Sequence record: MT366760.1
Length of the DNA: 64,000 nt
Direction: 5' to 3' (one strand)
Part shown: in pieces, positions 1 through 64,000 of the stretch
Position numbering within the stretch: position 1 is the first letter of the stretch
How the letters are laid out: each line of letters opens with the position of its first letter
The notes under the pieces: model-generated
Told to the model about the DNA's origin: nothing
The model's database searches: none
The model's input: the letters and a program-made list of their open reading frames with translations, nothing else
Program-made: the position numbers and the translations under genes

Positions 1-201
1 AAAGCCCCGTTCCTCTAGCTCTAGAAGAGTCCTACGGTTGGTTAACACGTCCATTCCCATTAATCTCTTAGTGGAACCCGCCTCGATACATATACGTTTA
101 ATCCATATATCCCCGAAGTCAAGGGTATTAGTAACCAGTAGGTACTCCTGCGGTAGTTCTTCGTCTAGTATTGTGCCTTCTATCGCTGACCAATCGTCCA
201 T
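1..201 (-). CDS. hypothetical protein, partial (runs off window edge)
   Basis: Manual translation from ATG at 201 (MDDWSAIEGTILDEELPQEY...) is open to base 1. Not in the ORF track; the listed + ORF 38..229 is its antisense shadow. Confidence 0.55.
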   Translation of the reverse strand, partial: MDDWSAIEGTILDEELPQEYLLVTNTLDFGDIWIKRICIEAGSTKRLMGMDVLTNRRTLLELEERGF

Positions 202-552
202 AGTTCTTTCCCCATATATAGTATACTAATAAATTACTGTATTACTCGTAGAGGGGAGACCTGTAGAGACACCTTTGACAGTAAACTAACAGTCCTCAGC
301 TATTGTCATGCTAATGTCAGGGCAGTGTGTGGTTGTTGTCTATATATGATAGGACTTTGACGCTGTATAGGAGGTTTAAACGGGTATCTGAGGACACGAT
401 ATATCTGGTACTGTCCCAACCCTAGTAAGGTATTTTTCGTCAATCTATAGGAGGTTTGCGCGCTGTAGGGTATAATCTTGAGGCTCTAGAGAGGGGTCTA
501 AAATGTGGGAATTTCGGGGTGGTGGAATTTGTCTAGTCTATTATTGGAGAGT

Positions 553-585
553 AAAAACCCCCAATACCATCTCTGATACTGGGGT
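553..585 (-). terminator. intrinsic terminator
   Basis: Minus strand ACCCCAGTATC-AGA-GATGGTATTGGGGGT followed by TTTT, just downstream of CDS 600..974. Confidence 0.65.
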
Positions 586-599
586 CTATATATATAGTG

Positions 600-974
600 C
601 TATACTAAAGTCGCTAAGGCATATGAGTGTATATACCTGATTCCGTCTATGTTAAGGGTTATCCATAGCCCCTGCGCTGTATAGGCATAGTCAACGCGAA
701 CTTCTAGTCCGAGGGTGAATACGCTCAGGTCGTTCCCGCCATCGTCAGTGAAGGCTCCACGGCGTGTTCTGCCGTCATACGGATAGACTTCTTGTATGTA
801 GTCCGTTAGTTCCCATATATACGGTCGGATTTCGTCTAGCGTGTAACCCTCTGATATATTTATAGGTCTAGAAGAACCTGTGGGAGCTGAAGGAACTAGC
901 ATACAGGCTCCGGCTTCTTCAAAGGTCTTAGACGACTCATCTGTTATGGTTAAGCTCACTTGGGGTTTACACAT
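600..974 (-). CDS. hypothetical protein
   Basis: 124-aa ORF, co-directional and overlapping the previous gene. Confidence 0.65.
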   Translation of the reverse strand: MCKPQVSLTITDESSKTFEEAGACMLVPSAPTGSSRPINISEGYTLDEIRPYIWELTDYIQEVYPYDGRTRRGAFTDDGGNDLSVFTLGLEVRVDYAYTAQGLWITLNIDGIRYIHSYALATLV

Positions 975-1534
975 TGTTCCTCTCCGTATATATGGGGACG
1001 TCTAGCACATGGTGACTCTACATTACCCCTGACTACTGAAAGGGCGTACTCAGTAGTAGCCTTCGCGGTCGTGAAACCAGATGCGTGTGTATTGTTACCG
1101 ACTTTAAGTATAAACTCACTGCGACCTAGCTGAACAACGCGATAAGGCGCTATAGAATAGAGCGGTCTGTGCTCGTACACGACTTTAGTGCCTTGTCCAG
1201 TCCATTCACCGTTCAGGAAGTCTAGTGCAAGCCCCTTATACCCCTGCCCCTGCTTGTTATCGAGGAACCCCTCACCGTTAGGACGACCACTATATACAAG
1301 CCACGCGAAATCTCCGTCAGCTTTAGCGTTATATGCGAAGTAACCTTTGTCCAAGCTTACCCAGATGTTGGTTTCTACGTTGTCCCTGTTCCTATACCCC
1401 TCTTTCCGGATGTGTTGGCACAATATAACAGTGTTCTTCTTCACTCCCCACGCTTCTAGAACAGGGCTAGTGGCGTGAACCTCTGCAAAGAACAGGTCTC
1501 CACACCTTATATGTGCTGCATTAGCATCAAACAT
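956..1534 (-). CDS. hypothetical protein
   Basis: 192-aa ORF with a GGAG SD upstream. Confidence 0.7.
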   Translation of the reverse strand: MFDANAAHIRCGDLFFAEVHATSPVLEAWGVKKNTVILCQHIRKEGYRNRDNVETNIWVSLDKGYFAYNAKADGDFAWLVYSGRPNGEGFLDNKQGQGYKGLALDFLNGEWTGQGTKVVYEHRPLYSIAPYRVVQLGRSEFILKVGNNTHASGFTTAKATTEYALSVVRGNVESPCARRPHIYGEEQCVNPK

Positions 1535-1536
1535 CT

Positions 1537-1818
1537 TTATTCTCCTATAAGTATTCTACGAATCACCTGTAATTTACAATACCCACGTGGGAAAGGCGCT
1601 ATAGACAGGTTGTTTTGACGCCAGATACGCAGGATTCCACTCATCTTCGGCTCCATATAGACAACCCATTGCTCCTTATGGTACTGTGGGTAGTTCAGCA
1701 CCTTTTTCAGTGCTCGATACCTCTCTTCCGTAAGCCCCTGAGTGCAAAAGAGCAGTGTATGGTCGAGGTTAGCGCGTGCTATTTTCCTCTTGAACCATAT
1801 ATCGTGTGGTCTACTCAT
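1537..1818 (-). CDS. hypothetical protein
   Basis: 93-aa ORF; ATG overlaps the upstream stop. Confidence 0.65.
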   Translation of the reverse strand: MSRPHDIWFKRKIARANLDHTLLFCTQGLTEERYRALKKVLNYPQYHKEQWVVYMEPKMSGILRIWRQNNLSIAPFPRGYCKLQVIRRILIGE

Positions 1819-2149
1819 TAGTCTTGACTCCTAATTCAGCATTACTACACAGATAGTTAGTGAGTTCTGTCTTTAACTGGTATACAACTAGGTCTTGCTC
1901 GTCAACACTGTGACCATCAGGCGCATACGCACGAGAATTCCACGTTGCAACACGTTCTTTAGCGTAATGTACACGCATCTGCCATGAAGCTGACAGTGGT
2001 CTGGGTACTTCTACACACTTTTCTCTGATAGATACTAGTAGAGACTCGCATAGAGCAATAGATTCCTCTAGTAACTTCAGGTTTGAATGGTTCTGAGTCA
2101 TGGTTAACTCCTTATTATGGATGATGCTAAACTTTTGACACGACAACAC
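1811..2149 (-). CDS. hypothetical protein (true start probably MTQNHS near 2101)
   Basis: ORF with an AAGGAG SD before the internal ATG. Confidence 0.65.
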   Translation of the reverse strand: MLSCQKFSIIHNKELTMTQNHSNLKLLEESIALCESLLVSIREKCVEVPRPLSASWQMRVHYAKERVATWNSRAYAPDGHSVDEQDLVVYQLKTELTNYLCSNAELGVKTNE

Positions 2150-2178
2150 GAAAGAGCGTGCTGTGGGTCGAGGGAAAC

Positions 2179-2250
2179 ATTAGGAAAATCACGGGAGTCT
2201 AGTAGTCCTGAGAGCAACTGTAGAAAAATCGGGATTTTCTGGTGGACTTA
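2179..2250 (-). other. inverted-repeat element, copy 1 (paralog at 5515-5587)
   Basis: ATTAGGAAAATCACGG ... GATTTTCTGGTGG-ACTTA is shared with 5515-5587; the arms GAAAATC/GATTTTC are complementary. Confidence 0.6.
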
Positions 2251-2434
2251 ATTTTCGATGGGGAGGTCTTAATTTTCGATACCCCACCTTTAAATTGGAA
2301 CAAATTCACGATGGGGAGGTCTTAATTTTCGATACCCCACCTTTAAATTGGACTTAATTTTCGATGGGGAGGTCTTAATTTTCGATACCCCACCTTTAAA
2401 TTGGAACAAATTCACGATGGGGAGGTCTTAAATT
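2244..2434. repeat. 53-bp tandem direct repeat, about 3.6 copies, two alternating variants
   Basis: Units start at 2244, 2297, 2350 and 2403. The constant part CGATGGGGAGGTCTTAATTTTCGATACCCCACCTTTAAATT is preceded alternately by GGACTTAATTTT or GGAACAAATTCA. Confidence 0.9.
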
Positions 2435-2461
2435 AACAATAGTATCTTAAATTGACTTAAA

Positions 2462-3091
2462 CTAGGCAAAGGACGGAACTCGTATATTAACCCCAGACTT
2501 GCGGTGTTCCTTAGTCAACTGCACTATAGACCTAGTTTCAATAGGTGGGAGTAAGCTAGCGTCTATAGTACTCCAATAATCAAGGGAGTTATCGGTCAGT
2601 GCACTTTCTAAACCTCCTAAACTCACTACGGATACCTCAGTGTAGTCCGCTAAGAGGTTAATAGCGTAGTCTCTAGTGGTGGGATGTAAGTGACCCAATA
2701 GTTCCTTAGTTCTTTCCACATCCAGAGTATCTTCGAATACTATACTAGTCATATTGGAAGTACGTGGGGACAGTACTAGAACCCTAGAACCCTTCTCGAC
2801 TAGTAGTATATCGGGGTTTCTCTCGCTGAGCTTATCCGTCAATCCCCCAATGACGTCTTGTAGATTGAAGTGACCTTGTTCTTCCGCTAGTATGGATATA
2901 AACAGCACATGGAATAGTACGTCGCCCAATTCTTCTCTAAGGTTCTCCATATCCCCCGTTAGTAGGGCTTCTACCACTTCCCCTGACTCTTCGTGGAACT
3001 TGCGGTGCATATTAGTCAGATCGCGGGATGTAAGTGACCCATGTTCACGTAGTTTCTTTAGTTGTCCGATTAATGCTTTCATCATTTCCAT
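2462..3091 (-). CDS. mazG: MazG-family nucleoside triphosphate pyrophosphohydrolase
   Basis: EESGEVVEAL...LREELGDVLFHVLF...KLSERNP matches the MazG EExxE/EELGD signature. Confidence 0.85.
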   Translation of the reverse strand: MEMMKALIGQLKKLREHGSLTSRDLTNMHRKFHEESGEVVEALLTGDMENLREELGDVLFHVLFISILAEEQGHFNLQDVIGGLTDKLSERNPDILLVEKGSRVLVLSPRTSNMTSIVFEDTLDVERTKELLGHLHPTTRDYAINLLADYTEVSVVSLGGLESALTDNSLDYWSTIDASLLPPIETRSIVQLTKEHRKSGVNIRVPSFA

Positions 3092-4008
3092 ATCTCCATA
3101 TCTTTAATTGGCGGGAAGTCGATGGTGACCTCGCTAAATTGTTCTTTACTAACGCGGTACAGCGGCTGTTTGCCCCAGATACTCTCAAATTGGGACACGG
3201 GTGCAACAGTTACTAGTACTTGGCGATACTCCATGAACCAACGGAGTACCTTATACTGGTCGTTGGTGATTGTACCCTTGTCTAGTAATCTATCGGCTTC
3301 TGCACGGGTACTAGCTGAGTAGACTGGTCTGTCGCCCGACAACTGTCGTGGGGTGAAAAATTCGTCTGCGAGTGCTATATCTACTCTGTCAACGTTAGAG
3401 TCTTCTAGACGGGTGGTGAGTGGGACTGGGACATTGACACGGGTATCAGGTATCTTTAGAGACCTGAACGCTGACGCCAGTAAATTGACTTTAGAGTCCT
3501 CAGTTAGCTCACGTAGGAAAGACAGATACGCAATGGAATCAACGATATCGCCCTTCTTGAGGTGGGTAATGAGCGCCTTAATGCAACCACCAACAGTCGT
3601 GAAGTATCGACCGTCGTCTTCTTTGCCCGTGGGTGGTACTTTCCACCCGTTATCAAGACCGTATTTGACCTGAGCGGCGTAAAGCTTTTGGAGTACTGCA
3701 CTAGCCGAATCCCCAATAACCTGAGCTGTGGACGGGTGGAGATCCGGATGGTGCGGGAGTTGGATGTAGGGTTCAATACGAGTAATTCTACGGAAGTCTG
3801 TATCAACTGATTGACCGACATCTAGTGTCAGCACGTGTTCATCCCAGAACCAACGCCCGTCCATTGTGCTACCCTTAACAGTGTCTTCAGAAGTCAGCCA
3901 AGTTGGTGCTGTGGACTCTGTGAAGTTAACCGGTAAGTCATCTTTACCCGACAACTCGGGCAGATACGTCATTTGGAAGTATTTCTCACTCATTGCTCTT
4001 GCCCTCAT
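3082..4008 (-). CDS. multidomain phage protein; central domain resembles Ea22/all-alpha NTP-pyrophosphatase-like phage domains
   Basis: KLYAAQVKYGLDNGW...C...L..HLKKGD.VD..AY.SFL pattern, recalled from phage Ead/Ea22-type proteins; overlaps the mazG start. Confidence 0.4.
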   Translation of the reverse strand: MRARAMSEKYFQMTYLPELSGKDDLPVNFTESTAPTWLTSEDTVKGSTMDGRWFWDEHVLTLDVGQSVDTDFRRITRIEPYIQLPHHPDLHPSTAQVIGDSASAVLQKLYAAQVKYGLDNGWKVPPTGKEDDGRYFTTVGGCIKALITHLKKGDIVDSIAYLSFLRELTEDSKVNLLASAFRSLKIPDTRVNVPVPLTTRLEDSNVDRVDIALADEFFTPRQLSGDRPVYSASTRAEADRLLDKGTITNDQYKVLRWFMEYRQVLVTVAPVSQFESIWGKQPLYRVSKEQFSEVTIDFPPIKDMEIWK

Positions 4009-4486
4009 TGATTTCGGTTAGTCTGCTAGTGATACGGTTAATCTTGGATAACACGTTGTCGTTCCTGATTCCACTAGCCAATATTCTGTGTAGGTTAACC
4101 AGTTTTCGTCTAAGTAGACGTTCCTCTAGTACTGTGTTAGACTGAGCGACAGCAACGACTAATGCGTCTCTGCGTACCCTTTCCGTGATTATTCGTAACG
4201 ACGCTAATGAGGTGTCCCTCACACGACCATTACCTATCTTAACGAGATGTGGGGTTTCCATACAAACAGGTGTAGCTTCTACCCATATATCAACCGTTAC
4301 AGGACGCTTAGCATTAGGTTTGCTCTCTACGTATCCTAACTCGGGACAGTCCTTATGAACCATAAGCATATGTATGCGACCTATAGTCTTCAGTTTAGAC
4401 AGCATTTTAGGGTTGTTCCTAGCTTTCAACGCATCCGCCAGACTTATTATATTATTATTATTCGTCATCGCCCACACCTTCTTCAA
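3986..4486 (-). CDS. hypothetical protein
   Basis: 166-aa ORF in an operon-like arrangement. Confidence 0.65.
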   Translation of the reverse strand: MKKVWAMTNNNNIISLADALKARNNPKMLSKLKTIGRIHMLMVHKDCPELGYVESKPNAKRPVTVDIWVEATPVCMETPHLVKIGNGRVRDTSLASLRIITERVRRDALVVAVAQSNTVLEERLLRRKLVNLHRILASGIRNDNVLSKINRITSRLTEINEGKSNE

Positions 4487-4901
4487 CGGTTGTTAAAAGC
4501 GCACTACAAATGTCTTTGAGTGGTGACACAACTAGCTTAGCGCGGTTCATCGCGTCATCGACTCGGTCTTCTGCACTTTCCCAATACTCAGCCATACGTT
4601 CCCTCGGTGCTGAGGACAAACCATTATTGTGGAACTTAAGGTCACTGGCAAAGCGAGCAAAGTAACTAGCACGAACCTTGTGTAGCTCGTCCTGAGACTT
4701 CTCAAACTGACGGGTTTCCCATATTGCACACGCTAGCGCGTCCTCAAACTTGGGGTAGTAAGCGTACGACTTCTCTTCTACTATGGACATAGTAGACTCA
4801 TCAACAGACCAATAGGTAGCAACACCATCGTTATCCTCGTACGCACTAGCTGAGGTAGCTAATAGCAGTAGTGGGGATAGTAGTTTAATCATCTTATTCA
4901 T
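4458..4901 (-). CDS. hypothetical exported protein (signal peptide)
   Basis: N-terminus MIKLLSPLLLLATSASA-YED has a basic, hydrophobic and AxA cleavage pattern. Confidence 0.6.
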   Translation of the reverse strand: MNKMIKLLSPLLLLATSASAYEDNDGVATYWSVDESTMSIVEEKSYAYYPKFEDALACAIWETRQFEKSQDELHKVRASYFARFASDLKFHNNGLSSAPRERMAEYWESAEDRVDDAMNRAKLVVSPLKDICSALLTTVEEGVGDDE

Positions 4902-4905
4902 CGTT

Positions 4906-5475
4906 CTAACCTATAGTTTCTTCATCAATAACATTGTGGTAGTTTTCCATTTCCCATGAATCTGGGATTAACTTAGCCTGCATGTGACCATAATCAATCA
5001 TGACCACACGAGTCTTACCTTCCCAATGCAGTACACCCCAGTTGTCTAGGTGTACGTCTTTCAGGAAGCTAGGTATCTGTTGCGGGATATCCTCTATCTT
5101 AGCGGGTTGGCACTTAACCATCATCAAGTATCTACCACAATCGGAGATCTCTACAACTGGGCAGAACCAACGGGCTAATTCAGGGTTAGTCCTCACGTCC
5201 GACCACACTTCCCATTCTCGGATGTTGTTCATAATACCCAGAATCTGACCGGACTCATAGCGACAAGCAACCTTAACAACTTTGGGTTGTCCCCACAGTT
5301 CCTTATCAGCGACCGTACTACCAAAGGAAAATGTGTAGTCGCCACCATTAACATCAAAGACTCTGCGCGTTGTACCCTGACGGTATGCGTGGGGTAGCAG
5401 ATAGTCTAATAGACCTTTAGCCGTTTCGGGGTGGATATCACCGTTCCTAGTATTACCTATATTCTTCATAGCCAT
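4906..5475 (-). CDS. small protein-kinase-like (PKL-fold) enzyme
   Basis: VVKVA (ATP-binding Lys), NIRE (helix C Glu), DVHLDN (catalytic loop DxHxxN) and IDYG (DFG-like) occur in canonical order. Confidence 0.65.
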   Translation of the reverse strand: MAMKNIGNTRNGDIHPETAKGLLDYLLPHAYRQGTTRRVFDVNGGDYTFSFGSTVADKELWGQPKVVKVACRYESGQILGIMNNIREWEVWSDVRTNPELARWFCPVVEISDCGRYLMMVKCQPAKIEDIPQQIPSFLKDVHLDNWGVLHWEGKTRVVMIDYGHMQAKLIPDSWEMENYHNVIDEETIG

Positions 5476-5500
5476 TGTTCTCTGTTTGTATTCATATCCG

Positions 5501-5507
5501 ATTTACA
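5501..5507 (-). promoter_or_regulatory. TGTAAAT box (putative phage middle/late promoter)
   Basis: Recurrent intergenic motif; 26 nt upstream of the kinase-like gene start. Confidence 0.45.
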
Positions 5508-5514
5508 GGATACA

Positions 5515-5587
5515 ATTAGGAAAATCACGGAACATATGCACTACCTGAGGTTCATATGGGAAATCCGCGATTTTCTGGTGGGACTTA
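5515..5587 (-). other. inverted-repeat element, copy 2 (paralog at 2179-2250)
   Basis: GAAAATCACGG (5520-5530) pairs with CCGCGATTTTC (5565-5575) with one mismatch; flanks match 2179-2250. Confidence 0.6.
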
Positions 5588-5604
5588 TTAATTAGGGGGT
5601 ACCT

Positions 5605-5940
5605 TTAATTTAGTGGAGTATAGCGGGTTGCGTGGATGTTCCCACCTTTCTGGATGTAACGTTGTTTAATGTCGTCAAACAATTCGACATCTACAAGTTC
5701 CTTTACTTGAGGGTTGTTCGCCAGTAGCTGACCGAAAGCACGTAGGAACTCAAACGTAGCTTCATCGTTGTCTTCTACCTTAACTTGTTTAGCAATCTGG
5801 TCAATCTGCTTAGCACACAGCGCATCCATTTCACCTAATTCAGATGGTGGATACGGCACGTCACCGTCGTGCATATCACTAAGGGCATGTGTCATTAACC
5901 AAGCAGCGTTCTTAATTGATATGACTATCGTAGTATGCAT
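5605..5940 (-). CDS. hypothetical protein
   Basis: 111-aa ORF, GGAGAG SD. Confidence 0.7.
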   Translation of the reverse strand: MHTTIVISIKNAAWLMTHALSDMHDGDVPYPPSELGEMDALCAKQIDQIAKQVKVEDNDEATFEFLRAFGQLLANNPQVKELVDVELFDDIKQRYIQKGGNIHATRYTPLN

Positions 5941-5960
5941 GAGTCTCTCCTAGTTGAAAT

Positions 5961-5995
5961 ATAATCAAGGACACTCATCGAATGCCCTTTGTTAT
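5961..5995 (-). other. conserved intergenic RNA hairpin H1 (RNase III-site-like)
   Basis: Minus strand ATAACA-AAGGGCATTC-GAT-GAGTGTCCTT-GATTAT. Confidence 0.7.
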
Positions 5996-6054
5996 ATTAG
6001 TCGTTGCGTTTGAACTCACTGTAGATACATAGTCCACAGCATATCAGTGGGGAT

Positions 6055-6690
6055 TTATTGGTCTTGCAGGATTAATGTAGTCTCCTCTACTAGTGTACCA
6101 GATGTGTGTGATGAATTGCGCATTGTCCAGAGGGCTAGTCGGTCGTCGTGTGACTTGTAACGGTTAAGCGCGACATCAACTGTTCTCCAACCACCACCCA
6201 TTGGGATAAGCTCAATCTGAAAGTGTAGGCGCATACCACCATGAGTCAAAGGTGCATCTAAGAACTTTTCTAAATCCCCAATAGTACCCGCTCTATCCGT
6301 GGAAGAATTACTACGTGCTAAATGCGGTAGTAGTTTCTCAGTATCAAAGCACACGTCAATGACTTTAAAAGATTCTTTGTTAACCATGGTGATGTCTAGA
6401 CCCTTAAGTTCCTTCAACATACTATCAACCAATTGGTCTAGGCGCGATGGGAATACGTGGAAACCCTCGTCAAGAATCTCGTTCATTGCGCATGTGAACG
6501 CTTTGTAATCGGAATAAGAAACCTGAGACTGGATAGAAATAACTGCTTCACGAACCTGATGCATAGCATCGTTACGTAACTGGCTACCCTTTTTGTGTGC
6601 GTGCGCACCGTAGCGAATGAAAGTAGAAAGAATCCATTGAGCGTTAGTCAAATCGTTGTGGACGTTGTCCTGATTGATTGTGATTTTCAT
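6055..6690 (-). CDS. hypothetical protein
   Basis: ORF; start moved to the ATG at 6690 after an AAGGAG SD. Confidence 0.7.
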   Translation of the reverse strand: MKITINQDNVHNDLTNAQWILSTFIRYGAHAHKKGSQLRNDAMHQVREAVISIQSQVSYSDYKAFTCAMNEILDEGFHVFPSRLDQLVDSMLKELKGLDITMVNKESFKVIDVCFDTEKLLPHLARSNSSTDRAGTIGDLEKFLDAPLTHGGMRLHFQIELIPMGGGWRTVDVALNRYKSHDDRLALWTMRNSSHTSGTLVEETTLILQDQ

Positions 6691-6710
6691 AAGTGTTCTC
6701 CTTTGCAAAC

Positions 6711-6746
6711 ATAATCGGAAGCACTTTGGTAAATGCTTCCTGTTAT
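6711..6746 (-). other. conserved intergenic RNA hairpin H2
   Basis: ATAACA-GGAAGCATTT-ACCA-AAGTGCTTCC-GATTAT, 1 nt after the stop at 6748. Confidence 0.7.
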
Positions 6747-6747
6747 A

Positions 6748-7128
6748 TTAACTAATTTGGAAAACCTGAGTGTTTGGACAATCGAAGTGTTCGACTTCTG
6801 CTTTAACTAACTCAGCGATTGTTGCACAGTCACCACGGATAACCTTAACGTATTGAGTACCATCAACGTCGTGAGTCTTTTCAATCCAAACCTGACCATC
6901 AGCAGTAGTAGCAACCTGATAGTGGATGTTACTTTTGTTAAGGTACAAATGAGTGCGGTATTTACCAGTACCATAAGTTGGACAACCTTTCTTGTGTACT
7001 AGATTCAAGCAATCCTCTTCAGTGTAGCTTGACTCAAGTTCCTTATCGAATATAACAGCCATATCCATCTTGTTAGCAGCTAGTTGTTCTTCGATTGCTT
7101 TTACTTCTTCACGTTTGATAGTTTTCAT
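6748..7128 (-). CDS. hypothetical early protein
   Basis: 126-aa ORF directly after the sigma70 promoter at 7170-7198. Confidence 0.7.
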   Translation of the reverse strand: MKTIKREEVKAIEEQLAANKMDMAVIFDKELESSYTEEDCLNLVHKKGCPTYGTGKYRTHLYLNKSNIHYQVATTADGQVWIEKTHDVDGTQYVKVIRGDCATIAELVKAEVEHFDCPNTQVFQIS

Positions 7129-7169
7129 AATCGTATTCCTCTAAGTTACTATCATTTATCCACACTTCC

Positions 7170-7198
7170 ATTATACCAGAATATGAGTTCCATTGCAA
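7170..7198 (-). promoter_or_regulatory. host sigma70 promoter (extended -10)
   Basis: Minus strand TTGCAA-17 bp-TATAAT, with TGG immediately before the -10. Confidence 0.8.
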
Positions 7199-7223
7199 AT
7201 TTATTTACCATACGACAAAGATG

Positions 7224-7252
7224 AAAAAGCCCCAACCGAAGTCAGGGCTTTT
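7224..7252 (-). terminator. intrinsic terminator
   Basis: GCCCTGAC-TTCG-GTTGGGGC-TTTTT after the stop at 7255. Confidence 0.85.
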
Positions 7253-7254
7253 AC

Positions 7255-8169
7255 TTACACATGGAATAATATATCAGTTGGTACCTTCGTATGTAACTTT
7301 GAATCTGAAGTTACATCAAGGTCTACGAGATTAATACCATATTCATAGCGATTTAGACTACGTTCAGGTACGTTGAAGCACATAGTGTTATCCTGAGTGA
7401 ATCCCGCTTCTGCGGCACATTCTAAAACTTCATAATAAGACCAAATTCTCTGCGTCCATGGTTGTTCAACATTTATCCTAGATATTTGAGCTGACTTAGT
7501 CTCATCAGTATAGAATCTGAATTTAAGCCACGTCTTCATTGTGTTCGTCCATAAATCGTATTCTGAAGACTCCGTTGACTCCATGTATAAACTAGATGTA
7601 CCACCCTGTTCTAAATAATCACGTATAGGATGGTGAGATTCAATGTACCGTTTAGACACCTTTGTTTCTACGTGGTTAAGTACACCACTGCCGCCATCCG
7701 GATCTCCGACATGTAGGAAGAAGATACCACCCGATTTATCTAGGGCTTCTTTAACTCTCTTGAACATACTCACTACTAGTTCTCTAGCGGTATAGTCTTT
7801 ATTAGGTAGGATACATGGTAGCGAATGATAGTGCGCCACAATAATATCGCAGTCTTCGGGGTACTCATCAAGACATGCGTCACCCTGCCATACATCGGGT
7901 GACGACTTAATGATATCCATGGTTTGGTATTCCCTGACTGGGTAGGGGCACACACGTATGAAGTCCTCACGATGTTCCGAGATACCCGCGAAGGTTTCAA
8001 ACACTTTTAAACTCGGAGTACCGATAGAAGAATCTTTTAGTTGCTTGTACGTATCAAGTGCTTGAAGGAGCTTCCAATTATCATACGACTTATAGAACTG
8101 GGGTCTGCCATACATTAATCCGTACAAGGGGTACACATCATAAATGTGTGGAATACATTTCTTATTCAT
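7255..8169 (-). CDS. class I SAM-dependent methyltransferase (small-molecule type), paralog B
   Basis: ETFAG (motif I), WQGDA, DIIVAHYHSL, ALDKSGGIFF and QRIW...AEAGF; clearly homologous to 8894..9841. Confidence 0.65.
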   Translation of the reverse strand: MNKKCIPHIYDVYPLYGLMYGRPQFYKSYDNWKLLQALDTYKQLKDSSIGTPSLKVFETFAGISEHREDFIRVCPYPVREYQTMDIIKSSPDVWQGDACLDEYPEDCDIIVAHYHSLPCILPNKDYTARELVVSMFKRVKEALDKSGGIFFLHVGDPDGGSGVLNHVETKVSKRYIESHHPIRDYLEQGGTSSLYMESTESSEYDLWTNTMKTWLKFRFYTDETKSAQISRINVEQPWTQRIWSYYEVLECAAEAGFTQDNTMCFNVPERSLNRYEYGINLVDLDVTSDSKLHTKVPTDILFHV

Positions 8170-8205
8170 TGTAGTAACCTATAAATTACGTAAGCATTTG
8201 TATAT

Positions 8206-8212
8206 ATTTACA
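8206..8212 (-). promoter_or_regulatory. TGTAAAT box
   Basis: Abuts the terminator; 37 nt upstream of the methyltransferase B start. Confidence 0.5.
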
Positions 8213-8217
8213 AGATT

Positions 8218-8247
8218 AAAAAGCCCCAACCGGAGTCGAGGCTTTTT
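8218..8247 (-). terminator. intrinsic terminator
   Basis: GCCTCGAC-TCCG-GTTGGGGC-TTTTT. Confidence 0.8.
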
Positions 8248-8262
8248 GCTAGTGTGTCTTAC

Positions 8263-8757
8263 CTACTTACGAATAGCAGTCGTAATCGTACTCTGGATTA
8301 CACGAAAGGCTGTTTCGAATAATGTCGATACACGTGAGGACTCATGGTACATCGCGCTAATGTTGACATCTTGGACAACTGCTGATGAATAGCTCTTAGG
8401 TAGACTAGGTAGTGTGACACTTTCTAATTCAAAACCTTCTTCCCTAAGATTTCCCAATACCTCAAAACCAAGGTTGCGCCATTTGTTAGCGGAATCACTA
8501 GAATTAATAACTAGACTCGGCAATATGTCTGCCTCGTTTACGAACGTAATTGAAGCGTATACGTAATGCTTAAAGTTATCCTGCTCACGTAACAAGTCCT
8601 GAGTACGTTCGAAGTAGACGTTTAATACAGGTTGACCTTTATTAACTACGATCTCCGTAGATACTTTTTCAGCAGCTACTGTGCTTAATGAAGCACCTGA
8701 ATGGATATTAGTCTGGACGTTAAGCAATGTAGTCATCTGGAATTGTGCGATAGTCAT
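8263..8757 (-). CDS. hypothetical early protein
   Basis: Start reassigned to MTIAQ at 8757 because the longer track ORF runs through the promoter. Confidence 0.65.
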   Translation of the reverse strand: MTIAQFQMTTLLNVQTNIHSGASLSTVAAEKVSTEIVVNKGQPVLNVYFERTQDLLREQDNFKHYVYASITFVNEADILPSLVINSSDSANKWRNLGFEVLGNLREEGFELESVTLPSLPKSYSSAVVQDVNISAMYHESSRVSTLFETAFRVIQSTITTAIRK

Positions 8758-8806
8758 AACAAGTCTCTCTTTAATATTTAATCTTAAGTGGTTATTCCAC
8801 ACTTCC

Positions 8807-8835
8807 ATTATACCAGAATGTGGACTCCATTGCAA
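8807..8835 (-). promoter_or_regulatory. host sigma70 promoter (extended -10)
   Basis: TTGCAA-17 bp-TATAAT; the region is near-identical to 7160-7233. Confidence 0.8.
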
Positions 8836-8860
8836 ATTTATTTACCATACAGTAAAGACG

Positions 8861-8884
8861 AAAAAGCCCCGCACATGGCGAGGC
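8861..8884 (-). terminator. intrinsic terminator
   Basis: GCCTCGC-CAT-GTGCGGGGC-TTTTT after the stop at 8894. Confidence 0.7.
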
Positions 8885-8893
8885 AATTTATGG

Positions 8894-9841
8894 TTAAGCT
8901 CCACGCTCCACACTGAACAGGATGTCAGTAGGGACGTTAAGTTTAGTCTGTTTGTTTTTACTGACAATTTTATCACAAAGATAAATTGCTTCATCATAAC
9001 GATTAAGCTTTAGGTCAGGGACGTGGAATGGGTGAATGCCCTCAGCGACGAATCCTGCTTCAACAGCACAATCCATAATCTCCCAGTAAGCCCACATACG
9101 TTGTTCCCACTTATCCTTAATCGTAATGTTAAGAGTAACGTCGTCACCAATCAGGTCAGCACGGATAGTAGATATCTGTGTGCAACGTACTAAGTCGTAG
9201 TAGGAGTCTTCGTAGAATTCGAGCAACAAGTTCTCTTGCAATCCGAATTGATGTTCCTTGAACGCTGAACGTAACGGACTAAACTGAGGGATGTAATGCT
9301 GCAACATATTGTTCGCAGCGAAGTCATTGATACCCTCGGATGCATCAGGGTCACCAACATGCAGGAAGAATATACCACCTGACTTAGTCAATGCTTCATG
9401 CACTCGTTTGAACATCTCAACGATTAGTTGACGTGACGTATACCCGTCCTTCGGAAGGATACATGGTAGCGAGTGATAGTGTGCCACAATGATATCTGCG
9501 TTATCGGGGTACGTATCCAGACACGCATCACCCTTCCAAACATCACGACCATCACCGTGTATATCCATAGTACGGTAGGAGTTAATTGGGAAGGGGCACT
9601 CACGGAGGAAGTCATCCTTGTGTTCAGATTGACCCGCGAATGTTTCAAGTATATTAAGACCTTTTAGGTTAGCACCAAAGTCTTTCCCTGAGACACCACT
9701 ATAGGTATCCATTGCTTGTAGGAGTTTCCAGTTATCATACGACTTATAAAACTGAGGACGTCCGTATACTGCTTTATATAGAGGGTAAATATCATATATC
9801 GACTGTAGTTCGATATTGATAGTCTTATGATTATCTGTCAT
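8894..9841 (-). CDS. class I SAM-dependent methyltransferase (small-molecule type), paralog A
   Basis: ETFAG, WKGDA, DIIVAHYHSL, ALTKSGGIFF and QRMW...VEAGF; shares YGRPQFYKSYDNWKLLQA with 7255..8169. Confidence 0.65.
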   Translation of the reverse strand: MTDNHKTINIELQSIYDIYPLYKAVYGRPQFYKSYDNWKLLQAMDTYSGVSGKDFGANLKGLNILETFAGQSEHKDDFLRECPFPINSYRTMDIHGDGRDVWKGDACLDTYPDNADIIVAHYHSLPCILPKDGYTSRQLIVEMFKRVHEALTKSGGIFFLHVGDPDASEGINDFAANNMLQHYIPQFSPLRSAFKEHQFGLQENLLLEFYEDSYYDLVRCTQISTIRADLIGDDVTLNITIKDKWEQRMWAYWEIMDCAVEAGFVAEGIHPFHVPDLKLNRYDEAIYLCDKIVSKNKQTKLNVPTDILFSVERGA

Positions 9842-9872
9842 TGTTTTTACCTTGTTGTATTAACTAAGTTTA

Positions 9873-9879
9873 ATTTACA
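9873..9879 (-). promoter_or_regulatory. TGTAAAT box
   Basis: 32 nt upstream of the methyltransferase A start. Confidence 0.5.
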
Positions 9880-9906
9880 TTATTGATGAATAGACAACCT
9901 AGTTAG

Positions 9907-10281
9907 CTACATATCCAGAAAACCTATTACGCGGGTCTTTGCCGCTAGTACACTTGCAGCCGTCTTCAACTTAAAGAACTTTTTAGGTCCTTTACCCTTT
10001 TCTTTACCACGAGGCCACAACCATTTATGCGACCAGTATTTTGGACTGGTCTTATCCTTTATGTCTTCCTCGCCATGACGGGCGTAGTATCTGTCGTTTG
10101 CATCAGTGCTATAATTATCGTCTAGGTTTTCATCGCCAAAGCGTACAACTTTGTAGGAGTCTCCATTCCTAACTAGAACCTTTCCTTGTTTATTACCACG
10201 GTCTGCTATAGGCATATCAATGCCAGGGAACTTATGACCCTTCCATACTACATTACCCCACTTATCTTTTTCCAATTCCAT
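9907..10281 (-). CDS. conserved viral hypothetical protein (DUF5754-like)
   Basis: KV.RFG...Y..RH...SPKYWS..WLW pattern recalled from DUF5754-type viral proteins. Confidence 0.4.
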   Translation of the reverse strand: MELEKDKWGNVVWKGHKFPGIDMPIADRGNKQGKVLVRNGDSYKVVRFGDENLDDNYSTDANDRYYARHGEEDIKDKTSPKYWSHKWLWPRGKEKGKGPKKFFKLKTAASVLAAKTRVIGFLDM

Positions 10282-10331
10282 TTTATTCCTCCTAGATATT
10301 GACGCCCCGACAATCAGGGCGCCAGTGTATA

Positions 10332-11966
10332 TTACTCCTTGGTTATACGGAATGCGTTCAGATAGGCATAGCTTACACCCGATTTAGGTTGGAAGGTTAT
10401 GCCATTGTCCAATAGCTGCTGACCCGTCACACCTGACCATACATCAGTGCCCCAAGGGTCTAGTCCACCATTTATTTCCTTAGTAACACCGCCCACTGTG
10501 TATTCACCCGTTCTGTCATCCGTAGTTACACGGCACGCCAGTAGTTCGACACGGTAGGAATCAGTTGGATTCACACCACTATCCAGATTAACCGTAATCG
10601 CACCACCTATTGTCCATACGCTGTCTCGTGTACAACCTTTATCGAATAAGTCACCCGAATCATTTTCTTCCACTGCCCTACCTGCGGTATTAATACCACC
10701 GATTTCTCCAGATATAGATAATGTCGCATTTTCGACTAGTGAACCATCACCGACATTATTGTAAACCCCATTAAGGGCTACAGTCGTTTTGTCGCTATTA
10801 ACAATAATCTTGTTCTTGTCACCGTCCATATGGTTACGACCATTAGAGGCTTCCGGTAAGCTAATGTTGATTACAGCATCTGTGATATACGTACCAGGAA
10901 CTGTTGGTGGCGTAACTGGTTGTGAGGGTTCGACTACAGTATCTTTAGGGACAACTGTAGAAATCTGTTGAGCAATGTACGTAGCTATACCCGTAGTACC
11001 CGCTGTTGAAGGGTGGACACCATCAGCACTGTACCATTCTGGGTTGTCACCCATAGCATTGTACAGATCGATGACTGGATTACCCGCTGAGTCAACCCAC
11101 TCTGGTAATAGTTCTTTAATTAATGGGATATAGATATTTTCGTTGTAGGGTGCTGACCTCTTGGTAGAAGGGTCAATTCGCTTGGTCAATGGACTCATTG
11201 CACAACCCATACCACGACCCTTGATATTACCGATAATGGCGCGTACGTTACTCTCAATCGTATCAGCGTTATGGGGATAAGGGTTAACCGTTGATAAATC
11301 ATTACCACCGATGTGTAGGAACACCAACGTTTCCTCAGCTCTATCCATCAGATCATCAAGTAACGTATCAATGTTGTCAAGAACCCATGTAGTTGATTTA
11401 CCAGAACTAGCTCTGTCCACCACTTCCATAGTGATACCATTATCCGCGTAGGTATCGACTGCTACCTTACGTCGTGCTTCCGTGTTGTGAGAACCAGCCA
11501 TAATCGAGGCACCAATAATAACTACTCGTGTGTATTTAGGAACGAGTATCTTCGGTGACAACATTTTAGTCAGAGTATCGTTTCGCTGAACTAAGAAGGG
11601 GTCGTCTTCTATAATCAGATCAATAGAACCAAGTCTACTCATGTCGAATAGTTTGTCCCATTCCTTCTTTGACAAATCCTTTGGTTGGAACCATACATTA
11701 GAACCAGTGAGCTTGTGTTCTCTAAAAGTGTATTCACCTGATTTAGCACGGCGGATACCAATACGTTTCAGGTCGTATGTATCCTCAACAACTTTAGATT
11801 CAACCTTGATACCTAGTCTACTTTCAAGTTCTAACAGACTATGTATCGACCCAGATAATTCACTTGGTTTGAACCAATATGTTTTATCCTTGTTTAGATA
11901 TACACCATTAACAACAACATCTTGGCGGGTAAATTGCCCTTGCAGTGTTAATCCTATTAGCTTCAT
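10332..11966 (-). CDS. SGNH/GDSL hydrolase (esterase/deacetylase) with duplicated N-terminal module and beta-rich C-terminal domain, possibly virion-associated
   Basis: IIGASI (block I Ser), SGKST (block II), IGGNDL (block III) and DGVHP (block V); start MKLIGL at 11966 with a GGAGAG SD. Confidence 0.75.
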   Translation of the reverse strand: MKLIGLTLQGQFTRQDVVVNGVYLNKDKTYWFKPSELSGSIHSLLELESRLGIKVESKVVEDTYDLKRIGIRRAKSGEYTFREHKLTGSNVWFQPKDLSKKEWDKLFDMSRLGSIDLIIEDDPFLVQRNDTLTKMLSPKILVPKYTRVVIIGASIMAGSHNTEARRKVAVDTYADNGITMEVVDRASSGKSTTWVLDNIDTLLDDLMDRAEETLVFLHIGGNDLSTVNPYPHNADTIESNVRAIIGNIKGRGMGCAMSPLTKRIDPSTKRSAPYNENIYIPLIKELLPEWVDSAGNPVIDLYNAMGDNPEWYSADGVHPSTAGTTGIATYIAQQISTVVPKDTVVEPSQPVTPPTVPGTYITDAVINISLPEASNGRNHMDGDKNKIIVNSDKTTVALNGVYNNVGDGSLVENATLSISGEIGGINTAGRAVEENDSGDLFDKGCTRDSVWTIGGAITVNLDSGVNPTDSYRVELLACRVTTDDRTGEYTVGGVTKEINGGLDPWGTDVWSGVTGQQLLDNGITFQPKSGVSYAYLNAFRITKE

Positions 11967-12063
11967 CTTATCTCTCCGCTTTGTTTGGTTACCAATATAA
12001 TTAGCTACAAACACGAAAAAGTCCCCAGAGCGCGTCATAGGGACTTTTATTTCATACTTTAGT

Positions 12064-12294
12064 TTACCACGTGAGTTTATTAGCGCGACGCTGTATAACA
12101 ATAGCAGCGTATTCGTCAGGGGTTAGAAGTTTACGTTCTAACACATCCCGTTCCTTACGGAGTTGAGCAAGCTTTTCTTCGTTGTCTTCTATCTCACTAC
12201 ACAACTTCTTTAGTCGAGCGAGGTCTGCTGACTTTTGATTGCGATTACTCGGTGCATCCGTTATTCTGGTTACTTTGTCCATTGACACTACCAT
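12064..12294 (-). CDS. hypothetical coiled-coil protein
   Basis: Short ORF with heptad pattern. Confidence 0.55.
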   Translation of the reverse strand: MVVSMDKVTRITDAPSNRNQKSADLARLKKLCSEIEDNEEKLAQLRKERDVLERKLLTPDEYAAIVIQRRANKLTW

Positions 12295-12439
12295 TCAATA
12301 ATCTGATGTGAGCATATGCAGCATCCCACAGTTTAGACAACTCAGGATTGCGACAATGTCTCTTGTCCTTTTTAGATACACGCCACCAACCACCCTCACG
12401 GTAGATTAGCGGTTTGTCACCTTTGTTTATTCTAGCCAT
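12245..12439 (-). CDS. hypothetical protein
   Basis: 64-aa ORF with an AGGA SD; overlaps the next gene. Confidence 0.5.
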   Translation of the reverse strand: MARINKGDKPLIYREGGWWRVSKKDKRHCRNPELSKLWDAAYAHIRLLNGSVNGQSNQNNGCTE

Positions 12440-12442
12440 ATC

Positions 12443-13204
12443 CTATAACTCCTGTGCCATACGGGATTCATGACGTGCTGATTCTTTCATACGACGATCT
12501 TCCGTACGTAGACGAATCATATCAGTTTCATCTAGTGCAACAACATTCTTGCCTAACTTGAATTTGCTCGCATCAGTAAGATCTACGTTAACGATGTTCT
12601 GATTAGCAATGCTGATAGTTAAGACCTTTGAAGACCCGATAGTCTGTTGATTCATCGAGTAATCAGTAGTCTTTGTACAACACCCGTATCTGTAGTGGTC
12701 GTGGTTGATAGGGCGAGTTGTAATCGGGGCTAGGTTAAAGTTGTTACCAACCATACTACCGACGTCAGGTACTTTCTTAACCTGAACTTTAGTAGGTAGT
12801 CCCAAGAACTTCCAAATGGCTTTAGCGTGGTTTATCTCAAACGACTTTAGGTAGTCCGCGTATTCACGACCCTTAATGCAGCTAAGGTTTGGGGTAGCTA
12901 CTATATGCTTACTTAAATCTTGCAATCCTGCTTTAAGTATCGCTGAATGAATTTGACTACGACCCCTCATTAGCTTTAGACCAACTGGGATGATAGTATC
13001 TTCTTCGTTAGGGAATATAATACCTAGGATTTCCAAAGTTTGTAGGTCTACTGAAACGTGAGTAGCACCCTTGAATTGCTGAAGTACCACAGCACGCTGA
13101 ACATTAATAAAGGACTCACGTGCTTTACGTACACCGCGCCAGTATTTCTTGAACCACGGAGAAGAAGTGATATCCAGTACTAATCTATTATCTTTAATAT
13201 GCAT
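12443..13204 (-). CDS. hypothetical protein
   Basis: 253-aa ORF, GAGG SD. Confidence 0.7.
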   Translation of the reverse strand: MHIKDNRLVLDITSSPWFKKYWRGVRKARESFINVQRAVVLQQFKGATHVSVDLQTLEILGIIFPNEEDTIIPVGLKLMRGRSQIHSAILKAGLQDLSKHIVATPNLSCIKGREYADYLKSFEINHAKAIWKFLGLPTKVQVKKVPDVGSMVGNNFNLAPITTRPINHDHYRYGCCTKTTDYSMNQQTIGSSKVLTISIANQNIVNVDLTDASKFKLGKNVVALDETDMIRLRTEDRRMKESARHESRMAQEL

Positions 13205-13231
13205 GAGTATTTCCTCGGTTTATAGCTAAAA

Positions 13232-13630
13232 TTACTTTACAGAATTTGGTACATGACAAACATACAGCTCTTTTTGGTAGTCTTCACCTTCCTGCTGCAT
13301 GAGTGAAATAACATGGAGCACGTCCTTACGTGACCGACCCATTTTATCAGCTAGGTCATTAGCTGATATTTTACCACCCGCTTCTTTTACTAATTGTCGG
13401 ATCTTGTCACGTAGTGAACCAACAAGTTTTATTTCTTTATCGGGGCTGTAGATGTAGACGCCCGTACGAACACGATAAATGCTATCAATGTCCTTTGCTA
13501 GCGTTGCTAAATAAACCAGAACCCGTTTACGCTCCAATCCTGTACCATCTGCTACTACGTCAGCAGTTAATTCTTCACCAACGTGCTTACACATGTAATC
13601 TAATACTTTAGCGTTCTTACCCATCTTCAA
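13232..13630 (-). CDS. tandem winged-HTH DNA-binding protein
   Basis: Two repeats: VLDYM...LTADVVADGTGLERKRVLVYL and IRQLV...ISANDLADKMGRSRKDVLHVI. Confidence 0.6.
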   Translation of the reverse strand: MKMGKNAKVLDYMCKHVGEELTADVVADGTGLERKRVLVYLATLAKDIDSIYRVRTGVYIYSPDKEIKLVGSLRDKIRQLVKEAGGKISANDLADKMGRSRKDVLHVISLMQQEGEDYQKELYVCHVPNSVK

Positions 13631-13636
13631 GTTACC

Positions 13637-14002
13637 TTATACTGCTGATTCTGCGAATGTTGGAAGTTTGTATGACACAATGTAGGGCTTCTCATCAACT
13701 ACTGTTTGTATCGTTAATTTGACGTCCCCTTTTAAGCCACGGCTTAGTCTTACTAGTTGCACATCAAACAGGTATGATGACGATAGTTCAACTTCTTGCA
13801 TCAGTTGACGAACCAACATTAACTGTAGTGGTTCTGGTGGCAACATCATACCGCAACCTGAACTAAGACTGAGGTCGCCCCATTTGGTGTATTGCAACTT
13901 AGCTTCCAAGTTCTCTAAACTAAAGGATGCAAGTTTCAACGGTGACTGTGTTAAATCCTCTGCATTAGCAATTAACTCTGGTTCTATACTGTGAATCATC
14001 AT
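13637..14002 (-). CDS. hypothetical early protein
   Basis: 121-aa ORF after the promoter at 14033-14061. Confidence 0.65.
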   Translation of the reverse strand: MMIHSIEPELIANAEDLTQSPLKLASFSLENLEAKLQYTKWGDLSLSSGCGMMLPPEPLQLMLVRQLMQEVELSSSYLFDVQLVRLSRGLKGDVKLTIQTVVDEKPYIVSYKLPTFAESAV

Positions 14003-14032
14003 AATCTTTTTCCTATTTATCCATACACTAGC

Positions 14033-14061
14033 ATTGTATCATAGTCTGGGATTCAAATCAA
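14033..14061 (-). promoter_or_regulatory. host sigma70 promoter
   Basis: TTGATT-17 bp-TACAAT. Confidence 0.6.
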
Positions 14062-14066
14062 ATTGG

Positions 14067-14100
14067 AAAGCCCCACCAACTTTACGCTGATAGGGCTATT
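14067..14100 (-). terminator. intrinsic terminator
   Basis: GCCCTATCAGC...GTTGGTGGGGC-TTT after the stop at 14103. Confidence 0.65.
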
Positions 14101-14102
14101 GC

Positions 14103-14651
14103 TTACTTGTCTTCTTCAGTTTTGTTTTTGTAGTGGAAACGTGTACCGAAGGCAGCATCATCACTTTCATCACCTTCTAGGGATTTACACATCACCATGT
14201 GAGGTTTGATGAAGCGGATACTCGTACATTGCACTTCACCCTCGACATATTCCACGCCTTTGTTGGTAAGCATGTCCATCACTTCCTGAAGTTTTGATTC
14301 AGGAACCTTCATGTCGAGTGACACATACACATCTACTTCCTGCTCGTCAGCCGCAAAGTAGAAGGACTTAATAATGGTGCCATCCATATAGATATCAATC
14401 ACCACGTTGCCCTTTTCGTCGTTCTTACGAGTTAGAGTAACCGTACGCATCCAACGAAGATTCGGTACATTATAGCTAGCTGATACTTGAACATCTTGGT
14501 CAGCCCCGTTCAACAATCTTTCAAAGTTGTCGGAGTCTTCCTCAAACTTAGCGAGTACCAGATTGGTAACGTCAGCTAAACTGTTTACACGTTGACGCGA
14601 TAGAGCAGCTTCAACAAGCTGACGAATGTACCCTTTGTTAAATGTTCTCAT
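14103..14651 (-). CDS. hypothetical protein
   Basis: 182-aa ORF, 4-bp overlap with the upstream gene. Confidence 0.7.
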   Translation of the reverse strand: MRTFNKGYIRQLVEAALSRQRVNSLADVTNLVLAKFEEDSDNFERLLNGADQDVQVSASYNVPNLRWMRTVTLTRKNDEKGNVVIDIYMDGTIIKSFYFAADEQEVDVYVSLDMKVPESKLQEVMDMLTNKGVEYVEGEVQCTSIRFIKPHMVMCKSLEGDESDDAAFGTRFHYKNKTEEDK

Positions 14652-15049
14652 AGCCAGAAACCCCTTGCTTTGTCTTTGCCTTCAGTGAAAGCGTTACGTA
14701 CATTTTCAACAGCTTCTTCCGGTTTAGATGACGGATGTGCGTTAGCCACTGCCATCTTCCAAGATACCTCATACCAGTTAGTGCCGATGAGATTAGATAA
14801 AAGTTTGAACTCTTCTTCAAACGACGGTAACTTGTCAGGGTCTAAATACCAATGTTCAATAGTATCACCCAACCACTCATGTAGACTCTCATCACGGTTG
14901 ATGCTGATAGTATTACGGAGAGCTTTAATATCATCACCAACAAGGGGCATAGCAAAACGCCCAATCATGATGATAGCACTAACCAAGTTACCCTCTTCGT
15001 CACGTGTAACCTTTTTAATTTGGTTACCGTTTAATGTTATCTCAGCCAT
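14648..15049 (-). CDS. hypothetical protein
   Basis: 133-aa ORF, GGAG SD. Confidence 0.7.
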   Translation of the reverse strand: MAEITLNGNQIKKVTRDEEGNLVSAIIMIGRFAMPLVGDDIKALRNTISINRDESLHEWLGDTIEHWYLDPDKLPSFEEEFKLLSNLIGTNWYEVSWKMAVANAHPSSKPEEAVENVRNAFTEGKDKARGFWL

Positions 15050-15347
15050 TCCCTTTCTCCGGTTTAATATAGACGTCCTTCATACCGCAGTCGTCTTTAT
15101 TAGTCTCGTGAACCCATGCACCACTGACACACATGTTACCTTCGTCTACTAATGATGGCGGGTTGTTCGTCTTATCACAGATAACGGTTACAATGTATTC
15201 GTATGGAAAACCAAGTTCTTTCGACATATCTTGGATAAAAGCTTCACGGGTTTCTTCAGTGTTTAACTTACCAACGTAAGACGCTAGTACACGTTTAGCA
15301 ACTACTTCAAAGTGAGTTGCTAGAGTATCATTAGTTCCACTCATCAT
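15042..15347 (-). CDS. stand-alone tail-sheath C-terminal-domain-like protein
   Basis: NTEETREAF...VICDKTNNPPSLVDEGNM...DVYIKP resembles the sheath C-terminal consensus N...TR...vvCDetNNtp.vid.n...di.ikP. Confidence 0.5.
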   Translation of the reverse strand: MMSGTNDTLATHFEVVAKRVLASYVGKLNTEETREAFIQDMSKELGFPYEYIVTVICDKTNNPPSLVDEGNMCVSGAWVHETNKDDCGMKDVYIKPEKGNG

Positions 15348-15373
15348 ATCTCCTGTATATAAAGTGGTTGAAC

Positions 15374-15408
15374 ATAATCGAGTGCCCTCAGGGAAGACAC
15401 TCTGTTAT
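15374..15408 (-). other. conserved intergenic RNA hairpin H3
   Basis: ATAACA-GAGTGTCTTC-CCT-GAGGGCACTC-GATTAT, 1 nt after the stop at 15410. Confidence 0.7.
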
Positions 15409-15409
15409 G

Positions 15410-15730
15410 TTATTCATCGTCCAGATAGTTGATGTGTTTGGGATTCTTCAAGTGTTGCCACCACCCATAGACGTGTAGGAACCACAACTCCGCTATCATA
15501 ATGGAACCTATAGCAAACTCAACCATATCTTTAAACGTGTGAGTCTCATAGAGCACATCATGGAAAGCGGAACGATAGTCAGGATTATCACGTAGTCGCC
15601 ACGCAATGAACCCTGTTATGATAACACCTAGTATGAAGTTAAATGCTAGAACCCATAGAACTATCACCAACACTGATAGGATAGTCTGTAACGGAACGTT
15701 GAAAGTGAATTCAGGAATTGTAATATCCAT
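15410..15730 (-). CDS. hypothetical membrane protein
   Basis: Long hydrophobic stretch ILSVLVIVLWVLAFNFILGVIITGFIAW. Confidence 0.65.
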   Translation of the reverse strand: MDITIPEFTFNVPLQTILSVLVIVLWVLAFNFILGVIITGFIAWRLRDNPDYRSAFHDVLYETHTFKDMVEFAIGSIMIAELWFLHVYGWWQHLKNPKHINYLDDE

Positions 15731-15731
15731 A

Positions 15732-16070
15732 TTAAGCTACCTTACGTTGAAACTCAGCTAGACGGATAACAACGGTTCTGTCTAGCGTACCCTTGTCTTC
15801 GTCTTCCTCAGTTTGACCAATCAGAATTGCGTAGCGACCCATAATCATAGACTTCTCTTTAACGAAGTACATAGAATAAGTCTGGTCACCATCAAACGAG
15901 AGGATTTCATTTGAGTGCTCGCGCAACTCCCATTCTCGTTCATTGATACACCAACAAACTGTTATGTGTTCAGGTCGTTCGTAACCCCACCACGTAGCGA
16001 GATGTTTTACTATCTCTTTCTCTTTTTCTTTGATGGCTAAGAGCTCATCAAGTTGTTGTACGCCACTCAT
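15732..16070 (-). CDS. hypothetical protein
   Basis: 112-aa ORF, GGAGG SD. Confidence 0.7.
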   Translation of the reverse strand: MSGVQQLDELLAIKEKEKEIVKHLATWWGYERPEHITVCWCINEREWELREHSNEILSFDGDQTYSMYFVKEKSMIMGRYAILIGQTEEDEDKGTLDRTVVIRLAEFQRKVA

Positions 16071-16082
16071 TAGTTCCTCCCG

Positions 16083-16448
16083 TTAACTGAACAATGACTT
16101 CTTGGGTCGGGAATCGTGGATAACCCAACCCATGCGTTTCATATAGTTAAGCATTTCTCGCTTAACGTTATCACCATGACACGTTCTAGGTGCACATGAA
16201 CACTCTAGGTTCACATCGTACTTGCGTGCAATCCAACAGAGTAACACGATAGCTTTATACTCCGGACTTGATTTATCCTTCATACATTTAGCTAGGTGTT
16301 CCGCGTGAGCATCAACGGAGGGTTGGTGCCCTAACTTACCCCTGAATGGATTAGCCAAACGTGACCAATAACCGTCTACATGACCTATGTAGACGGTTAC
16401 TTTGCCACGTTCAACTCCATGGTATCTATTTACAACCTTTATCGTCAC
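16083..16448 (-). CDS. DUF4326-family protein
   Basis: VVN...VYIG...S.LANPF...L.C.CAP..CHGD signature. Confidence 0.75.
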   Translation of the reverse strand: MTIKVVNRYHGVERGKVTVYIGHVDGYWSRLANPFRGKLGHQPSVDAHAEHLAKCMKDKSSPEYKAIVLLCWIARKYDVNLECSCAPRTCHGDNVKREMLNYMKRMGWVIHDSRPKKSLFS

Positions 16449-16978
16449 AGAAGCTCACGATAAGCTACACGTACCATCTTGGTAATTGCTTCAGCTACTT
16501 CAGCTAATGATAGCTCACTGAAACCTTCACCATCACTGGGTACTTCGCACAAAAGGAATCCCGAAACTTTAGCAGCGTTCTTCAAAGCTTGTTCGTAAGC
16601 TTCAGGTTTGCCAAATGTATCAGCTAATCGGTGATTGTAGATCGTACCACGAATACCTGCTTCACTTGAGTTGAGTTCACCAACTTCACAACGGCACCAT
16701 AGGGTATGTTTCGGATTACCACCTAGATAGATAAAACCACCGTTAGCGGGTTCACCCATATTAGTTAACTCAACTAGAACTTTAGGACGTATCTCAACAA
16801 TGCGGGGTGCATCCGTCTTAGAGTTATCTTCAACTAAAGTGATGTCGATAAGGTCTAGTATTCGTGGGAGCAGATTATTGGAAATACCTTCTAGCAGTTT
16901 GATTAGTAGCTCAGCATTAGCAGGTTTTACTTCGGGTGTAAGAACATTGAAGCGGGACTTAGTTTGTACGTACTCCAT
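16445..16978 (-). CDS. hypothetical protein
   Basis: 177-aa ORF coupled to both neighbours. Confidence 0.7.
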   Translation of the reverse strand: MEYVQTKSRFNVLTPEVKPANAELLIKLLEGISNNLLPRILDLIDITLVEDNSKTDAPRIVEIRPKVLVELTNMGEPANGGFIYLGGNPKHTLWCRCEVGELNSSEAGIRGTIYNHRLADTFGKPEAYEQALKNAAKVSGFLLCEVPSDGEGFSELSLAEVAEAITKMVRVAYRELL

Positions 16979-18135
16979 TATTTCTTCTCCATTTCAGCTT
17001 GGATTACCATCTGACCCATAAGCAAACGCATTAACATCTGGCGGGTAGTGTATGTCTGTTCACCGCGCTGACAAGAATGAATCATGTCCATTGTCTCCTT
17101 ATCAAATGCGCTAGGATTTAGAATTGGACAATCCCACAGGTTGTAGTCTTGTACTTTATCCTCGTCATCACTCACGAATTGCGCGTCAATACCAACTTCT
17201 AGGTCGTGGTAATCATCAATTAGCGTGATAGTTTCATCAATGATCTTCGTAATATCCGGTAAAAACTCAAGTTGACCTTGGTACTTACTGTCTTGCAACT
17301 GATTCTGGATGTTTTGTTCACGCGCTGATATTTCAGTAAAGATTGAACGATGTGCATTAGTATCTTCTGGTTCACCCTTAACGAATTCCTGAATGGTTAA
17401 CCACAAGCGCTCAAGTGTAGAGAGCTTCTTAGATTTATTCTTCTTAGACTTGTTATTATTTACCTTGAGTTCTAACTTGCACACCTTCTTTTCACACCCA
17501 TGGATGTTACGTAGAATGATTGAGATATCCAAGTGAGTCGGTACTACTTCGCTACAGTCCACCTCGATACGCTTCAGGTAGCTAATTGTGTCTTCAATAA
17601 CCTTAATCAATTTAAGTTGTTTAGAATTTAGCTTACTTACCTTAAGAACCTGAGCAGGATAATAGCTTTCTAACTGTTTCTCGTATACTGCAATGCTATC
17701 AACGACGAAGCACGCTAGTTCCCCCGCTGATTCAATACACGCTAAGTGCGCGGGTAATTTCTTACGGTTATCCTTGATGTTAAGTGTTGGTAGTTCTGCG
17801 TGAATCTGGTGGTGCTTGCTCGCGATCTGGTGGATTTTCAAAAGTAAACTATTTACCTCAACCATGTTTGAAGTGATGTCCACATCCTTTTTAGCACATT
17901 GTCTAATCATTTTGCGGCACATCTTGATTAACTTCTTACGGCTACGGATAAGTTTGATGTTTAGGCGGTTGTAACGGTTAACCGCTTTATTGGTCGCACT
18001 ACCCCTACTAGAGCTACGTAGTTTATTCGCGCTAGGTGCTTCTTGCTGTTGACGAATGCACGTGCTTAACACAGTGATAAAATCATCTGTAGATTCCGGT
18101 GTTAAGATTGGTTGGAAAGTAGATGTTGCTCTCAT
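16978..18135 (-). CDS. hypothetical coiled-coil protein
   Basis: 385-aa helical, Lys/Leu-rich ORF. Confidence 0.7.
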   Translation of the reverse strand: MRATSTFQPILTPESTDDFITVLSTCIRQQQEAPSANKLRSSSRGSATNKAVNRYNRLNIKLIRSRKKLIKMCRKMIRQCAKKDVDITSNMVEVNSLLLKIHQIASKHHQIHAELPTLNIKDNRKKLPAHLACIESAGELACFVVDSIAVYEKQLESYYPAQVLKVSKLNSKQLKLIKVIEDTISYLKRIEVDCSEVVPTHLDISIILRNIHGCEKKVCKLELKVNNNKSKKNKSKKLSTLERLWLTIQEFVKGEPEDTNAHRSIFTEISAREQNIQNQLQDSKYQGQLEFLPDITKIIDETITLIDDYHDLEVGIDAQFVSDDEDKVQDYNLWDCPILNPSAFDKETMDMIHSCQRGEQTYTTRQMLMRLLMGQMVIQAEMEKK

Positions 18136-18147
18136 AATAATGTTTCC

Positions 18148-18837
18148 TTATCTGTATTCAGTTACATGTAGTAGGAAGCCTGTAGCTTCCATTATTTTAT
18201 ATGTGTCAGACATCGACACGGGTTCGTCGTTCAACAAGCACCTCACAGTATTGTGAGACACTGAAGCCTTTTGTGCTATATCATCAATATCTAATTCGTA
18301 TTCTTCCATTTTACCACGGAGCGAAACGATAAGAGGATTAACACTGTGTTCATCCACATCAGCGGGTGGTGTGATGTGTAGATAGAAACCGTAACGCATG
18401 AGGAGCTGCAATGCGATTAATACGCGTTCTGATATACCGTTATTCTCCCTATTGAAGACGTACTTAACGCTGACACCAGATAATTCAACGACATCCTCAC
18501 GGGATAAACCACGGGATTTACGTAAGCTAGAAAATATAAGGTCACTAGCTCGGATGCTAGGATACTTAATTATAAGCATGGAACGCAAATCATCTTGTGG
18601 GATGTTGTATAGCGCAACCTTATAACCAAGCACACGGATATAACGCACGAAAGCCCTGATGTTATCAAGGATATTCGAGTTTGCTTCAATAGCACTGACA
18701 GCCGTACTAGGTCTACCATCACATTGTACTAAGTCAGCGTGGGGTATCTTAAAAGTCTTACGACGGTTCTTTAACACATCAGGGCTCAACGTTTCAATCG
18801 TGTGCCCGAATCTTAATTCAAGTCCGTGTATGTTCAT
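18148..18837 (-). CDS. protein with two XRE-type HTH domains
   Basis: LRKSRGLSREDVVELSGVSVKYVFNREN and MEEYELDIDDIAQKASVSHNTVRCLLN; start moved to MNIHG (GAGGAG SD), downstream of hairpin H4. Confidence 0.6.
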   Translation of the reverse strand: MNIHGLELRFGHTIETLSPDVLKNRRKTFKIPHADLVQCDGRPSTAVSAIEANSNILDNIRAFVRYIRVLGYKVALYNIPQDDLRSMLIIKYPSIRASDLIFSSLRKSRGLSREDVVELSGVSVKYVFNRENNGISERVLIALQLLMRYGFYLHITPPADVDEHSVNPLIVSLRGKMEEYELDIDDIAQKASVSHNTVRCLLNDEPVSMSDTYKIMEATGFLLHVTEYR

Positions 18838-18855
18838 ATTGTGCTCCTCATAAAC

Positions 18856-18891
18856 ATAATCGAGGACACTCCTAAGAATGCCCTCTGTTAT
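18856..18891 (-). other. conserved intergenic RNA hairpin H4
   Basis: ATAACA-GAGGGCATTC-TTAG-GAGTGTCCTC-GATTAT, 1 nt after the stop at 18893. Confidence 0.7.
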
Positions 18892-18892
18892 G

Positions 18893-19246
18893 TTAATCAT
18901 CGGCTAGTATACTAACCCAACCCCTTGACTCGTAGTGCAACTCAGCCTGAGTCAACTCGTCGAGCTTCATGCTCAGTACGATAGCATCACTGATCTGCGG
19001 GTACTCCTTGAGTAACCATTGAGCAGTAGCGCCTGCGTTACACAGTGAGCGAAACTGTGAAAAGCTAGCGTCCTGATTGCGGACAGCATCACCCATGCTA
19101 ACCATGCCGCTGCCTGTGGACGTTAAGCACTTCCCATCTTCAAGTGCTCGTAGTGCCATAGCACGCATTAGTCTTTCACAATGCGCTAGGTCAGCTTGGC
19201 GGAACGCGTTTACATCTGCAGGGATACTGTTATCTTTACTCATCAT
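18893..19246 (-). CDS. hypothetical protein
   Basis: 117-aa ORF. Confidence 0.65.
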   Translation of the reverse strand: MMSKDNSIPADVNAFRQADLAHCERLMRAMALRALEDGKCLTSTGSGMVSMGDAVRNQDASFSQFRSLCNAGATAQWLLKEYPQISDAIVLSMKLDELTQAELHYESRGWVSILADD

Positions 19247-19493
19247 CGAATTCCTCTAGTTTTGAGTTAACGTACTTAACTGTTTTAAGGCTGTGCTTTA
19301 CAACCCTTTCAAATTTACCACGTGACAACCAACGGTCTAATCGTTTGTGCCACTTGTCTGAGAACCCTTCACGAAAGTCCTTAGCAAGCTTTGTTGACTG
19401 CTTGCTTGGTAGGTCAGCTAGTAATAATGCGAAATCGTTACTAGCTTTCTGGAAGCGCTTGATAGCTTTATCAGCTTGTTTCTGAGTAGCCAT
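19236..19493 (-). CDS. hypothetical early protein
   Basis: 85-aa basic ORF after a sigma70 promoter. Confidence 0.65.
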   Translation of the reverse strand: MATQKQADKAIKRFQKASNDFALLLADLPSKQSTKLAKDFREGFSDKWHKRLDRWLSRGKFERVVKHSLKTVKYVNSKLEEFDDE

Positions 19494-19534
19494 AATCTGT
19501 GTCCTTTAAATCAAAGTAGTTGGCTTATGCTTCC

Positions 19535-19563
19535 ATTATACCAGAATACGGGTTCCATTGCAA
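19535..19563 (-). promoter_or_regulatory. host sigma70 promoter (extended -10)
   Basis: TTGCAA-17 bp-TATAAT, same family as 7170 and 8807. Confidence 0.8.
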
Positions 19564-19569
19564 ATTTGA

Positions 19570-20190
19570 TTAGTGTTCTGCACGTTTGAACGGAATTGCG
19601 CTATTGATAGTATTGAAAACAAGTGATGAACCACATTTACAATGCTCAGGATTCAAATGCATATACATCACTAGTTCTGTTGGGATATGATGCGGGGTTT
19701 TTGCATCCTTACGTAGTTTGCTGAAGCCGCCCTTAGACTTATCAAAGAACTCTAAACGGAGGCGTCCAGAATTTGGTTCAATCACACCGCCACAACCCAC
19801 ACATGTGGATACGCACCTATGAGTATACTGTTCAATTGGTCTGATATATGGAACCGTACCAAAGATAGATTTGTTATGAGTATACACTTCCCCGAATGCT
19901 GCATCTTGGGCAAGCTTCCAATGTAGGTCTACACCTATGCGGACAGGTGTGTCTCTATAAAGAGTAACTTCTACATCCCCACCCTCAAGGTCGCGTAGTC
20001 CAATAACGATATGTTTTACCGCTAGACCCATAACCTTAATACGTAGGGTGTCGAATAACTTTAGTTTACTGATTCTGTTCTCACCGTGCTTAATACGCTG
20101 ATTATTCCTCCGATGGTCAGTAGTGTGTACGTTGTGCCCTAGCACTAGAATTTGATACATGGCTTTCTCGCCAACAATCATATTTTTCAT
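19570..20190 (-). CDS. hypothetical protein, possible Zn-binding Cys cluster
   Basis: C-x3-C-x2-C ... H-C-x-C. Confidence 0.6.
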   Translation of the reverse strand: MKNMIVGEKAMYQILVLGHNVHTTDHRRNNQRIKHGENRISKLKLFDTLRIKVMGLAVKHIVIGLRDLEGGDVEVTLYRDTPVRIGVDLHWKLAQDAAFGEVYTHNKSIFGTVPYIRPIEQYTHRCVSTCVGCGGVIEPNSGRLRLEFFDKSKGGFSKLRKDAKTPHHIPTELVMYMHLNPEHCKCGSSLVFNTINSAIPFKRAEH

Positions 20191-20213
20191 TAGGGATTTT
20201 CCTTCTAGTTACG

Positions 20214-20249
20214 AAAAAGCCCCAACCTCGTTAGAAGTCAGGGCTATTT
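20214..20249 (-). terminator. intrinsic terminator
   Basis: GCCCTGAC...GTTGGGGC-TTTTT. Confidence 0.75.
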
Positions 20250-20251
20250 GA

Positions 20252-20857
20252 TTACTGCTTGTTATCGTTAGCCGCCAACTCTTCAGCTTCAGCTTTAACT
20301 TGCTCAGGTGTCAAATGACCCGACTTGGAAAGTGCAGACATATCCGTGCCATGGACACCCTCTTCTTCCTTAGCCAAACCTTCCGACCCATAAGCAGCAA
20401 CATAACCCGAAGTCTGTTGCTTATTGCGTTTCTTCTTGGCTTGGTTACCATAAGGTTCTTTGAACACTGGCTGTGCACCCATCTTACGTTCCTTGTATTC
20501 AGGTTCACCACGAGTGGGATTATCGACCTTGTCACGCCTAGACAACTCAAAGTTAGTTAGGTCTTGGTCGATTCGACACCATTTAGGATGCATAAAATGC
20601 AGAACGCCCAAATTACGCGTGGTCTGGCGAAGTGCCAACTTGAGTTTACCCATGACGATTGTGTTGTTCTGCGGAAGAGTGATTGCGTTAGATGTTTGTA
20701 CAACACCCTTAGCACTAACTACGTCGAGTCTAACCTTTGCTTTGCGAGTTCCCGCTTTAAAGATAGTATCTTCAACTGTGTAATGGTACTGTGTCTTATC
20801 CGCTACATCTACGAATACAACCGTATTACCAATGTGTACACCAATTTGACTCTGCAT
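20252..20857 (-). CDS. hypothetical protein, weak CsrA-like beta-strand pattern
   Basis: ITLPQNNTIVMG-KLKLAL...LGVLHFMHPKWCRIDQD parallels the CsrA pattern LtrrvGEtl.IG.v.vtv....vrigv.APk.v.vhRee; weak. Confidence 0.3.
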   Translation of the reverse strand: MQSQIGVHIGNTVVFVDVADKTQYHYTVEDTIFKAGTRKAKVRLDVVSAKGVVQTSNAITLPQNNTIVMGKLKLALRQTTRNLGVLHFMHPKWCRIDQDLTNFELSRRDKVDNPTRGEPEYKERKMGAQPVFKEPYGNQAKKKRNKQQTSGYVAAYGSEGLAKEEEGVHGTDMSALSKSGHLTPEQVKAEAEELAANDNKQ

Positions 20858-20880
20858 TTTATATTCCTTCTAGTTACGAA

Positions 20881-21345
20881 TTATGTTACAGACATACAAC
20901 CTAACACGTTCTCTTTGGTTAATCGTTGTACATCAATGAGGTCTAACAACTCATAAATATCATTTACAATATTTACCCGAGGTGCTACAAAGTTGGAATC
21001 AGCAGGGCGTATAATCATATCCCAGTGGTCACCCTTATGGTTTTCCACGTTGACACCAACTAGACCTTGTGGTCTTATTACTTCAAGGAACTTTGACAGA
21101 GGTAATTTATTCGGGGATTGATGAATAAGCCAATTCAAGTCCTTGATTTTAACGGGTTCCCCGACCTTGTGCACATATAGAATAATACCGCGAGCTAAAT
21201 CTCTAAAGCTATCCTGTGATAGATACGCAATACGTGCGATTGGTCTAGGGCACTCAGTACTAGACTGAGTGAACCCTTTTTGCTTTTTACGTCGTTCCAA
21301 ACTAGTCCTGAGTATCCGAATCGTGCATAGTATGGACAGGAGCAC
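20881..21345 (-). CDS. hypothetical protein (start uncertain)
   Basis: ORF fills the gap between neighbours. Confidence 0.5.
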   Translation of the reverse strand: MLLSILCTIRILRTSLERRKKQKGFTQSSTECPRPIARIAYLSQDSFRDLARGIILYVHKVGEPVKIKDLNWLIHQSPNKLPLSKFLEVIRPQGLVGVNVENHKGDHWDMIIRPADSNFVAPRVNIVNDIYELLDLIDVQRLTKENVLGCMSVT

Positions 21346-21886
21346 ATGGAACCATCTTGTTGTTCGGGTTACAACCCGCCATAGTCAATAGAGACAAACG
21401 GTGGTAACCTTCTAACTCCCATAGTTTGCTAGAAGCATTCTGATAAGCAGCTTGATTACCAAATTCTGGTACATCCTCTGATGGGTCAATCACACCCGAT
21501 ACACCCGTGACCTTAGCACCGTTCTTACAAGTCAAGTTGCACACAGTGTAAGTGCCATGCTTGATGTAATCACCACACACTTCTTGGTCATTGATGTGAT
21601 GTGGTGTAAGCTTAAGGTTTAGTGGCATATCAAAGAACAAGTTAGAGTTTTGTGGGTCGAATACTAACAGTAGTTTTAACTGAGGGATAGCTAATACACG
21701 TTTATCTTTGTCGTTCTCTGGAACAACACCATGATTCAGCCATTGCCATCCGTGAGGATAACCGAATTCCTTAAGTTCTTCAGATAGTGCACCGTCCTGA
21801 GTAGCTTCAATGTACCCGAATATGGTAGTTTGCATCGGGTTAGTGAACATCAGGGTTCCATCTGATTCGCGCATTGGTTTTTGCAT
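21302..21886 (-). CDS. phage N4 gp49 / Sf6 gp66 family protein
   Basis: TVCNLTCKNGAKVTGVS.......FG...AY.NA..KLWELEGY signature. Confidence 0.7.
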   Translation of the reverse strand: MQKPMRESDGTLMFTNPMQTTIFGYIEATQDGALSEELKEFGYPHGWQWLNHGVVPENDKDKRVLAIPQLKLLLVFDPQNSNLFFDMPLNLKLTPHHINDQEVCGDYIKHGTYTVCNLTCKNGAKVTGVSGVIDPSEDVPEFGNQAAYQNASSKLWELEGYHRLSLLTMAGCNPNNKMVPCAPVHTMHDSDTQD

Positions 21887-21887
21887 C

Positions 21888-22118
21888 TTAGTTTCCTAAA
21901 AGTTTTTCGATGTCTTTGCAAGACCTACGTGAACTAAGTCCAGTTGGTATAACAAAGAGAAGTGGAATCAACCCTGCCCACCATGATGGTGAATCACAGT
22001 GGTAGGCGTAAACTGATATGATTACTAAGACTACGGGGACAATAAATAACTTCAGTCTGTAGTCGCACCGTAGTCTATAATAAGCATCAGGTAGTGAATT
22101 TGTGTGAGATTGGCTCAT
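21888..22118 (-). CDS. small membrane protein
   Basis: Two hydrophobic segments. Confidence 0.55.
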   Translation of the reverse strand: MSQSHTNSLPDAYYRLRCDYRLKLFIVPVVLVIISVYAYHCDSPSWWAGLIPLLFVIPTGLSSRRSCKDIEKLLGN

Positions 22119-23097
22119 GATGTTGGTACTCTAATACCTCAAAGTTATTAACATCGAGAACCTCTAGAAACTCTTCAAACGTATCCGGTTTCTTAACACC
22201 GTCCTTAACTCGGAAGATAGGATGCGGGAGAGGTTCGCGGGATTCGTCTAGTTGTTCCTCCACTGTGTCGATTTGATCTTCGTAGAAATGGTTGTTAACT
22301 AATTTGTGGAATGCCTGACCTGCTTCATTACCAGTTGACCACGCCATGACATATAGGAAAACGTATACCTGTACCATGTTGAAATTCACGCCAAGAGTGA
22401 TGTCACAACTTCTTTGCGTGCTGTTCAAGTAAAGTACACCATCCAACAATGAGAAGTGGTGCGAGTACATACAGGCGGGTAGACATGCTTGGTCGATTTC
22501 CCCTGGGTTAAAAAAGTTAAGGATAAGACGACGGTCGTCTTTACCTTCTTTCAACATTTCCCAGATACGCTTCAACTGGTTGGTAGTCTTCTTCCAAACT
22601 TGAACACCCAGAAGTGGTTGGTCTACGAGTACTTCGTAACCCAGATCGTGTAGCTCAGCAATTGCTTCTGGTGTAAGCTTAGCCATAGGAATTTCAGCGT
22701 ATGTCTTCCACTCGTTACCCTGAACACCATAAGAACGACCCATATCATAGGAGTAGTTTTCCTTATCACAGAACACTGAGTCACGCCACCAAGCAGCGGA
22801 GGCATTATTCATCCATGTATTAGCACCCATCTCTTTGAATACGACGGCGTCACGTTCCCCACGGGCGTAACCGAAAATCTCAGCAGCAGCAGCTTTCCAG
22901 TAGGACTTGCGTGTAGTGTCTAAAGGGAATTGACCCTTGGCGACATCATACGTCATATCGTGATTGATGAGTGTCAGGCAGTTTTTACCCGTGCGTTCAT
23001 TGAAAGACCAAACACCGTTTTCTTTAACTCGCTTCATGTAATCGCGGTATTGGTAGAGAGGAAGTCTAACTCCGGTCATTGTACTATTCCTTTGCAA
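22087..23097 (-). CDS. thyA: thymidylate synthase
   Basis: FPLDTTRK, DDRRLI, LPACM (catalytic Cys), QRSCD..LGVNFN and HFY. Confidence 0.93.
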   Translation of the reverse strand: MQRNSTMTGVRLPLYQYRDYMKRVKENGVWSFNERTGKNCLTLINHDMTYDVAKGQFPLDTTRKSYWKAAAAEIFGYARGERDAVVFKEMGANTWMNNASAAWWRDSVFCDKENYSYDMGRSYGVQGNEWKTYAEIPMAKLTPEAIAELHDLGYEVLVDQPLLGVQVWKKTTNQLKRIWEMLKEGKDDRRLILNFFNPGEIDQACLPACMYSHHFSLLDGVLYLNSTQRSCDITLGVNFNMVQVYVFLYVMAWSTGNEAGQAFHKLVNNHFYEDQIDTVEEQLDESREPLPHPIFRVKDGVKKPDTFEEFLEVLDVNNFEVLEYQHHEPISHKFTT

Positions 23098-24395
23098 ACG
23101 TGAAGGGCTATTACTGGTACGCCCGATAAGTATTTCTCATATGCTGAATCAATTTGGTCTTGAGGCACATGAATGTGTGTAGCTTTAGCTTTGAGTATAT
23201 TAGCCGCTTGTGCATATAACTCATTTTCGTATTCTTGACGATTAAGTGTGTGACCTGCCAATACAACTGGTGGCTGCTCGCTACCTACCATCTTCTCGCC
23301 ATTAAAGAACTTGAATAGAGTTTTAACCGATTGACCCGAGCCATCTGACATACTAATAGCTAGGTCGTCGTTTAACTTGTTGACGTCTAATAGACTAGCC
23401 GCTGTAGGTTGCCCACGGCACATATTAATGATAGCGTCTTTCAAGTCGTTGTCGTCACCACACAAGACTTTCAATGCGTCATCAACTGTAATGTCACGGT
23501 CTTTATCATCGGGGGAGGAACCACCTTGAGTGATTTCGGTTACCACATCATAGGTGTCTTCAGCAGCACCCTCAACTACTTCATGCATTGGAACCATAGA
23601 CCACGCAGCAAACTCGTTAAGGATTTCAAATGGTGAATCCTCTTGTTCAACGTCAGTACCACGCATGTATGTAAGTGCACGTTCCAGGGATGCTTGGTCT
23701 TTGAAGCCGCCATTCTCCATATCGTGGCACTGTGTTATCAATGCTGACAGGAATCCAGTACCAACTGCGGTGTATACGTCCTTACCAGTAACTAATATTG
23801 GTTCGTCACCTTCTTCACCACACGCTTCCGATTGGTTGTAGTTCTCATCGGCAATTCGAGTACCACGTGAGAACGCTAGTGCACTATCAACGGTACCTTC
23901 AATAGTGAAGATACCTTGCTGTTCCAATGATTCTAGTGTTTCTCCATTGTAAAGTACATCACGACACTGACCTACGAGTGCAATGGTGTAGGGCATACTA
24001 TCGAACAACCCATAACCGTCATCGGATATGTGAGACACCCCGATGCAGGTACCGTCTTGCAATTCACCACATAAAGGTGTACCTTCGTGTAAATCACTGA
24101 TTAGTGTATTTCTAGGGAGGGTAAGTGACAACCAACGTGGAACAATCATCTTGTTCTCCCAGTCGTTAATCAGTACACCCATGTTTACTACGTCAGCGCG
24201 ACGACGACTGTCGAAGAATGCTTCAATAACTTCTTGGGTTGGCGGTAGTAGGTCGAATACTTCACCCATAGATTCTCGGATGTGGGCAACAGCCGTAGCT
24301 ACTGAACTCTCGCTTTGTTCTATTTTAATCAGTTGTTCATGCAGGATAGATAGCATGTTCATGTAGTCTGACGTTTCTAAACCTTTCTCATTCAT
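23076..24395 (-). CDS. hypothetical acidic protein
   Basis: 439-aa ORF; no recognisable motif. Confidence 0.7.
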   Translation of the reverse strand: MNEKGLETSDYMNMLSILHEQLIKIEQSESSVATAVAHIRESMGEVFDLLPPTQEVIEAFFDSRRRADVVNMGVLINDWENKMIVPRWLSLTLPRNTLISDLHEGTPLCGELQDGTCIGVSHISDDGYGLFDSMPYTIALVGQCRDVLYNGETLESLEQQGIFTIEGTVDSALAFSRGTRIADENYNQSEACGEEGDEPILVTGKDVYTAVGTGFLSALITQCHDMENGGFKDQASLERALTYMRGTDVEQEDSPFEILNEFAAWSMVPMHEVVEGAAEDTYDVVTEITQGGSSPDDKDRDITVDDALKVLCGDDNDLKDAIINMCRGQPTAASLLDVNKLNDDLAISMSDGSGQSVKTLFKFFNGEKMVGSEQPPVVLAGHTLNRQEYENELYAQAANILKAKATHIHVPQDQIDSAYEKYLSGVPVIALHVCKGIVQ

Positions 24396-24434
24396 TGGAG
24401 GATACTCCGTTTAAGTTACATATCATCATATTGT

Positions 24435-24441
24435 ATTTACA
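24435..24441 (-). promoter_or_regulatory. TGTAAAT box
   Basis: Directly after the nrdG terminator; 40 nt upstream of a start. Confidence 0.5.
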
Positions 24442-24446
24442 AGATG

Positions 24447-24474
24447 AAAAAGCCCCGAATTAACGAGGCTTTTT
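24447..24474 (-). terminator. intrinsic terminator
   Basis: GCCTCG-TTAATT-CGGGGC-TTTTT right after the nrdG stop. Confidence 0.85.
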
Positions 24475-24475
24475 A

Positions 24476-24952
24476 CTACGCTTTTTCTAAGTATATAAGG
24501 TTTTGATTAGATGAACCGCGCCAGGGGAGCTTAGCTGTTTTGTTCTCTAACTCAAATTTACCATCCACCAACACGTCAACGTAACTTAGTATCTCAGCCA
24601 TAGTTGGGTCGTCCATAATCTGTTGATGGGTGTAACCTGACCACATCCATATATTCTTATCAGGTAGTTCGTGCTTAACACGTTTAACTAAGTTGAGTAT
24701 TGTCTCTCTGTTTCTACGGTATAGTGGGTCACCACCCGAAAGTGTTAGACCGTCAACCCTGACGTCGGATAATTCCAACATCAAGGCGTCTTCTACTTCT
24801 CGTGTGTAATCCAACCCACTATTGGGATTCCACGTGCTCTCGTTGTAACAACCTTTGCATCCGTGGGAACATCCCGAAACAAAGAGGGTGGTTCTAATAC
24901 CCTCTCCGTTTACCATATCAAGTGTTTTGATAGAGGAATACTTCATCGTCAA
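24476..24952 (-). CDS. nrdG: anaerobic ribonucleotide reductase activating enzyme
   Basis: NGEGIR..LFVSGCSHGCKGC (radical SAM), GLTLSGGDP and WRGSSNQ. Confidence 0.95.
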   Translation of the reverse strand: MTMKYSSIKTLDMVNGEGIRTTLFVSGCSHGCKGCYNESTWNPNSGLDYTREVEDALMLELSDVRVDGLTLSGGDPLYRRNRETILNLVKRVKHELPDKNIWMWSGYTHQQIMDDPTMAEILSYVDVLVDGKFELENKTAKLPWRGSSNQNLIYLEKA

Positions 24953-27114
24953 CAGTGCTTAACGCGATTCTGAACTTCTTGTTGTTTACCTTCGTTGAAT
25001 GGTCGGTTGTCCGGTGAACCCAGATAACCACAAACACGACGGGTAACACTACTAGTCACAGGGTTAGTGTTAGAACATTCTGGGCAATTGTAACCATCGG
25101 ATGTACAATCGAATTCACCCTTGAACCCACACTCGTAACATTCGTCACAAGGGGTGTTCGTACCAAAGTAAGGTACACGAGTATATGTGTAATCCCAAAC
25201 ACGTTCTAAAGCATCAAGGTTATGCAACATTACTGGGAACTCTGCGTAGTTGATGAATCCACCATTTGCAATAGCAGGATACTGTGACTCAAAGTCTATC
25301 TTGTGGAACGGGTCAACTTTCTCACGTACATCTAGATGGAACGAATTCGTATAATAGCCATGGTCATTAACTCCTTCGTATTCACCGTATGACTCCACAT
25401 CCAACTTACAGAAGCGGTTACACAATGATTCTGATGGAGTTGAATATAGGGAGAAAGCGAAACCAGTTTCGTCTTTCCACTTATCACAAGCGTCACGTAG
25501 GTGTCGAACAATGTCTAAGCCTAGTTCTTGGATACCGTTATCCGCGATAGGGTTGTCACCCTCTAAGCAACGAACTGTCTCGTGAATACCAATATAACCA
25601 AGCGAGATACTAGCACGACCGTTCTCGAACAACTGCATAACGTCGTCGTCTTCATTAAGGCGGACGCCACAAGCCCCATGCATATAGAGTATTGGTGCGA
25701 CTTTAGCTTTGACACCCTTGAAGCGATTAACTCTGAACATCAATGCTTTACGGCACAGGTCCAAACGACCATCTAATAGATTGAAGAATCGTTCGTGTGT
25801 TGATACACCAATACCCAAACCTTCTTTAGCTTCGATGGCAATTCGTGGTAGGTTAAGTGAAACAACACCAAGGTTATTACGACCATCCACAATTGGTTCA
25901 CCTGATTCATTGCGCCATTCGCCAAGGAAGCTGCGACAACCCATTGGAGTCTTGAACCCACCAGTAACTTCAACCAACTTGTCGTAGTTAAGGATATCCG
26001 GATACATTCGTTTCGAGCTACACTCAAGAGCTAAGCGCTTAACAGAGTAGAACGGATCTTGTGGCTTGTGGTTATGACCATCCTTGATAGCGTAAACAAG
26101 TTTAGGGAAGACAGGCGTATTACCGTCGTCGCCTAGACCTTTAATACGAACACGTAGAATAGATTCCTGAATCAGACGGGACTGCCATGACTCACCAAGA
26201 CCAAAGCCGAAAGTAACGAAAGGGGTTTGACCATTAGCAGTGTGAAGTGTATTAACCTCATATTCAAGTGCTTGTACAGCATCATAGACTTCCTTCTTAG
26301 TTCGCTTCATCGCGTACTTTTCTAGGTCTTCAGCTACACAAACGTTAGATGTTTCCTCACAGAAGTCACGGTAAAACTGTTTGTGCTTCTCGTAGGATAT
26401 TGTGACATAGGGTGCTAGTACTTCGTCCAAGCGGTTGAGAGACGTACCACCATAAATGTGACTAGACACCTGAGCAATAATCTGAGCTGTTTGTGCAGCA
26501 GCAACAGAGATAGACTTAGGTGAACCCAGTTTAGCATTACCCATTGTGTAACCCTGAGACAACATGTTTTCGAGGTCTACGAGCATACAGTTGTAGGATG
26601 GGAATAACGGTGAGTAGTCTGTATCGTGAAAATGGATGTCACCAACCTTGTGTGCTTTAGCAACATCTTCGGGTAACATATGATTAACGGCATAATGGCG
26701 GGAGATAATACCTGCCAACATGTCACGTTGGGTTGGGATAACGTTCGCGTCTTTATTAGCATTTTCTAAGGCGTCGCCCGAATCCCCTTTGAATAGATCT
26801 GTTACTTCATTATAAATACCAGTAGTCTGTTCACGCTTTAAGTTGCGAGCGTGGCGATAACGAATGTATTCTTGGGCAATTAAGAAAGCATTACGTTTCA
26901 TTAGACCCTGTTCTACTAGGTCTTGAATAGCTTCAACATGTAGTGTATCTTCTTGACGTTTCGCAATATCATTAGCAATAGATTGCGCAATGCCCATAAC
27001 AGCACCACTGGGGAAAGAAGGTACTTTGTCTCCTGCTTTCGTAATAGCTGTGATGATACACTGACGGGTAAACGGTCGTAGAGAACCGTCTCTCTTTTCT
27101 ACATTATTAACCAT
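24949..27114 (-). CDS. nrdD: class III (anaerobic) ribonucleotide reductase with ATP cone
   Basis: VEKRDG ATP cone, MGCRSFL, NLGVVSLNLPR, YSTPSESL, CxxC...CxxC and RRVCGYLG glycyl-radical motif. Confidence 0.96.
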   Translation of the reverse strand: MVNNVEKRDGSLRPFTRQCIITAITKAGDKVPSFPSGAVMGIAQSIANDIAKRQEDTLHVEAIQDLVEQGLMKRNAFLIAQEYIRYRHARNLKREQTTGIYNEVTDLFKGDSGDALENANKDANVIPTQRDMLAGIISRHYAVNHMLPEDVAKAHKVGDIHFHDTDYSPLFPSYNCMLVDLENMLSQGYTMGNAKLGSPKSISVAAAQTAQIIAQVSSHIYGGTSLNRLDEVLAPYVTISYEKHKQFYRDFCEETSNVCVAEDLEKYAMKRTKKEVYDAVQALEYEVNTLHTANGQTPFVTFGFGLGESWQSRLIQESILRVRIKGLGDDGNTPVFPKLVYAIKDGHNHKPQDPFYSVKRLALECSSKRMYPDILNYDKLVEVTGGFKTPMGCRSFLGEWRNESGEPIVDGRNNLGVVSLNLPRIAIEAKEGLGIGVSTHERFFNLLDGRLDLCRKALMFRVNRFKGVKAKVAPILYMHGACGVRLNEDDDVMQLFENGRASISLGYIGIHETVRCLEGDNPIADNGIQELGLDIVRHLRDACDKWKDETGFAFSLYSTPSESLCNRFCKLDVESYGEYEGVNDHGYYTNSFHLDVREKVDPFHKIDFESQYPAIANGGFINYAEFPVMLHNLDALERVWDYTYTRVPYFGTNTPCDECYECGFKGEFDCTSDGYNCPECSNTNPVTSSVTRRVCGYLGSPDNRPFNEGKQQEVQNRVKHC

Positions 27115-27183
27115 AAGGGTTTTCCTAGTTTTAGTTAGTATAGATTTCATCACGAGACCGACTTAGTAACCACGTGACAAAAT

Positions 27184-27213
27184 AAAATTAGCCCGATGCA
27201 GGACACCGAGCTA
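27184..27213 (-). terminator. intrinsic terminator
   Basis: TAGCTCGGTG-TCCTG-CATCGGGCTA-ATTTT after the queD stop. Confidence 0.65.
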
Positions 27214-27225
27214 AAAATTTGGAAA

Positions 27226-28200
27226 TTAAATTTGGTAGAACGCGCCCTTATCTAAACCCTCAGAGATATAGACGGATGATACACCTAGCTCACGGAACTG
27301 AGCTTTATATTTGTCTGCGACGTAAGCGACAATACACTCGATTGTTGTCTCTTCAGGTAGAATCAAGTAGTCCTGCTCGATGTGCAACTTGAATACACCA
27401 CGAGACTTAGATGTGTATTGAACTAGGGTACGTGAACCCTCTTTCTTACCTTCAGTAATGTTACAACGGGCAACTAGATATTTACCATCCAAGAACTCGG
27501 ATACTTTACGAGTCAGGCGGTCTAGCTGAGCTTTGTATTCACTGGACGCGAAGTTCTCATGAATACCTACCAGTTGGATAAAGGACTTATGCCCGTGCAT
27601 GATGTTCTGACAACCATAGGAAGTGCTGTCCTTTAAACCGTGCGTATACGTCACTGGATATGCCTGAGTCAACACCCATCCACGAACGTCTTGTGGTGTA
27701 ACGTGGTTGAAAGCCCAGATAAGTGATACTTTGATTTCAAAGTCAGGGAATTGCTCGTTTAACGCACCCTGCAACCAACGCTGAATCATCGTCATCGGAT
27801 CTTCGCGGTAGTCACGGTCAAATTCCAACACGTGTACAGCGTGCGCGTCTGCTTCGATGTACGTATCATTCAGAGTGGTTAACTGGACTGCTTTAACCGC
27901 CTTTGAACCCTTCTGCTTTTTATTGAAGTAGCTAGGTTCCTCTTTACAACCGACTACTTTGTCTACAACCTTAAACGCAAGCAGTTTGTGGTCGATACCA
28001 GTTTCTGGGTCATCAATGAACTTTTTGATGTCTTTCTTAATTGTAGAGAAGTCAACTACAACGGATTCTTCTTCATCAATCTTGCCCGTGATGTGGATAC
28101 GAGGTGACACTGAAAACCCAGTACAAATACCTTCACTGTTAATATATGCCCCATCAATAACAGTTACGTTATGAAGGAACATTGATGCTGTCTTACTCAT
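27226..28200 (-). CDS. queD: two-domain (long-form) 6-carboxytetrahydropterin synthase QueD-like
   Basis: VVDFS.IKK.IK..ID...DHKLL in domain 1, YTHGLK...CQNIMHGH.S metal motif in domain 2 and PEETTIE; long form as recalled for Vibrio/Shewanella. Confidence 0.8.
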   Translation of the reverse strand: MSKTASMFLHNVTVIDGAYINSEGICTGFSVSPRIHITGKIDEEESVVVDFSTIKKDIKKFIDDPETGIDHKLLAFKVVDKVVGCKEEPSYFNKKQKGSKAVKAVQLTTLNDTYIEADAHAVHVLEFDRDYREDPMTMIQRWLQGALNEQFPDFEIKVSLIWAFNHVTPQDVRGWVLTQAYPVTYTHGLKDSTSYGCQNIMHGHKSFIQLVGIHENFASSEYKAQLDRLTRKVSEFLDGKYLVARCNITEGKKEGSRTLVQYTSKSRGVFKLHIEQDYLILPEETTIECIVAYVADKYKAQFRELGVSSVYISEGLDKGAFYQI

Positions 28201-28222
28201 TGGTTAGTCCTTTCTATTAGAA

Positions 28223-28885
28223 TTACAAAGTGTTAAGGTAGCTAGTAGCACTATTAGTGGAGGTTGTGAACCACCCACCCTCCGTGTCAGCGTCGCGCAT
28301 ACGTAGTTCGTTACCTTCGAGTAGTTCTAGTACTCGGTTAAGAACTTTAGCTTCATGACGCATTCGATACCAATTATTTACAGTCTCTTGGCGTTTGACC
28401 TTAAGCACATTTAGGTAGACGAAAGCGGAGGCTTTGGTAGTGTCTACTTTGATCTTACGTAGTGCCTTGTTGTACTTGATGTTAGAACGGTATTCCTTAC
28501 GCTTAGCTTGGTACAACGAATTTAGGTTACGTTCCATACAGGACGACATAACTTCGAATACGTCTCTTGTATCGTTAACATTCAATTCGTTCATTGCCTG
28601 AACGAATAGAGCTTCAAGGTTAGCTAGTGCTTCACGGTCGGATTCTGGTGTGGAATAAAACGCCCACTTGGTTTCGTCTTCCAGTTCTTCCATAGCCCAG
28701 TTAAGGTCAGCCATTTTCTTTTCAGCGTCTTCCCTTAGTTCGCTACGGGCACCAACCAACTTATCAGGGTGGTACTGATTAGCTAGACGACGGTAGGCTT
28801 TCTTTAAAGACTCTTTGGTAACTGTAGAAGGATCTGTGATTCCAAGTATCTTGAACGGGTCACGACGTTGTTGCTGATTACTCAT
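28223..28885 (-). CDS. J-domain (DnaJ-like) protein
   Basis: DPFKILGI...LKKAYRRLANQYHPDK...KMADLN.AMEEL with an intact HPD. Confidence 0.88.
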   Translation of the reverse strand: MSNQQQRRDPFKILGITDPSTVTKESLKKAYRRLANQYHPDKLVGARSELREDAEKKMADLNWAMEELEDETKWAFYSTPESDREALANLEALFVQAMNELNVNDTRDVFEVMSSCMERNLNSLYQAKRKEYRSNIKYNKALRKIKVDTTKASAFVYLNVLKVKRQETVNNWYRMRHEAKVLNRVLELLEGNELRMRDADTEGGWFTTSTNSATSYLNTL

Positions 28886-29366
28886 CGTCGCTCTCCTTTA
28901 TTTTAAGCACGCCCGTAAGACCACGCACTGGTTTTTCAATAACCTGTGGTGCATCATTCCCACCGTCGCCAACGTAAGTACTTCTAGATTCATGTATACC
29001 AACTGAGTAAACCGTGTTTTCGTGCACGTCAGGTTGGCGTTGGAAGTTGCAGCCCTTAATACTTTGAACGTCACCAGGGTTTAGAAGTGGGTTACCGTTA
29101 GGGTCAAGCAATTTGCTGTACCCAAGGAACTCCCAATCATCCTGTGGCTTATCTTTGTCTTCTAGGTACAGGGCAACATAACCCATAGCGTCCTTCTCGC
29201 TGATACCCTCAACAGTTGACGCATCAACACCAACTAGGAAGATAGTAGCTTCTTCCCCATTACGCTTGTTGGCTTCTTCTGCTACTTGAGCAGCTAGGTC
29301 AACTTTGTCTTCACGTTGTGGGTATTCACCCGTAAGGCTTGCTAGTAACTTTGCAGCAGTCTTCAT
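28878..29366 (-). CDS. hypothetical protein
   Basis: 162-aa ORF. Confidence 0.7.
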   Translation of the reverse strand: MKTAAKLLASLTGEYPQREDKVDLAAQVAEEANKRNGEEATIFLVGVDASTVEGISEKDAMGYVALYLEDKDKPQDDWEFLGYSKLLDPNGNPLLNPGDVQSIKGCNFQRQPDVHENTVYSVGIHESRSTYVGDGGNDAPQVIEKPVRGLTGVLKIKESDDE

Positions 29367-29959
29367 GATCTTTTTCCTTTACGTTTCTTCTTGCGGGGTT
29401 TATAACCATCCATATAACTCTTTAAGTCTTCGGATACATGGTTAAGTTTGATCTGAGTAGTTTCTACTCGTGTAGGTGACGTTTTAATTGTGAGCAAGTT
29501 AGCCCATTGATTAACATCGTCCTTATTGGTTGTGGCAAACACCACTTCACCATCCAAGGTTAGTAAGTGGATTGAATTCTCAAGTTCACCGAGTGGGTCA
29601 AGTGTCATCATGCGATTCAGATACTTGATAGCTTTAACACGCTTCTCTCGGGTTTGGAATTCAGTTAAGCTTATTAACTGACGTAAGGCAAATAACCAAC
29701 GTTGTGAAAGAATAGGGCAACGTTTCAAGTCTGCAAAGTAGGTGTCAGCGGATGGTCGGAAGTGTGGTGGTACGTGCGACTCCTCAACGATTGCTTTAAT
29801 ACGTTTAACATTAGACTTGATACGTTTAATCTCGCCCTTAGGTATTTTATTCACGGGGAACATCCTCGAAGTTGGGGTTAACCCGAACGCATCCATCCAA
29901 GAGTGGTTAGCTGATTCATCTTTCTTGAATGGGCGTATAGGTTTTCTATACCGATTCAT
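29363..29959 (-). CDS. hypothetical basic protein
   Basis: 198-aa ORF. Confidence 0.7.
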   Translation of the reverse strand: MNRYRKPIRPFKKDESANHSWMDAFGLTPTSRMFPVNKIPKGEIKRIKSNVKRIKAIVEESHVPPHFRPSADTYFADLKRCPILSQRWLFALRQLISLTEFQTREKRVKAIKYLNRMMTLDPLGELENSIHLLTLDGEVVFATTNKDDVNQWANLLTIKTSPTRVETTQIKLNHVSEDLKSYMDGYKPRKKKRKGKRS

Positions 29960-29960
29960 A

Positions 29961-30542
29961 CTAGATACCTAGTTGGCGTTTCCAGAAATGGTAGGGTGTC
30001 TTCTTGTACTGCAACCAAACACCGTGCTTCATGAAGTAATCTACTGTCCAACGGAACCGCAGAGGCATTCGCATTGTATCAGTACCCAATCCAAGGTCAC
30101 CCGCCATACTCTTCTCAACCTCCAACACAATCGGGTAACTACGTGTCATCTCATCAGCTATTGCTACTTGCGAACCCTGTTCAGGATTAATTACTGTGAG
30201 CGGAATCTTTTGAGCTAATGAGAAGTAGATATTGTGGGGTATAAGGACAGCAGTCACACGGTGAGCGTAATACTGGTCTGGTGTGATACCATCTCCACCA
30301 TAACTACCACTGTATAATAAGCCTGTGCTACGGTTGTGCACTAGAGCATTGAACGCAATAAAGTTCTCACACGCGATGTCGTAACCTTCTTCGTACTCAC
30401 CGTTTAACTTACGGTGAACAACCTCACTCGGGGATAGGGGTATAAAAGAGATACTGTCACCTTCGTTCATCATACCCACTGACTTTTCGTTAAGGATGAA
30501 AAGCTTGTTTACTTTGATTTCTGGTTTGTCTTGAGTCATCAT
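29961..30542 (-). CDS. hypothetical protein
   Basis: Start reassigned to MMTQDK at 30542, downstream of hairpin H5. Confidence 0.65.
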   Translation of the reverse strand: MMTQDKPEIKVNKLFILNEKSVGMMNEGDSISFIPLSPSEVVHRKLNGEYEEGYDIACENFIAFNALVHNRSTGLLYSGSYGGDGITPDQYYAHRVTAVLIPHNIYFSLAQKIPLTVINPEQGSQVAIADEMTRSYPIVLEVEKSMAGDLGLGTDTMRMPLRFRWTVDYFMKHGVWLQYKKTPYHFWKRQLGI

Positions 30543-30566
30543 AATCGTTACTCTTGGTTGGTTGAT

Positions 30567-30601
30567 ATAATCGGATGCCCTCTTAGAAGACATCCTGTTA
30601 T
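30567..30601 (-). other. conserved intergenic RNA hairpin H5
   Basis: ATAACA-GGATGTCTTC-TAA-GAGGGCATCC-GATTAT, 2 nt after the stop at 30604. Confidence 0.7.
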
Positions 30602-30603
30602 AT

Positions 30604-31065
30604 CTAGATACGGGGTAGATCTAACTCATCTAGTATAGGATTAGTAATGTTCAGGTAAACTATCCAGTTGACGATTATCACAAGCATCAGGGGTAATACT
30701 AACTTCGGCTCGTGCACAAAACCCATAAGGATAACAATCACGTCCTTACATATAGACATCTTGGTTAAGTGATACGCTTCGTATAAACAGTATTCTTGGT
30801 TATCTTCTCTTGATTGTGCAAACCAACGAACAACACCTACTGTCTCTAATACTAAAACCACTAACAACGTGGATACCCATATATCAGCGTTGAATTCGAA
30901 TATCCAATCTGAAATTCTACATAGTAGCGCGTAGACAATTAGGGTAGCGAAAGCTAGTTGAAAGCTTCTGAACCATCCGTATTGGTCTTTGACTTTATGC
31001 TTAATAATAATCATCTTATTTACCTCGGTAGGGATTCTGTTTAGTGAAGTATCGACACTTATCAT
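30604..31065 (-). CDS. hypothetical multi-pass membrane protein
   Basis: About four hydrophobic segments; start probably MIIIK. Confidence 0.65.
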   Translation of the reverse strand: MISVDTSLNRIPTEVNKMIIIKHKVKDQYGWFRSFQLAFATLIVYALLCRISDWIFEFNADIWVSTLLVVLVLETVGVVRWFAQSREDNQEYCLYEAYHLTKMSICKDVIVILMGFVHEPKLVLPLMLVIIVNWIVYLNITNPILDELDLPRI

Positions 31066-31753
31066 TTACACATTCCCTGTCAGTGTAGTGTAAGTGTTTT
31101 CCTATCTTGCCAAGTGGTTTTAGGTAGGGTTCCCAATCTGGTGCTTTTCTACCAAGACCATACTGTGCTGACGGTGACCAGAAGTGATTAGACTTAGTAG
31201 ACCTTTTGATGTAACCATCATAGAGACCACTAGCGAAATACTTTATCTCCAACCATGCAGCAGCATCAATTGGATTATCAAAGATTGGCGTCGCCCAAAA
31301 TTCGTCATTGTCTCGGATTAACTTGGTTAACTGTCTAAGGTCGTCCTTAATTGATTCGTATTGCGCACGGGATAATAACACCGAACACGTGTCGTCCTTG
31401 TATACCCGCGAGTCACGTAAGTCATCAGTTCGATTAAGAATAGAACTGCCAATAGCAATTATCCCCTGAGCAGTGTCATCCCTTGATTCACCATACATCC
31501 CCAAGGATAAACAAGCTATTTCTTTCTCGCGTTTTAACTCGGAGGGGGTTAACACGGTTGGGGTGGATGCAGCCACTTGAGGAGCGGCAACCATAGGCTC
31601 CTGTGGCAACGTTTCGTATTCAGTCGGTTGGTTAACTGTGAATTCAGTAAAATCACGTACAGTGACATCTGATGCGTCTACCGCAATGTCAACTACCAGA
31701 CCTATTTCCATAATAATTAAAGCAGCTAGTGCTACCTTTCTCTTATTCATCAT
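31016..31753 (-). CDS. SleB/Hydrolase_2-family cell-wall hydrolase with N-terminal anchor
   Basis: CLSLGMYGESR...AIGSSILNR...CSVL...QYES...HFW...PDW...IGKHLHY. Confidence 0.8.
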   Translation of the reverse strand: MMNKRKVALAALIIMEIGLVVDIAVDASDVTVRDFTEFTVNQPTEYETLPQEPMVAAPQVAASTPTVLTPSELKREKEIACLSLGMYGESRDDTAQGIIAIGSSILNRTDDLRDSRVYKDDTCSVLLSRAQYESIKDDLRQLTKLIRDNDEFWATPIFDNPIDAAAWLEIKYFASGLYDGYIKRSTKSNHFWSPSAQYGLGRKAPDWEPYLKPLGKIGKHLHYTDRECVNDKCRYFTKQNPYRGK

Positions 31754-31781
31754 ATTAATCTAACCCTTGTGTGGTTTGTCC

Positions 31782-31817
31782 ATAATCGGGGGCACTCCTA
31801 TGAATACCCTCTGTTAT
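31782..31817 (-). other. conserved intergenic RNA hairpin H6
   Basis: ATAACA-GAGGGTATTC-ATAG-GAGTGCCCCC-GATTAT (one mismatch), 2 nt after the stop at 31820. Confidence 0.65.
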
Positions 31818-31819
31818 GC

Positions 31820-32599
31820 CTAAACCTCGTACAGTATGAACGGGATGTTCTTACCGGAGCGGAAACATTTACCAGACATTTGTTGGATTTGACTGTAATA
31901 TATGTCTGATGTTCCATGTGGTATCAGACATATAACTTCCGAAAATGTATCTCGGATGTCGTAGCCTATTGACCACTGACGTAGGTTACCGATTACACAC
32001 TCCAGTCCCTGAACGATTGGTTCCTTTTCTACTAGTACACTGTGGGGTGATGCCGTGTACGGGTAGAACCCCCTAGTCTCAGCAACAACCTTAACTGCTT
32101 CACCCATGTCTGGGAGTGGTGTAACGATTAGGGCTTTAGCTAGATGGTGATTAACCAATTTATCCTTAACTAGAAGTCTATCCCAAGTACCCGTAATAGG
32201 TGAACACTTTGAGGTGCGTTCCTTCGATTCGTGTCCACGCTCACCCGTTAAGATATAGTTACAGTTGATGGTGTAGGGTTTACCGTATTCCACTGTGGTA
32301 CTAGCAACAACCTTATCTTGGTTCTTGTTGATGTTGTGTAGCTTGTTGAACATATGTTCAAGAGCCTGACCCAATGAAGAACCCTCGCCATACGCAACAA
32401 CAGGGTTATCAGTCTCACTACAGATGTAAACACACTCACCCATCTTACCGCGCTTGTCTAAACCAAACATCTTAATAGCTACGTGTTGGTTAGCAGTCGG
32501 ATCTTCTAGTTGATACTTACGCGTAACCTCGATAACAAGACCCTGACGTTGTGTCTCTTCGATGACACGTTCCATAATACCTTTAATTGGAGTAAACAT
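31820..32599 (-). CDS. hypothetical protein
   Basis: 259-aa ORF. Confidence 0.7.
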   Translation of the reverse strand: MFTPIKGIMERVIEETQRQGLVIEVTRKYQLEDPTANQHVAIKMFGLDKRGKMGECVYICSETDNPVVAYGEGSSLGQALEHMFNKLHNINKNQDKVVASTTVEYGKPYTINCNYILTGERGHESKERTSKCSPITGTWDRLLVKDKLVNHHLAKALIVTPLPDMGEAVKVVAETRGFYPYTASPHSVLVEKEPIVQGLECVIGNLRQWSIGYDIRDTFSEVICLIPHGTSDIYYSQIQQMSGKCFRSGKNIPFILYEV

Positions 32600-33165
32600 T
32601 ATTTGTTCTCCTTAGTTACCAAGATTTGTTCAAGTTGTGGGCGGATAGATTCAACATCAATGTCGTCGGCAACTGGTATCGTACCTTCTAATACACCAGT
32701 GACCACACGACGCATACTAGCTAGGGTAGCTTGCTGAGTAGTGATAAGTTCCTTATCAGCTTTGCGCTTATTATTCAAGTTGTCTACCGTCTCGCGAAGT
32801 GAACACATTGCCTTATTGTTCCTATCGTGAGCCAGTAGTTGGATTGCTCTAGAAGCTTCATCCGACACTAGGAATTCAATGTTAGATAACATTGCGTCTT
32901 TAGTTACACCGTCAATAGTGTCGTTCTCGTCTAGTCCTTCGTAGGCAGCATTGATAACGTCACGCATTGCTCCTGCGCGGTATTCACCTAGCTTGCGCAT
33001 AACACATAACATGTGCATCTGAGCGTTGTGGCTCAAGGTGATAATTTTAAGGAATGGGATCTTAGTTGTAACAACTGGTTTATCTAGGTCACCAACCAAA
33101 CAGCTTTTCTTGCGTGATAGTTGGAATGGGTTGATAGATAGTTCAACGAGTCGTAGCTTAGCCAT
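32599..33165 (-). CDS. hypothetical protein
   Basis: Start MAKLRL after GGAGAATACGATT. Confidence 0.65.
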   Translation of the reverse strand: MAKLRLVELSINPFQLSRKKSCLVGDLDKPVVTTKIPFLKIITLSHNAQMHMLCVMRKLGEYRAGAMRDVINAAYEGLDENDTIDGVTKDAMLSNIEFLVSDEASRAIQLLAHDRNNKAMCSLRETVDNLNNKRKADKELITTQQATLASMRRVVTGVLEGTIPVADDIDVESIRPQLEQILVTKENK

Positions 33166-33190
33166 AATCGTATTCTCCAAGTAATTAAGC

Positions 33191-33838
33191 TTATTTTGTT
33201 TCAGTACTTTCGTAACGTTTCTTAAGTTGTAGATAAAGTTCGTGTTCTTCTTTCTGTGCACGGTTCAGCTCGTAGAAGTATTTAGCAGCTAAACGCAGTG
33301 CAGCTTTAGTCTTGTGGGAACTGACAGCAACCGGTACCTCAATAGCGAATTCATCGTCCTCGCTAATGATGATGTTATTTTCAGTGATGGTGGAAAGGTC
33401 TACCACATCTGATTTAGCTGTCTTTCTGACGTGTTCTGCTAACGCGTTAACTAGGGCAGTAAATTGTGCTAGGTTATATTCACACGGCAACTTATCAAAA
33501 GCGTCTAGGACAAAGCGGGGAATTTCTTCAGTACAACTACCGCTATTGGAAGCGACCAAACGTGAACCTTGTAGGATGAAACGTTGGACAGTTGTATTAG
33601 GTATCATCATCCAAAACTCAGTACCTTCGGAGACTTCTACACTCACACAATCCCACACAGCGCGAGCATTAATACTGGATGTATCCTTAAGCGTGAATAG
33701 TGGTTCAAATATGGAAACCTTGTCTCGTGAGATAAACCATTCAATCATATCACACGACAATTTGTTATCTGGAAGTTTAACCTTATCACTAGGTAGTTCA
33801 AATGTAACACCGGAATTCTTATTCATATTACTCATCAT
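33191..33838 (-). CDS. hypothetical protein
   Basis: 215-aa ORF. Confidence 0.7.
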   Translation of the reverse strand: MMSNMNKNSGVTFELPSDKVKLPDNKLSCDMIEWFISRDKVSIFEPLFTLKDTSSINARAVWDCVSVEVSEGTEFWMMIPNTTVQRFILQGSRLVASNSGSCTEEIPRFVLDAFDKLPCEYNLAQFTALVNALAEHVRKTAKSDVVDLSTITENNIIISEDDEFAIEVPVAVSSHKTKAALRLAAKYFYELNRAQKEEHELYLQLKKRYESTETK

Positions 33839-33839
33839 G

Positions 33840-34079
33840 TTATTTACCTTTTAGTTTCCAACGTGCATCCCAAGGAGCACCAATACCAGTTACTGATTTG
33901 TCCGCATTAAGAATGACGGGACGGTTAGCCCATCGACCTCGGTAAGACACCCCGTCCTCAGCGATACATAAGTAAGTTCTACACTCAAATTCTTCGTGTT
34001 TAGCAGGTCCTGCACCAAAGTAGATGACTACTCGGGGGCAAAAGATAAACGTCAATAGACGTATTAAGTAGTTACGCAT
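33840..34079 (-). CDS. hypothetical protein
   Basis: 79-aa ORF, GGAGAG SD. Confidence 0.6.
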   Translation of the reverse strand: MRNYLIRLLTFIFCPRVVIYFGAGPAKHEEFECRTYLCIAEDGVSYRGRWANRPVILNADKSVTGIGAPWDARWKLKGK

Positions 34080-34098
34080 TTCGACTCTCCATGTAATG

Positions 34099-34134
34099 AT
34101 AATCGGGTGCCCTTATTAAAAGACACCCTGTTAT
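34099..34134 (-). other. conserved intergenic RNA hairpin H7
   Basis: ATAACA-GGGTGTCTTT-TAAT-AAGGGCACCC-GATTAT, 2 nt after the stop at 34137. Confidence 0.7.
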
Positions 34135-34136
34135 TA

Positions 34137-34493
34137 TTACTCCGGAAGTAGTAAGTGCTCAGTTAACATCTGACATAAGTCTTCTTCTATAATTAACAAG
34201 TCTTCTTCAGTTTCTGGGTTCCACGACTTATGCGTATGTACCGCGCAATTCGTATGACCTATGACACTTACCGAACATGATACACCATCACGACCCGATG
34301 AGTAAAGGATTTCAGTAGTGATACCCGCATGGACATCCTGAATACTTAAGCGTTCTGTTACGCTTGTCAGATGTACACGCGACATGTGGTAGCGGTGGTG
34401 AAGGCTGTGTGGAATAGCTAAACGAATGACTTCTGCTGAACGGTCAGTGTCGATGTTAACGATAGCGCCTGAAAGAAAATCTAGAGTTTTCAT
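34137..34493 (-). CDS. hypothetical protein
   Basis: Start MKTLD at 34493, downstream of hairpin H8. Confidence 0.65.
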   Translation of the reverse strand: MKTLDFLSGAIVNIDTDRSAEVIRLAIPHSLHHRYHMSRVHLTSVTERLSIQDVHAGITTEILYSSGRDGVSCSVSVIGHTNCAVHTHKSWNPETEEDLLIIEEDLCQMLTEHLLLPE

Positions 34494-34522
34494 AATCGTG
34501 TTCCTTTTTGTCTTCTGAGTAA

Positions 34523-34558
34523 TTAATCGGATGCCCTTATTAAAAGACATCCTGTTAA
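34523..34558 (-). other. conserved intergenic RNA hairpin H8
   Basis: TTAACA-GGATGTCTTT-TAAT-AAGGGCATCC-GATTAA, abutting the stop at 34559. Confidence 0.7.
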
Positions 34559-34828
34559 TTAGTCGTTATCCATATCCATCTGGTTAGCAAAGCGAATTGC
34601 GAAAGGAATGCTAAACATACTAGCAAACGCAAGTTTGAACAGAGTCTCTAAATCGTAAGAACCAACTGTGAAAACGAAGTCGCTATCTAGCCAGTTAAAG
34701 TCAACTGCGAAACCTGCTTTCATAGCCAATGCTGCGGTAGCAAACAAAGTAGTAATAGTAAGAACTGCTATAATTGCTAATGCAACAACGAATATCTTTA
34801 GAGCGGTAACTAATTGAGTGTTCATCAT
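34559..34828 (-). CDS. small membrane protein (early)
   Basis: Start MMNTQ after AAGGA; two hydrophobic segments. Confidence 0.6.
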   Translation of the reverse strand: MMNTQLVTALKIFVVALAIIAVLTITTLFATAALAMKAGFAVDFNWLDSDFVFTVGSYDLETLFKLAFASMFSIPFAIRFANQMDMDND

Positions 34829-34868
34829 GATCTTGTCCTTGGTGGAAAGTATTTGTTTTCGTATGTCC

Positions 34869-34897
34869 ATTATACCATAATCTCCGATGGGAATCAA
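34869..34897 (-). promoter_or_regulatory. host sigma70 promoter (extended -10)
   Basis: TTGATT-17 bp-TATAAT, with TGG before the -10. Confidence 0.7.
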
Positions 34898-34902
34898 ATT
34901 TA

Positions 34903-34909
34903 ATTTACA
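34903..34909 (-). promoter_or_regulatory. TGTAAAT box
   Basis: Between the terminator and the sigma70 promoter. Confidence 0.35.
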
Positions 34910-34923
34910 AGAGCCTAAAGTAG

Positions 34924-34949
34924 AAAAAGCCCCAATTAAGGAGCTTTTT
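34924..34949 (-). terminator. intrinsic terminator
   Basis: GCTCC-TTAATT-GGGGC-TTTTT. Confidence 0.75.
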
Positions 34950-34954
34950 CGGAG

Positions 34955-35578
34955 TTAGTCATCAGTGGATTTAACACCAAACACAATGCTGTCAAATAGC
35001 TCTTTCTGTTGGCGTTCGTGTAGCCCATGGATTGTTTTGCCTAGTTCATCTGGGATATGTAGTCCAGGGTCAACTAAGTGTAGACTTTGATGAGCGTGAA
35101 GGGACAGTGTCCTTGTTACACCAAACGTAGCTAGTTCACCACACGCGAAACCTTTTGGAATTGATGATAAATCAAAGGGGATGTCATACGGAGGTAAATC
35201 ATTCTTGGGTTTCAACATGTCAGCCATAACACGATTCTCTATTTCTCTAAAGTCCATATCAAGAGCATATGCTGACATTCCACTGCGAGCCCTAGCTCCC
35301 CAAGTGTAACCCTGCTTAGACTTAGAGACACCGTGAACGTCTTTACCACATGCTAGTAGGAAACGAGAACCCCCACTAAGCAAGAACCACTTTGTACGTA
35401 ACCCAATATCAAGGGGTGTCCCTAACGTATCTTGTTTAGGCGCGTTGTTACTTGGTTTGAGCCAAGAGGGTATCGGGTTGTCATTACGGCTCAAACGACC
35501 TGTAAGTGTACCCCGTGATACAAAGCATTCATCAATTATTCTAGAGTCTATATCCATGTTCTTGTTTAGTATAGCCAT
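34955..35578 (-). CDS. hypothetical protein carrying family A DNA polymerase-like motif remnants
   Basis: GTLTGRLS (cf. TxTGRLSS) and MDFREIENRVMA (cf. motif A DYSQIELRxLA); no motif B or C. Confidence 0.45.
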   Translation of the reverse strand: MAILNKNMDIDSRIIDECFVSRGTLTGRLSRNDNPIPSWLKPSNNAPKQDTLGTPLDIGLRTKWFLLSGGSRFLLACGKDVHGVSKSKQGYTWGARARSGMSAYALDMDFREIENRVMADMLKPKNDLPPYDIPFDLSSIPKGFACGELATFGVTRTLSLHAHQSLHLVDPGLHIPDELGKTIHGLHERQQKELFDSIVFGVKSTDD

Positions 35579-35600
35579 AATCGTCTTCTCTTTTAGTTAC

Positions 35601-35636
35601 TTAATCGAGGGCACTCACACAAATACCCTCTGTTAA
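35601..35636 (-). other. conserved intergenic RNA hairpin H9
   Basis: TTAACA-GAGGGTATTT-GTGT-GAGTGCCCTC-GATTAA, abutting the stop at 35637. Confidence 0.7.
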
Positions 35637-36836
35637 TTAACTATCAATAGTCATTTGCCAAGCGCGTTGACTGATTTCTTCTTTAGTCGGTTGACGGACT
35701 AGTTTACTCTTAAGTTGTTGAATAGTTTGATTCAGTAACATTGAGTTATTTATGATACCAGTCTGACCATTCATGTCAATCAAACCAAATAGGTCTTTGT
35801 CGCCTTTCTTGAACACAAAGATATCTGATTCGTTGTAGTCATTGGTAACTGTCAGAGTTACTTCATTACCCAAGAATGACTTATCAATATCAACTTGCAA
35901 ACCTGCTGCGTCCAACATACCTACGAACTTAGCCATATTGATACTACGTGCCTGATGCACCGTGTTCAAATAGCCGATGTTCTTATCCATCACTGATTCA
36001 TAGATATATGGTTTCAGTACTTCTTCTAAGTATTCAGCTTTCAGATCTTGTTCAGCTTGGTACTTGAAGTTCTGGTATGATGTTAAGTCAGCTACCATTT
36101 CGGATAGGCGTTCACCGATGTCTGCGCGTTGTGTTTCATCCGTCAACTGACGCATTTTATTGAACACCTGAGCATACAAGTCTTCTGGGTAGAACTCATC
36201 CGGATGGGATTGTGCGTATTCAATCTTCTCGATTAGTTCTACGTAAAGAACTTTAATGTCATAAGCTTCTTTAGCCAGTAGCACTTCCTGCGCAGCTTTG
36301 CGGAAGTTCATGCGTTCGTCACCTGGCTTTAGATAATCAGCTTTATCAAGGATTTGATATTCTAGCTCATCACGAGTCATGATACCGAAGTCTGATTTAA
36401 CATCGTCAAGCAACTTGTATGCATCTGCGTAACGGTCAACTGGTTCGTCAGATGCTACTTCAGTAGATACTCCGTAACTAACAGCGTTCTCTTTATGTTG
36501 TCCCGCTGCATTTGCCAATCGTTCAGCTTCTGATGGGAATACCCACTGCCAATAGTCTGCTGTGTTACGCGAAGTGTTCCACTTAGTTGGCTTATCAAGA
36601 CCGTAACAGTCCGCGATATTTGCCGCCAATTGTTTTGCTGAGCCTGCTTCATTATACAATGCTAAGTAAGCTTCTGCATAGCTAACGCTCTCTACATTTG
36701 GTGCTTGAGAGAAGTTAAGCTCCATACCGTTTGTACTTACGAATGCCTTTTCACACCAGTCTGCGTTGGATGCATGTGATTGAAGTGGTAGTGTTGTTGC
36801 TAGGGCTAAGCCCACGATTGCTAATATCTTTTTCAT
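35637..36836 (-). CDS. hypothetical exported protein
   Basis: Signal peptide MKKILAIVGLALATTLPLQSHA-S; 399 aa, mostly helical. Confidence 0.7.
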   Translation of the reverse strand: MKKILAIVGLALATTLPLQSHASNADWCEKAFVSTNGMELNFSQAPNVESVSYAEAYLALYNEAGSAKQLAANIADCYGLDKPTKWNTSRNTADYWQWVFPSEAERLANAAGQHKENAVSYGVSTEVASDEPVDRYADAYKLLDDVKSDFGIMTRDELEYQILDKADYLKPGDERMNFRKAAQEVLLAKEAYDIKVLYVELIEKIEYAQSHPDEFYPEDLYAQVFNKMRQLTDETQRADIGERLSEMVADLTSYQNFKYQAEQDLKAEYLEEVLKPYIYESVMDKNIGYLNTVHQARSINMAKFVGMLDAAGLQVDIDKSFLGNEVTLTVTNDYNESDIFVFKKGDKDLFGLIDMNGQTGIINNSMLLNQTIQQLKSKLVRQPTKEEISQRAWQMTIDS

Positions 36837-36868
36837 GATACGTTCCTTTGTTTTCGGATTAATAGTAG

Positions 36869-36904
36869 TTAATCAAGCGCCCTCAATAGAAGACGCTTTG
36901 TTTA
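36869..36904 (-). other. conserved intergenic RNA hairpin H10
   Basis: TAAACA-AAGCGTCTTC-TATT-GAGGGCGCTT-GATTAA; lower stem extended by TAGTAG/CTACTA. Confidence 0.65.
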
Positions 36905-36917
36905 CTACTAGCCTAGA

Positions 36918-38456
36918 TTAATCTTCTTCAGCGTCGTCGTCAGTTGCGTGTTCAGCGACCAACTCAGAGATTGGTTGAACTACGTTTTCTTCGAAGAACA
37001 TGTCAACTTCTTTCAGTTCTTCTAAGTTGCTTTGTGAAATATCAAGCACACAATCTTTGATTTTCTCTTGGATTGTGTCACCGATAGTAGCATAAGTCTG
37101 CTCACCACCGATAGTTAGCAGCACACCTTGTAGCTGAGTGTTAAGGTTCTTAATACCTAGTTCTTTAGACAGTTGCTCACGGTTCTGAAGAATACGTGGG
37201 TCAACTTGGAACACAGCTTCTTCAAAGTCGATAGTGCTTAACGCGTCTGCTAGTGTAGTAACACGGTCACCCGCTTTATTGAATACACAAGCATCTTCAC
37301 CGTTGAATACTACAGTGTTGCCACCTGAAACGATTGTACCGATTAACTCAACATCTACCATTGCTGAAGATTGTGGGTTATCCAAGCGAGCACGTAGGCT
37401 ACGCATGTAGTTACCCGATAGTTCACGTAGATCTTCTAGTGATGGGTTAGGCTTAAGGATGTTACGAATAACAACGCCGTCTGCTAGGGTAAGCTTAAGG
37501 AAGTTAACTAGCTTAGCTGTTTCAGCTTGACGATCTTTCTTACGCTTAGAAGCTGACTTGAATGTCTTCGTGGTGCCCAGAGCGCTTACCTTGAATGGGA
37601 ATGATACTGAAACGTTAGACAAGTCTTCTTCCGCTGCTTCTACAATTGATGAGATCGCATCACTGTAGTCAGTTGTTTGTTCTGTACCGTCACCGTGAGT
37701 GATGAATACTGCTTCTTCTTCAGGGTCGAACGTTAGCGTATGGTAGTCTTCGTCACCGTCGCCAGTAGTAATGGTTACATCACCTTTAGCTTGGCTTACG
37801 ATAGTAATCAAACCCGCTACGACATCAGGACCTTCGTCGTCGTTATCATCCATGTCGTATTCGTCATCGTTCATTTCGATGTCAGCATCAAGATCGATTG
37901 CTTCAGACTCTTCTTCAGGGGTCGGTGCCACAGCTACCGGAACTTCTTTGATTGGTTTAGTTTCTTCAGCGGCTGCCACTGTTTCAACCGGAGCGTTAAC
38001 TGCATCAAGGATGTTCTGAAGTGTCTTAGCCACATCAAAATCGTAGTTCGTGATATTGTTCAGGAATGCGATAAGTTTAGTTGCTGACTTAACGAAGTCG
38101 ATCTCTACTAGGTCTTCACCATCCATCACGTACACTTTTAGCTGTGATTGTGCTGAGAACGAGTTAGCTTGCGCAATCGTCTGACCTTTAACTGTAACGT
38201 CTAAGTATAGATCTGATAGACGGTCTACAAATTGCTCTACAGTTGAGAAACCACCACCGCTTTCAGATTTACCATCGTGTGATGATGAACCTTCAGTGAT
38301 GTCAGATGCGACAGTTTCGATGTTGAAAGTACTAGCGAAGCGAATTGTCTCTGCTAGGGTCTTAACAACCAGTTTACCTGAGATACCTAACAGGGTTGGT
38401 TTGTTAGCGAATTCCAGTGTGTCCTTCGCTTTTAATTGCTTAAGTGGTGTTGCCAT
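36918..38456 (-). CDS. hypothetical acidic protein
   Basis: 512-aa ORF with a D/E-rich linker. Confidence 0.75.
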   Translation of the reverse strand: MATPLKQLKAKDTLEFANKPTLLGISGKLVVKTLAETIRFASTFNIETVASDITEGSSSHDGKSESGGGFSTVEQFVDRLSDLYLDVTVKGQTIAQANSFSAQSQLKVYVMDGEDLVEIDFVKSATKLIAFLNNITNYDFDVAKTLQNILDAVNAPVETVAAAEETKPIKEVPVAVAPTPEEESEAIDLDADIEMNDDEYDMDDNDDEGPDVVAGLITIVSQAKGDVTITTGDGDEDYHTLTFDPEEEAVFITHGDGTEQTTDYSDAISSIVEAAEEDLSNVSVSFPFKVSALGTTKTFKSASKRKKDRQAETAKLVNFLKLTLADGVVIRNILKPNPSLEDLRELSGNYMRSLRARLDNPQSSAMVDVELIGTIVSGGNTVVFNGEDACVFNKAGDRVTTLADALSTIDFEEAVFQVDPRILQNREQLSKELGIKNLNTQLQGVLLTIGGEQTYATIGDTIQEKIKDCVLDISQSNLEELKEVDMFFEENVVQPISELVAEHATDDDAEED

Positions 38457-38505
38457 GAGTATTTACTCCTAGGTTTAACGGTTTAAAATTAGTTACACAA
38501 TGTTC

Positions 38506-38512
38506 ATTTACA
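38506..38512 (-). promoter_or_regulatory. TGTAAAT box
   Basis: 50 nt upstream of the start at 38456. Confidence 0.45.
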
Positions 38513-38514
38513 GA

Positions 38515-39051
38515 TTATTTAAAATAAGCGTTGATTACCTTAATTGTCTCAACTTCGTGTTCTTCTTTACCAGTGACCACGTCCATGATACGTTTGGTGT
38601 TCTCGGTTACTTGATAAGGCGCACGCATCACATCAATTTCGTAGCGGTATTCGATTCCTGCGGCTAGCAACTCCGCATCAGTACCCTCATTGATGTCGGA
38701 TAGTTCGTGAGTACCCTTCATACCCATTACGCACTGAACGTATAGGGCTTGTGCACGTTTGAAAGCTTGTTCTTCAGTGCCGTAAATCCCGACACTAGGA
38801 TTGAACTCTAACATACCTTCGTTAAACACACGTACAATATAGACGAATCCACCTGTTGTTAAATCCGATGTCAGGGTCGGTGACTTCAGTAGTGTTATCG
38901 TCGCACGAATCTGTTCAATGTCGTTGACCACACGGTTAAGAACATCACTCGACAGGTGGACATTAGCTTCCATAAGCAAGTGTTTTTGCTTGGTTAGAGT
39001 TGCCATCGTCTTCTCAAGTTGTTTGATGGACTTATCTTGAGACTTAATCAT
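38515..39051 (-). CDS. hypothetical protein
   Basis: 178-aa ORF. Confidence 0.7.
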   Translation of the reverse strand: MIKSQDKSIKQLEKTMATLTKQKHLLMEANVHLSSDVLNRVVNDIEQIRATITLLKSPTLTSDLTTGGFVYIVRVFNEGMLEFNPSVGIYGTEEQAFKRAQALYVQCVMGMKGTHELSDINEGTDAELLAAGIEYRYEIDVMRAPYQVTENTKRIMDVVTGKEEHEVETIKVINAYFK

Positions 39052-39062
39052 TATCGTGTTCC

Positions 39063-39959
39063 TTATTTAGTTAGTAGTTCAAAGCCAGTTGCACGCATTG
39101 CGTTCTTAAGTGACTTACCGTTGTTCATTAATTCGCGGATAGGGTTCTGTGATTCAACCGCTAGTTCTTCTAGGCGCTTAACTAGTTTCTCACTAGCACG
39201 CTCGAATTTAGCTTTACCTTTTTTGTTCAGTTCGATTAGACGAACTTTCTGCTGACGACGCACTTGCTTCTTAGCTTTCTTTTTAAGTTGAGCATTTAGC
39301 TCAGAAATCTTTTCAGCACCCTTCTCATTCGCATCACGAAGATCAGCACGTACGCTGCGAAGTGTTTCTTTAGTTTTGTCTAGTTCAGCGGTTACCAACA
39401 CTAACTCACCCTGAAGCTTACTGCTACGATTCTTCTCGTTTTCCAAATCGTGGTAAATGATAGCAGCCTGTGAAGCGAAGTGCTCAAGTTGCTTCTCGTG
39501 TTTGTTTGGATGAACTTTACCAGAACGAACAGCTAGGCGAAGTGTGTGAATCTGATTAGCTTGGTCAACTGCGTCAATCTCCATATCGCTAACTAGAGAT
39601 TGTAGTTCGTTGATTCGAGCGGCTGCTTTATCCTGATGGTTAGCAGTTGTCATCAATTCAACTAGAGCATCAATCAATTCAACACCGTTCTCACCGCGTT
39701 GGTTAATCAACCCCATTGCTAGAATACCTTCTAGTGTTACTAGGTAAGTAGACACCTTACGACCACTACCCGCTAAGTAAGTAGAAGGAGCAGCGTGTTG
39801 CGCTTTGAACTCCTCAGAAAGTGGAGAACGACGAACCTGCTTATTAACATCACAGCACTGACGACCTTGCCATTGTGCAATGTATTGAAGTTGGATAACT
39901 GGTTTGCCTGCTACTAGTTCGATAGCGCCTTTTACTTCGTTGCGGATATTAGTGTTCAT
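39063..39959 (-). CDS. Rha/antirepressor-like N-terminal domain plus coiled coil
   Basis: IAQWQGRQCCDVNKQVRR...Y....GRKVSTYLVTLEG resembles Rha-type domains; long heptad C-terminus. Confidence 0.45.
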   Translation of the reverse strand: MNTNIRNEVKGAIELVAGKPVIQLQYIAQWQGRQCCDVNKQVRRSPLSEEFKAQHAAPSTYLAGSGRKVSTYLVTLEGILAMGLINQRGENGVELIDALVELMTTANHQDKAAARINELQSLVSDMEIDAVDQANQIHTLRLAVRSGKVHPNKHEKQLEHFASQAAIIYHDLENEKNRSSKLQGELVLVTAELDKTKETLRSVRADLRDANEKGAEKISELNAQLKKKAKKQVRRQQKVRLIELNKKGKAKFERASEKLVKRLEELAVESQNPIRELMNNGKSLKNAMRATGFELLTK

Positions 39960-39999
39960 AATCTGTGTCCTTTAAATCAGTGTCATTGTGTACGTGTCC

Positions 40000-40028
40000 A
40001 TTATAGCATACCCTGATGTCTATTGCAA
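40000..40028 (-). promoter_or_regulatory. host sigma70 promoter (extended -10)
   Basis: TTGCAA-17 bp-TATAAT, with TGC before the -10. Confidence 0.8.
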
Positions 40029-40046
40029 ATACTTTCGTATGAGAGT

Positions 40047-40081
40047 AAAAAGCCCCGAAAACCGAAGTTATCAGGGCTTTT
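40047..40081 (-). terminator. intrinsic terminator
   Basis: GCCCTGA...TCGGGGC-TTTTT downstream of the autotransporter gene. Confidence 0.7.
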
Positions 40082-40181
40082 AGTGTGGGCTTTAATCCAC
40101 CGTTGTCATGGGATGTACCTTCTAGTAGTCCGAAAGAAACATAATGTATATGCGCTCATTGGACTATTAGTTTACATTTTT

Positions 40182-41249
40182 CTAGAAGGACGGTACAAAA
40201 CTAATTGATGCACCATATTGTAGGTCACGCCAGTCATCGGCATCTGTACCCGCTACCGTTAGCTTGACAGCGTAGTTACCACCATCGTGGACAGCACCTA
40301 GTGCTAGACCATTGTGGTCTCGGTAGTGACCAACACCAACACCGAAGGATAGTGTACCATCATAGTTAGAAGGCATAACGATAGAGTTAGCAGCAGCATT
40401 AGCAGCCTGCATACCATCTAGTCGGTTGATGTCTTCTTTAAGTCCAACGATGTCATTTTCTACTTTACCCATGCGACCTTCCAACGAACTCAAACGTGAG
40501 CCGTGCTTCTGGAGTGTTGCTGATTGGGAATTACCCATGGCGTAAAGCTCTTCAATTGACGTATATTGATTAGCGTCAACCTTAGCTTGTTCCGCTTTAT
40601 ATGCTGATACAACTTCATCAGAATACTGCTTAGATGATTTCAGCGTTGTTGTATTACCCTTAGATACTTCTTGGTCAGTATATGTTTTAGAAGAATCTAA
40701 GGTAGCTGCGTCACCCTCATCAATTGCTTTTTGGATAGCATCACCCTTAGTGACTCCCGCTGATGAAGGAAAGTTTTTGAACTGGTTATTGATTTCCTCA
40801 ATAACAATGTTGTCAGCATACGTCTTAGATTTCTCTAGTGTAGCAAAGTCCCCTGATTCAGCGTGTGCTTTTGCTTCAGCTAGATTATTAGCGTCTTGTT
40901 GCTTAGCTGTACTGATAGCAGCATTAAGAACATTAGCGTCACCCGCATCAGAATATGCTTTAGCTTGAGTCAACGTATCAGCGTCGCCCTTAGCTCGTGC
41001 TTTTTCTTCTGCGGTTAAATCGGAACCTAACTTAGCTAGGGCTTTGTTGTGTTCCTTGATGTTATTCATGTTGTTGTTTGCAATCACCGTAGCACTACGG
41101 ATGTTCTTTGAGTTACGATAGACTCGGAAGTCTTGTTCACCCTGACTTTCTTTGAACTCTTTCTGAGTTACGAATTGGTCAGCGGCATTAGCAGCAGGGA
41201 TTGTAATTGTAGCTGCAATAAGAAGTGAAAGAATGCTTAGGATACGCAT
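40182..41249 (-). CDS. YadA-like trimeric autotransporter adhesin
   Basis: Signal peptide MRILSILSLLIAATITIPAANA; stalk repeats GDAxTLxxAKxYxD; anchor GMQAANAA...FGVGVGHYRDHNGLALG...YGASISF; C-terminal Phe. Confidence 0.85.
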   Translation of the reverse strand: MRILSILSLLIAATITIPAANAADQFVTQKEFKESQGEQDFRVYRNSKNIRSATVIANNNMNNIKEHNKALAKLGSDLTAEEKARAKGDADTLTQAKAYSDAGDANVLNAAISTAKQQDANNLAEAKAHAESGDFATLEKSKTYADNIVIEEINNQFKNFPSSAGVTKGDAIQKAIDEGDAATLDSSKTYTDQEVSKGNTTTLKSSKQYSDEVVSAYKAEQAKVDANQYTSIEELYAMGNSQSATLQKHGSRLSSLEGRMGKVENDIVGLKEDINRLDGMQAANAAANSIVMPSNYDGTLSFGVGVGHYRDHNGLALGAVHDGGNYAVKLTVAGTDADDWRDLQYGASISFVPSF

Positions 41250-41330
41250 TTTAATTTCCTCAGTATGTTGGTCTAATTTGATTTTATATTCTGAATAGAC
41301 AACCAATATACTAATTCTTCTTATGTGGAG

Positions 41331-41522
41331 TTACTTGCGAGCTTCTTCCATACCTATCATGTTCTTAAAGACACGGGTTGTGTATGCATAGAAGTCGTCA
41401 GACTCTGTGTTATCACCGAACTTCTTTTCGGCTGCTCGTTTGGCTGCTTCCCATTTCTCTTCTAACTTAGATTCGGGAATGCCTTTTTCTCTAGCTATCT
41501 TTTGTACTAATGCAGCGGGCAT
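41331..41522 (-). CDS. small conserved phage protein next to the prohead protease
   Basis: MPAALVQKIAREKG...EEKWEAAK...FYAYTT.VFKNM pattern recalled from head-gene regions; GGAGG SD. Confidence 0.5.
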   Translation of the reverse strand: MPAALVQKIAREKGIPESKLEEKWEAAKRAAEKKFGDNTESDDFYAYTTRVFKNMIGMEEARK

Positions 41523-41568
41523 CGTACCTCCTTGTAGATGGGGTGGACGAACCACCCCTCATTTTCTT

Positions 41569-42345
41569 CTATGGATAACGTTTTTGGGCAACAGGCATAA
41601 CGTGGTCAGAGATAGCTGATACGTAAGCGGGATCTTCAACTGCTGACGTTTCAAAACCTTCGATACCACAAGCTAGTTGATAAGCCAACTTGCCACCTGC
41701 TTCCAATTGGAAGTTAACCTTCTTCTGTGTAGATAGATGTGAACAAAGACCTTTGTCGCGTCCGCACACACTACACTTATACTTAGTTACGTAGGCACCC
41801 ATTGAGTACGTGTTAAGGTCACCGCTAAGTATACGTTTAACCATAGCGGGGTCTTTAGAACGGTCAAATGCGAGTAGTGCCACAAGTTTCCAAATCTTCT
41901 TACCACCGAACCCTTTGAATTGACGCATGTAAGTATCAACAATGACACCCTTAGCTTCATGTAGGATTTGGTTAGCATGTTCGTAGTAAGTTCCTTTACC
42001 CTTCCATGTCTTGTATGCTTGCATACCGTGTTCTGGGCTAAACTTAACTAGTTCGTTAAGTGGGAAACCTACACCGTTACGGTTAGGTAGATCACTAGGC
42101 ATGATGATTACTGGAACCAACACGTAGTCTTCTATCTTGTTAGAGATATTGTACGGCTTAGCTGAGAAAGGTAACCATGAAGCAAAGTCAACATGATCAC
42201 GTACAGCACCTGAATCAGTAGGGATACCCATTGTGTCAGAGTACATGTCGCTAGCTGTAGCAATCTCTTTACGCTTCATCATACGATGGATGTCAAGGGG
42301 TGTCGATAATTGGATACCACCCTGAGTGATAATTTCTTTAGCCAT
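41569..42345 (-). CDS. prohead (capsid maturation) protease
   Basis: PNRNG..F...EL...WKGK..YYEH (His), YSMG (Ser), CSVCG...CSH Zn insert and FETSAVEDPA. Confidence 0.75.
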   Translation of the reverse strand: MAKEIITQGGIQLSTPLDIHRMMKRKEIATASDMYSDTMGIPTDSGAVRDHVDFASWLPFSAKPYNISNKIEDYVLVPVIIMPSDLPNRNGVGFPLNELVKFSPEHGMQAYKTWKGKGTYYEHANQILHEAKGVIVDTYMRQFKGFGGKKIWKLVALLAFDRSKDPAMVKRILSGDLNTYSMGAYVTKYKCSVCGRDKGLCSHLSTQKKVNFQLEAGGKLAYQLACGIEGFETSAVEDPAYVSAISDHVMPVAQKRYP

Positions 42346-42348
42346 TAC

Positions 42349-42657
42349 TCAGCTACTCCGTTTAGGTAATTCACTCTTAACCATTTTGTGCATCTGTTCA
42401 ACAAGTGATAGTAAGCTACCAAGTGTATCCGCAGGTACATCATATTGTTTAAGGGCGTTTATTAAACTTTGGACTTTATTAGATAAGTCGCTCTGGATGA
42501 CAGTGGAGCCAGTTGTCAGTTCCTTCGTATTATCAACAAGTACCAGTGCCTTGGTGATTAGGGAATCGAATTGCTCTAGCAGTGGTTTGTCCAACTGAAC
42601 TTGTGTGAGCAATAGGAGAGTCTCCGTTAGACCCTCCATTATGGAATTTTCATCCAC
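42349..42657 (-). CDS. hypothetical protein
   Basis: 102-aa helical ORF. Confidence 0.6.
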   Translation of the reverse strand: MDENSIMEGLTETLLLLTQVQLDKPLLEQFDSLITKALVLVDNTKELTTGSTVIQSDLSNKVQSLINALKQYDVPADTLGSLLSLVEQMHKMVKSELPKRSS

Positions 42658-42683
42658 TTCAATTCCCTTACGAGGACTGGCTT

Positions 42684-43313
42684 CTACTTTGCTACTTCAA
42701 GTTGTGACACTTGAATAGGCATGATACCCTGACCTTTTAGTTCAACGTCAGCTACCATCACACCGTCATCTTTGTAGACTTTCTTAACTGTACCTTTACG
42801 GTCTTTGTTTTTAGCACCTTTGCGCTTGACCATAACTTTGTCACCAGGTTTAACACCCGCTGTTACTTCTTCGACATCGGCACGCGCCATATCACCACCC
42901 ATGTAACCAATAATGGTTTGTAGGTCGCGTTTTAGATTACTGTAGGTCTTCGGATGCATTGCACCACATTTACCAACCGTCTGAATCAAGTTAGATAGCA
43001 GCATCTTGATTTCGTTGTTTGGACTAGCTTCTTCAACACTTGCGTTTGTCTGAAGCAGCATCAGGATGCCACCAATGTCACGACCGATAGCACTAACAAC
43101 GTTTTCTGGTAGTTTGTCTAGGTACTTATCAACAAGCATCAAGGTCTTGCGAATCATTTCGCGAACTGACTTAGCGGAGTAACGTCCTGACTCATCCATG
43201 GTCATCATGTAGTCTGGCATTGACTCATCCATCATCATTGGCATAGATTCTTCTACGACACTTGATAGTTCTTTGTTAGCTTTAATTTGAGCTAAGTTTG
43301 GATTGTTCTTCAT
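42684..43313 (-). CDS. hypothetical protein with C-terminal KOW/SH3-like domain
   Basis: VKPGDKVMVKRKG...KGTVKKV...ADVEL. Confidence 0.55.
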   Translation of the reverse strand: MKNNPNLAQIKANKELSSVVEESMPMMMDESMPDYMMTMDESGRYSAKSVREMIRKTLMLVDKYLDKLPENVVSAIGRDIGGILMLLQTNASVEEASPNNEIKMLLSNLIQTVGKCGAMHPKTYSNLKRDLQTIIGYMGGDMARADVEEVTAGVKPGDKVMVKRKGAKNKDRKGTVKKVYKDDGVMVADVELKGQGIMPIQVSQLEVAK

Positions 43314-45094
43314 AGTAGTGGACTCCGTAAACCAAGTTTCTTGGCTTGCTTAAGTGATTTATCAAGATGATTTTCGTCGCTGTTTCTAGCCATAGACTTA
43401 ATAATCATCTCGTTTTGTTTTCTCTTAGCGTCACGCTGATTGAATATATACTTCTTCTTACCAGTTTTGGTTAGACCGTACACTTCACCTTGCTCACCGT
43501 AGTCACGAGCTAGTGCGTTCTGTCGCGTAACTTTACCCCCAGACTGTTGGATGAGTGCTGAGTTAGACATAGAAGATAGAGCGAAATCGTCTTCGAAACC
43601 TTCGTCATCGTCTTCAAGTCCTGGGACTCCACCTTTCTCCGCAATTTTATCACGGGTCAACTTGTCTTCATCCATACCTTCGATAGCGTTATCTAGGTTG
43701 ATACCACCTGCTGCTGCCCACATACGTAGGGAAACTGGGATACCTTTTTCAGCCATGGATTCTAACACGTCTAGGTACTCACGGTCAGCTTCTGGGCGCA
43801 GTGCTTTATGCCAGTTAACTTCAGGGATAATCAAGTTGTGACTATCGTTCATCTGGAAGTTGAAGTCTTGAGTAAGTGACTGAGCTGTTTCGCGGTAGCG
43901 TGCTTGTTCCTTCTGAGTTTCTTTAGACGATTTACGGAAGTCATGGACAACAGATAGAATCGGGAAGATCTTAGAAGTAAATAACTTGCGAGTAACCATT
44001 TCTCGGTAGGCGCGTAGCTGCTCAACGAACACAGACATAGCAACGTCCATGGTGTTGTAGGTAGCATCACCCGTCAAGAATGCTTCGTTGATACCAAGTG
44101 CACGCATCTTCAAGTCGTTAGTCTCTTGCTGAACATCAGTCCACTTCCAGAAGTCACCCGCTGCACGGATTTCCTGAGTGTCGATGTTGTGCTGTGTAGC
44201 TACAATAGAACTAACTGGGTCGAGTTCGGCTTGTTGGAACAGGGCAACAATTTGATTCAACTCATCATTGTCTGGTTCCCATGTATCATCACCCGCCTGA
44301 ACATGAAGCGTTGAACGTTGACGTCTTGTTGCTTCAGTCAGTGTACCACGGTAGAGCAAACGCTCAAGTAAGTATACAGGGATAACACGTTGGTAAATTG
44401 ATAGACCTGTCTGAACAGTTGAGAACGACGTTCGTGGGACGTAGAGAGTTGTCAATGGGTCTAATGTTACTTCGTTACTCTGCATTGCTTGGAGTACGTG
44501 ACTACCCATGCGCTTTTGAATCCTTTGCATGTATGGGTCTTTCGACTTAGCAAAGTTTTTCATTTCATCCGGAACCTTAAGTGTAATCTTAGGGTCTACC
44601 GAATAGATAGGAGTTTCTTCAACAGTACAGCTAGCAATGGAGTGTGGGATAAGGTCGGTGAAACCTTTTACGTCCGAACTGTAGATTGATGTACCTACAA
44701 ACGCACCAAGTACCAAATAGTCTAGTGACAGTTCTGGCATCAGTTCTTGAATGTTCAAACGTTCAATTGATTCACTGAAGACATCAAGTTGTTTATCATC
44801 AGCACCCGACAGAGAAAAGTCTGACCAAGGTAGTGTGGATAACAAATCAACTGCACCACCTGCTACTGCATCGTGCATGTAGAGATCCATATAAATGGAA
44901 CGTAACGTATCGGGGTCTTGCTTAATGATACCGTCTAATAAACAGTCTTTAGTAGAAGCACCACCACCTGCGGCTCGGGACAACGGGTGTCCACCCGCAC
45001 CTTGCCCACCCGATATTGATTGATAACTAGATGTAACCGTGTGTTTGCCTGAAGCATCACGACGGATTCTAGTTCTCTTTTGTGGTCTAATCAT
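43310..45094 (-). CDS. portal protein (probable)
   Basis: 594 aa, located between terminase and prohead protease; LY.HD...GGAVD...PWS, LGINEAFL.G.ATYN and F.WHK.LR patterns. Confidence 0.65.
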   Translation of the reverse strand: MIRPQKRTRIRRDASGKHTVTSSYQSISGGQGAGGHPLSRAAGGGASTKDCLLDGIIKQDPDTLRSIYMDLYMHDAVAGGAVDLLSTLPWSDFSLSGADDKQLDVFSESIERLNIQELMPELSLDYLVLGAFVGTSIYSSDVKGFTDLIPHSIASCTVEETPIYSVDPKITLKVPDEMKNFAKSKDPYMQRIQKRMGSHVLQAMQSNEVTLDPLTTLYVPRTSFSTVQTGLSIYQRVIPVYLLERLLYRGTLTEATRRQRSTLHVQAGDDTWEPDNDELNQIVALFQQAELDPVSSIVATQHNIDTQEIRAAGDFWKWTDVQQETNDLKMRALGINEAFLTGDATYNTMDVAMSVFVEQLRAYREMVTRKLFTSKIFPILSVVHDFRKSSKETQKEQARYRETAQSLTQDFNFQMNDSHNLIIPEVNWHKALRPEADREYLDVLESMAEKGIPVSLRMWAAAGGINLDNAIEGMDEDKLTRDKIAEKGGVPGLEDDDEGFEDDFALSSMSNSALIQQSGGKVTRQNALARDYGEQGEVYGLTKTGKKKYIFNQRDAKRKQNEMIIKSMARNSDENHLDKSLKQAKKLGLRSPLL

Positions 45095-45102
45095 AACATG
45101 CC

Positions 45103-45321
45103 TTATTTATCTACACGGGGCAAGCATACTCTGTCGTGCATACAAACAACCGCTTCGATACCGTTAGCTAAAACAGGTCGCATTGGCTGTTTACAAATCG
45201 GACATACTTCAGGAGCGTCGTTTGATAGTGCTGCTGTAGTAGTTTGCTTTGTTTCTTTATCGTCCTCAGAAGCCGCAGTTACAGCGTCTAAAGGGCTACG
45301 TAGAGCCTGTGATTTTTTCAT
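45103..45321 (-). CDS. small Zn-ribbon protein
   Basis: CPIC...C.HD.VC. Confidence 0.55.
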   Translation of the reverse strand: MKKSQALRSPLDAVTAASEDDKETKQTTTAALSNDAPEVCPICKQPMRPVLANGIEAVVCMHDRVCLPRVDK

Positions 45322-45387
45322 AATTAACTCCGATAAGGGACGTTTTGGGTTTACTATAATTAGTTTGCAAAACGCCCCTCATCCACT

Positions 45388-47676
45388 CTATTTGCGGGTG
45401 AATACGAGGCTACCACCGCCTGCTGCCGAGGCTGAACTACCGACAGCACCAACCTTTGAGTTACCCAAACCGCCACTTTGAACGGCACCATTACCGGAAC
45501 CTTGGGCACCGACCGCAATTTTACGTTTCTGTACGTCGCCAGTCAATAGCTCATACATATCAACATAGTCTTGGTCGAGTGTATAATTAAGGAACAAACA
45601 TAGTGCGCGGAAGTTATCATCCGTATACCCAGGACCCTTATCCACAACACCCTTGGCATTTTCGGTAACAGTGTAACCTTGGTGAACCAAGTGAGCAACT
45701 GGCATTGCCTTACCCGTTGTTGGATTCCCAGGACCGAAACAGTGGGGATAACCGTCTAGGTCAGTTTCAATTACTTTATCGTATTTGATTTCTGGTTTGG
45801 GTAGAGTAATACAACGTGTCTCTTCATCGGTAATGTGGTCGTATATGAACGCGAATTCCTGTGCATTCAAAGAGTGTTGCTCCGTATAGATACCGCACTC
45901 TTCTTCGATATCGTGCATCAACTTAAGGGAGTTCCATCGGTCAGCTACGAATAGACCAATATTTAGTTCTTCGATTAGCGGATAGATAATCTCGTTCGCT
46001 ATCTTAGTGTAGTTCAATACGTTTTTGTGACGTATCGGTGCTATCTCAACAATGGTATGAACAGTGGGGTGTAACTTGCCACCTTTCTCCTGAACAAATC
46101 CCGCTACTAATGAGAACGAGTTGTTAGAATAACCCGCATCAATAGCCATAACACCACGAGGCAGCGAAGGGTAAAGGTTCTTGATTTTGGTTATCTTAGC
46201 GTAACGTTGCGCTTGACCGTTGTTAGCCTTATGCGCTACATATTCGTAACCAACTAAGTTCTTGCGTCCCTGTTCACAAGCTGCTTTCAAATGTTCGGGG
46301 TTATCCAAGAATGGGTTTTCTGACATTGGAGGGTTAGCGCCAAAGTCACGGTCAGCCTTCTTGAAGTCTTTTGAGTATTCATCAGCGAAGTCATCAGGAC
46401 CTGAGTACAGCGGGTTGTACTCCCATGTCGCACCGTGGAAGGTTACAATACGTGGGTTGTTTTCATTCTCACGTACTAGCGTCATGATTTTATCTTGGTA
46501 AGACGATGGTGATGAGATGTTCATGGAGTAACCACTAGGTATGTTGTTCATACCATTCATCAATCGTATCTCACTAGATTTACGAACTGTCATCAGGGAG
46601 TTTGATAGTGATGTGTATACCTCATTAGCTGAAGTACGTTCTTTATCATCATCGTCCTCACCATGGTGGAACCAACCCAATTCGTCAATTGCCGCAAAAA
46701 TTCGAGTTGCACCACGAAGTGTACGTTTGTTCGGACCTGATGGGTGCAAGTGCAGGGAACGGTGTGGGTAGGAAACGAATGTGTCCTTAAACTTGTATAA
46801 GTCTTCTTCACCGTACAGCTCAGCATAATGGTCTAACATACCGTGGTATTCTCTAAACCAGTAAGAGTCACGCATTGCATTGTGAATCGGAGTCCACAAG
46901 AGTTCCACAGCTTTACCAAACGTCAAACCTACTACCGTCCCGATAAGCACGGAGTTCTTCATCAACCCCATTACTTCAACGGGCTTCTGTAGTTTTAGAT
47001 AGCGGTGAATAAGGTACGGAATCATTAGACCAAGGAATGCAGACTTACCCGCACGCTGACCAACACACCCCGCGAATTCTGTAGCTAGATAGAGTTTACC
47101 CTCCTTGATTAGTTGGGGTTTAGTCTTCTTACACTTCGGACACGTACCATACTCCAAGAACTGGATGTGGTCGGGGGCGTCTTTAGCAGGCATCGCTACA
47201 GGCAGAGAACGGTCACATTCGAATGATTTACCGAAGTCGGGGTTTTTCGAAGGCCATCGTTTCGCAGTACAGTCTGGACAATACTCAGCGAACATCTTAG
47301 TCGCCAGTTCTAACTGACGTGCGAATGGAGCTTGGTCTGCACCCGTGGGCGACATACACCATCTAAAGAAGTTAGGGTGTTCTTTAATGTCGCGGTCATC
47401 AATGCGCAAGTCAGGTGGTACAACTAGACCACTGGATAACACCTGTTCCAGTTGTTCAATTAAGTTTAATTCGTCGTATTCCTTTTCGACAATCAATTGG
47501 TTATCAGGGACAAGTAGACCGCTCTGTGCTTCAGCAGCACCATTGAGCAGCCCTTGTAAGTTAAGTACGTCGTCTACATCCAGTTTAGTAAGACTTCTTT
47601 TCTTCTTACTATCAGTGTGTATCCTATCTTCGGTACGTAGTAGGTAGTCATTCAGCTTTTTACGACTTATCTTCAT
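45388..47676 (-). CDS. terL: terminase large subunit
   Basis: VGQRAGKS (Walker A), AAIDE (Walker B), NISS, AIDAG (RNase H Asp) and DD.FRA; CxxC insertions. Confidence 0.85.
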   Translation of the reverse strand: MKISRKKLNDYLLRTEDRIHTDSKKKRSLTKLDVDDVLNLQGLLNGAAEAQSGLLVPDNQLIVEKEYDELNLIEQLEQVLSSGLVVPPDLRIDDRDIKEHPNFFRWCMSPTGADQAPFARQLELATKMFAEYCPDCTAKRWPSKNPDFGKSFECDRSLPVAMPAKDAPDHIQFLEYGTCPKCKKTKPQLIKEGKLYLATEFAGCVGQRAGKSAFLGLMIPYLIHRYLKLQKPVEVMGLMKNSVLIGTVVGLTFGKAVELLWTPIHNAMRDSYWFREYHGMLDHYAELYGEEDLYKFKDTFVSYPHRSLHLHPSGPNKRTLRGATRIFAAIDELGWFHHGEDDDDKERTSANEVYTSLSNSLMTVRKSSEIRLMNGMNNIPSGYSMNISSPSSYQDKIMTLVRENENNPRIVTFHGATWEYNPLYSGPDDFADEYSKDFKKADRDFGANPPMSENPFLDNPEHLKAACEQGRKNLVGYEYVAHKANNGQAQRYAKITKIKNLYPSLPRGVMAIDAGYSNNSFSLVAGFVQEKGGKLHPTVHTIVEIAPIRHKNVLNYTKIANEIIYPLIEELNIGLFVADRWNSLKLMHDIEEECGIYTEQHSLNAQEFAFIYDHITDEETRCITLPKPEIKYDKVIETDLDGYPHCFGPGNPTTGKAMPVAHLVHQGYTVTENAKGVVDKGPGYTDDNFRALCLFLNYTLDQDYVDMYELLTGDVQKRKIAVGAQGSGNGAVQSGGLGNSKVGAVGSSASAAGGGSLVFTRK

Positions 47677-48440
47677 AACTTAATACGCTCCGCCCTAGTG
47701 TGTTTGTCCAAGACCTGTTGGTTACTTTGCTGCAATTGTCGGTTCTGACGTATTGAATGCTGTAGTCTATCCATTAGGTCTTTACTTGGATTGGGTAGTG
47801 TCTTAGTAAGGTGATGTGCTACTAGTCTATCAGCGTTCTCCTGTGATAGACCAAGTTCATCCGTCAGGAATTCATATGTCTTCAGCATGATTGCGTCATC
47901 CATAATCTTATTCAACTTACTGAAGTTACTCTGAACGTTTTCATCCATGATATTAGATATCTCTTGGTTGAATTCATCCAGTGCAATTGCCATACCCATC
48001 GACATAGGAGCTAACTCGAACAATAGAAAGTCCCTGATTTTACCGCGCTGAGCATCCAACGCTTCAAGGAATCTTTCGGAGTCGTCCTCGTCTACTTCAA
48101 CTATTTCAACTACCTTGTCTTTGAGTTTATTGAATTCGTCACCAGAACCGATTAGCTCACCGTTATCGTCCTCACCATAGGGTACGGGTAGATTGGTTTG
48201 GTTGTCTTCAACTGCATTTATCTGTGCTTCATAAGCCATACCCCTAACTAGCATAGGGTTGACTTTAAGGACACGTAAGACATTCGGGTTGGGATCTTCT
48301 ATGAGTTCCCATGTTGTTTGCACAACCGGAATCCCTATTGTTTTAAGGGACTCCATAATGTGCTCCGTGGATAAACCAGTGGTGATTGCTTGTTCTGTCG
48401 CACTGGTATTACCAAAGAGACTATTACTCATCGTTACCAC
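47673..48440 (-). CDS. hypothetical helical protein (terminase small subunit candidate by position only)
   Basis: Translationally coupled upstream of terL; no motif recognised. Confidence 0.5.
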   Translation of the reverse strand: MVTMSNSLFGNTSATEQAITTGLSTEHIMESLKTIGIPVVQTTWELIEDPNPNVLRVLKVNPMLVRGMAYEAQINAVEDNQTNLPVPYGEDDNGELIGSGDEFNKLKDKVVEIVEVDEDDSERFLEALDAQRGKIRDFLLFELAPMSMGMAIALDEFNQEISNIMDENVQSNFSKLNKIMDDAIMLKTYEFLTDELGLSQENADRLVAHHLTKTLPNPSKDLMDRLQHSIRQNRQLQQSNQQVLDKHTRAERIKL

Positions 48441-49782
48441 CCTTCAAGTAAGCTTCGATGTCGTTAACGTCACTGTCTAGCTTCTTACGTTTCTTATCAC
48501 CTTCCGGTGTACGCATGGATGCTAACTCAGCGTCACCTACATCCATAAACCGCATGGATGCAAATTCAACCTGTAGTGGGAATGGATGAGGACTGTGGTT
48601 ACGTGCTTTAGCTTGACGAATTTCAGCAATGCCCTTCTCTTTGTCTTCGTCAGTCATTGTCCAGAACCATGCGTTGTTCGCGTGTTCTACGATTGCACGT
48701 GAGTAACGGATTGAACCTTCGTCGGATAACTGAGCTAGTAGGATAACAATAGCATTATTGTTTTTAGCCCAAATCTTACAGAAACGTGCAACCTTACCGA
48801 GTTGTTGCCACGAGTCGTCACCGTCTACACCTTTCAATAGAGAGATATAGTCAATAATAATGACTTTGTGACCGTAAGGTTTAAGCATCATCAAGATTTC
48901 TTCAGCCGACATATCTTCTTCGGGTTCAAAGATATCGTAACCCGCATCAACGCGAGCGATTTCCTTCTCGTACTTTTTAAAGCACTTATCCGCTTTCTTC
49001 TTCTCACCCTTGCTGAGTTTACCCAACAGGAATTTACGAACGTCAATACCACTGACGTTGGCGATGACCCTTGCCATCATTTCTTCCTCTGTCATTTCAA
49101 GAGGAACCATACAAGTGGAGTGACCGCGACGGGTAAAGTTAACGGCTAGCTGACCTGCCATAGTTGATTTACCACCACCAGACGTAGCAGCTACAATGAA
49201 TAGTGAACCTGGGAATAAGCCACCGTTGATATCGTCAAAGGCATTGAATCCCGTTGGTACTACATCTGGCTTTTTGTTATCAAGTAGTTTCTTAACTACT
49301 TTGTTGGCGTTACTACCCTTACCAATACGTAGGATGTCTTTTGTAACTGCCATAGTTGAACGAGCTTTAGAGACGTAATCAGCATTGGAGTCCAGTAGGG
49401 CGTCCACATCAACTTTGTCTTCTTGCATCGTATCAATTGTTGTTTGCGCGTTTTCGAATAGCAACCTTGCGCGTCGGAACTGGACTAGTGAACTAACACA
49501 GGAGTCCAAACTTTCTAGATTTTTTATTGGCTTTTTCTTGGCATCCAATAGTTCTTCGCGTGTGTCTTCAGACAGTGTAGGATCTGAGCACAAGTCTTCG
49601 ATTGTAGGGATGTTGCCTTTGTTACGTACAACTGATAATACTCGTGAAAGAGCTTCATGTGTTGTTTCGTCATGGAAGAACGTTGGGTCAACGCTACCCA
49701 ATAGACGACTCTGTAGTTTCTTATCACCGTTACAGATGGTCATTAACGCACGCATCTCAGCGGTTTTATCAGATAGAAGCAT
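48424..49782 (-). CDS. dnaB: replicative DnaB-like helicase
   Basis: AATSGGGKS (Walker A), LEMTEEE, IIIDYI (Walker B), LLAQL and KARN. Confidence 0.88.
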   Translation of the reverse strand: MLLSDKTAEMRALMTICNGDKKLQSRLLGSVDPTFFHDETTHEALSRVLSVVRNKGNIPTIEDLCSDPTLSEDTREELLDAKKKPIKNLESLDSCVSSLVQFRRARLLFENAQTTIDTMQEDKVDVDALLDSNADYVSKARSTMAVTKDILRIGKGSNANKVVKKLLDNKKPDVVPTGFNAFDDINGGLFPGSLFIVAATSGGGKSTMAGQLAVNFTRRGHSTCMVPLEMTEEEMMARVIANVSGIDVRKFLLGKLSKGEKKKADKCFKKYEKEIARVDAGYDIFEPEEDMSAEEILMMLKPYGHKVIIIDYISLLKGVDGDDSWQQLGKVARFCKIWAKNNNAIVILLAQLSDEGSIRYSRAIVEHANNAWFWTMTDEDKEKGIAEIRQAKARNHSPHPFPLQVEFASMRFMDVGDAELASMRTPEGDKKRKKLDSDVNDIEAYLKGGNDE

Positions 49783-49785
49783 TAT

Positions 49786-50439
49786 TTATAAACCTTTATA
49801 ACGAGTAGAGGGAAGGTGAATCTTGAAGTTAAGTGGATAACGTAACTTCTCTGAAAATACTTTAACTGGGTCAAGCCCACATGAAATTAGTATACGTGGG
49901 ACATCTGAGTACAATTCTAAAATATCCCTGCACTTCTCTATTTTCTGCTGTGTAGCATGTTCGTCCTTTTCATCGGACAATGGGAAGTTACAGAGGATAA
50001 TCAACTTGGGTTTCTTATGTGACGGAAATGAATGGTCACGGAGTTTATCTTTATAGGAACCCGTTAGGTGGTGCCACCATATCTTATGGTAGGCATCCGG
50101 TTCTAATTCCAACGCTCGTAGTGCAATCTTAGCTGCAACCATTTTGGCGCGTAGGTCGGATAGTTGACCTGTTATGCACATGGTATAAGGAACAGCTAGT
50201 GGATTACGCATAACTGTATCAAAGTCTTTAAGTTGTTCCTTAGCGGAGACACGGTGGGGTAATAAACCCTTACCACTAGAAGTAAACTGCCCTACGTCTT
50301 CTGACAAGTTAAAGGGTTTAGCTAGTTGTAATTGGTTTACGTCCGCGCCACAACCACCTAGACGTTGAAAGTCTAAGTCGTTTCTATCAGGCATTATTAT
50401 CTGGTAGGCTAGGCGGGACTTCTTATCTTTCTTAGCCAT
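49786..50439 (-). CDS. hypothetical protein adjacent to dnaB
   Basis: 217-aa ORF; alpha/beta pattern, possibly a degenerate P-loop fold. Confidence 0.6.
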   Translation of the reverse strand: MAKKDKKSRLAYQIIMPDRNDLDFQRLGGCGADVNQLQLAKPFNLSEDVGQFTSSGKGLLPHRVSAKEQLKDFDTVMRNPLAVPYTMCITGQLSDLRAKMVAAKIALRALELEPDAYHKIWWHHLTGSYKDKLRDHSFPSHKKPKLIILCNFPLSDEKDEHATQQKIEKCRDILELYSDVPRILISCGLDPVKVFSEKLRYPLNFKIHLPSTRYKGL

Positions 50440-50473
50440 TGCTTTCCCTTTTTGGTTAATATTATCAACGTTA

Positions 50474-50480
50474 ATTTACA
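50474..50480 (-). promoter_or_regulatory. TGTAAAT box
   Basis: After a terminator; 35 nt upstream of the operon leading to dnaB, terL and portal. Confidence 0.5.
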
Positions 50481-50494
50481 GTAATTCGAAGAGC

Positions 50495-50522
50495 AAAATG
50501 CCCCGAATTAACGAGGCATTTA
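50495..50522 (-). terminator. intrinsic terminator
   Basis: TGCCTCG-TTAATT-CGGGGCA-TTTT; the core is identical to the nrdG terminator. Confidence 0.75.
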
Positions 50523-50528
50523 ATATAA

Positions 50529-50804
50529 TTACTTCATTCTCAAGTACCACATGGGTTGGGTAAGAGTGAAGTGAAACCAAAGGAACTTAACCATGTATTG
50601 ACCACGCCTTGGGGATACATAATACCATGGAGTTTTCTCATATTCACACGTAACCCAAACCATAGGTCTGAACTGGATGAAGAGTGCACCGAGTAAACTA
50701 GTGTGAATCGTCAGCTTGTTAACCTGACACCAGTTCACTGATACTTCAAACACGTAAGGGATGTTAAGATGGAACAACGTGATTATCTGTGACATAAACA
50801 ACAT
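50529..50804 (-). CDS. hypothetical small aromatic-rich protein
   Basis: 91-aa ORF filling the gap; ATG overlaps the helicase stop region. Confidence 0.5.
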   Translation of the reverse strand: MLFMSQIITLFHLNIPYVFEVSVNWCQVNKLTIHTSLLGALFIQFRPMVWVTCEYEKTPWYYVSPRRGQYMVKFLWFHFTLTQPMWYLRMK

Positions 50805-50805
50805 A

Positions 50806-53679
50806 TTAGAACCTCAATTTCTTAGTAGGTTTCTTCTTACCGTGTTCAGCTTTAGTTGGTTTGTATTGGTCGTCTGGGTCACCGGAACGGCTACCTTTGT
50901 TTTTCAACTCACCAAATACTTCACCCAAGGTTTCTCTAGACTTCTTATGAAGTTTGTAGTCCTTAAGTGTTTTCCAACATGTGGCGAAACAACCTAGTGC
51001 TAATCCCCATGTCTCATCAACGTATGCCCTGATAATAGGTTGGCACTTGCCTTCCATCGGAGTCATAACCCTAGTTACTTCCTGAGTGTAGTTAGGAACG
51101 TTTGAGATTGGGATGATTGTATAGATAGCACTCCAGAGTGGCACGTTAACACCAGTCAGCATAGACCTCATTGCAACCGTACAGCGATATGTACCATCAC
51201 GCAGGGAATCAAGTACGTCCTTACGCTTGTGCTTAGGTATACGACCTGTGAACGCCAACGCTATTTGTTCTTCGTCCCCGTCCCATTGCTCATTAACCAT
51301 GTCTACTAGGAGATTGGCGTGAGCTTGGAAAGTCACGGGAATGATAACGGAGTGACCCTTCTTCATGTCCTTAATGGCTTGGTCAACTATCATCTGGTTA
51401 CGGTCTTTATGTTCCGACAGATGTTTCATTGCACTTTGCCATTGCTGATAGTTCTTCTTAGCAATGCCAGTCTTATGGATATGAGTAACTGGCGTCATAG
51501 TCTCGACTTTACACTCGTAAGCTATCTTACCAAAGATTCGGTCAGTAACTGGATACTTACCATCCTTACGGTCGGGTGTACCCGTCAGTCCATAGAAGTG
51601 CATAGCGTTGAACTGGCTAAGAATATTTGAGTAACCGTCAGCAGGAGCCTTATGGATTTCGTCAACAATGATGACCTCAAACAGGTCACGGACTTTCTTC
51701 AACTTTTTCTTACCACCGTTCTGGGGTAGAAACATTTGATAAGTCGCTAGACAGATATCGTACTTATGGAAGTCTGCTACACTGTTACAAATCCCACACA
51801 ACTTTACCCCGTTGAACTTCTCCACGTCTTTAACGTCAGTCATTTCCTGAAACGTTTCGTAGAACTGGTCAATCAAGTCAGATTGGTGAGCAAGTATAAG
51901 AGTCTTTGCACGTTTTTTACACGTCAGAGCTGTAGCCATAACTGTGTTGTGTACTCGTAGACCGTTAGCCGTGAAATTGTGGACGTCATCAACCGTTAGG
52001 TCATATACCGTTGTGGGTTCCTCATTGGTGTGGACGCAGGTTACAGTGTCAAAGCTCATTGAACCACTACATGAAGCAAGAGTTAACATACGGGCTTCTT
52101 CCTCATCCGCGAAGTCCCAGAGTAATCCAAGTTCTTCAACGATGCGGCGGATATCCCCGTGTGTTGCAGTAGGTGTAACGTTACGCTTTTTAACGTTCCT
52201 TTCCCACCAAGTCCATTTAAGCTTCTTATCCACTAACCACTTACCAAGCCCAGGGATAACTTTTCTCAATGGATTGATACCACAGGGTTGAGGTGTCCAT
52301 AGATGGTAGTTGTCACCCGTCTTTATCTTAAGCGCTTCGACGGCTCTAGCATAGTCTTCCTTACCTAAGACTAGTGACCAACCGTGAGTGATACCTGCTA
52401 GTGGGTCAACTAGACACTTATCTAGAGAACAGTCAACTCCAAAGTTACCAAGCATTATCTGAATTATTTTAAGCTTGTCTCTACAGTCATCACGTAGTTC
52501 AATGTAGGAACCTTCTACGCTGAACTTGGCTGCTTGTGCAAACCACGCTCTTAAGTAACGTTGCTGACCATACTTGTTAGTCTGCATAACTACGTCGGGT
52601 ACTTTAGTGACGAAGCCCTGATTCAACATCAGATATTTGAATGTTCGATATTTAATTCGAACAATGTTAGTTCCCTTCATATGGAAAGGTTTGTATTTGA
52701 ACATCAACTCAATGAGAGTAATAAAGCGTTTGACCAATGCTTCATTATAGACCGTTGATGAATTATGACGACCTAGTGCAAGTGTCACGTCATCTTTAGG
52801 GTCGTGGTCGTGCGTGTAGTGTGCTTCTGCATAACCAGTGTATAGTAGTAGTTCAGCTAGTTCTGGCTTACACTTACGGGGATAGAAATTAGGTGTCTTA
52901 GGTGGTAGGTTAACAGTACTAGCAACTTTGGGAAATAGATAGTTACCTAGTTCACCAATAATAGTGTCACCCTCTTTGACTTCATCCAAACGGCACCATT
53001 CAAGAGCCATGTTTGGGCGTAGTATTTGTACAGGGTGTTCGGGTGTCCCAGTTACTTTACGACCACGACTGGTCTTTAGAGTAACAGTAGTTTCTGCTCG
53101 CTTCTTATGCAGGTGGGTAACACGACCAGTGTGCACAGGGTTGTCAGTACGGACACGTAGTTTAGACTCTTCCGAAAGTTCACGTGAATGACCTTCCTTA
53201 TGTTTCGGACTAAACATCTTTTCAATCGGGATTAGTCCGTGGTTGGTATGAATCAACGTACCCTCAACCACACATTTACCGGAACGAGGCGGTGCTTTTA
53301 AAACGCCATTACCCGATTTGATAAGTGACTTAACAGCAGGACCTTGGTACTTACGCAAGTCGAATAGGAAGCTAATCTTTTTACGCATTCTTTGAATAGT
53401 TCGTTGGTCGTTGTTCTTAAGTGCTTTGTCAAACATCTTAGGCTTTTTCAAGCAGCGCTTAATCAAGTCAGGACGACCCATCGGGATACCACACCAACGT
53501 TCACCCTTCTTCTTCTCAATCAGATAGAGTTTGATGATGTCGATTTGTGCTTCTTCATAGTATTCGTTTTCAACGTGGCTCTCGCCCATTTCTAAAACGA
53601 AGTGTTTCTTAATCTGGGATACTAGGACTTCCGATACGGGAATCCAGAAACGGTTGTTTTTAATATACGGTTTAGCCAT
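50806..53679 (-). CDS. SF2 (UvsW-like) helicase precursor containing an intein
   Basis: APPRSGK|...|TVMA (split Walker A), IIVDEIH, GLTGTPDRKDG, TGVNVP and Q..TRVM. Confidence 0.85.
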   Translation of the reverse strand: MAKPYIKNNRFWIPVSEVLVSQIKKHFVLEMGESHVENEYYEEAQIDIIKLYLIEKKKGERWCGIPMGRPDLIKRCLKKPKMFDKALKNNDQRTIQRMRKKISFLFDLRKYQGPAVKSLIKSGNGVLKAPPRSGKCVVEGTLIHTNHGLIPIEKMFSPKHKEGHSRELSEESKLRVRTDNPVHTGRVTHLHKKRAETTVTLKTSRGRKVTGTPEHPVQILRPNMALEWCRLDEVKEGDTIIGELGNYLFPKVASTVNLPPKTPNFYPRKCKPELAELLLYTGYAEAHYTHDHDPKDDVTLALGRHNSSTVYNEALVKRFITLIELMFKYKPFHMKGTNIVRIKYRTFKYLMLNQGFVTKVPDVVMQTNKYGQQRYLRAWFAQAAKFSVEGSYIELRDDCRDKLKIIQIMLGNFGVDCSLDKCLVDPLAGITHGWSLVLGKEDYARAVEALKIKTGDNYHLWTPQPCGINPLRKVIPGLGKWLVDKKLKWTWWERNVKKRNVTPTATHGDIRRIVEELGLLWDFADEEEARMLTLASCSGSMSFDTVTCVHTNEEPTTVYDLTVDDVHNFTANGLRVHNTVMATALTCKKRAKTLILAHQSDLIDQFYETFQEMTDVKDVEKFNGVKLCGICNSVADFHKYDICLATYQMFLPQNGGKKKLKKVRDLFEVIIVDEIHKAPADGYSNILSQFNAMHFYGLTGTPDRKDGKYPVTDRIFGKIAYECKVETMTPVTHIHKTGIAKKNYQQWQSAMKHLSEHKDRNQMIVDQAIKDMKKGHSVIIPVTFQAHANLLVDMVNEQWDGDEEQIALAFTGRIPKHKRKDVLDSLRDGTYRCTVAMRSMLTGVNVPLWSAIYTIIPISNVPNYTQEVTRVMTPMEGKCQPIIRAYVDETWGLALGCFATCWKTLKDYKLHKKSRETLGEVFGELKNKGSRSGDPDDQYKPTKAEHGKKKPTKKLRF
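51946..53274 (-). mobile_element. intein, 443 aa, with degenerate LAGLIDADG endonuclease domain
   Basis: Starts CVVEGT right after the P-loop Lys; block B GTPEHP; block F VYDLTV..VHNF; ends VHN before Thr. Confidence 0.9.
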
Positions 53680-53698
53680 ATTAAAATTCTCTCGGCAG

Positions 53699-54211
53699 TT
53701 AGCCATCTCTCAGTGCGAGTTCTATACCTTGCATAGCCAGTTTTAATGCCCATGCGGTTTTATCAATGTCCTCAATAACGTCATCACATAGTTCAACTAA
53801 TGAGGAAAACCCATCGACTAATCTTTGTGCTCGTTGCATCGACGGTAGCGAGCTTATTACGGACTCCTTTTCTGATTTGGTATTATACGGCTTGAGGATT
53901 GATGCGCTATACTTACCTAGCATAGACGAATGGACAATACCAAAGGCACTGTCCACTGCATTTAACTGCAAACGCACTTCACTTCTAATCTCTACAATCC
54001 TAGAACGGAACGCGATGTCTTGTAATGAGGCTTTGTTGATTTTAGATGAGGATATACCACGCTTCACACCAAGCAATCTGGACTTACGTGAAGCGTGTGT
54101 ACGTTGCACTTCCTCAAGCAAACTTTTTGGATTCAGCGTACAACCTTCTAGGATGTTTTCTAGTTTGCGGTAATCCGAATCTTTCTTAAGTTGCTTCAAG
54201 GGGTTTGCCAT
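53699..54211 (-). CDS. UvsY-like recombination mediator (candidate)
   Basis: TKSEKESVIS and LVELCDDVIEDIDKTAWALK align with recalled T4 UvsY EKSEMKTVLS and LLDFCSGALDAIKSRGFAIK; adjacent to a UvsW-like helicase. Confidence 0.45.
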   Translation of the reverse strand: MANPLKQLKKDSDYRKLENILEGCTLNPKSLLEEVQRTHASRKSRLLGVKRGISSSKINKASLQDIAFRSRIVEIRSEVRLQLNAVDSAFGIVHSSMLGKYSASILKPYNTKSEKESVISSLPSMQRAQRLVDGFSSLVELCDDVIEDIDKTAWALKLAMQGIELALRDG

Positions 54212-54951
54212 TAAAGTTTGTCTCCAAGTAAACGGAAGAACTCGTCTTTGTATGTTGGGTTTTCACGGTAACAGCCACGCATAACACTAGTGATAGTATC
54301 TGCGTCTGGTTCTTCTACACCGCGAACTGACATACATTGGTGTTCTGCTCGAACAACAACTGCGATACCTTCACACTCTAATAGATCTTCGAGTGCATCA
54401 GCAATTTGACTAGTTAGTTCTTCTTGGATTTGTGGGCGACGTGCAATGTGGTTAACGAGGCGGCTAAATTTGGATAGACCGATAACCTTGCCGTCTTCTT
54501 TAGGCATTACAGCGATGTGGCAAACGCCACGGATGTTCTGGATATGGTGTGAGCACATAGATTCTACACGGATACTACGAACCATAATCATCTGGTCTAA
54601 GTTAGATGCGTTAGGGAACTCAGTAATACGTGGTAACTCTTCATAGCGACCAACCATCGTTTCATTAAGGAACATCTTAGCCATACGGTGTGGAGTGTCC
54701 TTAGTGTTGTGGTCGTTTTTAACGTCAATCATTAGCACGTTGAAGAGGTTAGCACATGCGTCTTCAGTAGCTCGCATCATTTCTTCTTGGATTTCTTCAG
54801 TTATCCAAGCTGATATGTTGTCGTTCGCTTTGAAGTCAACCCCATTTTTGATGAGGTGTTCACGTAGTGCAAGGAGTTTCGGATACTTCTCTAGAATCGT
54901 TGTGTTCTGTGAGAAGTCTCTTGGGTTTTCCACTGGTTCTGGTGTGCACAT
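54211..54951 (-). CDS. folE: GTP cyclohydrolase I
   Basis: TPHRMAK, SMCSHH, GLSKFSR, RPQIQE and HQCM..RG. Confidence 0.95.
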   Translation of the reverse strand: MCTPEPVENPRDFSQNTTILEKYPKLLALREHLIKNGVDFKANDNISAWITEEIQEEMMRATEDACANLFNVLMIDVKNDHNTKDTPHRMAKMFLNETMVGRYEELPRITEFPNASNLDQMIMVRSIRVESMCSHHIQNIRGVCHIAVMPKEDGKVIGLSKFSRLVNHIARRPQIQEELTSQIADALEDLLECEGIAVVVRAEHQCMSVRGVEEPDADTITSVMRGCYRENPTYKDEFFRLLGDKL

Positions 54952-54964
54952 TTGAGTTAAGCTC

Positions 54965-55357
54965 CTATAAGTTACGAGTAATGTTGTTCTCGTATTCTTC
55001 AGAAAGTATAAGTAGAGAGCCTTGGTCGTTGGCGTATATCAGTAAACCTGGAACGTCAGCAACTAAGAAGCTTTCCGTAGTTAGTAATTCGTCCTTTGTA
55101 CTAGGTCGCGGGACTACAATTACATTGTGATGGTGGTTGGAGCAAGCAGGTACATGGAATATGTAACCCACATGGACACCATCTTCGCCTAGACAGATAT
55201 CACGTATCTGTATGTTGTTTACGTAATCCAATTCAAGGGGAGTAACGTATAAGTCGAACCCCTCAATGGGTTCCCGTAGCAAGTACACAATTACGCCCTT
55301 GGATAAGGACGTAAAGGTATGCAGTTGGATACCCGATAGTTCACGAATATCCAACAT
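54965..55357 (-). CDS. hypothetical protein
   Basis: 130-aa ORF in the operon. Confidence 0.65.
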   Translation of the reverse strand: MLDIRELSGIQLHTFTSLSKGVIVYLLREPIEGFDLYVTPLELDYVNNIQIRDICLGEDGVHVGYIFHVPACSNHHHNVIVVPRPSTKDELLTTESFLVADVPGLLIYANDQGSLLILSEEYENNITRNL

Positions 55358-55359
55358 AA

Positions 55360-56511
55360 TTAGTTAAGAAGTAGAGTTACGTAGGTCGCTGTGTATTTCT
55401 CAGTAGCGTCCTGACACCAAATGATGTTTTCGTCCTTCACGTGGAAGTCGATTTTACCTTTTGATGAATAAGCGTTTAGACAGTCACTTAGCAAGTGTTG
55501 GTTAAGGATTAGAGTTGAACCCTTCTTACCCTTAACTTTCTCTACTGGCGGGTAATCGTTAACTTCACCGAAACCAGTCTTCAAGTGGAAGTGTACATCG
55601 TCTTTACCAAAGATCAGTTCACAACCAACACCCTCTTCGTGTACGGAGTTGATGTTGTCTAGTGTGATGTCTAAGTCATCCTGACCAATGGTGAATGATG
55701 CATCAGACTTCTTAGGTGATAGACTGGTACATAGACCGATAACGTCTTCGATTGTTTGCTCGCGGTCGTTGTCCTGAAGTAGTGGCATAACAATACGGAA
55801 GAAGTCATTGTGTGCACGGATAGTTGATGAACCTACAACGATGTCGTACGCTTCACCATCGGACAGATCGTTGATGGTGGTAAATGTAGAGAACGGTAAG
55901 TTGAACTCTAGCTTAGTGCTGAACTTCATATCACCATATTCACACAGTGAGATATGATAGTCATCGAACACGGCTGTACGTAGACCTTTCTTATCAGCTA
56001 CAACCCATAGGTCAAGTTCGTTACCCTCAAAGATATCCGTGATGCCTACTTTAGATACTGCATCTGAAATAGCAGTTTGCATCGCGTTGTCCAACTCAAG
56101 ATCGTTTTCTGAGTCTTCTTCTTTGAACGTAATTTCTTCCCCAGGGACTGCCATGAAGTTACCGTTGTATTTACGGTTGTTGTTAGCTTTCGATTCGAAG
56201 AACACTTGGGAATCGTCCACTTTCTTTTTCTTGCCTTCTGGCTCACCGAAAGTCAAACAAATCTCTTTACGTCCACGTAGCAATCCGTTAAGAACACCCG
56301 TATCAAAGCCGAATTCAGTTAGACCTGAACCTGATTCAATTGTACCAGTCAGCACAACTTCAATCGAAACTTCTTTACCGGTAGCTCGACATACCACTAC
56401 GGTAGTCTTCTTTTCTTTCTTCAATGCGATTACAGCATTGTTGTTACCTGTCAGGGCTTTCACAGTTTTAATTGCGGTGCCCAAGGATTTACTATCTAGT
56501 GTGATTTGCAC
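55360..56511 (-). CDS. beta-clamp (DnaN)-like sliding clamp
   Basis: 383 aa with a three-domain alternating beta/alpha pattern; D.YHI, FG...V.G and LN..LL.D.L resemble DnaN; near the polymerase gene. Confidence 0.6.
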   Translation of the reverse strand: MQITLDSKSLGTAIKTVKALTGNNNAVIALKKEKKTTVVVCRATGKEVSIEVVLTGTIESGSGLTEFGFDTGVLNGLLRGRKEICLTFGEPEGKKKKVDDSQVFFESKANNNRKYNGNFMAVPGEEITFKEEDSENDLELDNAMQTAISDAVSKVGITDIFEGNELDLWVVADKKGLRTAVFDDYHISLCEYGDMKFSTKLEFNLPFSTFTTINDLSDGEAYDIVVGSSTIRAHNDFFRIVMPLLQDNDREQTIEDVIGLCTSLSPKKSDASFTIGQDDLDITLDNINSVHEEGVGCELIFGKDDVHFHLKTGFGEVNDYPPVEKVKGKKGSTLILNQHLLSDCLNAYSSKGKIDFHVKDENIIWCQDATEKYTATYVTLLLN

Positions 56512-56544
56512 TACTAAGTCCTCTTAGTGTATGTTATAAGTTAT

Positions 56545-56551
56545 ATTTACA
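56545..56551 (-). promoter_or_regulatory. TGTAAAT box
   Basis: 34 nt upstream of the clamp gene. Confidence 0.5.
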
Positions 56552-56563
56552 GGAATCTATTGG

Positions 56564-57496
56564 TCAGGTATTCAGCTCATTTCCGAACAAATCGCAGTGG
56601 ATTCTTGGGGAATAGGAGAACCCGCGCTCCATTGCTAAGTCAGCTACCTTACGTTGGATAGCTGCTTGTTGGTCGGATGTTGCACCTACTGGCATGACGT
56701 ACATACGGCAATTTGTGTTCTTGGTGTTAAGACCACCCTTATCCGTATAAGCGAACATGAACTCTTCTGCTTCATCAAAGTCTTCTTCTAAAGGACGTAC
56801 TACGAACTTGAAACTAATCATGTTAGAGATCCACAGTTGTGCATCAATGACTTTAGGTCGTAGTGTACGGCTACGCTTTTCACCAGAGTGTGATAGTTTA
56901 GGTGAGTTAGACCAAAGTAGTTCTCGTTTGTCTCTATCAGAGGATAACCACGCACCCATCAACTTGCGGAATCTATCGTTGGGTGCAATGCTACCGTTGG
57001 TTTCGATAGTGATACGAGACGGTGCGTAACGCAAGTCACAAGTAGGAGAGAAACCCTCACCGTTCAATTCTAAGCTATCAATGTGATACAGTATATCCAA
57101 GATAGCGTCTTGCTGCATCATTGGTTCACCACCAGTAAAGCAGATGTGAATCGGCATACCGTTAATCATGAACCCGTGGGCGTTGGCAGGAAGTACTTCG
57201 ATAATCTTTTGGGCAATTTCTTCTGGATAGTCTCGCATAGCCAGATGTTTATAGTCGCGGTGCCAACTATAGCGGCTATCACAACCGAGACTGAAATCGT
57301 TACCGCTAAGCTCGCTAATATGCGTAACATCCTTAATAGGTATGTCACCGATTTGACCTTTTTCATTGTTAGAGAATCCGCTGCATGTGAAATTACAACC
57401 GAATAGACGGACGAAGATAGTTGGAACGCCCGTGTAAACGCCCTCACCCTGAATTGAGTAGAATATCTCAGTATAGGGTATCATCTTTGGTGCCAT
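56564..57496 (-). CDS. queE: 7-carboxy-7-deazaguanine synthase (radical SAM)
   Basis: EIFYSIQGEG..TGVPTIFVRLFGCNFTC...CDS, FTGGEP, IETNG, SPK and YSPRIH..LFG. Confidence 0.92.
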   Translation of the reverse strand: MAPKMIPYTEIFYSIQGEGVYTGVPTIFVRLFGCNFTCSGFSNNEKGQIGDIPIKDVTHISELSGNDFSLGCDSRYSWHRDYKHLAMRDYPEEIAQKIIEVLPANAHGFMINGMPIHICFTGGEPMMQQDAILDILYHIDSLELNGEGFSPTCDLRYAPSRITIETNGSIAPNDRFRKLMGAWLSSDRDKRELLWSNSPKLSHSGEKRSRTLRPKVIDAQLWISNMISFKFVVRPLEEDFDEAEEFMFAYTDKGGLNTKNTNCRMYVMPVGATSDQQAAIQRKVADLAMERGFSYSPRIHCDLFGNELNT

Positions 57497-57508
57497 AATA
57501 GTTTCCTC

Positions 57509-57536
57509 AAAGTGGGTAAATAACTATACCCACTTT
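57509..57536. promoter_or_regulatory. perfect 10-bp inverted repeat upstream of queE
   Basis: AAAGTGGGTA-8 nt-TACCCACTTT, overlapping a TGTAAAG variant box and abutting the queE SD. Confidence 0.55.
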
Positions 57537-57542
57537 ACAAGA

Positions 57543-60500
57543 TTAAGCAGCTTGGTTGATAAACACAGATTCGTCGTACTGGTCAAAGTTTAATGGGAAC
57601 CTCTCATCCAGTTTTAGAACCTTACGTTGCTCGTGATATGAATCATACATATCATCCAAGATTTGCTCGATGTTTTCGTCCTTATTGTGAATGCGCATGT
57701 GCTCTTCTAACGCACCACGAACGATACCACGCAACTCACGAGGGTTGAAATCCCAACCTTCGATGTTGTGCCAACCTGCGCCGATATCGTAGTCCACGTT
57801 CAATGGACAACCTAGCTTCATACCAAACACTTCACCTAAGTATTCTTCAACGCCAGTTGTCATAGCCCATTCCATCAGGTGCATAGTTAAGAACAAGTAC
57901 TTGAACTTAGCTTCTGTCTTAATCGAGTCGTGTACCATTACGTTCGGACCTGTTGGCATTTCACTCAGGGTATCCCAATCACCTAGTTCATCTAGACACT
58001 CATACATGATACGTGCAAAGATGTCAGCAGCATCAAACGAAATGTCAGACGCCATACCCTGAATAGGTGAGTTCTGTGCACGACGTTCCATAGCAGCCAC
58101 CATCGCACCCACTTCTGCCATGTAGCCGAATAAGTTACGCTTGCGTCCCAATGGAGAGAACGTGTATAAGTGTTCTTTGGAGAATGACTTAGTCCAATCC
58201 AACCATTTCTTAAGCGTACTAAACTTCTTGAAGAAAGCTTGTAGGATGTCGTCAGCATCTTTCTTGTCTTTGCCGATGTCACGTGCGATTGAACTCGGAC
58301 CTTTACCATAGAAAGCACCAAACACGATACCCTTAGAAATTTGACGTAGTGCTTTAGCTTCTACTTGACCCTCTTTACTTCTATTCAAGTCTACCCAATC
58401 TTCGATAGGCATACCAGTAAAGAACGAGTAGTTCATTTTGTGTGAGTCACCCTTAGTCAGTAACGCTTCTAAGTTTTCTTTAGAAGGATAACGACGGTAC
58501 TCAACAATGATGTCATGGATCTTACGGAAACCGCTTAGTAGACCGTCATCGTTTGAGATGAACCCGCCACCACGAACCTCATGCGACGAATAGTCCACAT
58601 CAATACATAGTGAACCATATGGTGAGATGAACATACGCTTAACGTACTTAGCTTCTGCGGAGTGAACTGGTATCTGCTGAAGCGATGGTTTGAACGAGTT
58701 AGAACGTCCAGTAACAACGTCCTTATAACCGAATCCAGGGCGCAAGCGGTGGTCATCGTGTGAATCTAAGTTGTTCTGTAAGTGTTGGTACATTGTGTCA
58801 ATGAAAGCGGACTTCAGTTTCTTGAGCTTTTCTATTTGCTCGAAGATAGCCACTTCCTTAACTTCGTCTTTGTACGTATTCTTAAATTCTTTACCAACTG
58901 ATGCATTACCATCCTTACCAATTGTGGTTGGTTCCAAACCCAACACGTCAAAGAACAGCATCTGTTGCGAATCAGATTTAGCGATATCAAATAGGGTTGC
59001 GCCTTTACCCGACTTACCGAATAGACTGTTTTTAGGAACACCACGAGCTTCCTTAAGTCGAGTCTCACATTTCTTAACTGACTTACAATTGTAGAGTTCA
59101 GTCATCTGTTCGTCAATCATATGGGTGATTTTACTATCAGGTCCCATAAGTTCAACTAGGTACGGTACATCTAGCTTAACACCACGAGTAGACATACGAC
59201 TCATAACCTTAACGATGTTGGACATTTGACCCAACATAAGGTTCTTGTAGAACGGTGTGTACTTGGCAGACGCTTGGCGACCGAAAGTCTGATAGGATGA
59301 TTGCTCGATTTGCTTCTCATGGATAGCTAATACCGATATTGCATCCATACAACCGTATTCAACAACGGCAGGACTCAAGTCCATCTTACCAATGTTCACA
59401 CGGTCAGCTTTCTTGAACTCCGCTGAGTAGTAGTGGTAGTTCTCATAGGAAGCAAAGATGGTGTCCAATGCATATGGCTTGTTACCATAGGACTGCAATG
59501 CCTTAAGGTTTTCATCCAAACAGTATTCACCCGCAATAGTATCCCATACAGGCCAATATGTGTAGGGTACATTGCACCATGTTGTTAGTACGCGTAGGTC
59601 GAAACCATAGTTCTGACCGAGCATATAACGACATCGTTTGTTCTTAGGATGATAAGCTACGTCACGTCGCATAAAGAGTTCACGGAAACGTAGACGGATG
59701 TGTTCAACTTCTTTAGCGTTAAACGGACTATCCTTATGGAGTACCGGAATGAAATGAGCCTCTTTAGTATCCATTGCTACTTGAATACACCAGATACGGT
59801 TGTTGTTGTGGCTCAAGTTTTCCGTCTCGATATCTATGGATAATCGGTCAGCTTTATCCATCATCTTATCCATAAGCTTATCAAACTTCTTGATGGAATC
59901 GACGTAGTTAGTTTTGAACTTTAGACCTTTAAGTGAGAACGGGTTGCGTCCTAGGATACAGTTGCGAATGTTGCGGGATGCATAACCTAGGATGTTCGCC
60001 ATGGTTACGGCATCATCGTCTAAGTCTTCCGAGTCATCCTTACGAGGAGTGAACGCAGGGTCATAAGTGATAGTTGAGAACAGCGTGCACTTGTGTTTCT
60101 TAGTCTTAAGCTTGTGGGGGTTACCACGCTTAGACCTTAAGTAGTTGTCGTCAACTTCTAGGATAGCTTTGGTAGCTGCGTCACCAATAACCAATACTTT
60201 ATCGGGTTTCAATTGGTCTACGAGCGATCTGACGCGCTTAGCGCTATGCTTTGCAGCAAACGCCAACTGGTCATCACTCAGGTTGCGGATATCAAAGAGG
60301 TCGAAGTTAATAATTGCGTAGGAAGGTTTAACTACGGAATCTTCAATGGTCTTAGCTTGCTCAAAGGCATAACCGATTATGTTACTGAAAACCTTCTTAG
60401 CTGTTTCGTCACCGAGTAGTCTGCCGTAAGCGTCTTCGCGTAGATCTCGGAAGTTTACGTTACCCATGACAACTAAGATTTTGTTTTTGGATTTCTTATA

Positions 60501-60599
60501 TGATGTCTCAATCGGAATAGACAAGTCATAGGGCTTACTCACATTAAGTGCCTTATGGGGTGTATTCTGGAAATTGAGATAGTCTAGTCTACCTAACAT
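57543..60599 (-). CDS. polA: family A DNA polymerase with N-terminal UDG-like domain and 3'-5' exonuclease
   Basis: DIET, N.GFD and YGCMD (Exo I-III); TGRS..PSLQQIP, DYSSHEVR (A), RQISKG.VFGAFYG (B) and VHDS (C); N-terminal LKPDKVLVIGD.A...HP-like TYDPAF. Confidence 0.92.
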   Translation of the reverse strand: MLGRLDYLNFQNTPHKALNVSKPYDLSIPIETSYKKSKNKILVVMGNVNFRDLREDAYGRLLGDETAKKVFSNIIGYAFEQAKTIEDSVVKPSYAIINFDLFDIRNLSDDQLAFAAKHSAKRVRSLVDQLKPDKVLVIGDAATKAILEVDDNYLRSKRGNPHKLKTKKHKCTLFSTITYDPAFTPRKDDSEDLDDDAVTMANILGYASRNIRNCILGRNPFSLKGLKFKTNYVDSIKKFDKLMDKMMDKADRLSIDIETENLSHNNNRIWCIQVAMDTKEAHFIPVLHKDSPFNAKEVEHIRLRFRELFMRRDVAYHPKNKRCRYMLGQNYGFDLRVLTTWCNVPYTYWPVWDTIAGEYCLDENLKALQSYGNKPYALDTIFASYENYHYYSAEFKKADRVNIGKMDLSPAVVEYGCMDAISVLAIHEKQIEQSSYQTFGRQASAKYTPFYKNLMLGQMSNIVKVMSRMSTRGVKLDVPYLVELMGPDSKITHMIDEQMTELYNCKSVKKCETRLKEARGVPKNSLFGKSGKGATLFDIAKSDSQQMLFFDVLGLEPTTIGKDGNASVGKEFKNTYKDEVKEVAIFEQIEKLKKLKSAFIDTMYQHLQNNLDSHDDHRLRPGFGYKDVVTGRSNSFKPSLQQIPVHSAEAKYVKRMFISPYGSLCIDVDYSSHEVRGGGFISNDDGLLSGFRKIHDIIVEYRRYPSKENLEALLTKGDSHKMNYSFFTGMPIEDWVDLNRSKEGQVEAKALRQISKGIVFGAFYGKGPSSIARDIGKDKKDADDILQAFFKKFSTLKKWLDWTKSFSKEHLYTFSPLGRKRNLFGYMAEVGAMVAAMERRAQNSPIQGMASDISFDAADIFARIMYECLDELGDWDTLSEMPTGPNVMVHDSIKTEAKFKYLFLTMHLMEWAMTTGVEEYLGEVFGMKLGCPLNVDYDIGAGWHNIEGWDFNPRELRGIVRGALEEHMRIHNKDENIEQILDDMYDSYHEQRKVLKLDERFPLNFDQYDESVFINQAA

Positions 60600-60637
60600 A
60601 CATGCCCTTATATTTCGGATGCTTATTTTCACGTATA

Positions 60638-60644
60638 ATTTACA
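60638..60644 (-). promoter_or_regulatory. TGTAAAT box
   Basis: Abuts a terminator; 39 nt upstream of the polA start. Confidence 0.5.
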
Positions 60645-60646
60645 GA

Positions 60647-60678
60647 TAAAAATAGGCAGCACGTGGGCTACCTATTTA
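60647..60678 (-). terminator. intrinsic terminator
   Basis: AATAGGTAGC-CCACGT-GCTGCCTATT-TTT. Confidence 0.7.
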
Positions 60679-60689
60679 TCTTGGGCAAC

Positions 60690-61190
60690 TTATTTTTTAG
60701 TCTTAGGTTGCTTAGGCTGTTTAGGTTTCTTTTCCTTCACAGCTTTCTTTTCCTTAGACTCGGCAGCTTCGGCTTTCTTCTTAGCAGCAGCTTTCTCTTC
60801 AGCTTTACGCTTAGCCTTTTCTTCTGCTTTCTTCTTAGCTTTGTCTTCAGCACGTTTCTTAGCGGCTGCTTCTTCTTCCGCTTTACGTTTTGCTTCATCT
60901 TCAGCTTTAAGTTTAGCAGCCGCAGCAGCGTCTTCTTCAGCTTGCTTGTTCGCTTCCTTTTCATCCGCGTTTGATAACTCCACTTCACCTAGAATCTTGT
61001 CCACGAGTTCGGTGTGGTTAAGATCTAGTTGTGGTTCAGCGCGGAGAATACCACGAGCGTCAGCATAAGCTAGCCATGCCTGCTGAGTTTTAATATCCCA
61101 GTCACCTTCTGAATAGTCGTTAGCTTGGAGGAAACCAAGTTTGACTAAAGCACTTTGGATAAGGGATAATAGTTTAGTACGTGTATTCAT
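60690..61190 (-). CDS. peptidoglycan-binding-like N-terminal domain plus Lys/Ala/Glu low-complexity tail
   Basis: IQSALVKLGFL...GDWDIKTQQAW resembles PG_binding_1; repeats such as AKRKAEEEAAAKK. Confidence 0.55.
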   Translation of the reverse strand: MNTRTKLLSLIQSALVKLGFLQANDYSEGDWDIKTQQAWLAYADARGILRAEPQLDLNHTELVDKILGEVELSNADEKEANKQAEEDAAAAAKLKAEDEAKRKAEEEAAAKKRAEDKAKKKAEEKAKRKAEEKAAAKKKAEAAESKEKKAVKEKKPKQPKQPKTKK

Positions 61191-61238
61191 TTAGACAACT
61201 CTCTATATAGAGGGTGGGGCGAACCCCACCGTTAGCTA

Positions 61239-64000
61239 TTATTTTTTACGAGGTTTAGGCTTTGTTTCTTTCTTAGGTTTAAGCAGTTTGACTTCACCTA
61301 GTTCTTCTAATGCGTCATCCAAGTTCGGGATTTCGATACCTTCTTTTTGGATTGCTTTGAACAACTCTTTGACGTCTTTCTTCTTGTTAGCTAAGAATAC
61401 CCATTCCCCATCAGGATTGCGTTCCCATCTAACTGTAGGCACCTTGATGCTACGGTTGACGGCTTTAGCTGAAGGTTGTTTCTCAAGTGAGAACGTGATG
61501 TATAAGTCACCTTCGTTTACGATTGGGTACGGACGTAGTTCACCTTTAGGAACTGGTCTGCGTTTGTCAGCGTGGAACTGGCGCATTTCAACCTTAGTAG
61601 CTGCATTCACGTTGAGCAAACGACGTTTACCCTCTTTGAATGTTTCTTGCAGGTTGTACAGTGCTTCCATGTAACGTGGCTTGACATCATACTTACCTTC
61701 TAACGCATCAATGAAGCGAGTCATTGCACGGTAGGTCGGGATGTATGCATCAATGTAGCCACCTGTGTGACGGAAACCAAGTTTCTTAAGTTTAGATGAA
61801 CCTAACTCAACGATGTCCGGTTCAGAATCATCAAACGACACAGCAATCATATTGTTGAGGACGTAGACTGAACAGTTCATCTTGAAGTTCTGAACGTTAT
61901 CCGATTTAGGAGCACGCTTAGGTTTGCTAGGTGCTTTCAGTGGCGGTGGTGGTGTTTCACCTTTGTCGTCTTCTGCACCATCATCCGTTTCGTCGATAGC
62001 TTCATCTTGAGTTTCTTCAACATCTTCTTCATCAACGTCGAATGGGTCGATGGATACAACACCTAGTTCAAGTATTTCAGCTAAGCGCTCTTTGACTGGA
62101 CGTGTATCAGATGATTCAATGATGAAAGTAGCTAGCTTGGATACGGATACCTTACCACCGATGTCTAGTTCAACGTTCACACGGTGTTTAGAACCTGACG
62201 TTACGATACCGTCACCGTATTCTGTATGAACTCGCATACCTTTCATGTCCAAGTTTTCAACTTCTAAACCTGCATCCGACAAGTAGTCATTTAGCGGGAT
62301 GATGCCGAGCTCTTGGGTATATGGTAGTTGCATGTTGTCGATGTAAGGAACATCCATTAGAGCTGAACCTGGAAGCATACCCGCACTCGGTACTGGAACT
62401 GGTTCAGTCGGACCTTTATATGCAGTAGCCCAGTTAGCGTAGTCTTGCTTACGAGCACGCGCCACATCTTGGTACGCTTCTAAGTATTCCCAAAGTGACC
62501 CAGGTTCGTCAGCGGAACCAAACTCGTTATCTTCTAAGATGCTGTTAAGCGTCATCGAAACAAGTTCTAGGTTAGGAATATCAGCGTAGAGCGGGTTGTT
62601 CTCTTCATTGAAACGGGTAGTGTCTAGGAGCTTACTAATTAAGCGACCACATTTAGTAACGTCGATAGTACCATCACAAATTAACCAGTCGAAGAATATG
62701 TTGGTACGCTTCTCGAATAGTTGTTTAGGGTCTGGACGGTTCAAACGTGATGCAGCCTGTTCCAAGTCACCAGGGTTCCAAATGTTTTCAATACGAATCA
62801 GGCGGTTAACGAACTGGAAGTTGTGACCAGTGTTAAGCGACATTTCTGTACCGATTAAGTAACGGTAGTTGTTGTCTCTTTCGAAACGCTTAGTAGCTTT
62901 CACGCCGTCTGCTGCGTAGTACAGCATGGTCTTTTCTTTGATTTCCGGTGGTAGTGCGTTGTAGATTGATTCAGCCGACTTAATGTAGGACGTGAATATC
63001 AGTACTTTACCGCTCTGAGCACCGTGTTCATTACCGGATAAGTCAGTGTAACCAGATTCGTGGTTGCGAAGAATCTCGATAACCTTCTTAGCTTTAGGTG
63101 ATACTAAGTCGTCACCTTGAAGTAACGTTTCACCCAACTCATCTGTATCTGGGGCAGCTAGGAACTTCTCAAGACGTTGCAAGTATGGACGTAGCATCAT
63201 CTCGATAGCAGCGGAGTCTTCTTCGTTACCCGCTTTAAGCTTAGCCATCAACTGAGGGTTGTTCTTGATTTCTTCAATCGCTTTTTCTAATAGCGACTGA
63301 TAAACGTCTCGTTGTGCACGGGATAAATCAAGACGGTGGAACTCTTCCGTTGCGGGTGGTAGTAGTGCTGCCCATTCCTTACGGGAAATACGGATGAAGT
63401 TAGAATGTTCACGAACCTTCTCTGACACTTTAGGTACAGCGTCATCATGCCAACGAACAACCTTACCACGGTCAACTTCGGCAGCGTATTCTTCGATGAA
63501 TGCTTTTTGCGAACCAAAGACCGTTGGGTCAAGTTGTGCGAATTGTCCCGCAGCATCTTGCAACATACCATGAATGAATGTACCTGTTGCAATACGACGT
63601 TTGTCGATGTCTGCTGTTAGACGACCAACGAAAGAACTACGTTTTGAACCAGTGTTCTTAAGTAAGTGCGATTCATCGCCTGATACGTAAATCCAATCGA
63701 ATTGGCGCATAAACTCACAGTTCAGAGACATATCAACAGTAGTGTTACCATAAGCGAAGTTGACAGGTTTGTTACGCATGAAGTCGAACTCTGAAATGAC
63801 TAGAGTGTTGACCGGAGCCTTCTCAATCATTTCGGCTAGCTTCTCTTCACCGTATTGGTTCATCGTCTTAGTGTTAACAACAATGATGTTGACTTTACCT
63901 TGCGTCATGAAGATTGTGTCTTCGACGTAGTTCTTAATCAAGTTGTTTGGACACATCAGAAGTGGTCTACGCTTACCACCAAGTTTTTTATCTTGGAATA
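61239..64000 (-). CDS. SNF2/SWI2-like helicase, 5'-partial
   Basis: GDESH, IATGT, KVLIF, G.NFQ...LI..ENIWNPGDLEQA.SRL.R; the frame stays open to base 64000. Confidence 0.85.
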   Translation of the reverse strand, partial: FQDKKLGGKRRPLLMCPNNLIKNYVEDTIFMTQGKVNIIVVNTKTMNQYGEEKLAEMIEKAPVNTLVISEFDFMRNKPVNFAYGNTTVDMSLNCEFMRQFDWIYVSGDESHLLKNTGSKRSSFVGRLTADIDKRRIATGTFIHGMLQDAAGQFAQLDPTVFGSQKAFIEEYAAEVDRGKVVRWHDDAVPKVSEKVREHSNFIRISRKEWAALLPPATEEFHRLDLSRAQRDVYQSLLEKAIEEIKNNPQLMAKLKAGNEEDSAAIEMMLRPYLQRLEKFLAAPDTDELGETLLQGDDLVSPKAKKVIEILRNHESGYTDLSGNEHGAQSGKVLIFTSYIKSAESIYNALPPEIKEKTMLYYAADGVKATKRFERDNNYRYLIGTEMSLNTGHNFQFVNRLIRIENIWNPGDLEQAASRLNRPDPKQLFEKRTNIFFDWLICDGTIDVTKCGRLISKLLDTTRFNEENNPLYADIPNLELVSMTLNSILEDNEFGSADEPGSLWEYLEAYQDVARARKQDYANWATAYKGPTEPVPVPSAGMLPGSALMDVPYIDNMQLPYTQELGIIPLNDYLSDAGLEVENLDMKGMRVHTEYGDGIVTSGSKHRVNVELDIGGKVSVSKLATFIIESSDTRPVKERLAEILELGVVSIDPFDVDEEDVEETQDEAIDETDDGAEDDKGETPPPPLKAPSKPKRAPKSDNVQNFKMNCSVYVLNNMIAVSFDDSEPDIVELGSSKLKKLGFRHTGGYIDAYIPTYRAMTRFIDALEGKYDVKPRYMEALYNLQETFKEGKRRLLNVNAATKVEMRQFHADKRRPVPKGELRPYPIVNEGDLYITFSLEKQPSAKAVNRSIKVPTVRWERNPDGEWVFLANKKKDVKELFKAIQKEGIEIPNLDDALEELGEVKLLKPKKETKPKPRKK

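Follow-up and report, generated by a model that had tools for sequence, protein, structure and literature searches.

A covarying family of intercistronic hairpins as probable host RNase III processing signals in the early operons of Vibrio phage vB_VcorM_GR7B

That RNase III processes the early mRNA of phages has been textbook knowledge since T7, and in the Bacillus phages SP82 and SPO1 the host RNase III cuts conserved hairpins between early genes. The T7 and T3 sites that serve as the reference here (R0.3, R0.5, R1, R1.1, R1.3, R3.8, R4.7, R6.5, R13 and R18.5) are intercistronic sense-strand hairpins with a lower stem, an internal loop, an upper stem of about 10 bp and a small loop. The annotated T3 stem-loops have the layout UGAUAA-ACUC-stem-UAUGA-UUAUCA, and five of ten begin at the upstream stop codon or overlap it. 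In T4-type phages, PeSL cassettes of approximately 50 to 70 nt are repeated between small early genes, may be exchanged between genomes, and carry a functional sigma70 promoter within the hairpin; a PeSL-like cassette is also present in Alishewanella phage Slicko01.

How RNase III recognizes such hairpins has been worked out for the E. coli enzyme, whose distal box, defined on T7 R1.1, is a positive recognition determinant (PMC1540722). A UA/UG distal box gives optimal binding, and the U.G pair is stringently needed at position 2, where flipping it costs 50-fold (Pertzev & Nicholson 2006; PMC1540722). The proximal box consists of G-C at position 1, A-U or U-A at position 2, A-U at position 3 and A-U or U-A at position 4, and in uR1.1 a G-C or C-G pair at position 2 strongly inhibits binding (PMC1540722). 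Internal loops confine cleavage to one strand, which leaves protective 3' hairpins (PMC1540722).

The window analyzed here is a stretch of 64,000 nucleotides identical to positions 1-64000 of MT366760.1, the 207,758-bp genome of Vibrio phage vB_VcorM_GR7B (GR7B). A preliminary description had reported ten minus-strand hairpins in this window, locating each by its low-coordinate (3') end. A scan whose sole requirements were CA, a 10-nt arm paired at 9 or more of its 10 positions, a loop of 3-5 nt, and GA returned exactly these ten elements from the minus strand, and four poor matches with 0-2 lower-stem pairs from the plus strand. When a lower stem was also required, the window gave 11 matches, compared with a mean of 0.19 and a maximum of 2 in 200 dinucleotide shuffles. 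The genome scan with covariance models that the preliminary description had proposed added four strong copies (genome positions 190633-190675, 191261-191303, 191592-191634 and 205115-205157) and one variant, H15 (187027-187071), with a larger, T7-like internal loop, bringing GR7B to 14 strong copies and one variant, all on the sense strand and in early gene blocks. H15 is preceded by a small unannotated ORF rich in Arg and Lys. Rfam 15 had no match at the gathering score across the whole window, and a permissive search of 34-37 kb gave a single chance snoRNA match away from the hairpins.

The hairpins are confirmed as a real family that covaries at the RNA level. Each of the ten window elements has a predicted fold of -15 to -22.5 kcal/mol (z-scores of -3.7 to -8.2) in which an A/U-rich lower stem of 7-8 bp, a 2x2 CA/GA internal loop and a 10-bp upper stem form a quasi-continuous helix of 19-20 stacked positions, or about two helical turns; this is the MFE structure in all 15 GR7B copies. 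Covariation is strong: across the alignment of 14 copies 94% of cells are paired, compared with 43-49% when the partners are slid, and 12 of the 18 pairs have changed on both sides. Upper-stem pair 8 is U.G and pair 9 is U-A in 14/14 copies each, and the loop is CA/GA in all ten window copies (CG/GA occurs in one of the copies beyond the window). The two G.U wobbles per stem, which had been taken to favor RNA over DNA, pair on the sense strand only, and the sense fold is the more stable in 15/15 copies (means of -18.7 versus -12.0 kcal/mol). Since the flanks of the copies are non-homologous, the copies are not segmental duplicates.

The hairpins are closely tied to gene ends. As had been claimed, eight of the ten window copies sit at a stop codon: the annotated upstream stop ends at model position 2-4 and thus lies inside the lower stem; in about 80% of copies it makes up the base of that stem. 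H1 (5957..5999; 60.0 bits with model R1; MFE -16.5 kcal/mol, z -6.0) is one exception, as its annotated upstream gene ends 56 nt before it; it reads UAAUAUAA-CA-AAGGGCAUUC-GAU-GAGUGUCCUU-GA-UUAUAUU, and GR7B_00010 starts 16 nt downstream. The other is H10 (36865..36908; 54.1 bits), which has its upstream stop 9 nt away and one A-A mismatch in the lower stem GUAGUAAA/UUAACUAC. In H2 (6707..6750; 55.0 bits) model positions 1-3 are the UAA stop of GR7B_00012, with the GR7B_00011 start 16 nt downstream, and in H5 (30563..30605; 60.3 bits) the stem base is the UAG stop of GR7B_00045, whose G pairs with a compensating C. The stop of GR7B_00051 likewise forms the stem base of H7 (34095..34138; 60.5 bits). 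The lower stem contains the stop of GR7B_00026 in H3 (15370..15412; 61.2 bits), of GR7B_00031 in H4 (18852..18895; 62.2 bits, z -8.2), of GR7B_00052 in H8 (34519..34562; 58.3 bits) and of GR7B_00054 in H9 (35597..35640; 57.1 bits). H6 (31778..31821; 55.0 bits) has a 5-bp lower stem and an A-C mismatch at upper-stem pair 2. All ten are on the minus strand, and across copies 11-30 nt separate the hairpin end from the next start codon, with the Shine-Dalgarno sequence and the start codon outside the pairing.

Annotation, ORF analysis and a six-member sigma70 promoter family place the elements inside putative operons downstream of promoters, in agreement with the preliminary description. A promoter of this family, of the sigma70 extended -10 early type (7170..7198, minus strand; TTGCAA-N15-TGGTATAAT), would drive the unit with H2 and H1. 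Further minus-strand members lie at 19535..19563, upstream of the H4 unit, and at 40000..40028, upstream of a unit with H10 and H9 that probably extends on to H8 and H7. The genes that flank the hairpins are nearly all hypothetical. The absence of the hairpins from the 41-64 kb block was also upheld, in that covariance-model searches returned no copies between 37 and 64 kb, and the plus strand, including its late block, likewise gave none.

The conserved positions of the hairpin coincide with mapped determinants of RNase III. Pairs 9 and 8 (U-A and U.G), just below the loop-closing pair, form a canonical distal box in the orientation and placement of R1.1, in all 14 GR7B copies and all 35 of a wider set; among the IMG/VR copies the search pattern itself imposes part of this invariance, a constraint from which the ten window copies are free. 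Pair 3, which matches proximal-box position 1, is G-C in 11/14 GR7B copies and 28/35 of the wider set. Of the 14 GR7B copies, seven have A-U at proximal-box position 2 (pair 2), one has a mismatch and six have G-C, which inhibits the E. coli enzyme there; 11 have G-C at position 3, and position 4 falls on the A.G mismatch within the internal loop. In the lower stem the invariant pairs (A-U, A-U, U-A, then A-U or U-A) are free of G-C, as the proximal box demands; they would form a well-matched symmetric proximal box (A-U, U-A, A-U/U-A) but bring no distal box of their own. The invariant 2x2 loop, smaller than that of T7, sits where the ruler given by the distal and proximal boxes places the scissile bonds.

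Comparison with the T7 group shows a common design with local differences. The upper-stem sequence that the preliminary description gives for R1.1, AAGGUCAUUC-GCAA-GAGUGGCCUU, is correct (T7 5861-5884), and the top of this stem, CAUUC...GAGUG with its UA/UG distal box, is identical in the GR7B hairpins, which also share with the T7 and T3 sites the sense-strand intercistronic position, the order of stems and loops, a 5' lower stem ending in UAA, and GA-UUA on the 3' side. As in T3, the stop of the upstream gene often lies within the lower stem. The internal loop is symmetric 2x2 CA/GA in GR7B (H15 being the exception) and asymmetric, about 4x5 (ACUC/UAUGA), in T7 and T3, and the upper stem often has a G-C-rich bottom in place of AAGG/CCUU. 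The carrier also differs, being a 208-kb myovirus unrelated to T7 that uses host RNA polymerase and a phage sigma factor. In GR7B, cleavage is predicted from sequence. Model R2, trained on no T7 sequence, found R1.1 as the sole significant match in T7 (16.3 bits, E of about 0.008), and model R1 likewise put R1.1 first; the models missed the other nine T7 sites and every T3 site at significance, and because these were not recovered the link to the T7 group rests on R1.1, the common design and the distal box. The SP82 and SPO1 sites resemble those of GR7B in being conserved early intergenic hairpins of a large phage; the host enzyme, its specificity and the sequences differ.

The same module occurs in Chaseviridae such as phiEcoM-GJ1, whose second hairpin, GAGGUCAUUC...GAGUGGCCUC, agrees with the R1.1 upper stem at 18/20 positions, in uncultured phages with T7-like gp4 and gp5 (T7 supergroup), and in a T7-like Nitrincola contig and other contigs; where hosts are known, they are Gammaproteobacteria. 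At the level of BLAST, GR7B has no protein in common with phiEcoM-GJ1, T7 or the other loci compared. Because the module recurs in phages without a detectable protein common to GR7B, the comparison favors a host factor rather than a phage-encoded protein as the reader of the hairpin. RNase III with an E. coli-like specificity is assumed to be present in Vibrio coralliilyticus. The distal box, the R1.1 match, the recurrence in unrelated phages and the operon setting support, at the level of sequence, the RNase III processing code that had been proposed, and the hairpins are probably intercistronic signals read on the mRNA by host RNase III.

What else might have shaped such a family? One possibility is that the hairpins bind another protein, either a phage product (a translational operator, an antiterminator or a nuclease) or some host factor besides RNase III, such as an RNase E that cuts in the GA/UUA segment beside the hairpin. 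Invariant loop-proximal pairs together with an invariant internal loop typify specific protein sites, the hairpin ends shortly ahead of the next start codon, and the Arg/Lys-rich ORF lies before the variant copy. Nevertheless, we consider this unlikely, as the phages compared have no protein in common with GR7B at the BLAST level, the GR7B annotation, in which Pfam domains are named, lists neither an RNase III nor a double-stranded RNA-binding protein, neither the Shine-Dalgarno sequence nor the start codon is obstructed, 15 gene-end sites per genome are unlike nut or put sites, and the conserved positions match those mapped for RNase III. It is quite unlikely that the hairpins are mere 3'-end stability barriers of the retroregulator or REP-like kind that block 3'-5' exonucleases, following either a cut made elsewhere or read-through decay, without a role for RNase III. 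They are stable (-15 to -22 kcal/mol) and located at ORF ends, as REP-like stabilizers are, and cutting by RNase III would likewise be expected to leave a protective 3' hairpin. A barrier needs stability alone, however, which leaves unexplained the invariance of the U.G wobble with its fixed orientation, of the U-A pair and of the CA/GA loop, and the G-C-free lower stem, across unrelated phages, and the U.G wobble actually reduces stability.

Two further explanations fare worse. A role as weak intrinsic terminators or attenuators separating early genes is very improbable: five copies were picked up in a terminator-like scan because GAUUAUGUUU is T-rich, but the invariant 3' flank is GAUUA with no U-run, is itself paired within the lower stem, and in several copies reads on as GAUUAACUAC or GAUUAAGUAA. 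Like intrinsic terminators, the elements are stable hairpins at ORF ends, but they are marked by sequence-specific invariants (the wobble and the internal loop) in place of a U-tract, whereas the true terminators of GR7B (7252-7225, 8884-8866 and 20245-20218) have a G+C-rich stem with UUUU immediately after it and a promoter next. It is extremely improbable that the element acts as DNA, be it a phage promoter, an N4-type hairpin promoter, a PeSL-like cassette, an operator or a mobile palindrome. UUAACA does look like a -35 hexamer, and the recurrence of the cassette in non-homologous contexts and unrelated phages is reminiscent of a mobile element. The distance from this hexamer to the -10-like GAUUAU, however, is 23-24 nt rather than the 16-18 nt of a sigma70 promoter, no sense-strand call of the promoter scan coincides with an element, and the GR7B promoters, unlike those of PeSL, are separate from the hairpins. 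Moreover, the arms, with their strand-specific wobbles, are imperfect as a DNA palindrome, orientation is 100% sense, and the transcription systems of the carriers differ, with a sigma factor but no RNA polymerase annotated in GR7B and a T7-like polymerase with separately annotated promoters in Chaseviridae.

In the proposed scheme host RNA polymerase would transcribe the early operons from the strong sigma70 promoter family, and the RNA at each element folds into the quasi-continuous helix of about 20 positions. Published biochemistry suggests that the enzyme would dock on the upper stem through the distal box and cut at or beside the internal loop. The preliminary description had drawn an analogy with T7 products that start with pGAU, the triplet that follows each upper stem; the ruler from the boxes as in uR1.1 instead predicts a 3'-side cut after this triplet (GAU^UA) rather than before it, and any cut in the 5' strand would presumably be C^A. 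The T7 cleavage coordinates used here are ones we take to be correct. Were the loop to act as it does in T7, so that only the 3' strand is cut, the entire hairpin would stay on the upstream message as a 3' cap against exonucleases, and the downstream message would begin 15-30 nt before its own ribosome-binding site.

A bolder proposal, which we regard as doubtful, is that the module of about 44 nt is a portable "cistron separator" of unrelated virulent gammaproteobacterial phages (T7-supergroup podoviruses, Chaseviridae and a jumbo Vibrio myovirus), shared through horizontal transfer or strict convergence, in which the built-in stop is functional and cutting is gated by translation. A ribosome terminating at this stop would melt the lower stem, such that translation of the upstream gene might gate RNase III cutting and set stability message by message, and the grade of the proximal box (AA, GA or GG at pairs 1-2) might tune cutting gene by gene.

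The hairpins overturn no existing knowledge, as the type of element is already known; it is the compact, widely shared form that is previously undescribed. The family is absent from Rfam and is thus a candidate for addition, and the module offers compact, naturally varied candidate RNase III "insulator" parts for synthetic operons. If confirmed, the RNase III assignment would reveal natural use of an R1.1-type distal box well beyond T7 and lend independent evolutionary support to determinants so far known from in vitro mutagenesis. It would also supply a rule for annotating the early operons of a poorly understood 208-kb Vibrio phage, one that would extend to Chaseviridae and many uncultured phages.

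The ten minus-strand hairpins of the window (H1-H10) read (A/U)UAA-CA-[10 nt]-[3-4 nt]-[10 nt]-GA-UUA(U/A), which gives an A/U-rich lower stem, a 2x2 CA/GA internal loop, a 10-bp upper stem whose pairs are numbered up to the loop, and a 3-4 nt loop. A minimal scan, asking for CA, a 10-nt arm paired at 9/10 or more positions, a 3-5 nt loop and GA, returned exactly the ten that the preliminary description had listed on the minus strand, together with four poor matches on the plus strand. When a lower-stem requirement was added, the window gave 11 matches, as compared with a mean of 0.19 and a maximum of 2 in 200 dinucleotide shuffles. Structure-aware scans were adopted because a loose consensus pattern with 2 mismatches, since dropped, yielded chance-level counts (10 found vs 9.1 expected). 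Every element adopts the fold originally proposed for it, with folding z-scores of -3.7 to -8.2, and the sense strand folds better than the antisense strand in every copy (means of -18.7 vs -12.0 kcal/mol), which puts into figures the earlier argument from the wobble pairs for an RNA element. No Rfam family matched the elements, either at the gathering score over the whole window or at a permissive threshold over 34-37 kb.

Whole-genome scans of Vibrio phage vB_VcorM_GR7B (GR7B), a check that the preliminary description had called for, added four strong copies (190.6, 191.3, 191.6 and 205.1 kb) and a variant copy at 187.0 kb (H15; 187027-187071) with a larger internal loop of the CCC/UAU type. 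These extra copies at 187-205 kb lie in small-gene blocks, without exception on the minus strand. None was found at 37-184 kb, a gap that takes in the 41-64 kb block from which copies had been reported missing, or in the plus-strand late block. In a 14-copy alignment, 94% of cells are paired vs 43-49% when the partners are slid by 1-3 columns, and 12 of the 18 pairs have changed on both sides, in keeping with the compensatory variation first seen in the upper stems. The constancy of pair 8 (U.G) and pair 9 (U-A) noticed in the window extends to 14/14 copies, and the lower-stem pairs adjoining the internal loop are A-U in 14, A-U in 14 and U-A in 13 of them. The copies are not segmental duplications, since their flanks are non-homologous.

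The window corresponds to bases 1-64000 of the 207,758-bp GR7B genome (MT366760.1). GR7B infects Vibrio coralliilyticus RE98, and from 0.6 to 82 kb all of its genes are on the minus strand, nearly every product being annotated as "hypothetical". The record annotation includes a phage sigma factor and lacks both an RNA polymerase and an RNase III. Among the 50,697 phage records compared by megablast none was closely related, and neither tblastn of GR7B_00054 nor an IMG/VR protein scan supplied relatives for orthologous comparison. The genome carries a full 7-deazaguanine (queuosine-precursor) gene set, consisting of a QueD-like protein, GTP cyclohydrolase I, a radical-SAM protein, two QueC copies and a TGT/DpdA-like protein (window 27226-28200, 54211-54951 and 56564-57496; genome 100500-102090 and 154971-156587), and the virion DNA probably contains modified guanines.

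Beside promoters and terminators, the hairpins make up a third kind of intergenic element in this genome, and they lie inside operons. Six strong sigma70 extended -10 promoters, almost identical to one another, have the form TTGCAA-N15-TGnTATAAT (AAAUUUGCAAUGGA...AUUCUGGUAUAAUGGAAG). They are confined to the minus strand and are probably the early promoters; four are in the window (7170-7198, 8807-8835, 19535-19563 and 40000-40028) and two are at genome positions 192225-192253 and 195363-195391. Conventional terminators have a G+C-rich stem followed by UUUU, such as AAAAGCCCUGACUUCGGUUGGGGCUUUU, and occur on the minus strand at window positions 7225-7252, 8866-8884 and 20218-20245, the first two forming terminator-promoter cassettes with a putative early promoter about 30 nt downstream. 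An example of the resulting unit order is P7198 - gene 12 - H2 - gene 11 - H1 - gene 10. The stop codon of the upstream ORF ends at model position 1-4 in 13/15 copies genome-wide and in 8/10 window copies, matching the eight originally described, and therefore forms the outer end of the lower stem. The next start codon follows the hairpin end by 14-28 nt, leaving the Shine-Dalgarno sequence free. Stop-codon read-through or a SECIS-like function was rejected, as most of the stops are UAA and the next gene stands in no conserved frame relation to them. Genes downstream of H5, H8 and H9 have a start context in common, ACGAUUAUG (window 30527-30560, 34483-34510 and 35561-35590). An unannotated, very Arg/Lys-rich ORF of about 48 codons, beginning MSKHRGRNKRQ, terminates inside the lower stem of H15 (~187068-187214, minus strand; ~42068-42214 in genome piece L004) and could encode a small RNA-binding peptide or be due to chance.

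What might such an element do? We consider it fairly probable, judging from sequence features, that the GR7B hairpins would work like a T7-type RNase III site. The determinants that E. coli RNase III reads in the minimal substrate uR1.1 were mapped by Pertzev & Nicholson (PMC1540722): a 2-bp distal box, UA then UG at positions 1 and 2, and a proximal box of 4 bp (G-C; A-U or U-A; A-U; A-U or U-A). With the register set from their variant names (C9:G30 being proximal-box position 2) and the 6-nt 5' product, the distal box maps to hairpin pairs 9 and 8, precisely those that are invariant, in the same order and orientation. Proximal-box position 1 falls on pair 3, a G-C pair in 11/14 GR7B copies and 28/35 of the wider set, and the A-U, U-A and A-U/U-A pairs of the lower stem would themselves amount to a good, symmetric proximal box. 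The uR1.1 ruler predicts scissile bonds in the region of the invariant CA/GA loop, at C^A in the 5' strand and at GAU^UA in the 3' strand; the analogy previously drawn to T7 products starting with pGAU was sequence-based, and the ruler places the cut 3 nt further downstream. Internal loops limit cleavage to one phosphodiester, and protective 3' hairpins remain (PMC1540722). A G-C pair is present at proximal-box position 2 in 6/14 GR7B copies and at position 3 in 11/14. Since the reactivity of uR1.1 falls to about 0.06 with a G-C pair at position 2 (PMC1540722), such copies may be weak sites; the alternatives are a Vibrio enzyme that differs and compensation through the lower-stem box.

The upper stem of the T7 RNase III site R1.1, as given in the preliminary description, proved correct, and R1, the covariance model used for element searches, ranks R1.1 first in the whole T7 genome. 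For R2, a model built from 35 upper stems without T7 sequence, R1.1 is the sole significant T7 match (16.3 bits, E ~0.008). The models did not recover other T7 sites, and T3 gave no significant R2 match. The annotated T3 RNase III stem-loops share the design, UGAUAA-ACUC-[AAGGUC...GGCCUU]-UAUGA-UUAUCA, and 5/10 start at or over the upstream stop codon; within GR7B, the longer internal loop, of the UAU type, is found in H15. The T7 feature tables consulted list no RNase III sites, and the cleavage coordinates used for T7 are background values that do not stem from these records.

In IMG/VR, a pattern scan with R1 applied afterwards turned up this module on many viral contigs. A locus often has 2-4 copies, and the consensus is UUAACA-N5-CAUUC-loop-GAGUG-N5-GAUUAA. 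Among the carriers are Chaseviridae, of which the E. coli phage phiEcoM-GJ1 is one, and a group of uncultured phages whose primase-helicase and DNA polymerase are T7-like. The module also occurs on a T7-like contig of a Nitrincola assembly, where the terminase is 60% identical to T7 gp19, and in several unrelated singletons, one on a 158-kb contig and one distantly related to Alishewanella myoviruses. Of the copies from other lineages, 31/39 have the end of the upstream stop codon at model position -2 to +4, and Chaseviridae copies upstream of ssb show compensatory changes (e.g., AGGAGC/GUUCCU vs AGGUAC/GUACCU). The hairpins of phiEcoM-GJ1 lie at 7003-7045 and 8325-8370. The first, upstream of ssb, adjoins a feature annotated as "putative phage promoter 3" (7044-7063), a neighbourhood reminiscent of T7 promoter/RNase III site pairs, and the second agrees with the upper stem of T7 R1.1 at 18/20 positions. 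Alishewanella phage Slicko01, the closest isolate to one element-bearing viral locus (L052), shows no hairpin copy over its first 50 kb. The repeats between its genes were rejected as copies of the module, being a different promoter-hairpin cassette (9.5-15.3 kb, GAGUUGACUUUUCAAGCUAGUAU..AUACUAGCUUCAUAAAGUUUAC) that recurs between at least 12 small genes and is PeSL-like because a sigma70-like promoter (-35 TTGACT, -10 TATACT) sits in the hairpin.

These observations also bear on other explanations. A terminator fails for want of a U-tract, and a promoter or other DNA-level function fails on the wrong hexamer geometry, the strand asymmetry and the differing transcription machineries of the carrier phages. 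A hairpin that serves purely for stability is a rival to RNase III processing, but it leaves the invariant wobble and the loop unexplained. A phage-encoded protein that reads the hairpins is unlikely because the carriers have no proteins in common; no ORF of phiEcoM-GJ1, T7 or the loci positive with the covariance model has a BLAST-level homologue in GR7B. Nor is the module a host or prophage element, since the strict pattern matched only three contigs across 185,579 bacterial and archaeal species genomes, two of them phage-like in appearance: the T7-like Nitrincola contig, a contig of a Bacteroidota-binned MAG with two real copies, and one chance match.

That RNase III processes the early mRNA of phages is classical knowledge. 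We found no description of the compact module in the literature on GR7B, on phiEcoM-GJ1 with RNase III, or on similar motifs. Set against the classical sites, the compact module is marked by a 2x2 CA/GA loop, an embedded stop codon and its spread over unrelated phages. The contig JAKQVC010000201.1 (38 kb), from a MAG labelled Bacteroidota, has two strong copies (1632-1674 and 2159-2201) and is probably a mis-binned phage contig; if the Bacteroidota host were true, the family would reach beyond Gammaproteobacteria.

Follow-up and report, generated by a model that had tools for sequence, protein, structure and literature searches.

The window analyzed here (bases 1 to 64000 of the 207,758-bp genome of Vibrio phage vB_VcorM_GR7B, MT366760.1) carries folE, queE, and a two-domain queD, and these genes probably account for the first three steps, from GTP to CDG, in a 7-deazaguanine pathway that the phage encodes in full. 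All three are real and apparently intact and lie on the minus strand, dispersed among replication genes as an earlier note on this DNA had described; their HMM support is strong and far beyond chance. The gene set is complete because QueC, a QueC paralogue, an ArcS2-like protein, and a TGT-superfamily protein are encoded outside the window. The four enzymes that the preQ0 pathway requires, FolE, QueD, QueE, and QueC, are thus all present, three of them within the window. On the basis of this gene set, including the partners beyond the window, modification of DNA is the most likely purpose of the pathway, as the note had supposed.

The folE gene (54211 to 54951, minus strand) encodes a GTP cyclohydrolase I of 246 aa that belongs to the FolE type 1 family, with scores above the cut-offs of both Pfam GTP_cyclohydroI PF01227 (1.1e-52; 178.6 bits, cut-off 27) and NCBIfam NF006826 (171.7 bits, cut-off 162), and that matches PHROG 2197 at 9e-59. 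Its counterparts occupy the same position in the block in GR11A (59% identity) and Amme-1 (48%). FolE would carry out step one, the conversion of GTP to dihydroneopterin triphosphate, and QueD step two, as CPH4 synthase.

The queD gene (27226 to 28200, minus strand) encodes a long, two-module protein of 324 aa, recognized by Pfam PTPS, TIGR03367, its likeness to the QueD of phage nt-1, and its AlphaFold (AF2) fold. The C-terminal module matches Pfam PTPS over residues 186 to 323 (37.3 bits, cut-off 22.4) and retains the His triad, the Cys, and the Glu, while the N-terminal module is a degenerate, QueD-like T-fold that has lost the HGH zinc site and is matched by TIGR03367 at residues 34 to 75. 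Across the 91 clusters of the long queD family, D50, F51, K55, K59, D63, D70, and H71 are invariant in the N-terminal module, and H187, C197, H202, G203, H204, T286, and E288 in the C-terminal one. The AF2 model has a pLDDT of 92.4, and in Foldseek each of its halves matches PTPS/QueD structures, PTPS and E. coli QueD being the best. The score lies far under the NCBIfam equivalog cut-off; the T-fold, the zinc His triad, and the catalytic Cys and Glu that define QueD/PTPS (COG0720, PF01242) are nonetheless all found by Pfam, alignment, and AF2 with Foldseek. The spacing from the Cys to the HGH is one residue longer than what we take to be the QueD pattern of the literature.

The queE product (56564 to 57496, minus strand; 310 aa) is a predicted radical SAM CDG synthase of the phage type that would complete the route from GTP to CDG with FolE and QueD. 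It matches PHROG 2076 ("QueE-like radical SAM") over its full length (1.7e-52), and tblastn finds full-length matches in 250 phage records, many of them labelled QueE. Cellular QueE models and the QueE chains in the PDB (6nhl, 4njg, and 5tgs) align with only the first ~40 residues, where the N-terminal QueE signature lies, and the score against the NCBIfam equivalog is 41 bits, with a cut-off of 300; GR7B queE is therefore assigned to the phage QueE-like family rather than to the cellular equivalog. The cluster cysteines C34, C38, and C72 are invariant, and both these and the 33-residue insert that separates the second from the third are shared with the QueE proteins of Vibrio phage R10Z and Stenotrophomonas phage Mendera. 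The assignment to QueE rests on this N-terminal signature, the three cysteines, and the full-length similarity.

The gene order is also as described in the note, with polA (57543 to 60662), queE, a sliding-clamp-like gene (55360 to 56511, minus strand), a 130-aa open reading frame (ORF), and folE in succession, and with nrdD (24949 to 27153) adjoining queD. The clamp-like gene, which is context and outside the pathway, matches PHROG 947 ("DNA polymerase processivity factor") over its whole length at 9.7e-5 and is 64% identical to its counterpart in GR11A and 36% to that in Amme-1. GR11A and Pseudomonas putida jumbo phages, Amme-1 among them, share the dispersed layout of the pathway genes. From polA to the helicase gene, intergenic gaps are at most 52 nt and the coding strand has no terminator-like site, and it looks as if folE and queE share one transcription unit with the polA, clamp, and helicase genes, in which case the pathway would be co-expressed with replication. 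Scanning the window for Rfam families and tRNAs gave no matches, and there is thus no preQ1 riboswitch in it; GR7B has no tRNA genes with GUN anticodons.

All stop-to-stop ORFs in the genome were searched with profiles, and the results bore out the absence of queC and of a TGT-like gene from the window but not the suggestion that these might be missing genome-wide. Two QueC-family genes lie at 100.5 to 102.1 kb, an ArcS2-like gene at 102.1 to 103.1 kb, and a TGT-superfamily gene at 155 to 156.6 kb; the search, which the note had recommended, thus found queC and a dpdA candidate, and no Gat homologue. Each pathway function is represented by a single gene in the genome, except for the two QueC paralogues. 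Canonical QueC (genome positions 101284 to 102090) scores 204 bits against PF06508 and 185 bits against TIGR00364 (cut-off, 150). The second, divergent paralogue (100500 to 101204) has the SGGxDS and CxxCxxC motifs and, at 92% identity between GR7B and GR11A, is more strongly conserved than any other protein in the cluster. Next to these lies the gene for the ArcS2-like DUF5591 protein (102102 to 103109; 335 aa), which scores 28.2 bits against PF17884 (cut-off, 26) and 9e-12 against the NCBIfam ArcS model NF040592. By the motif criterion for ArcS2, a PF17884 domain with PC-x3-KPY-x2-S-x2-H (Cui 2023), the PC-x3-KPY part is present and kept in GR11A and the spacing of the subsequent Ser and His differs; similarity to nt-1 ArcS2 reaches only an E value of 2e-4.

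The TGT-superfamily gene (154971 to 156587) is the only one of its kind in the genome, and its product is a predicted DpdA candidate only distantly related to DpdA2, which is a new point. The catalytic DSGGFQ motif, the ITSDxS motif, and the CxCxxC..H zinc site are invariant in six phage lineages, and the tail is lysine rich (38% K+R across the last 60 residues); Pfam detects no PUA domain. The score against Pfam TGT is 24.1 bits, under the cut-off of 26.3, and the best PDB match is the arcTGT 1iq8 (2e-10 with the family profile). Of DpdA1 to DpdA4, the first two were compared at the profile level. With nt-1 DpdA2, hhalign gives a 94% probability (E, 1e-7; 172 columns), hmmsearch 8e-7, and pairwise alignment an E value of 2e-5 with 25% identity over 281 aa, whereas DpdA1 shows no significant profile match (hhalign, 2.9%). 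BLAST links the protein to none of the tested DpdA proteins, tblastn matched no nt-1-like phage, and one 25-kb Campylobacter phage region contains no TGT-like ORF. Because the protein falls below the Pfam cut-off and matches DpdA2 only distantly, any assignment of its substrate, DNA or RNA and which base, is putative.

In the pathway that we propose, CDG would be the joint product of FolE, QueD in its two-module form, and the phage-type QueE, and canonical QueC would convert it to preQ0. Once phage DNA has been replicated, the TGT-superfamily protein would replace guanine in it with preQ0, and the ArcS2-like protein would turn part of this preQ0 into archaeosine (dG+), as with ArcS2 and DpdA2 of nt-1; the presumed benefit is avoidance of host restriction. 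The base predicted in the DNA is preQ0 or archaeosine. A CDG-derived base, which the note had considered, is not indicated, since the genome carries the QueC-family, ArcS2-like, and TGT-superfamily genes. The note had also called the genome probably hypermodified: a modified base is indeed predicted, though the degree may be overstated, given that in nt-1, the most similar phage tested, about 0.1% of G is replaced (Hutinet 2019). The effect of the modification could likewise be small because DpdA2 phages replace only about 0.1% of G. Our literature search found no publications on the DNA chemistry of GR7B or its clade.

Vibrio phage nt-1 is the closest known parallel. It encodes FolE, a long QueD, a distant QueE, QueC, ArcS2, and DpdA2, its DNA contains dPreQ0, dADG, and dG+, and E. 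coli co-expressing ArcS2 and DpdA2 yielded dG+ (PMC6884629, PMC10516641). GR7B has the same predicted set of functions and the same two-module form of QueD (35% identical from end to end); like nt-1, it encodes a putative ArcS core-domain protein and a TGT-superfamily protein that lacks PUA. The insert in the QueE cluster motif recurs in R10Z, which belongs to the nt-1/KVP40 group, and nt-1 queE likewise sits apart from the other pathway genes. Yet five of the nt-1 genes form one 5-kb cluster, whereas those of GR7B occupy four loci. The CxCxxC..H zinc motif and the lysine-rich tail further distinguish the GR7B TGT-like protein from nt-1 DpdA2, in which that zinc motif is missing; the ArcS2-like protein is longer (335 versus 226 aa) with a fuller PC-x3-KPY motif; and GR7B, unlike nt-1, has a second QueC paralogue.

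The Queuovirinae (phage 9g/JenK1), with DpdA1, FolE, QueD, Gat-QueC, and QueE, follow the same pathway logic, and their preQ0 genes also adjoin clamp and DNA polymerase genes. Their QueD is short and single-module and their QueE cluster motif compact, in contrast to the long QueD and the insert of GR7B; a Gat-QueC fusion stands in for the pair of QueC and ArcS2, and GR7B has no Gat homologue; and a profile comparison of their DpdA1 with the TGT-like protein of GR7B is nonsignificant. Achromobacter phage Motura has a homologue of that protein with the same invariant motifs (25% identity; E, 1e-20), but in a tight queC-asnB-TGT-x-queE-x-folE cluster rather than dispersed, with an AsnB-type amidotransferase and a QueE whose cysteine spacing is unlike that of GR7B. 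Archaeal arcTGT (1iq8; TIGR00432) is the best solved-structure and NCBIfam match of the TGT-like protein and archaeal ArcS (NF040592) the best NCBIfam match of the DUF5591 protein, but the GR7B scores on both families are far under the cut-offs, and the archaeal enzymes, which act on G15 of tRNA, have RNA-binding domains, PUA among them, that are missing from the GR7B proteins.

Three other readings of these genes have to be weighed. The note had raised one in which the pathway lacks queC and stops at CDG, with a CDG-derived or otherwise unusual base tailored or inserted by the products of 23076 to 24395 and 54965 to 55357. This we regard as highly improbable: the window itself does lack queC and a TGT-like gene, and in GR11A the homologue of 23076 to 24395 stands directly between thyA and queD, but QueC, its paralogue, and the ArcS2-like and TGT-like genes lie elsewhere in the genome. 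Moreover, 23076 to 24395 is an ORFan that we rejected as a pathway enzyme, a full HMMER scan of 1.84 billion representative proteins having returned only itself and one GR11A relative (29% identity), and the related Pseudomonas phages lack it and keep the pathway. The 130-aa ORF at 54965 to 55357 (minus strand) has conserved homologues at the same position in GR11A (62% identity) and Amme-1 (25%) and no conserved enzyme-like features across the three. It has no Pfam, NCBIfam, or PHROG match, GR11A was the only match in a search of 5.8 billion proteins, and it weakly resembles (E, 0.01) a 119-aa ORF that lies between the Motura queE and folE genes. A run of Cys and His residues is not kept in GR11A, and the AF2 model, built from two sequences, is unusable (pLDDT, 41.8). 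It is a small, clade-restricted protein, and its proposed role as a tailoring or insertion enzyme is unsupported. Partner genes further along the genome make GR7B a little-studied example of a known protection pathway, not of a queC-less one. It is also unlikely that these are auxiliary metabolic genes for host queuosine-tRNA or pterin/folate supply, with host tRNA as the target of the TGT-like protein and the DNA of the phage unmodified. ThyA and DHFR are also phage encoded, and folate use is therefore high; the TGT-like protein is nearer to archaeal tRNA transglycosylase than to any solved DNA enzyme; and phages with DpdA2 modify very little of their DNA. However, folate synthesis has no role for QueE and QueC, the Q-specific genes QueA, QueG, and QueH are not among the genome annotations, the TGT-like protein has a lysine-rich tail in place of a Pfam-detectable PUA tRNA-binding domain, and all tested phages with this gene set had the base in their DNA. 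DNA rather than tRNA is the target that we infer.

In the third reading, the clade would make an undescribed, more elaborate 7-deazaguanine. A KamA-family radical SAM protein (95039 to 96187), which passes the lysine 2,3-aminomutase model TIGR00238 (231.8 bits, cut-off 199) and matches lysine 2,3-aminomutase 2a5h at 1e-73, might supply beta-lysine that the adjacent 697-aa ATP-grasp-like protein (96241 to 98334), the QueC paralogue, or the ArcS2-like protein attaches to CDG or preQ0. The presence of this putative aminomutase/ATP-grasp-like module beside the queC paralogues is a new point. The KamA gene, at a distance of 4.3 kb from the queC genes, is found in very few phages (20 of 50,697 records) and is accompanied by the 697-aa protein in 11 of 11 cases; the C-terminal half of the latter weakly resembles the ATP-grasp enzyme PurD, an account of archaeal ArcS names lysine as its amino donor (PMC11298593), and the QueC paralogue is, as noted, unusually well conserved. 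Still, we consider such a base doubtful. The adjacency may reflect only a conserved backbone, the block being bordered by topoisomerase and ligase genes, and the ATP-grasp match is nonsignificant (E, 0.13). Amme-1 has KamA and the 697-aa protein without an ArcS2-like gene, a huge uncultured phage has KamA without que genes within 20 kb, and KamA is missing from the Xanthomonas phages, which keep both the TGT-like and the ArcS2-like gene. Searches of the PDB by sequence and profile gave nothing significant for the ArcS2-like, 697-aa, and 380-aa proteins. Slightly more doubtful is the combined view that the GR7B/Pseudomonas putida G3 clade forms a separate DpdA-like branch that retains the zinc site and makes a beta-lysine-decorated 7-deazaguanine, an undescribed DNA base.

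If our main reading is right, GR7B, GR11A, nine P. putida jumbo phages, Xanthomonas/Erwinia jumbo phages, phage NCTB, and Motura would make up a fifth, uncharacterized lineage of large phages that guard their DNA with 7-deazaguanines. The TGT-like candidate, as compared with DpdA1 and DpdA2, may be distant enough from DpdA1-4 to inform the recruitment of the TGT fold to DNA, and the aminomutase/ATP-grasp-like block is a concrete lead to a new derivative. More generally, when pathway genes seem to be missing near the edge of a window, the whole genome should be checked before a truncated pathway is inferred.

ThyA was also considered as a hydroxymethylase for pyrimidine modification and set aside: its NCBIfam score is above the thymidylate synthase cut-off, and DHFR is encoded as well. 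GR7B was isolated for biocontrol against an oyster and coral pathogen, and modified DNA would therefore bear on how it can be sequenced and mapped with restriction enzymes and on how well it resists the defences of its host.

The window was 100% identical to bases 1-64000 of vB_VcorM_GR7B (MT366760.1), a Vibrio coralliilyticus RE98 myovirus of 207,758 bp, so that positions in the window are also genome positions; the genome beyond it (loci L001-L005) was examined as well. For comparison, we used the whole genomes of two relatives, GR11A and the Pseudomonas putida phage Amme-1, together with regions of nt-1, PhiXhv-12, NCTB, Motura, JenK1, R10Z, and Mendera. By analogy, the best-supported reading is that GR7B would follow the published nt-1-type pathway for placing 7-deazaguanines in DNA. 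The earlier note had located folE, queD, and queE scattered among replication genes in the window, and family matches and gene order confirm this in every point. The minus-strand gene at 54211-54951 is unambiguously folE, encoding a type-1 GTP cyclohydrolase I (Pfam, 178.6 bits; NCBIfam NF006826, above cut-off). The whole length of the queE gene (56564-57496, minus strand) matches PHROG 2076 ("QueE-like radical SAM"; 1.7e-52), and 250 phage records, many annotated QueE, match it full-length by tblastn; its similarity to cellular QueE models and to solved QueE structures is limited to the N-terminal signature. Cysteines C34, C38, and C72 are invariant, and the 33-residue stretch between the latter two is common to QueE of Vibrio phage R10Z and Stenotrophomonas phage Mendera, unlike the compact cysteine motif of JenK1 QueE. 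Judged by these features, GR7B QueE belongs to a known phage subtype and is not a peculiarity of this genome.

The third gene, queD (27226-28200, minus strand), encodes 324 residues in two T-fold modules, as recognized by Pfam PTPS and by alignment to E. coli QueD. Residues 186-323 form the C-terminal module, a complete PTPS/QueD domain by Pfam, while the N-terminal module aligns to E. coli QueD residues 27-63 and has other residues at the position of HGH. In the family alignment, D50, F51, K55, K59, D63, D70, and H71 are invariant in the first module and H187, C197, H202, G203, H204, T286, and E288 in the second. The AlphaFold model built from this alignment, of high confidence (pLDDT 92.4, pTM 0.89), best matched PTPS and E. 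coli QueD, each over about half of the model, and two viral proteins matched it full-length in the structural comparison. The family comprises at least 91 metagenomic clusters, mostly on large phage-like contigs, and nt-1 QueD, listed as such by Hutinet et al., is 35% identical to the GR7B protein end to end.

When all 741 stop-to-stop ORFs in the GR7B genome were searched with profiles, neither QueC nor a TGT-like protein turned up inside the 64-kb window, in agreement with the earlier note. Its further suggestion that queC and dpdA might be missing from the whole genome does not hold, since a canonical QueC, a paralogue, and ArcS2-like and TGT-like genes all lie outside the window. The search of the remaining genome that it had proposed thus yielded queC and a TGT-superfamily gene, while a glutamine-amidotransferase partner was not found genome-wide. 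The canonical QueC (101284-102090) scores 204 bits with PF06508 and 185 bits with TIGR00364 (cut-off, 150). The divergent paralogue (100500-101204) keeps SGGxDS and CxxCxxC, named as defining motifs in a 2026 survey of the QueC family, and at 92% identity to the GR11A protein it is better conserved than any other protein in its cluster. Next to these, a 335-residue DUF5591 protein (102102-103109) matches the NCBIfam model for archaeosine synthase alpha (9e-12); it contains PC-x3-KPY, which forms the core of the ArcS motif given by Cui et al. What the sequences show is the identities of the pathway genes and their conservation. No tRNA with a GUN anticodon was found in the GR7B genome; its only tRNA-like sequence (L003:11562-11646, genome 111562-111646) has an irregular two-base anticodon call, and the equivalent region of GR11A encodes a tRNA-Cys.

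The transglycosylase candidate is a TGT-superfamily protein of 538 residues (154971-156587), the only one that the profile search detected in the genome. Of 50,697 phage records, just 20 contain a homologue; among them are GR11A (76%), nine P. putida jumbo phages (52%), and Xanthomonas/Erwinia jumbo phages (37%), and the others are phage NCTB, Burkholderia phage BCSR5, and Achromobacter phage Motura. In six lineages, DSGGFQ, LDxP, HG, YHxLG, ITSDxS, and the zinc site C-x-C-x2-C...H are invariant. The best solved relative of the family profile is the archaeal tRNA-guanine transglycosylase 1iq8 (2e-10), followed by bacterial TGTs. Pfam detected no PUA domain in the GR7B protein, which ends in a lysine-rich tail. 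With hhalign, nt-1 DpdA2 aligned to it across the catalytic barrel (94% probability, E 1e-7), in contrast to JenK1 DpdA1 (2.9%); the CxCxxC motif is present in the GR7B protein but absent from nt-1 DpdA2. The strongest contextual tie of this family to 7-deazaguanine synthesis is found in Motura, where the homologue lies within a compact queC-asnB-TGT-x-queE-x-folE cluster. The literature searched names no DpdA subfamily past DpdA4, and the GR7B-type enzyme, compared here with DpdA1 and DpdA2, diverges so far that a proper phylogeny might place it in a separate subfamily. Downstream of the TGT-like gene in five lineages, often overlapping it, lies a gene whose small, basic product has a C-x-C ... 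C-x-H pattern resembling a SWIM zinc finger. In GR7B, the TGT-like gene overlaps at its end with this gene (L004:6559-7023, genome 156559-157023), whose product has no Pfam match.

The published mechanism, if it applies to GR7B, would run as follows: the three window genes would take GTP to CDG, QueC would convert CDG to preQ0, the TGT-like enzyme would act after replication, swapping guanine in duplex DNA for preQ0, and the ArcS2-like enzyme would turn part of the preQ0 into dG+. Target, base, and modification level are here taken from phage precedent. In nt-1, about 0.11% of G is dPreQ0, 0.035% dADG, and 0.02% dG+ (PMC6884629, PMC10516641), and given such low levels, heavy modification of GR7B DNA should not be assumed. 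In functional terms the predicted GR7B system is of the nt-1 type (group 1 of Hutinet 2019), and it represents a new member of the family. For GR7B, GR11A, and the P. putida G3 phages, the literature searched makes no mention of DNA modification. The P. putida phages keep FolE, QueD, and QueE alongside two divergent QueC-family genes, which makes a CDG-derived or unusual base more plausible for them than for GR7B. In Amme-1 these two genes (L016:8682-11010, genome 158682-161010) are both divergent, and neither is close to canonical QueC.

Conceivably, the base could carry a lysine-derived decoration made by a block that adjoins the QueC paralogues (L002:45039-49479, genome 95039-99479). Its first member, a KamA-family radical SAM enzyme (95039-96187), is above the TIGR00238 cut-off and matches Clostridium lysine 2,3-aminomutase (2a5h) at 1e-73; the aligned residues probably include those that contact the lysine side chain and PLP, which is no more than a lead. 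Phages very rarely carry KamA (20 records). Within the clade, KamA is accompanied in 11 of 11 cases by a 697-residue protein, whose C-terminal half shows a weak ATP-grasp ligase likeness (E 0.13), and a 380-residue protein; the trio occurs only in GR7B, GR11A, and nine P. putida jumbo phages. The idea gains from the transfer of lysine to preQ0 by archaeal ArcS (PMC11298593). However, the block may merely neighbor the queC genes on a conserved backbone: Amme-1 possesses it yet lacks an ArcS2-like gene, in Xanthomonas phages the ArcS2-like and TGT-like genes occur although the block is missing, and KamA of a huge uncultured phage has no que genes in its vicinity. We regard a lysine-derived decoration as quite improbable.

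Two ORFs that the earlier note had put forward as candidate tailoring or insertion enzymes gained no support in that role. The ORF at 23076-24395 (minus strand; 439 residues, acidic) overlaps thyA by 22 nt and has no family match in Pfam, NCBIfam, or PHROG. Among 1.84 billion representatives its sole relative is a GR11A protein of 29% identity, as against 54 to 63% for the neighboring genes, and Amme-1 has no counterpart. It behaves like a fast-evolving ORFan and was rejected as a pathway enzyme. The ORF at 54965-55357 keeps its position in three phages, yet no more than about 20 residues are invariant among them, and conservation does not extend to its Cys/His run.

The minus strand carries, in this order, polA, queE, clamp, a 130-residue ORF, folE, a 170-residue ORF, and an intein-bearing helicase, with gaps of at most 52 nt and no terminator-like site found from polA to the helicase; queD is flanked by a DnaJ-domain gene and nrdD. 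Dispersal over four loci (27, 54-57, 95-103, and 155-157 kb) is an old, conserved trait of the clade and not a mark of degradation, because the arrangement recurs in GR11A and Amme-1: both retain the polA-queE-clamp-small ORF-folE block, their queD is of the long form, the TGT-like gene is paired with its small partner, and QueC-family genes form a block. In nt-1, too, queE is far from the other pathway genes; metagenomic T4-like contigs have a long queD alone amid nucleotide-metabolism genes, and in JenK1 the pathway genes adjoin clamp and polymerase.

In GR7B, nrdD and nrdG (24476-27153, minus strand) sit between the 439-residue ORFan and queD; in GR11A they are missing from that place, and both thyA and queD directly adjoin the homologue of the ORFan. 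Two minus-strand starts in the GenBank record seem too late: the full activase domain of NrdG (24476-24952) requires an ORF of 158 residues (annotated, 101), and the clamp-like protein (55360-56511) matches GR11A across 383 residues (annotated, 264). The SF2/ResIII helicase (50806-53706, minus strand) contains its intein at residues 161-587 (Pfam Intein_splicing, 2e-18), and the annotation of the GR11A homologue splits it into pieces, separated by an ORF on the opposite strand. Finally, a 374-residue protein (40182-41306, minus strand) has a C-terminal YadA-like membrane-anchor domain (PF03895, 1.2e-7), which is unusual in a phage.
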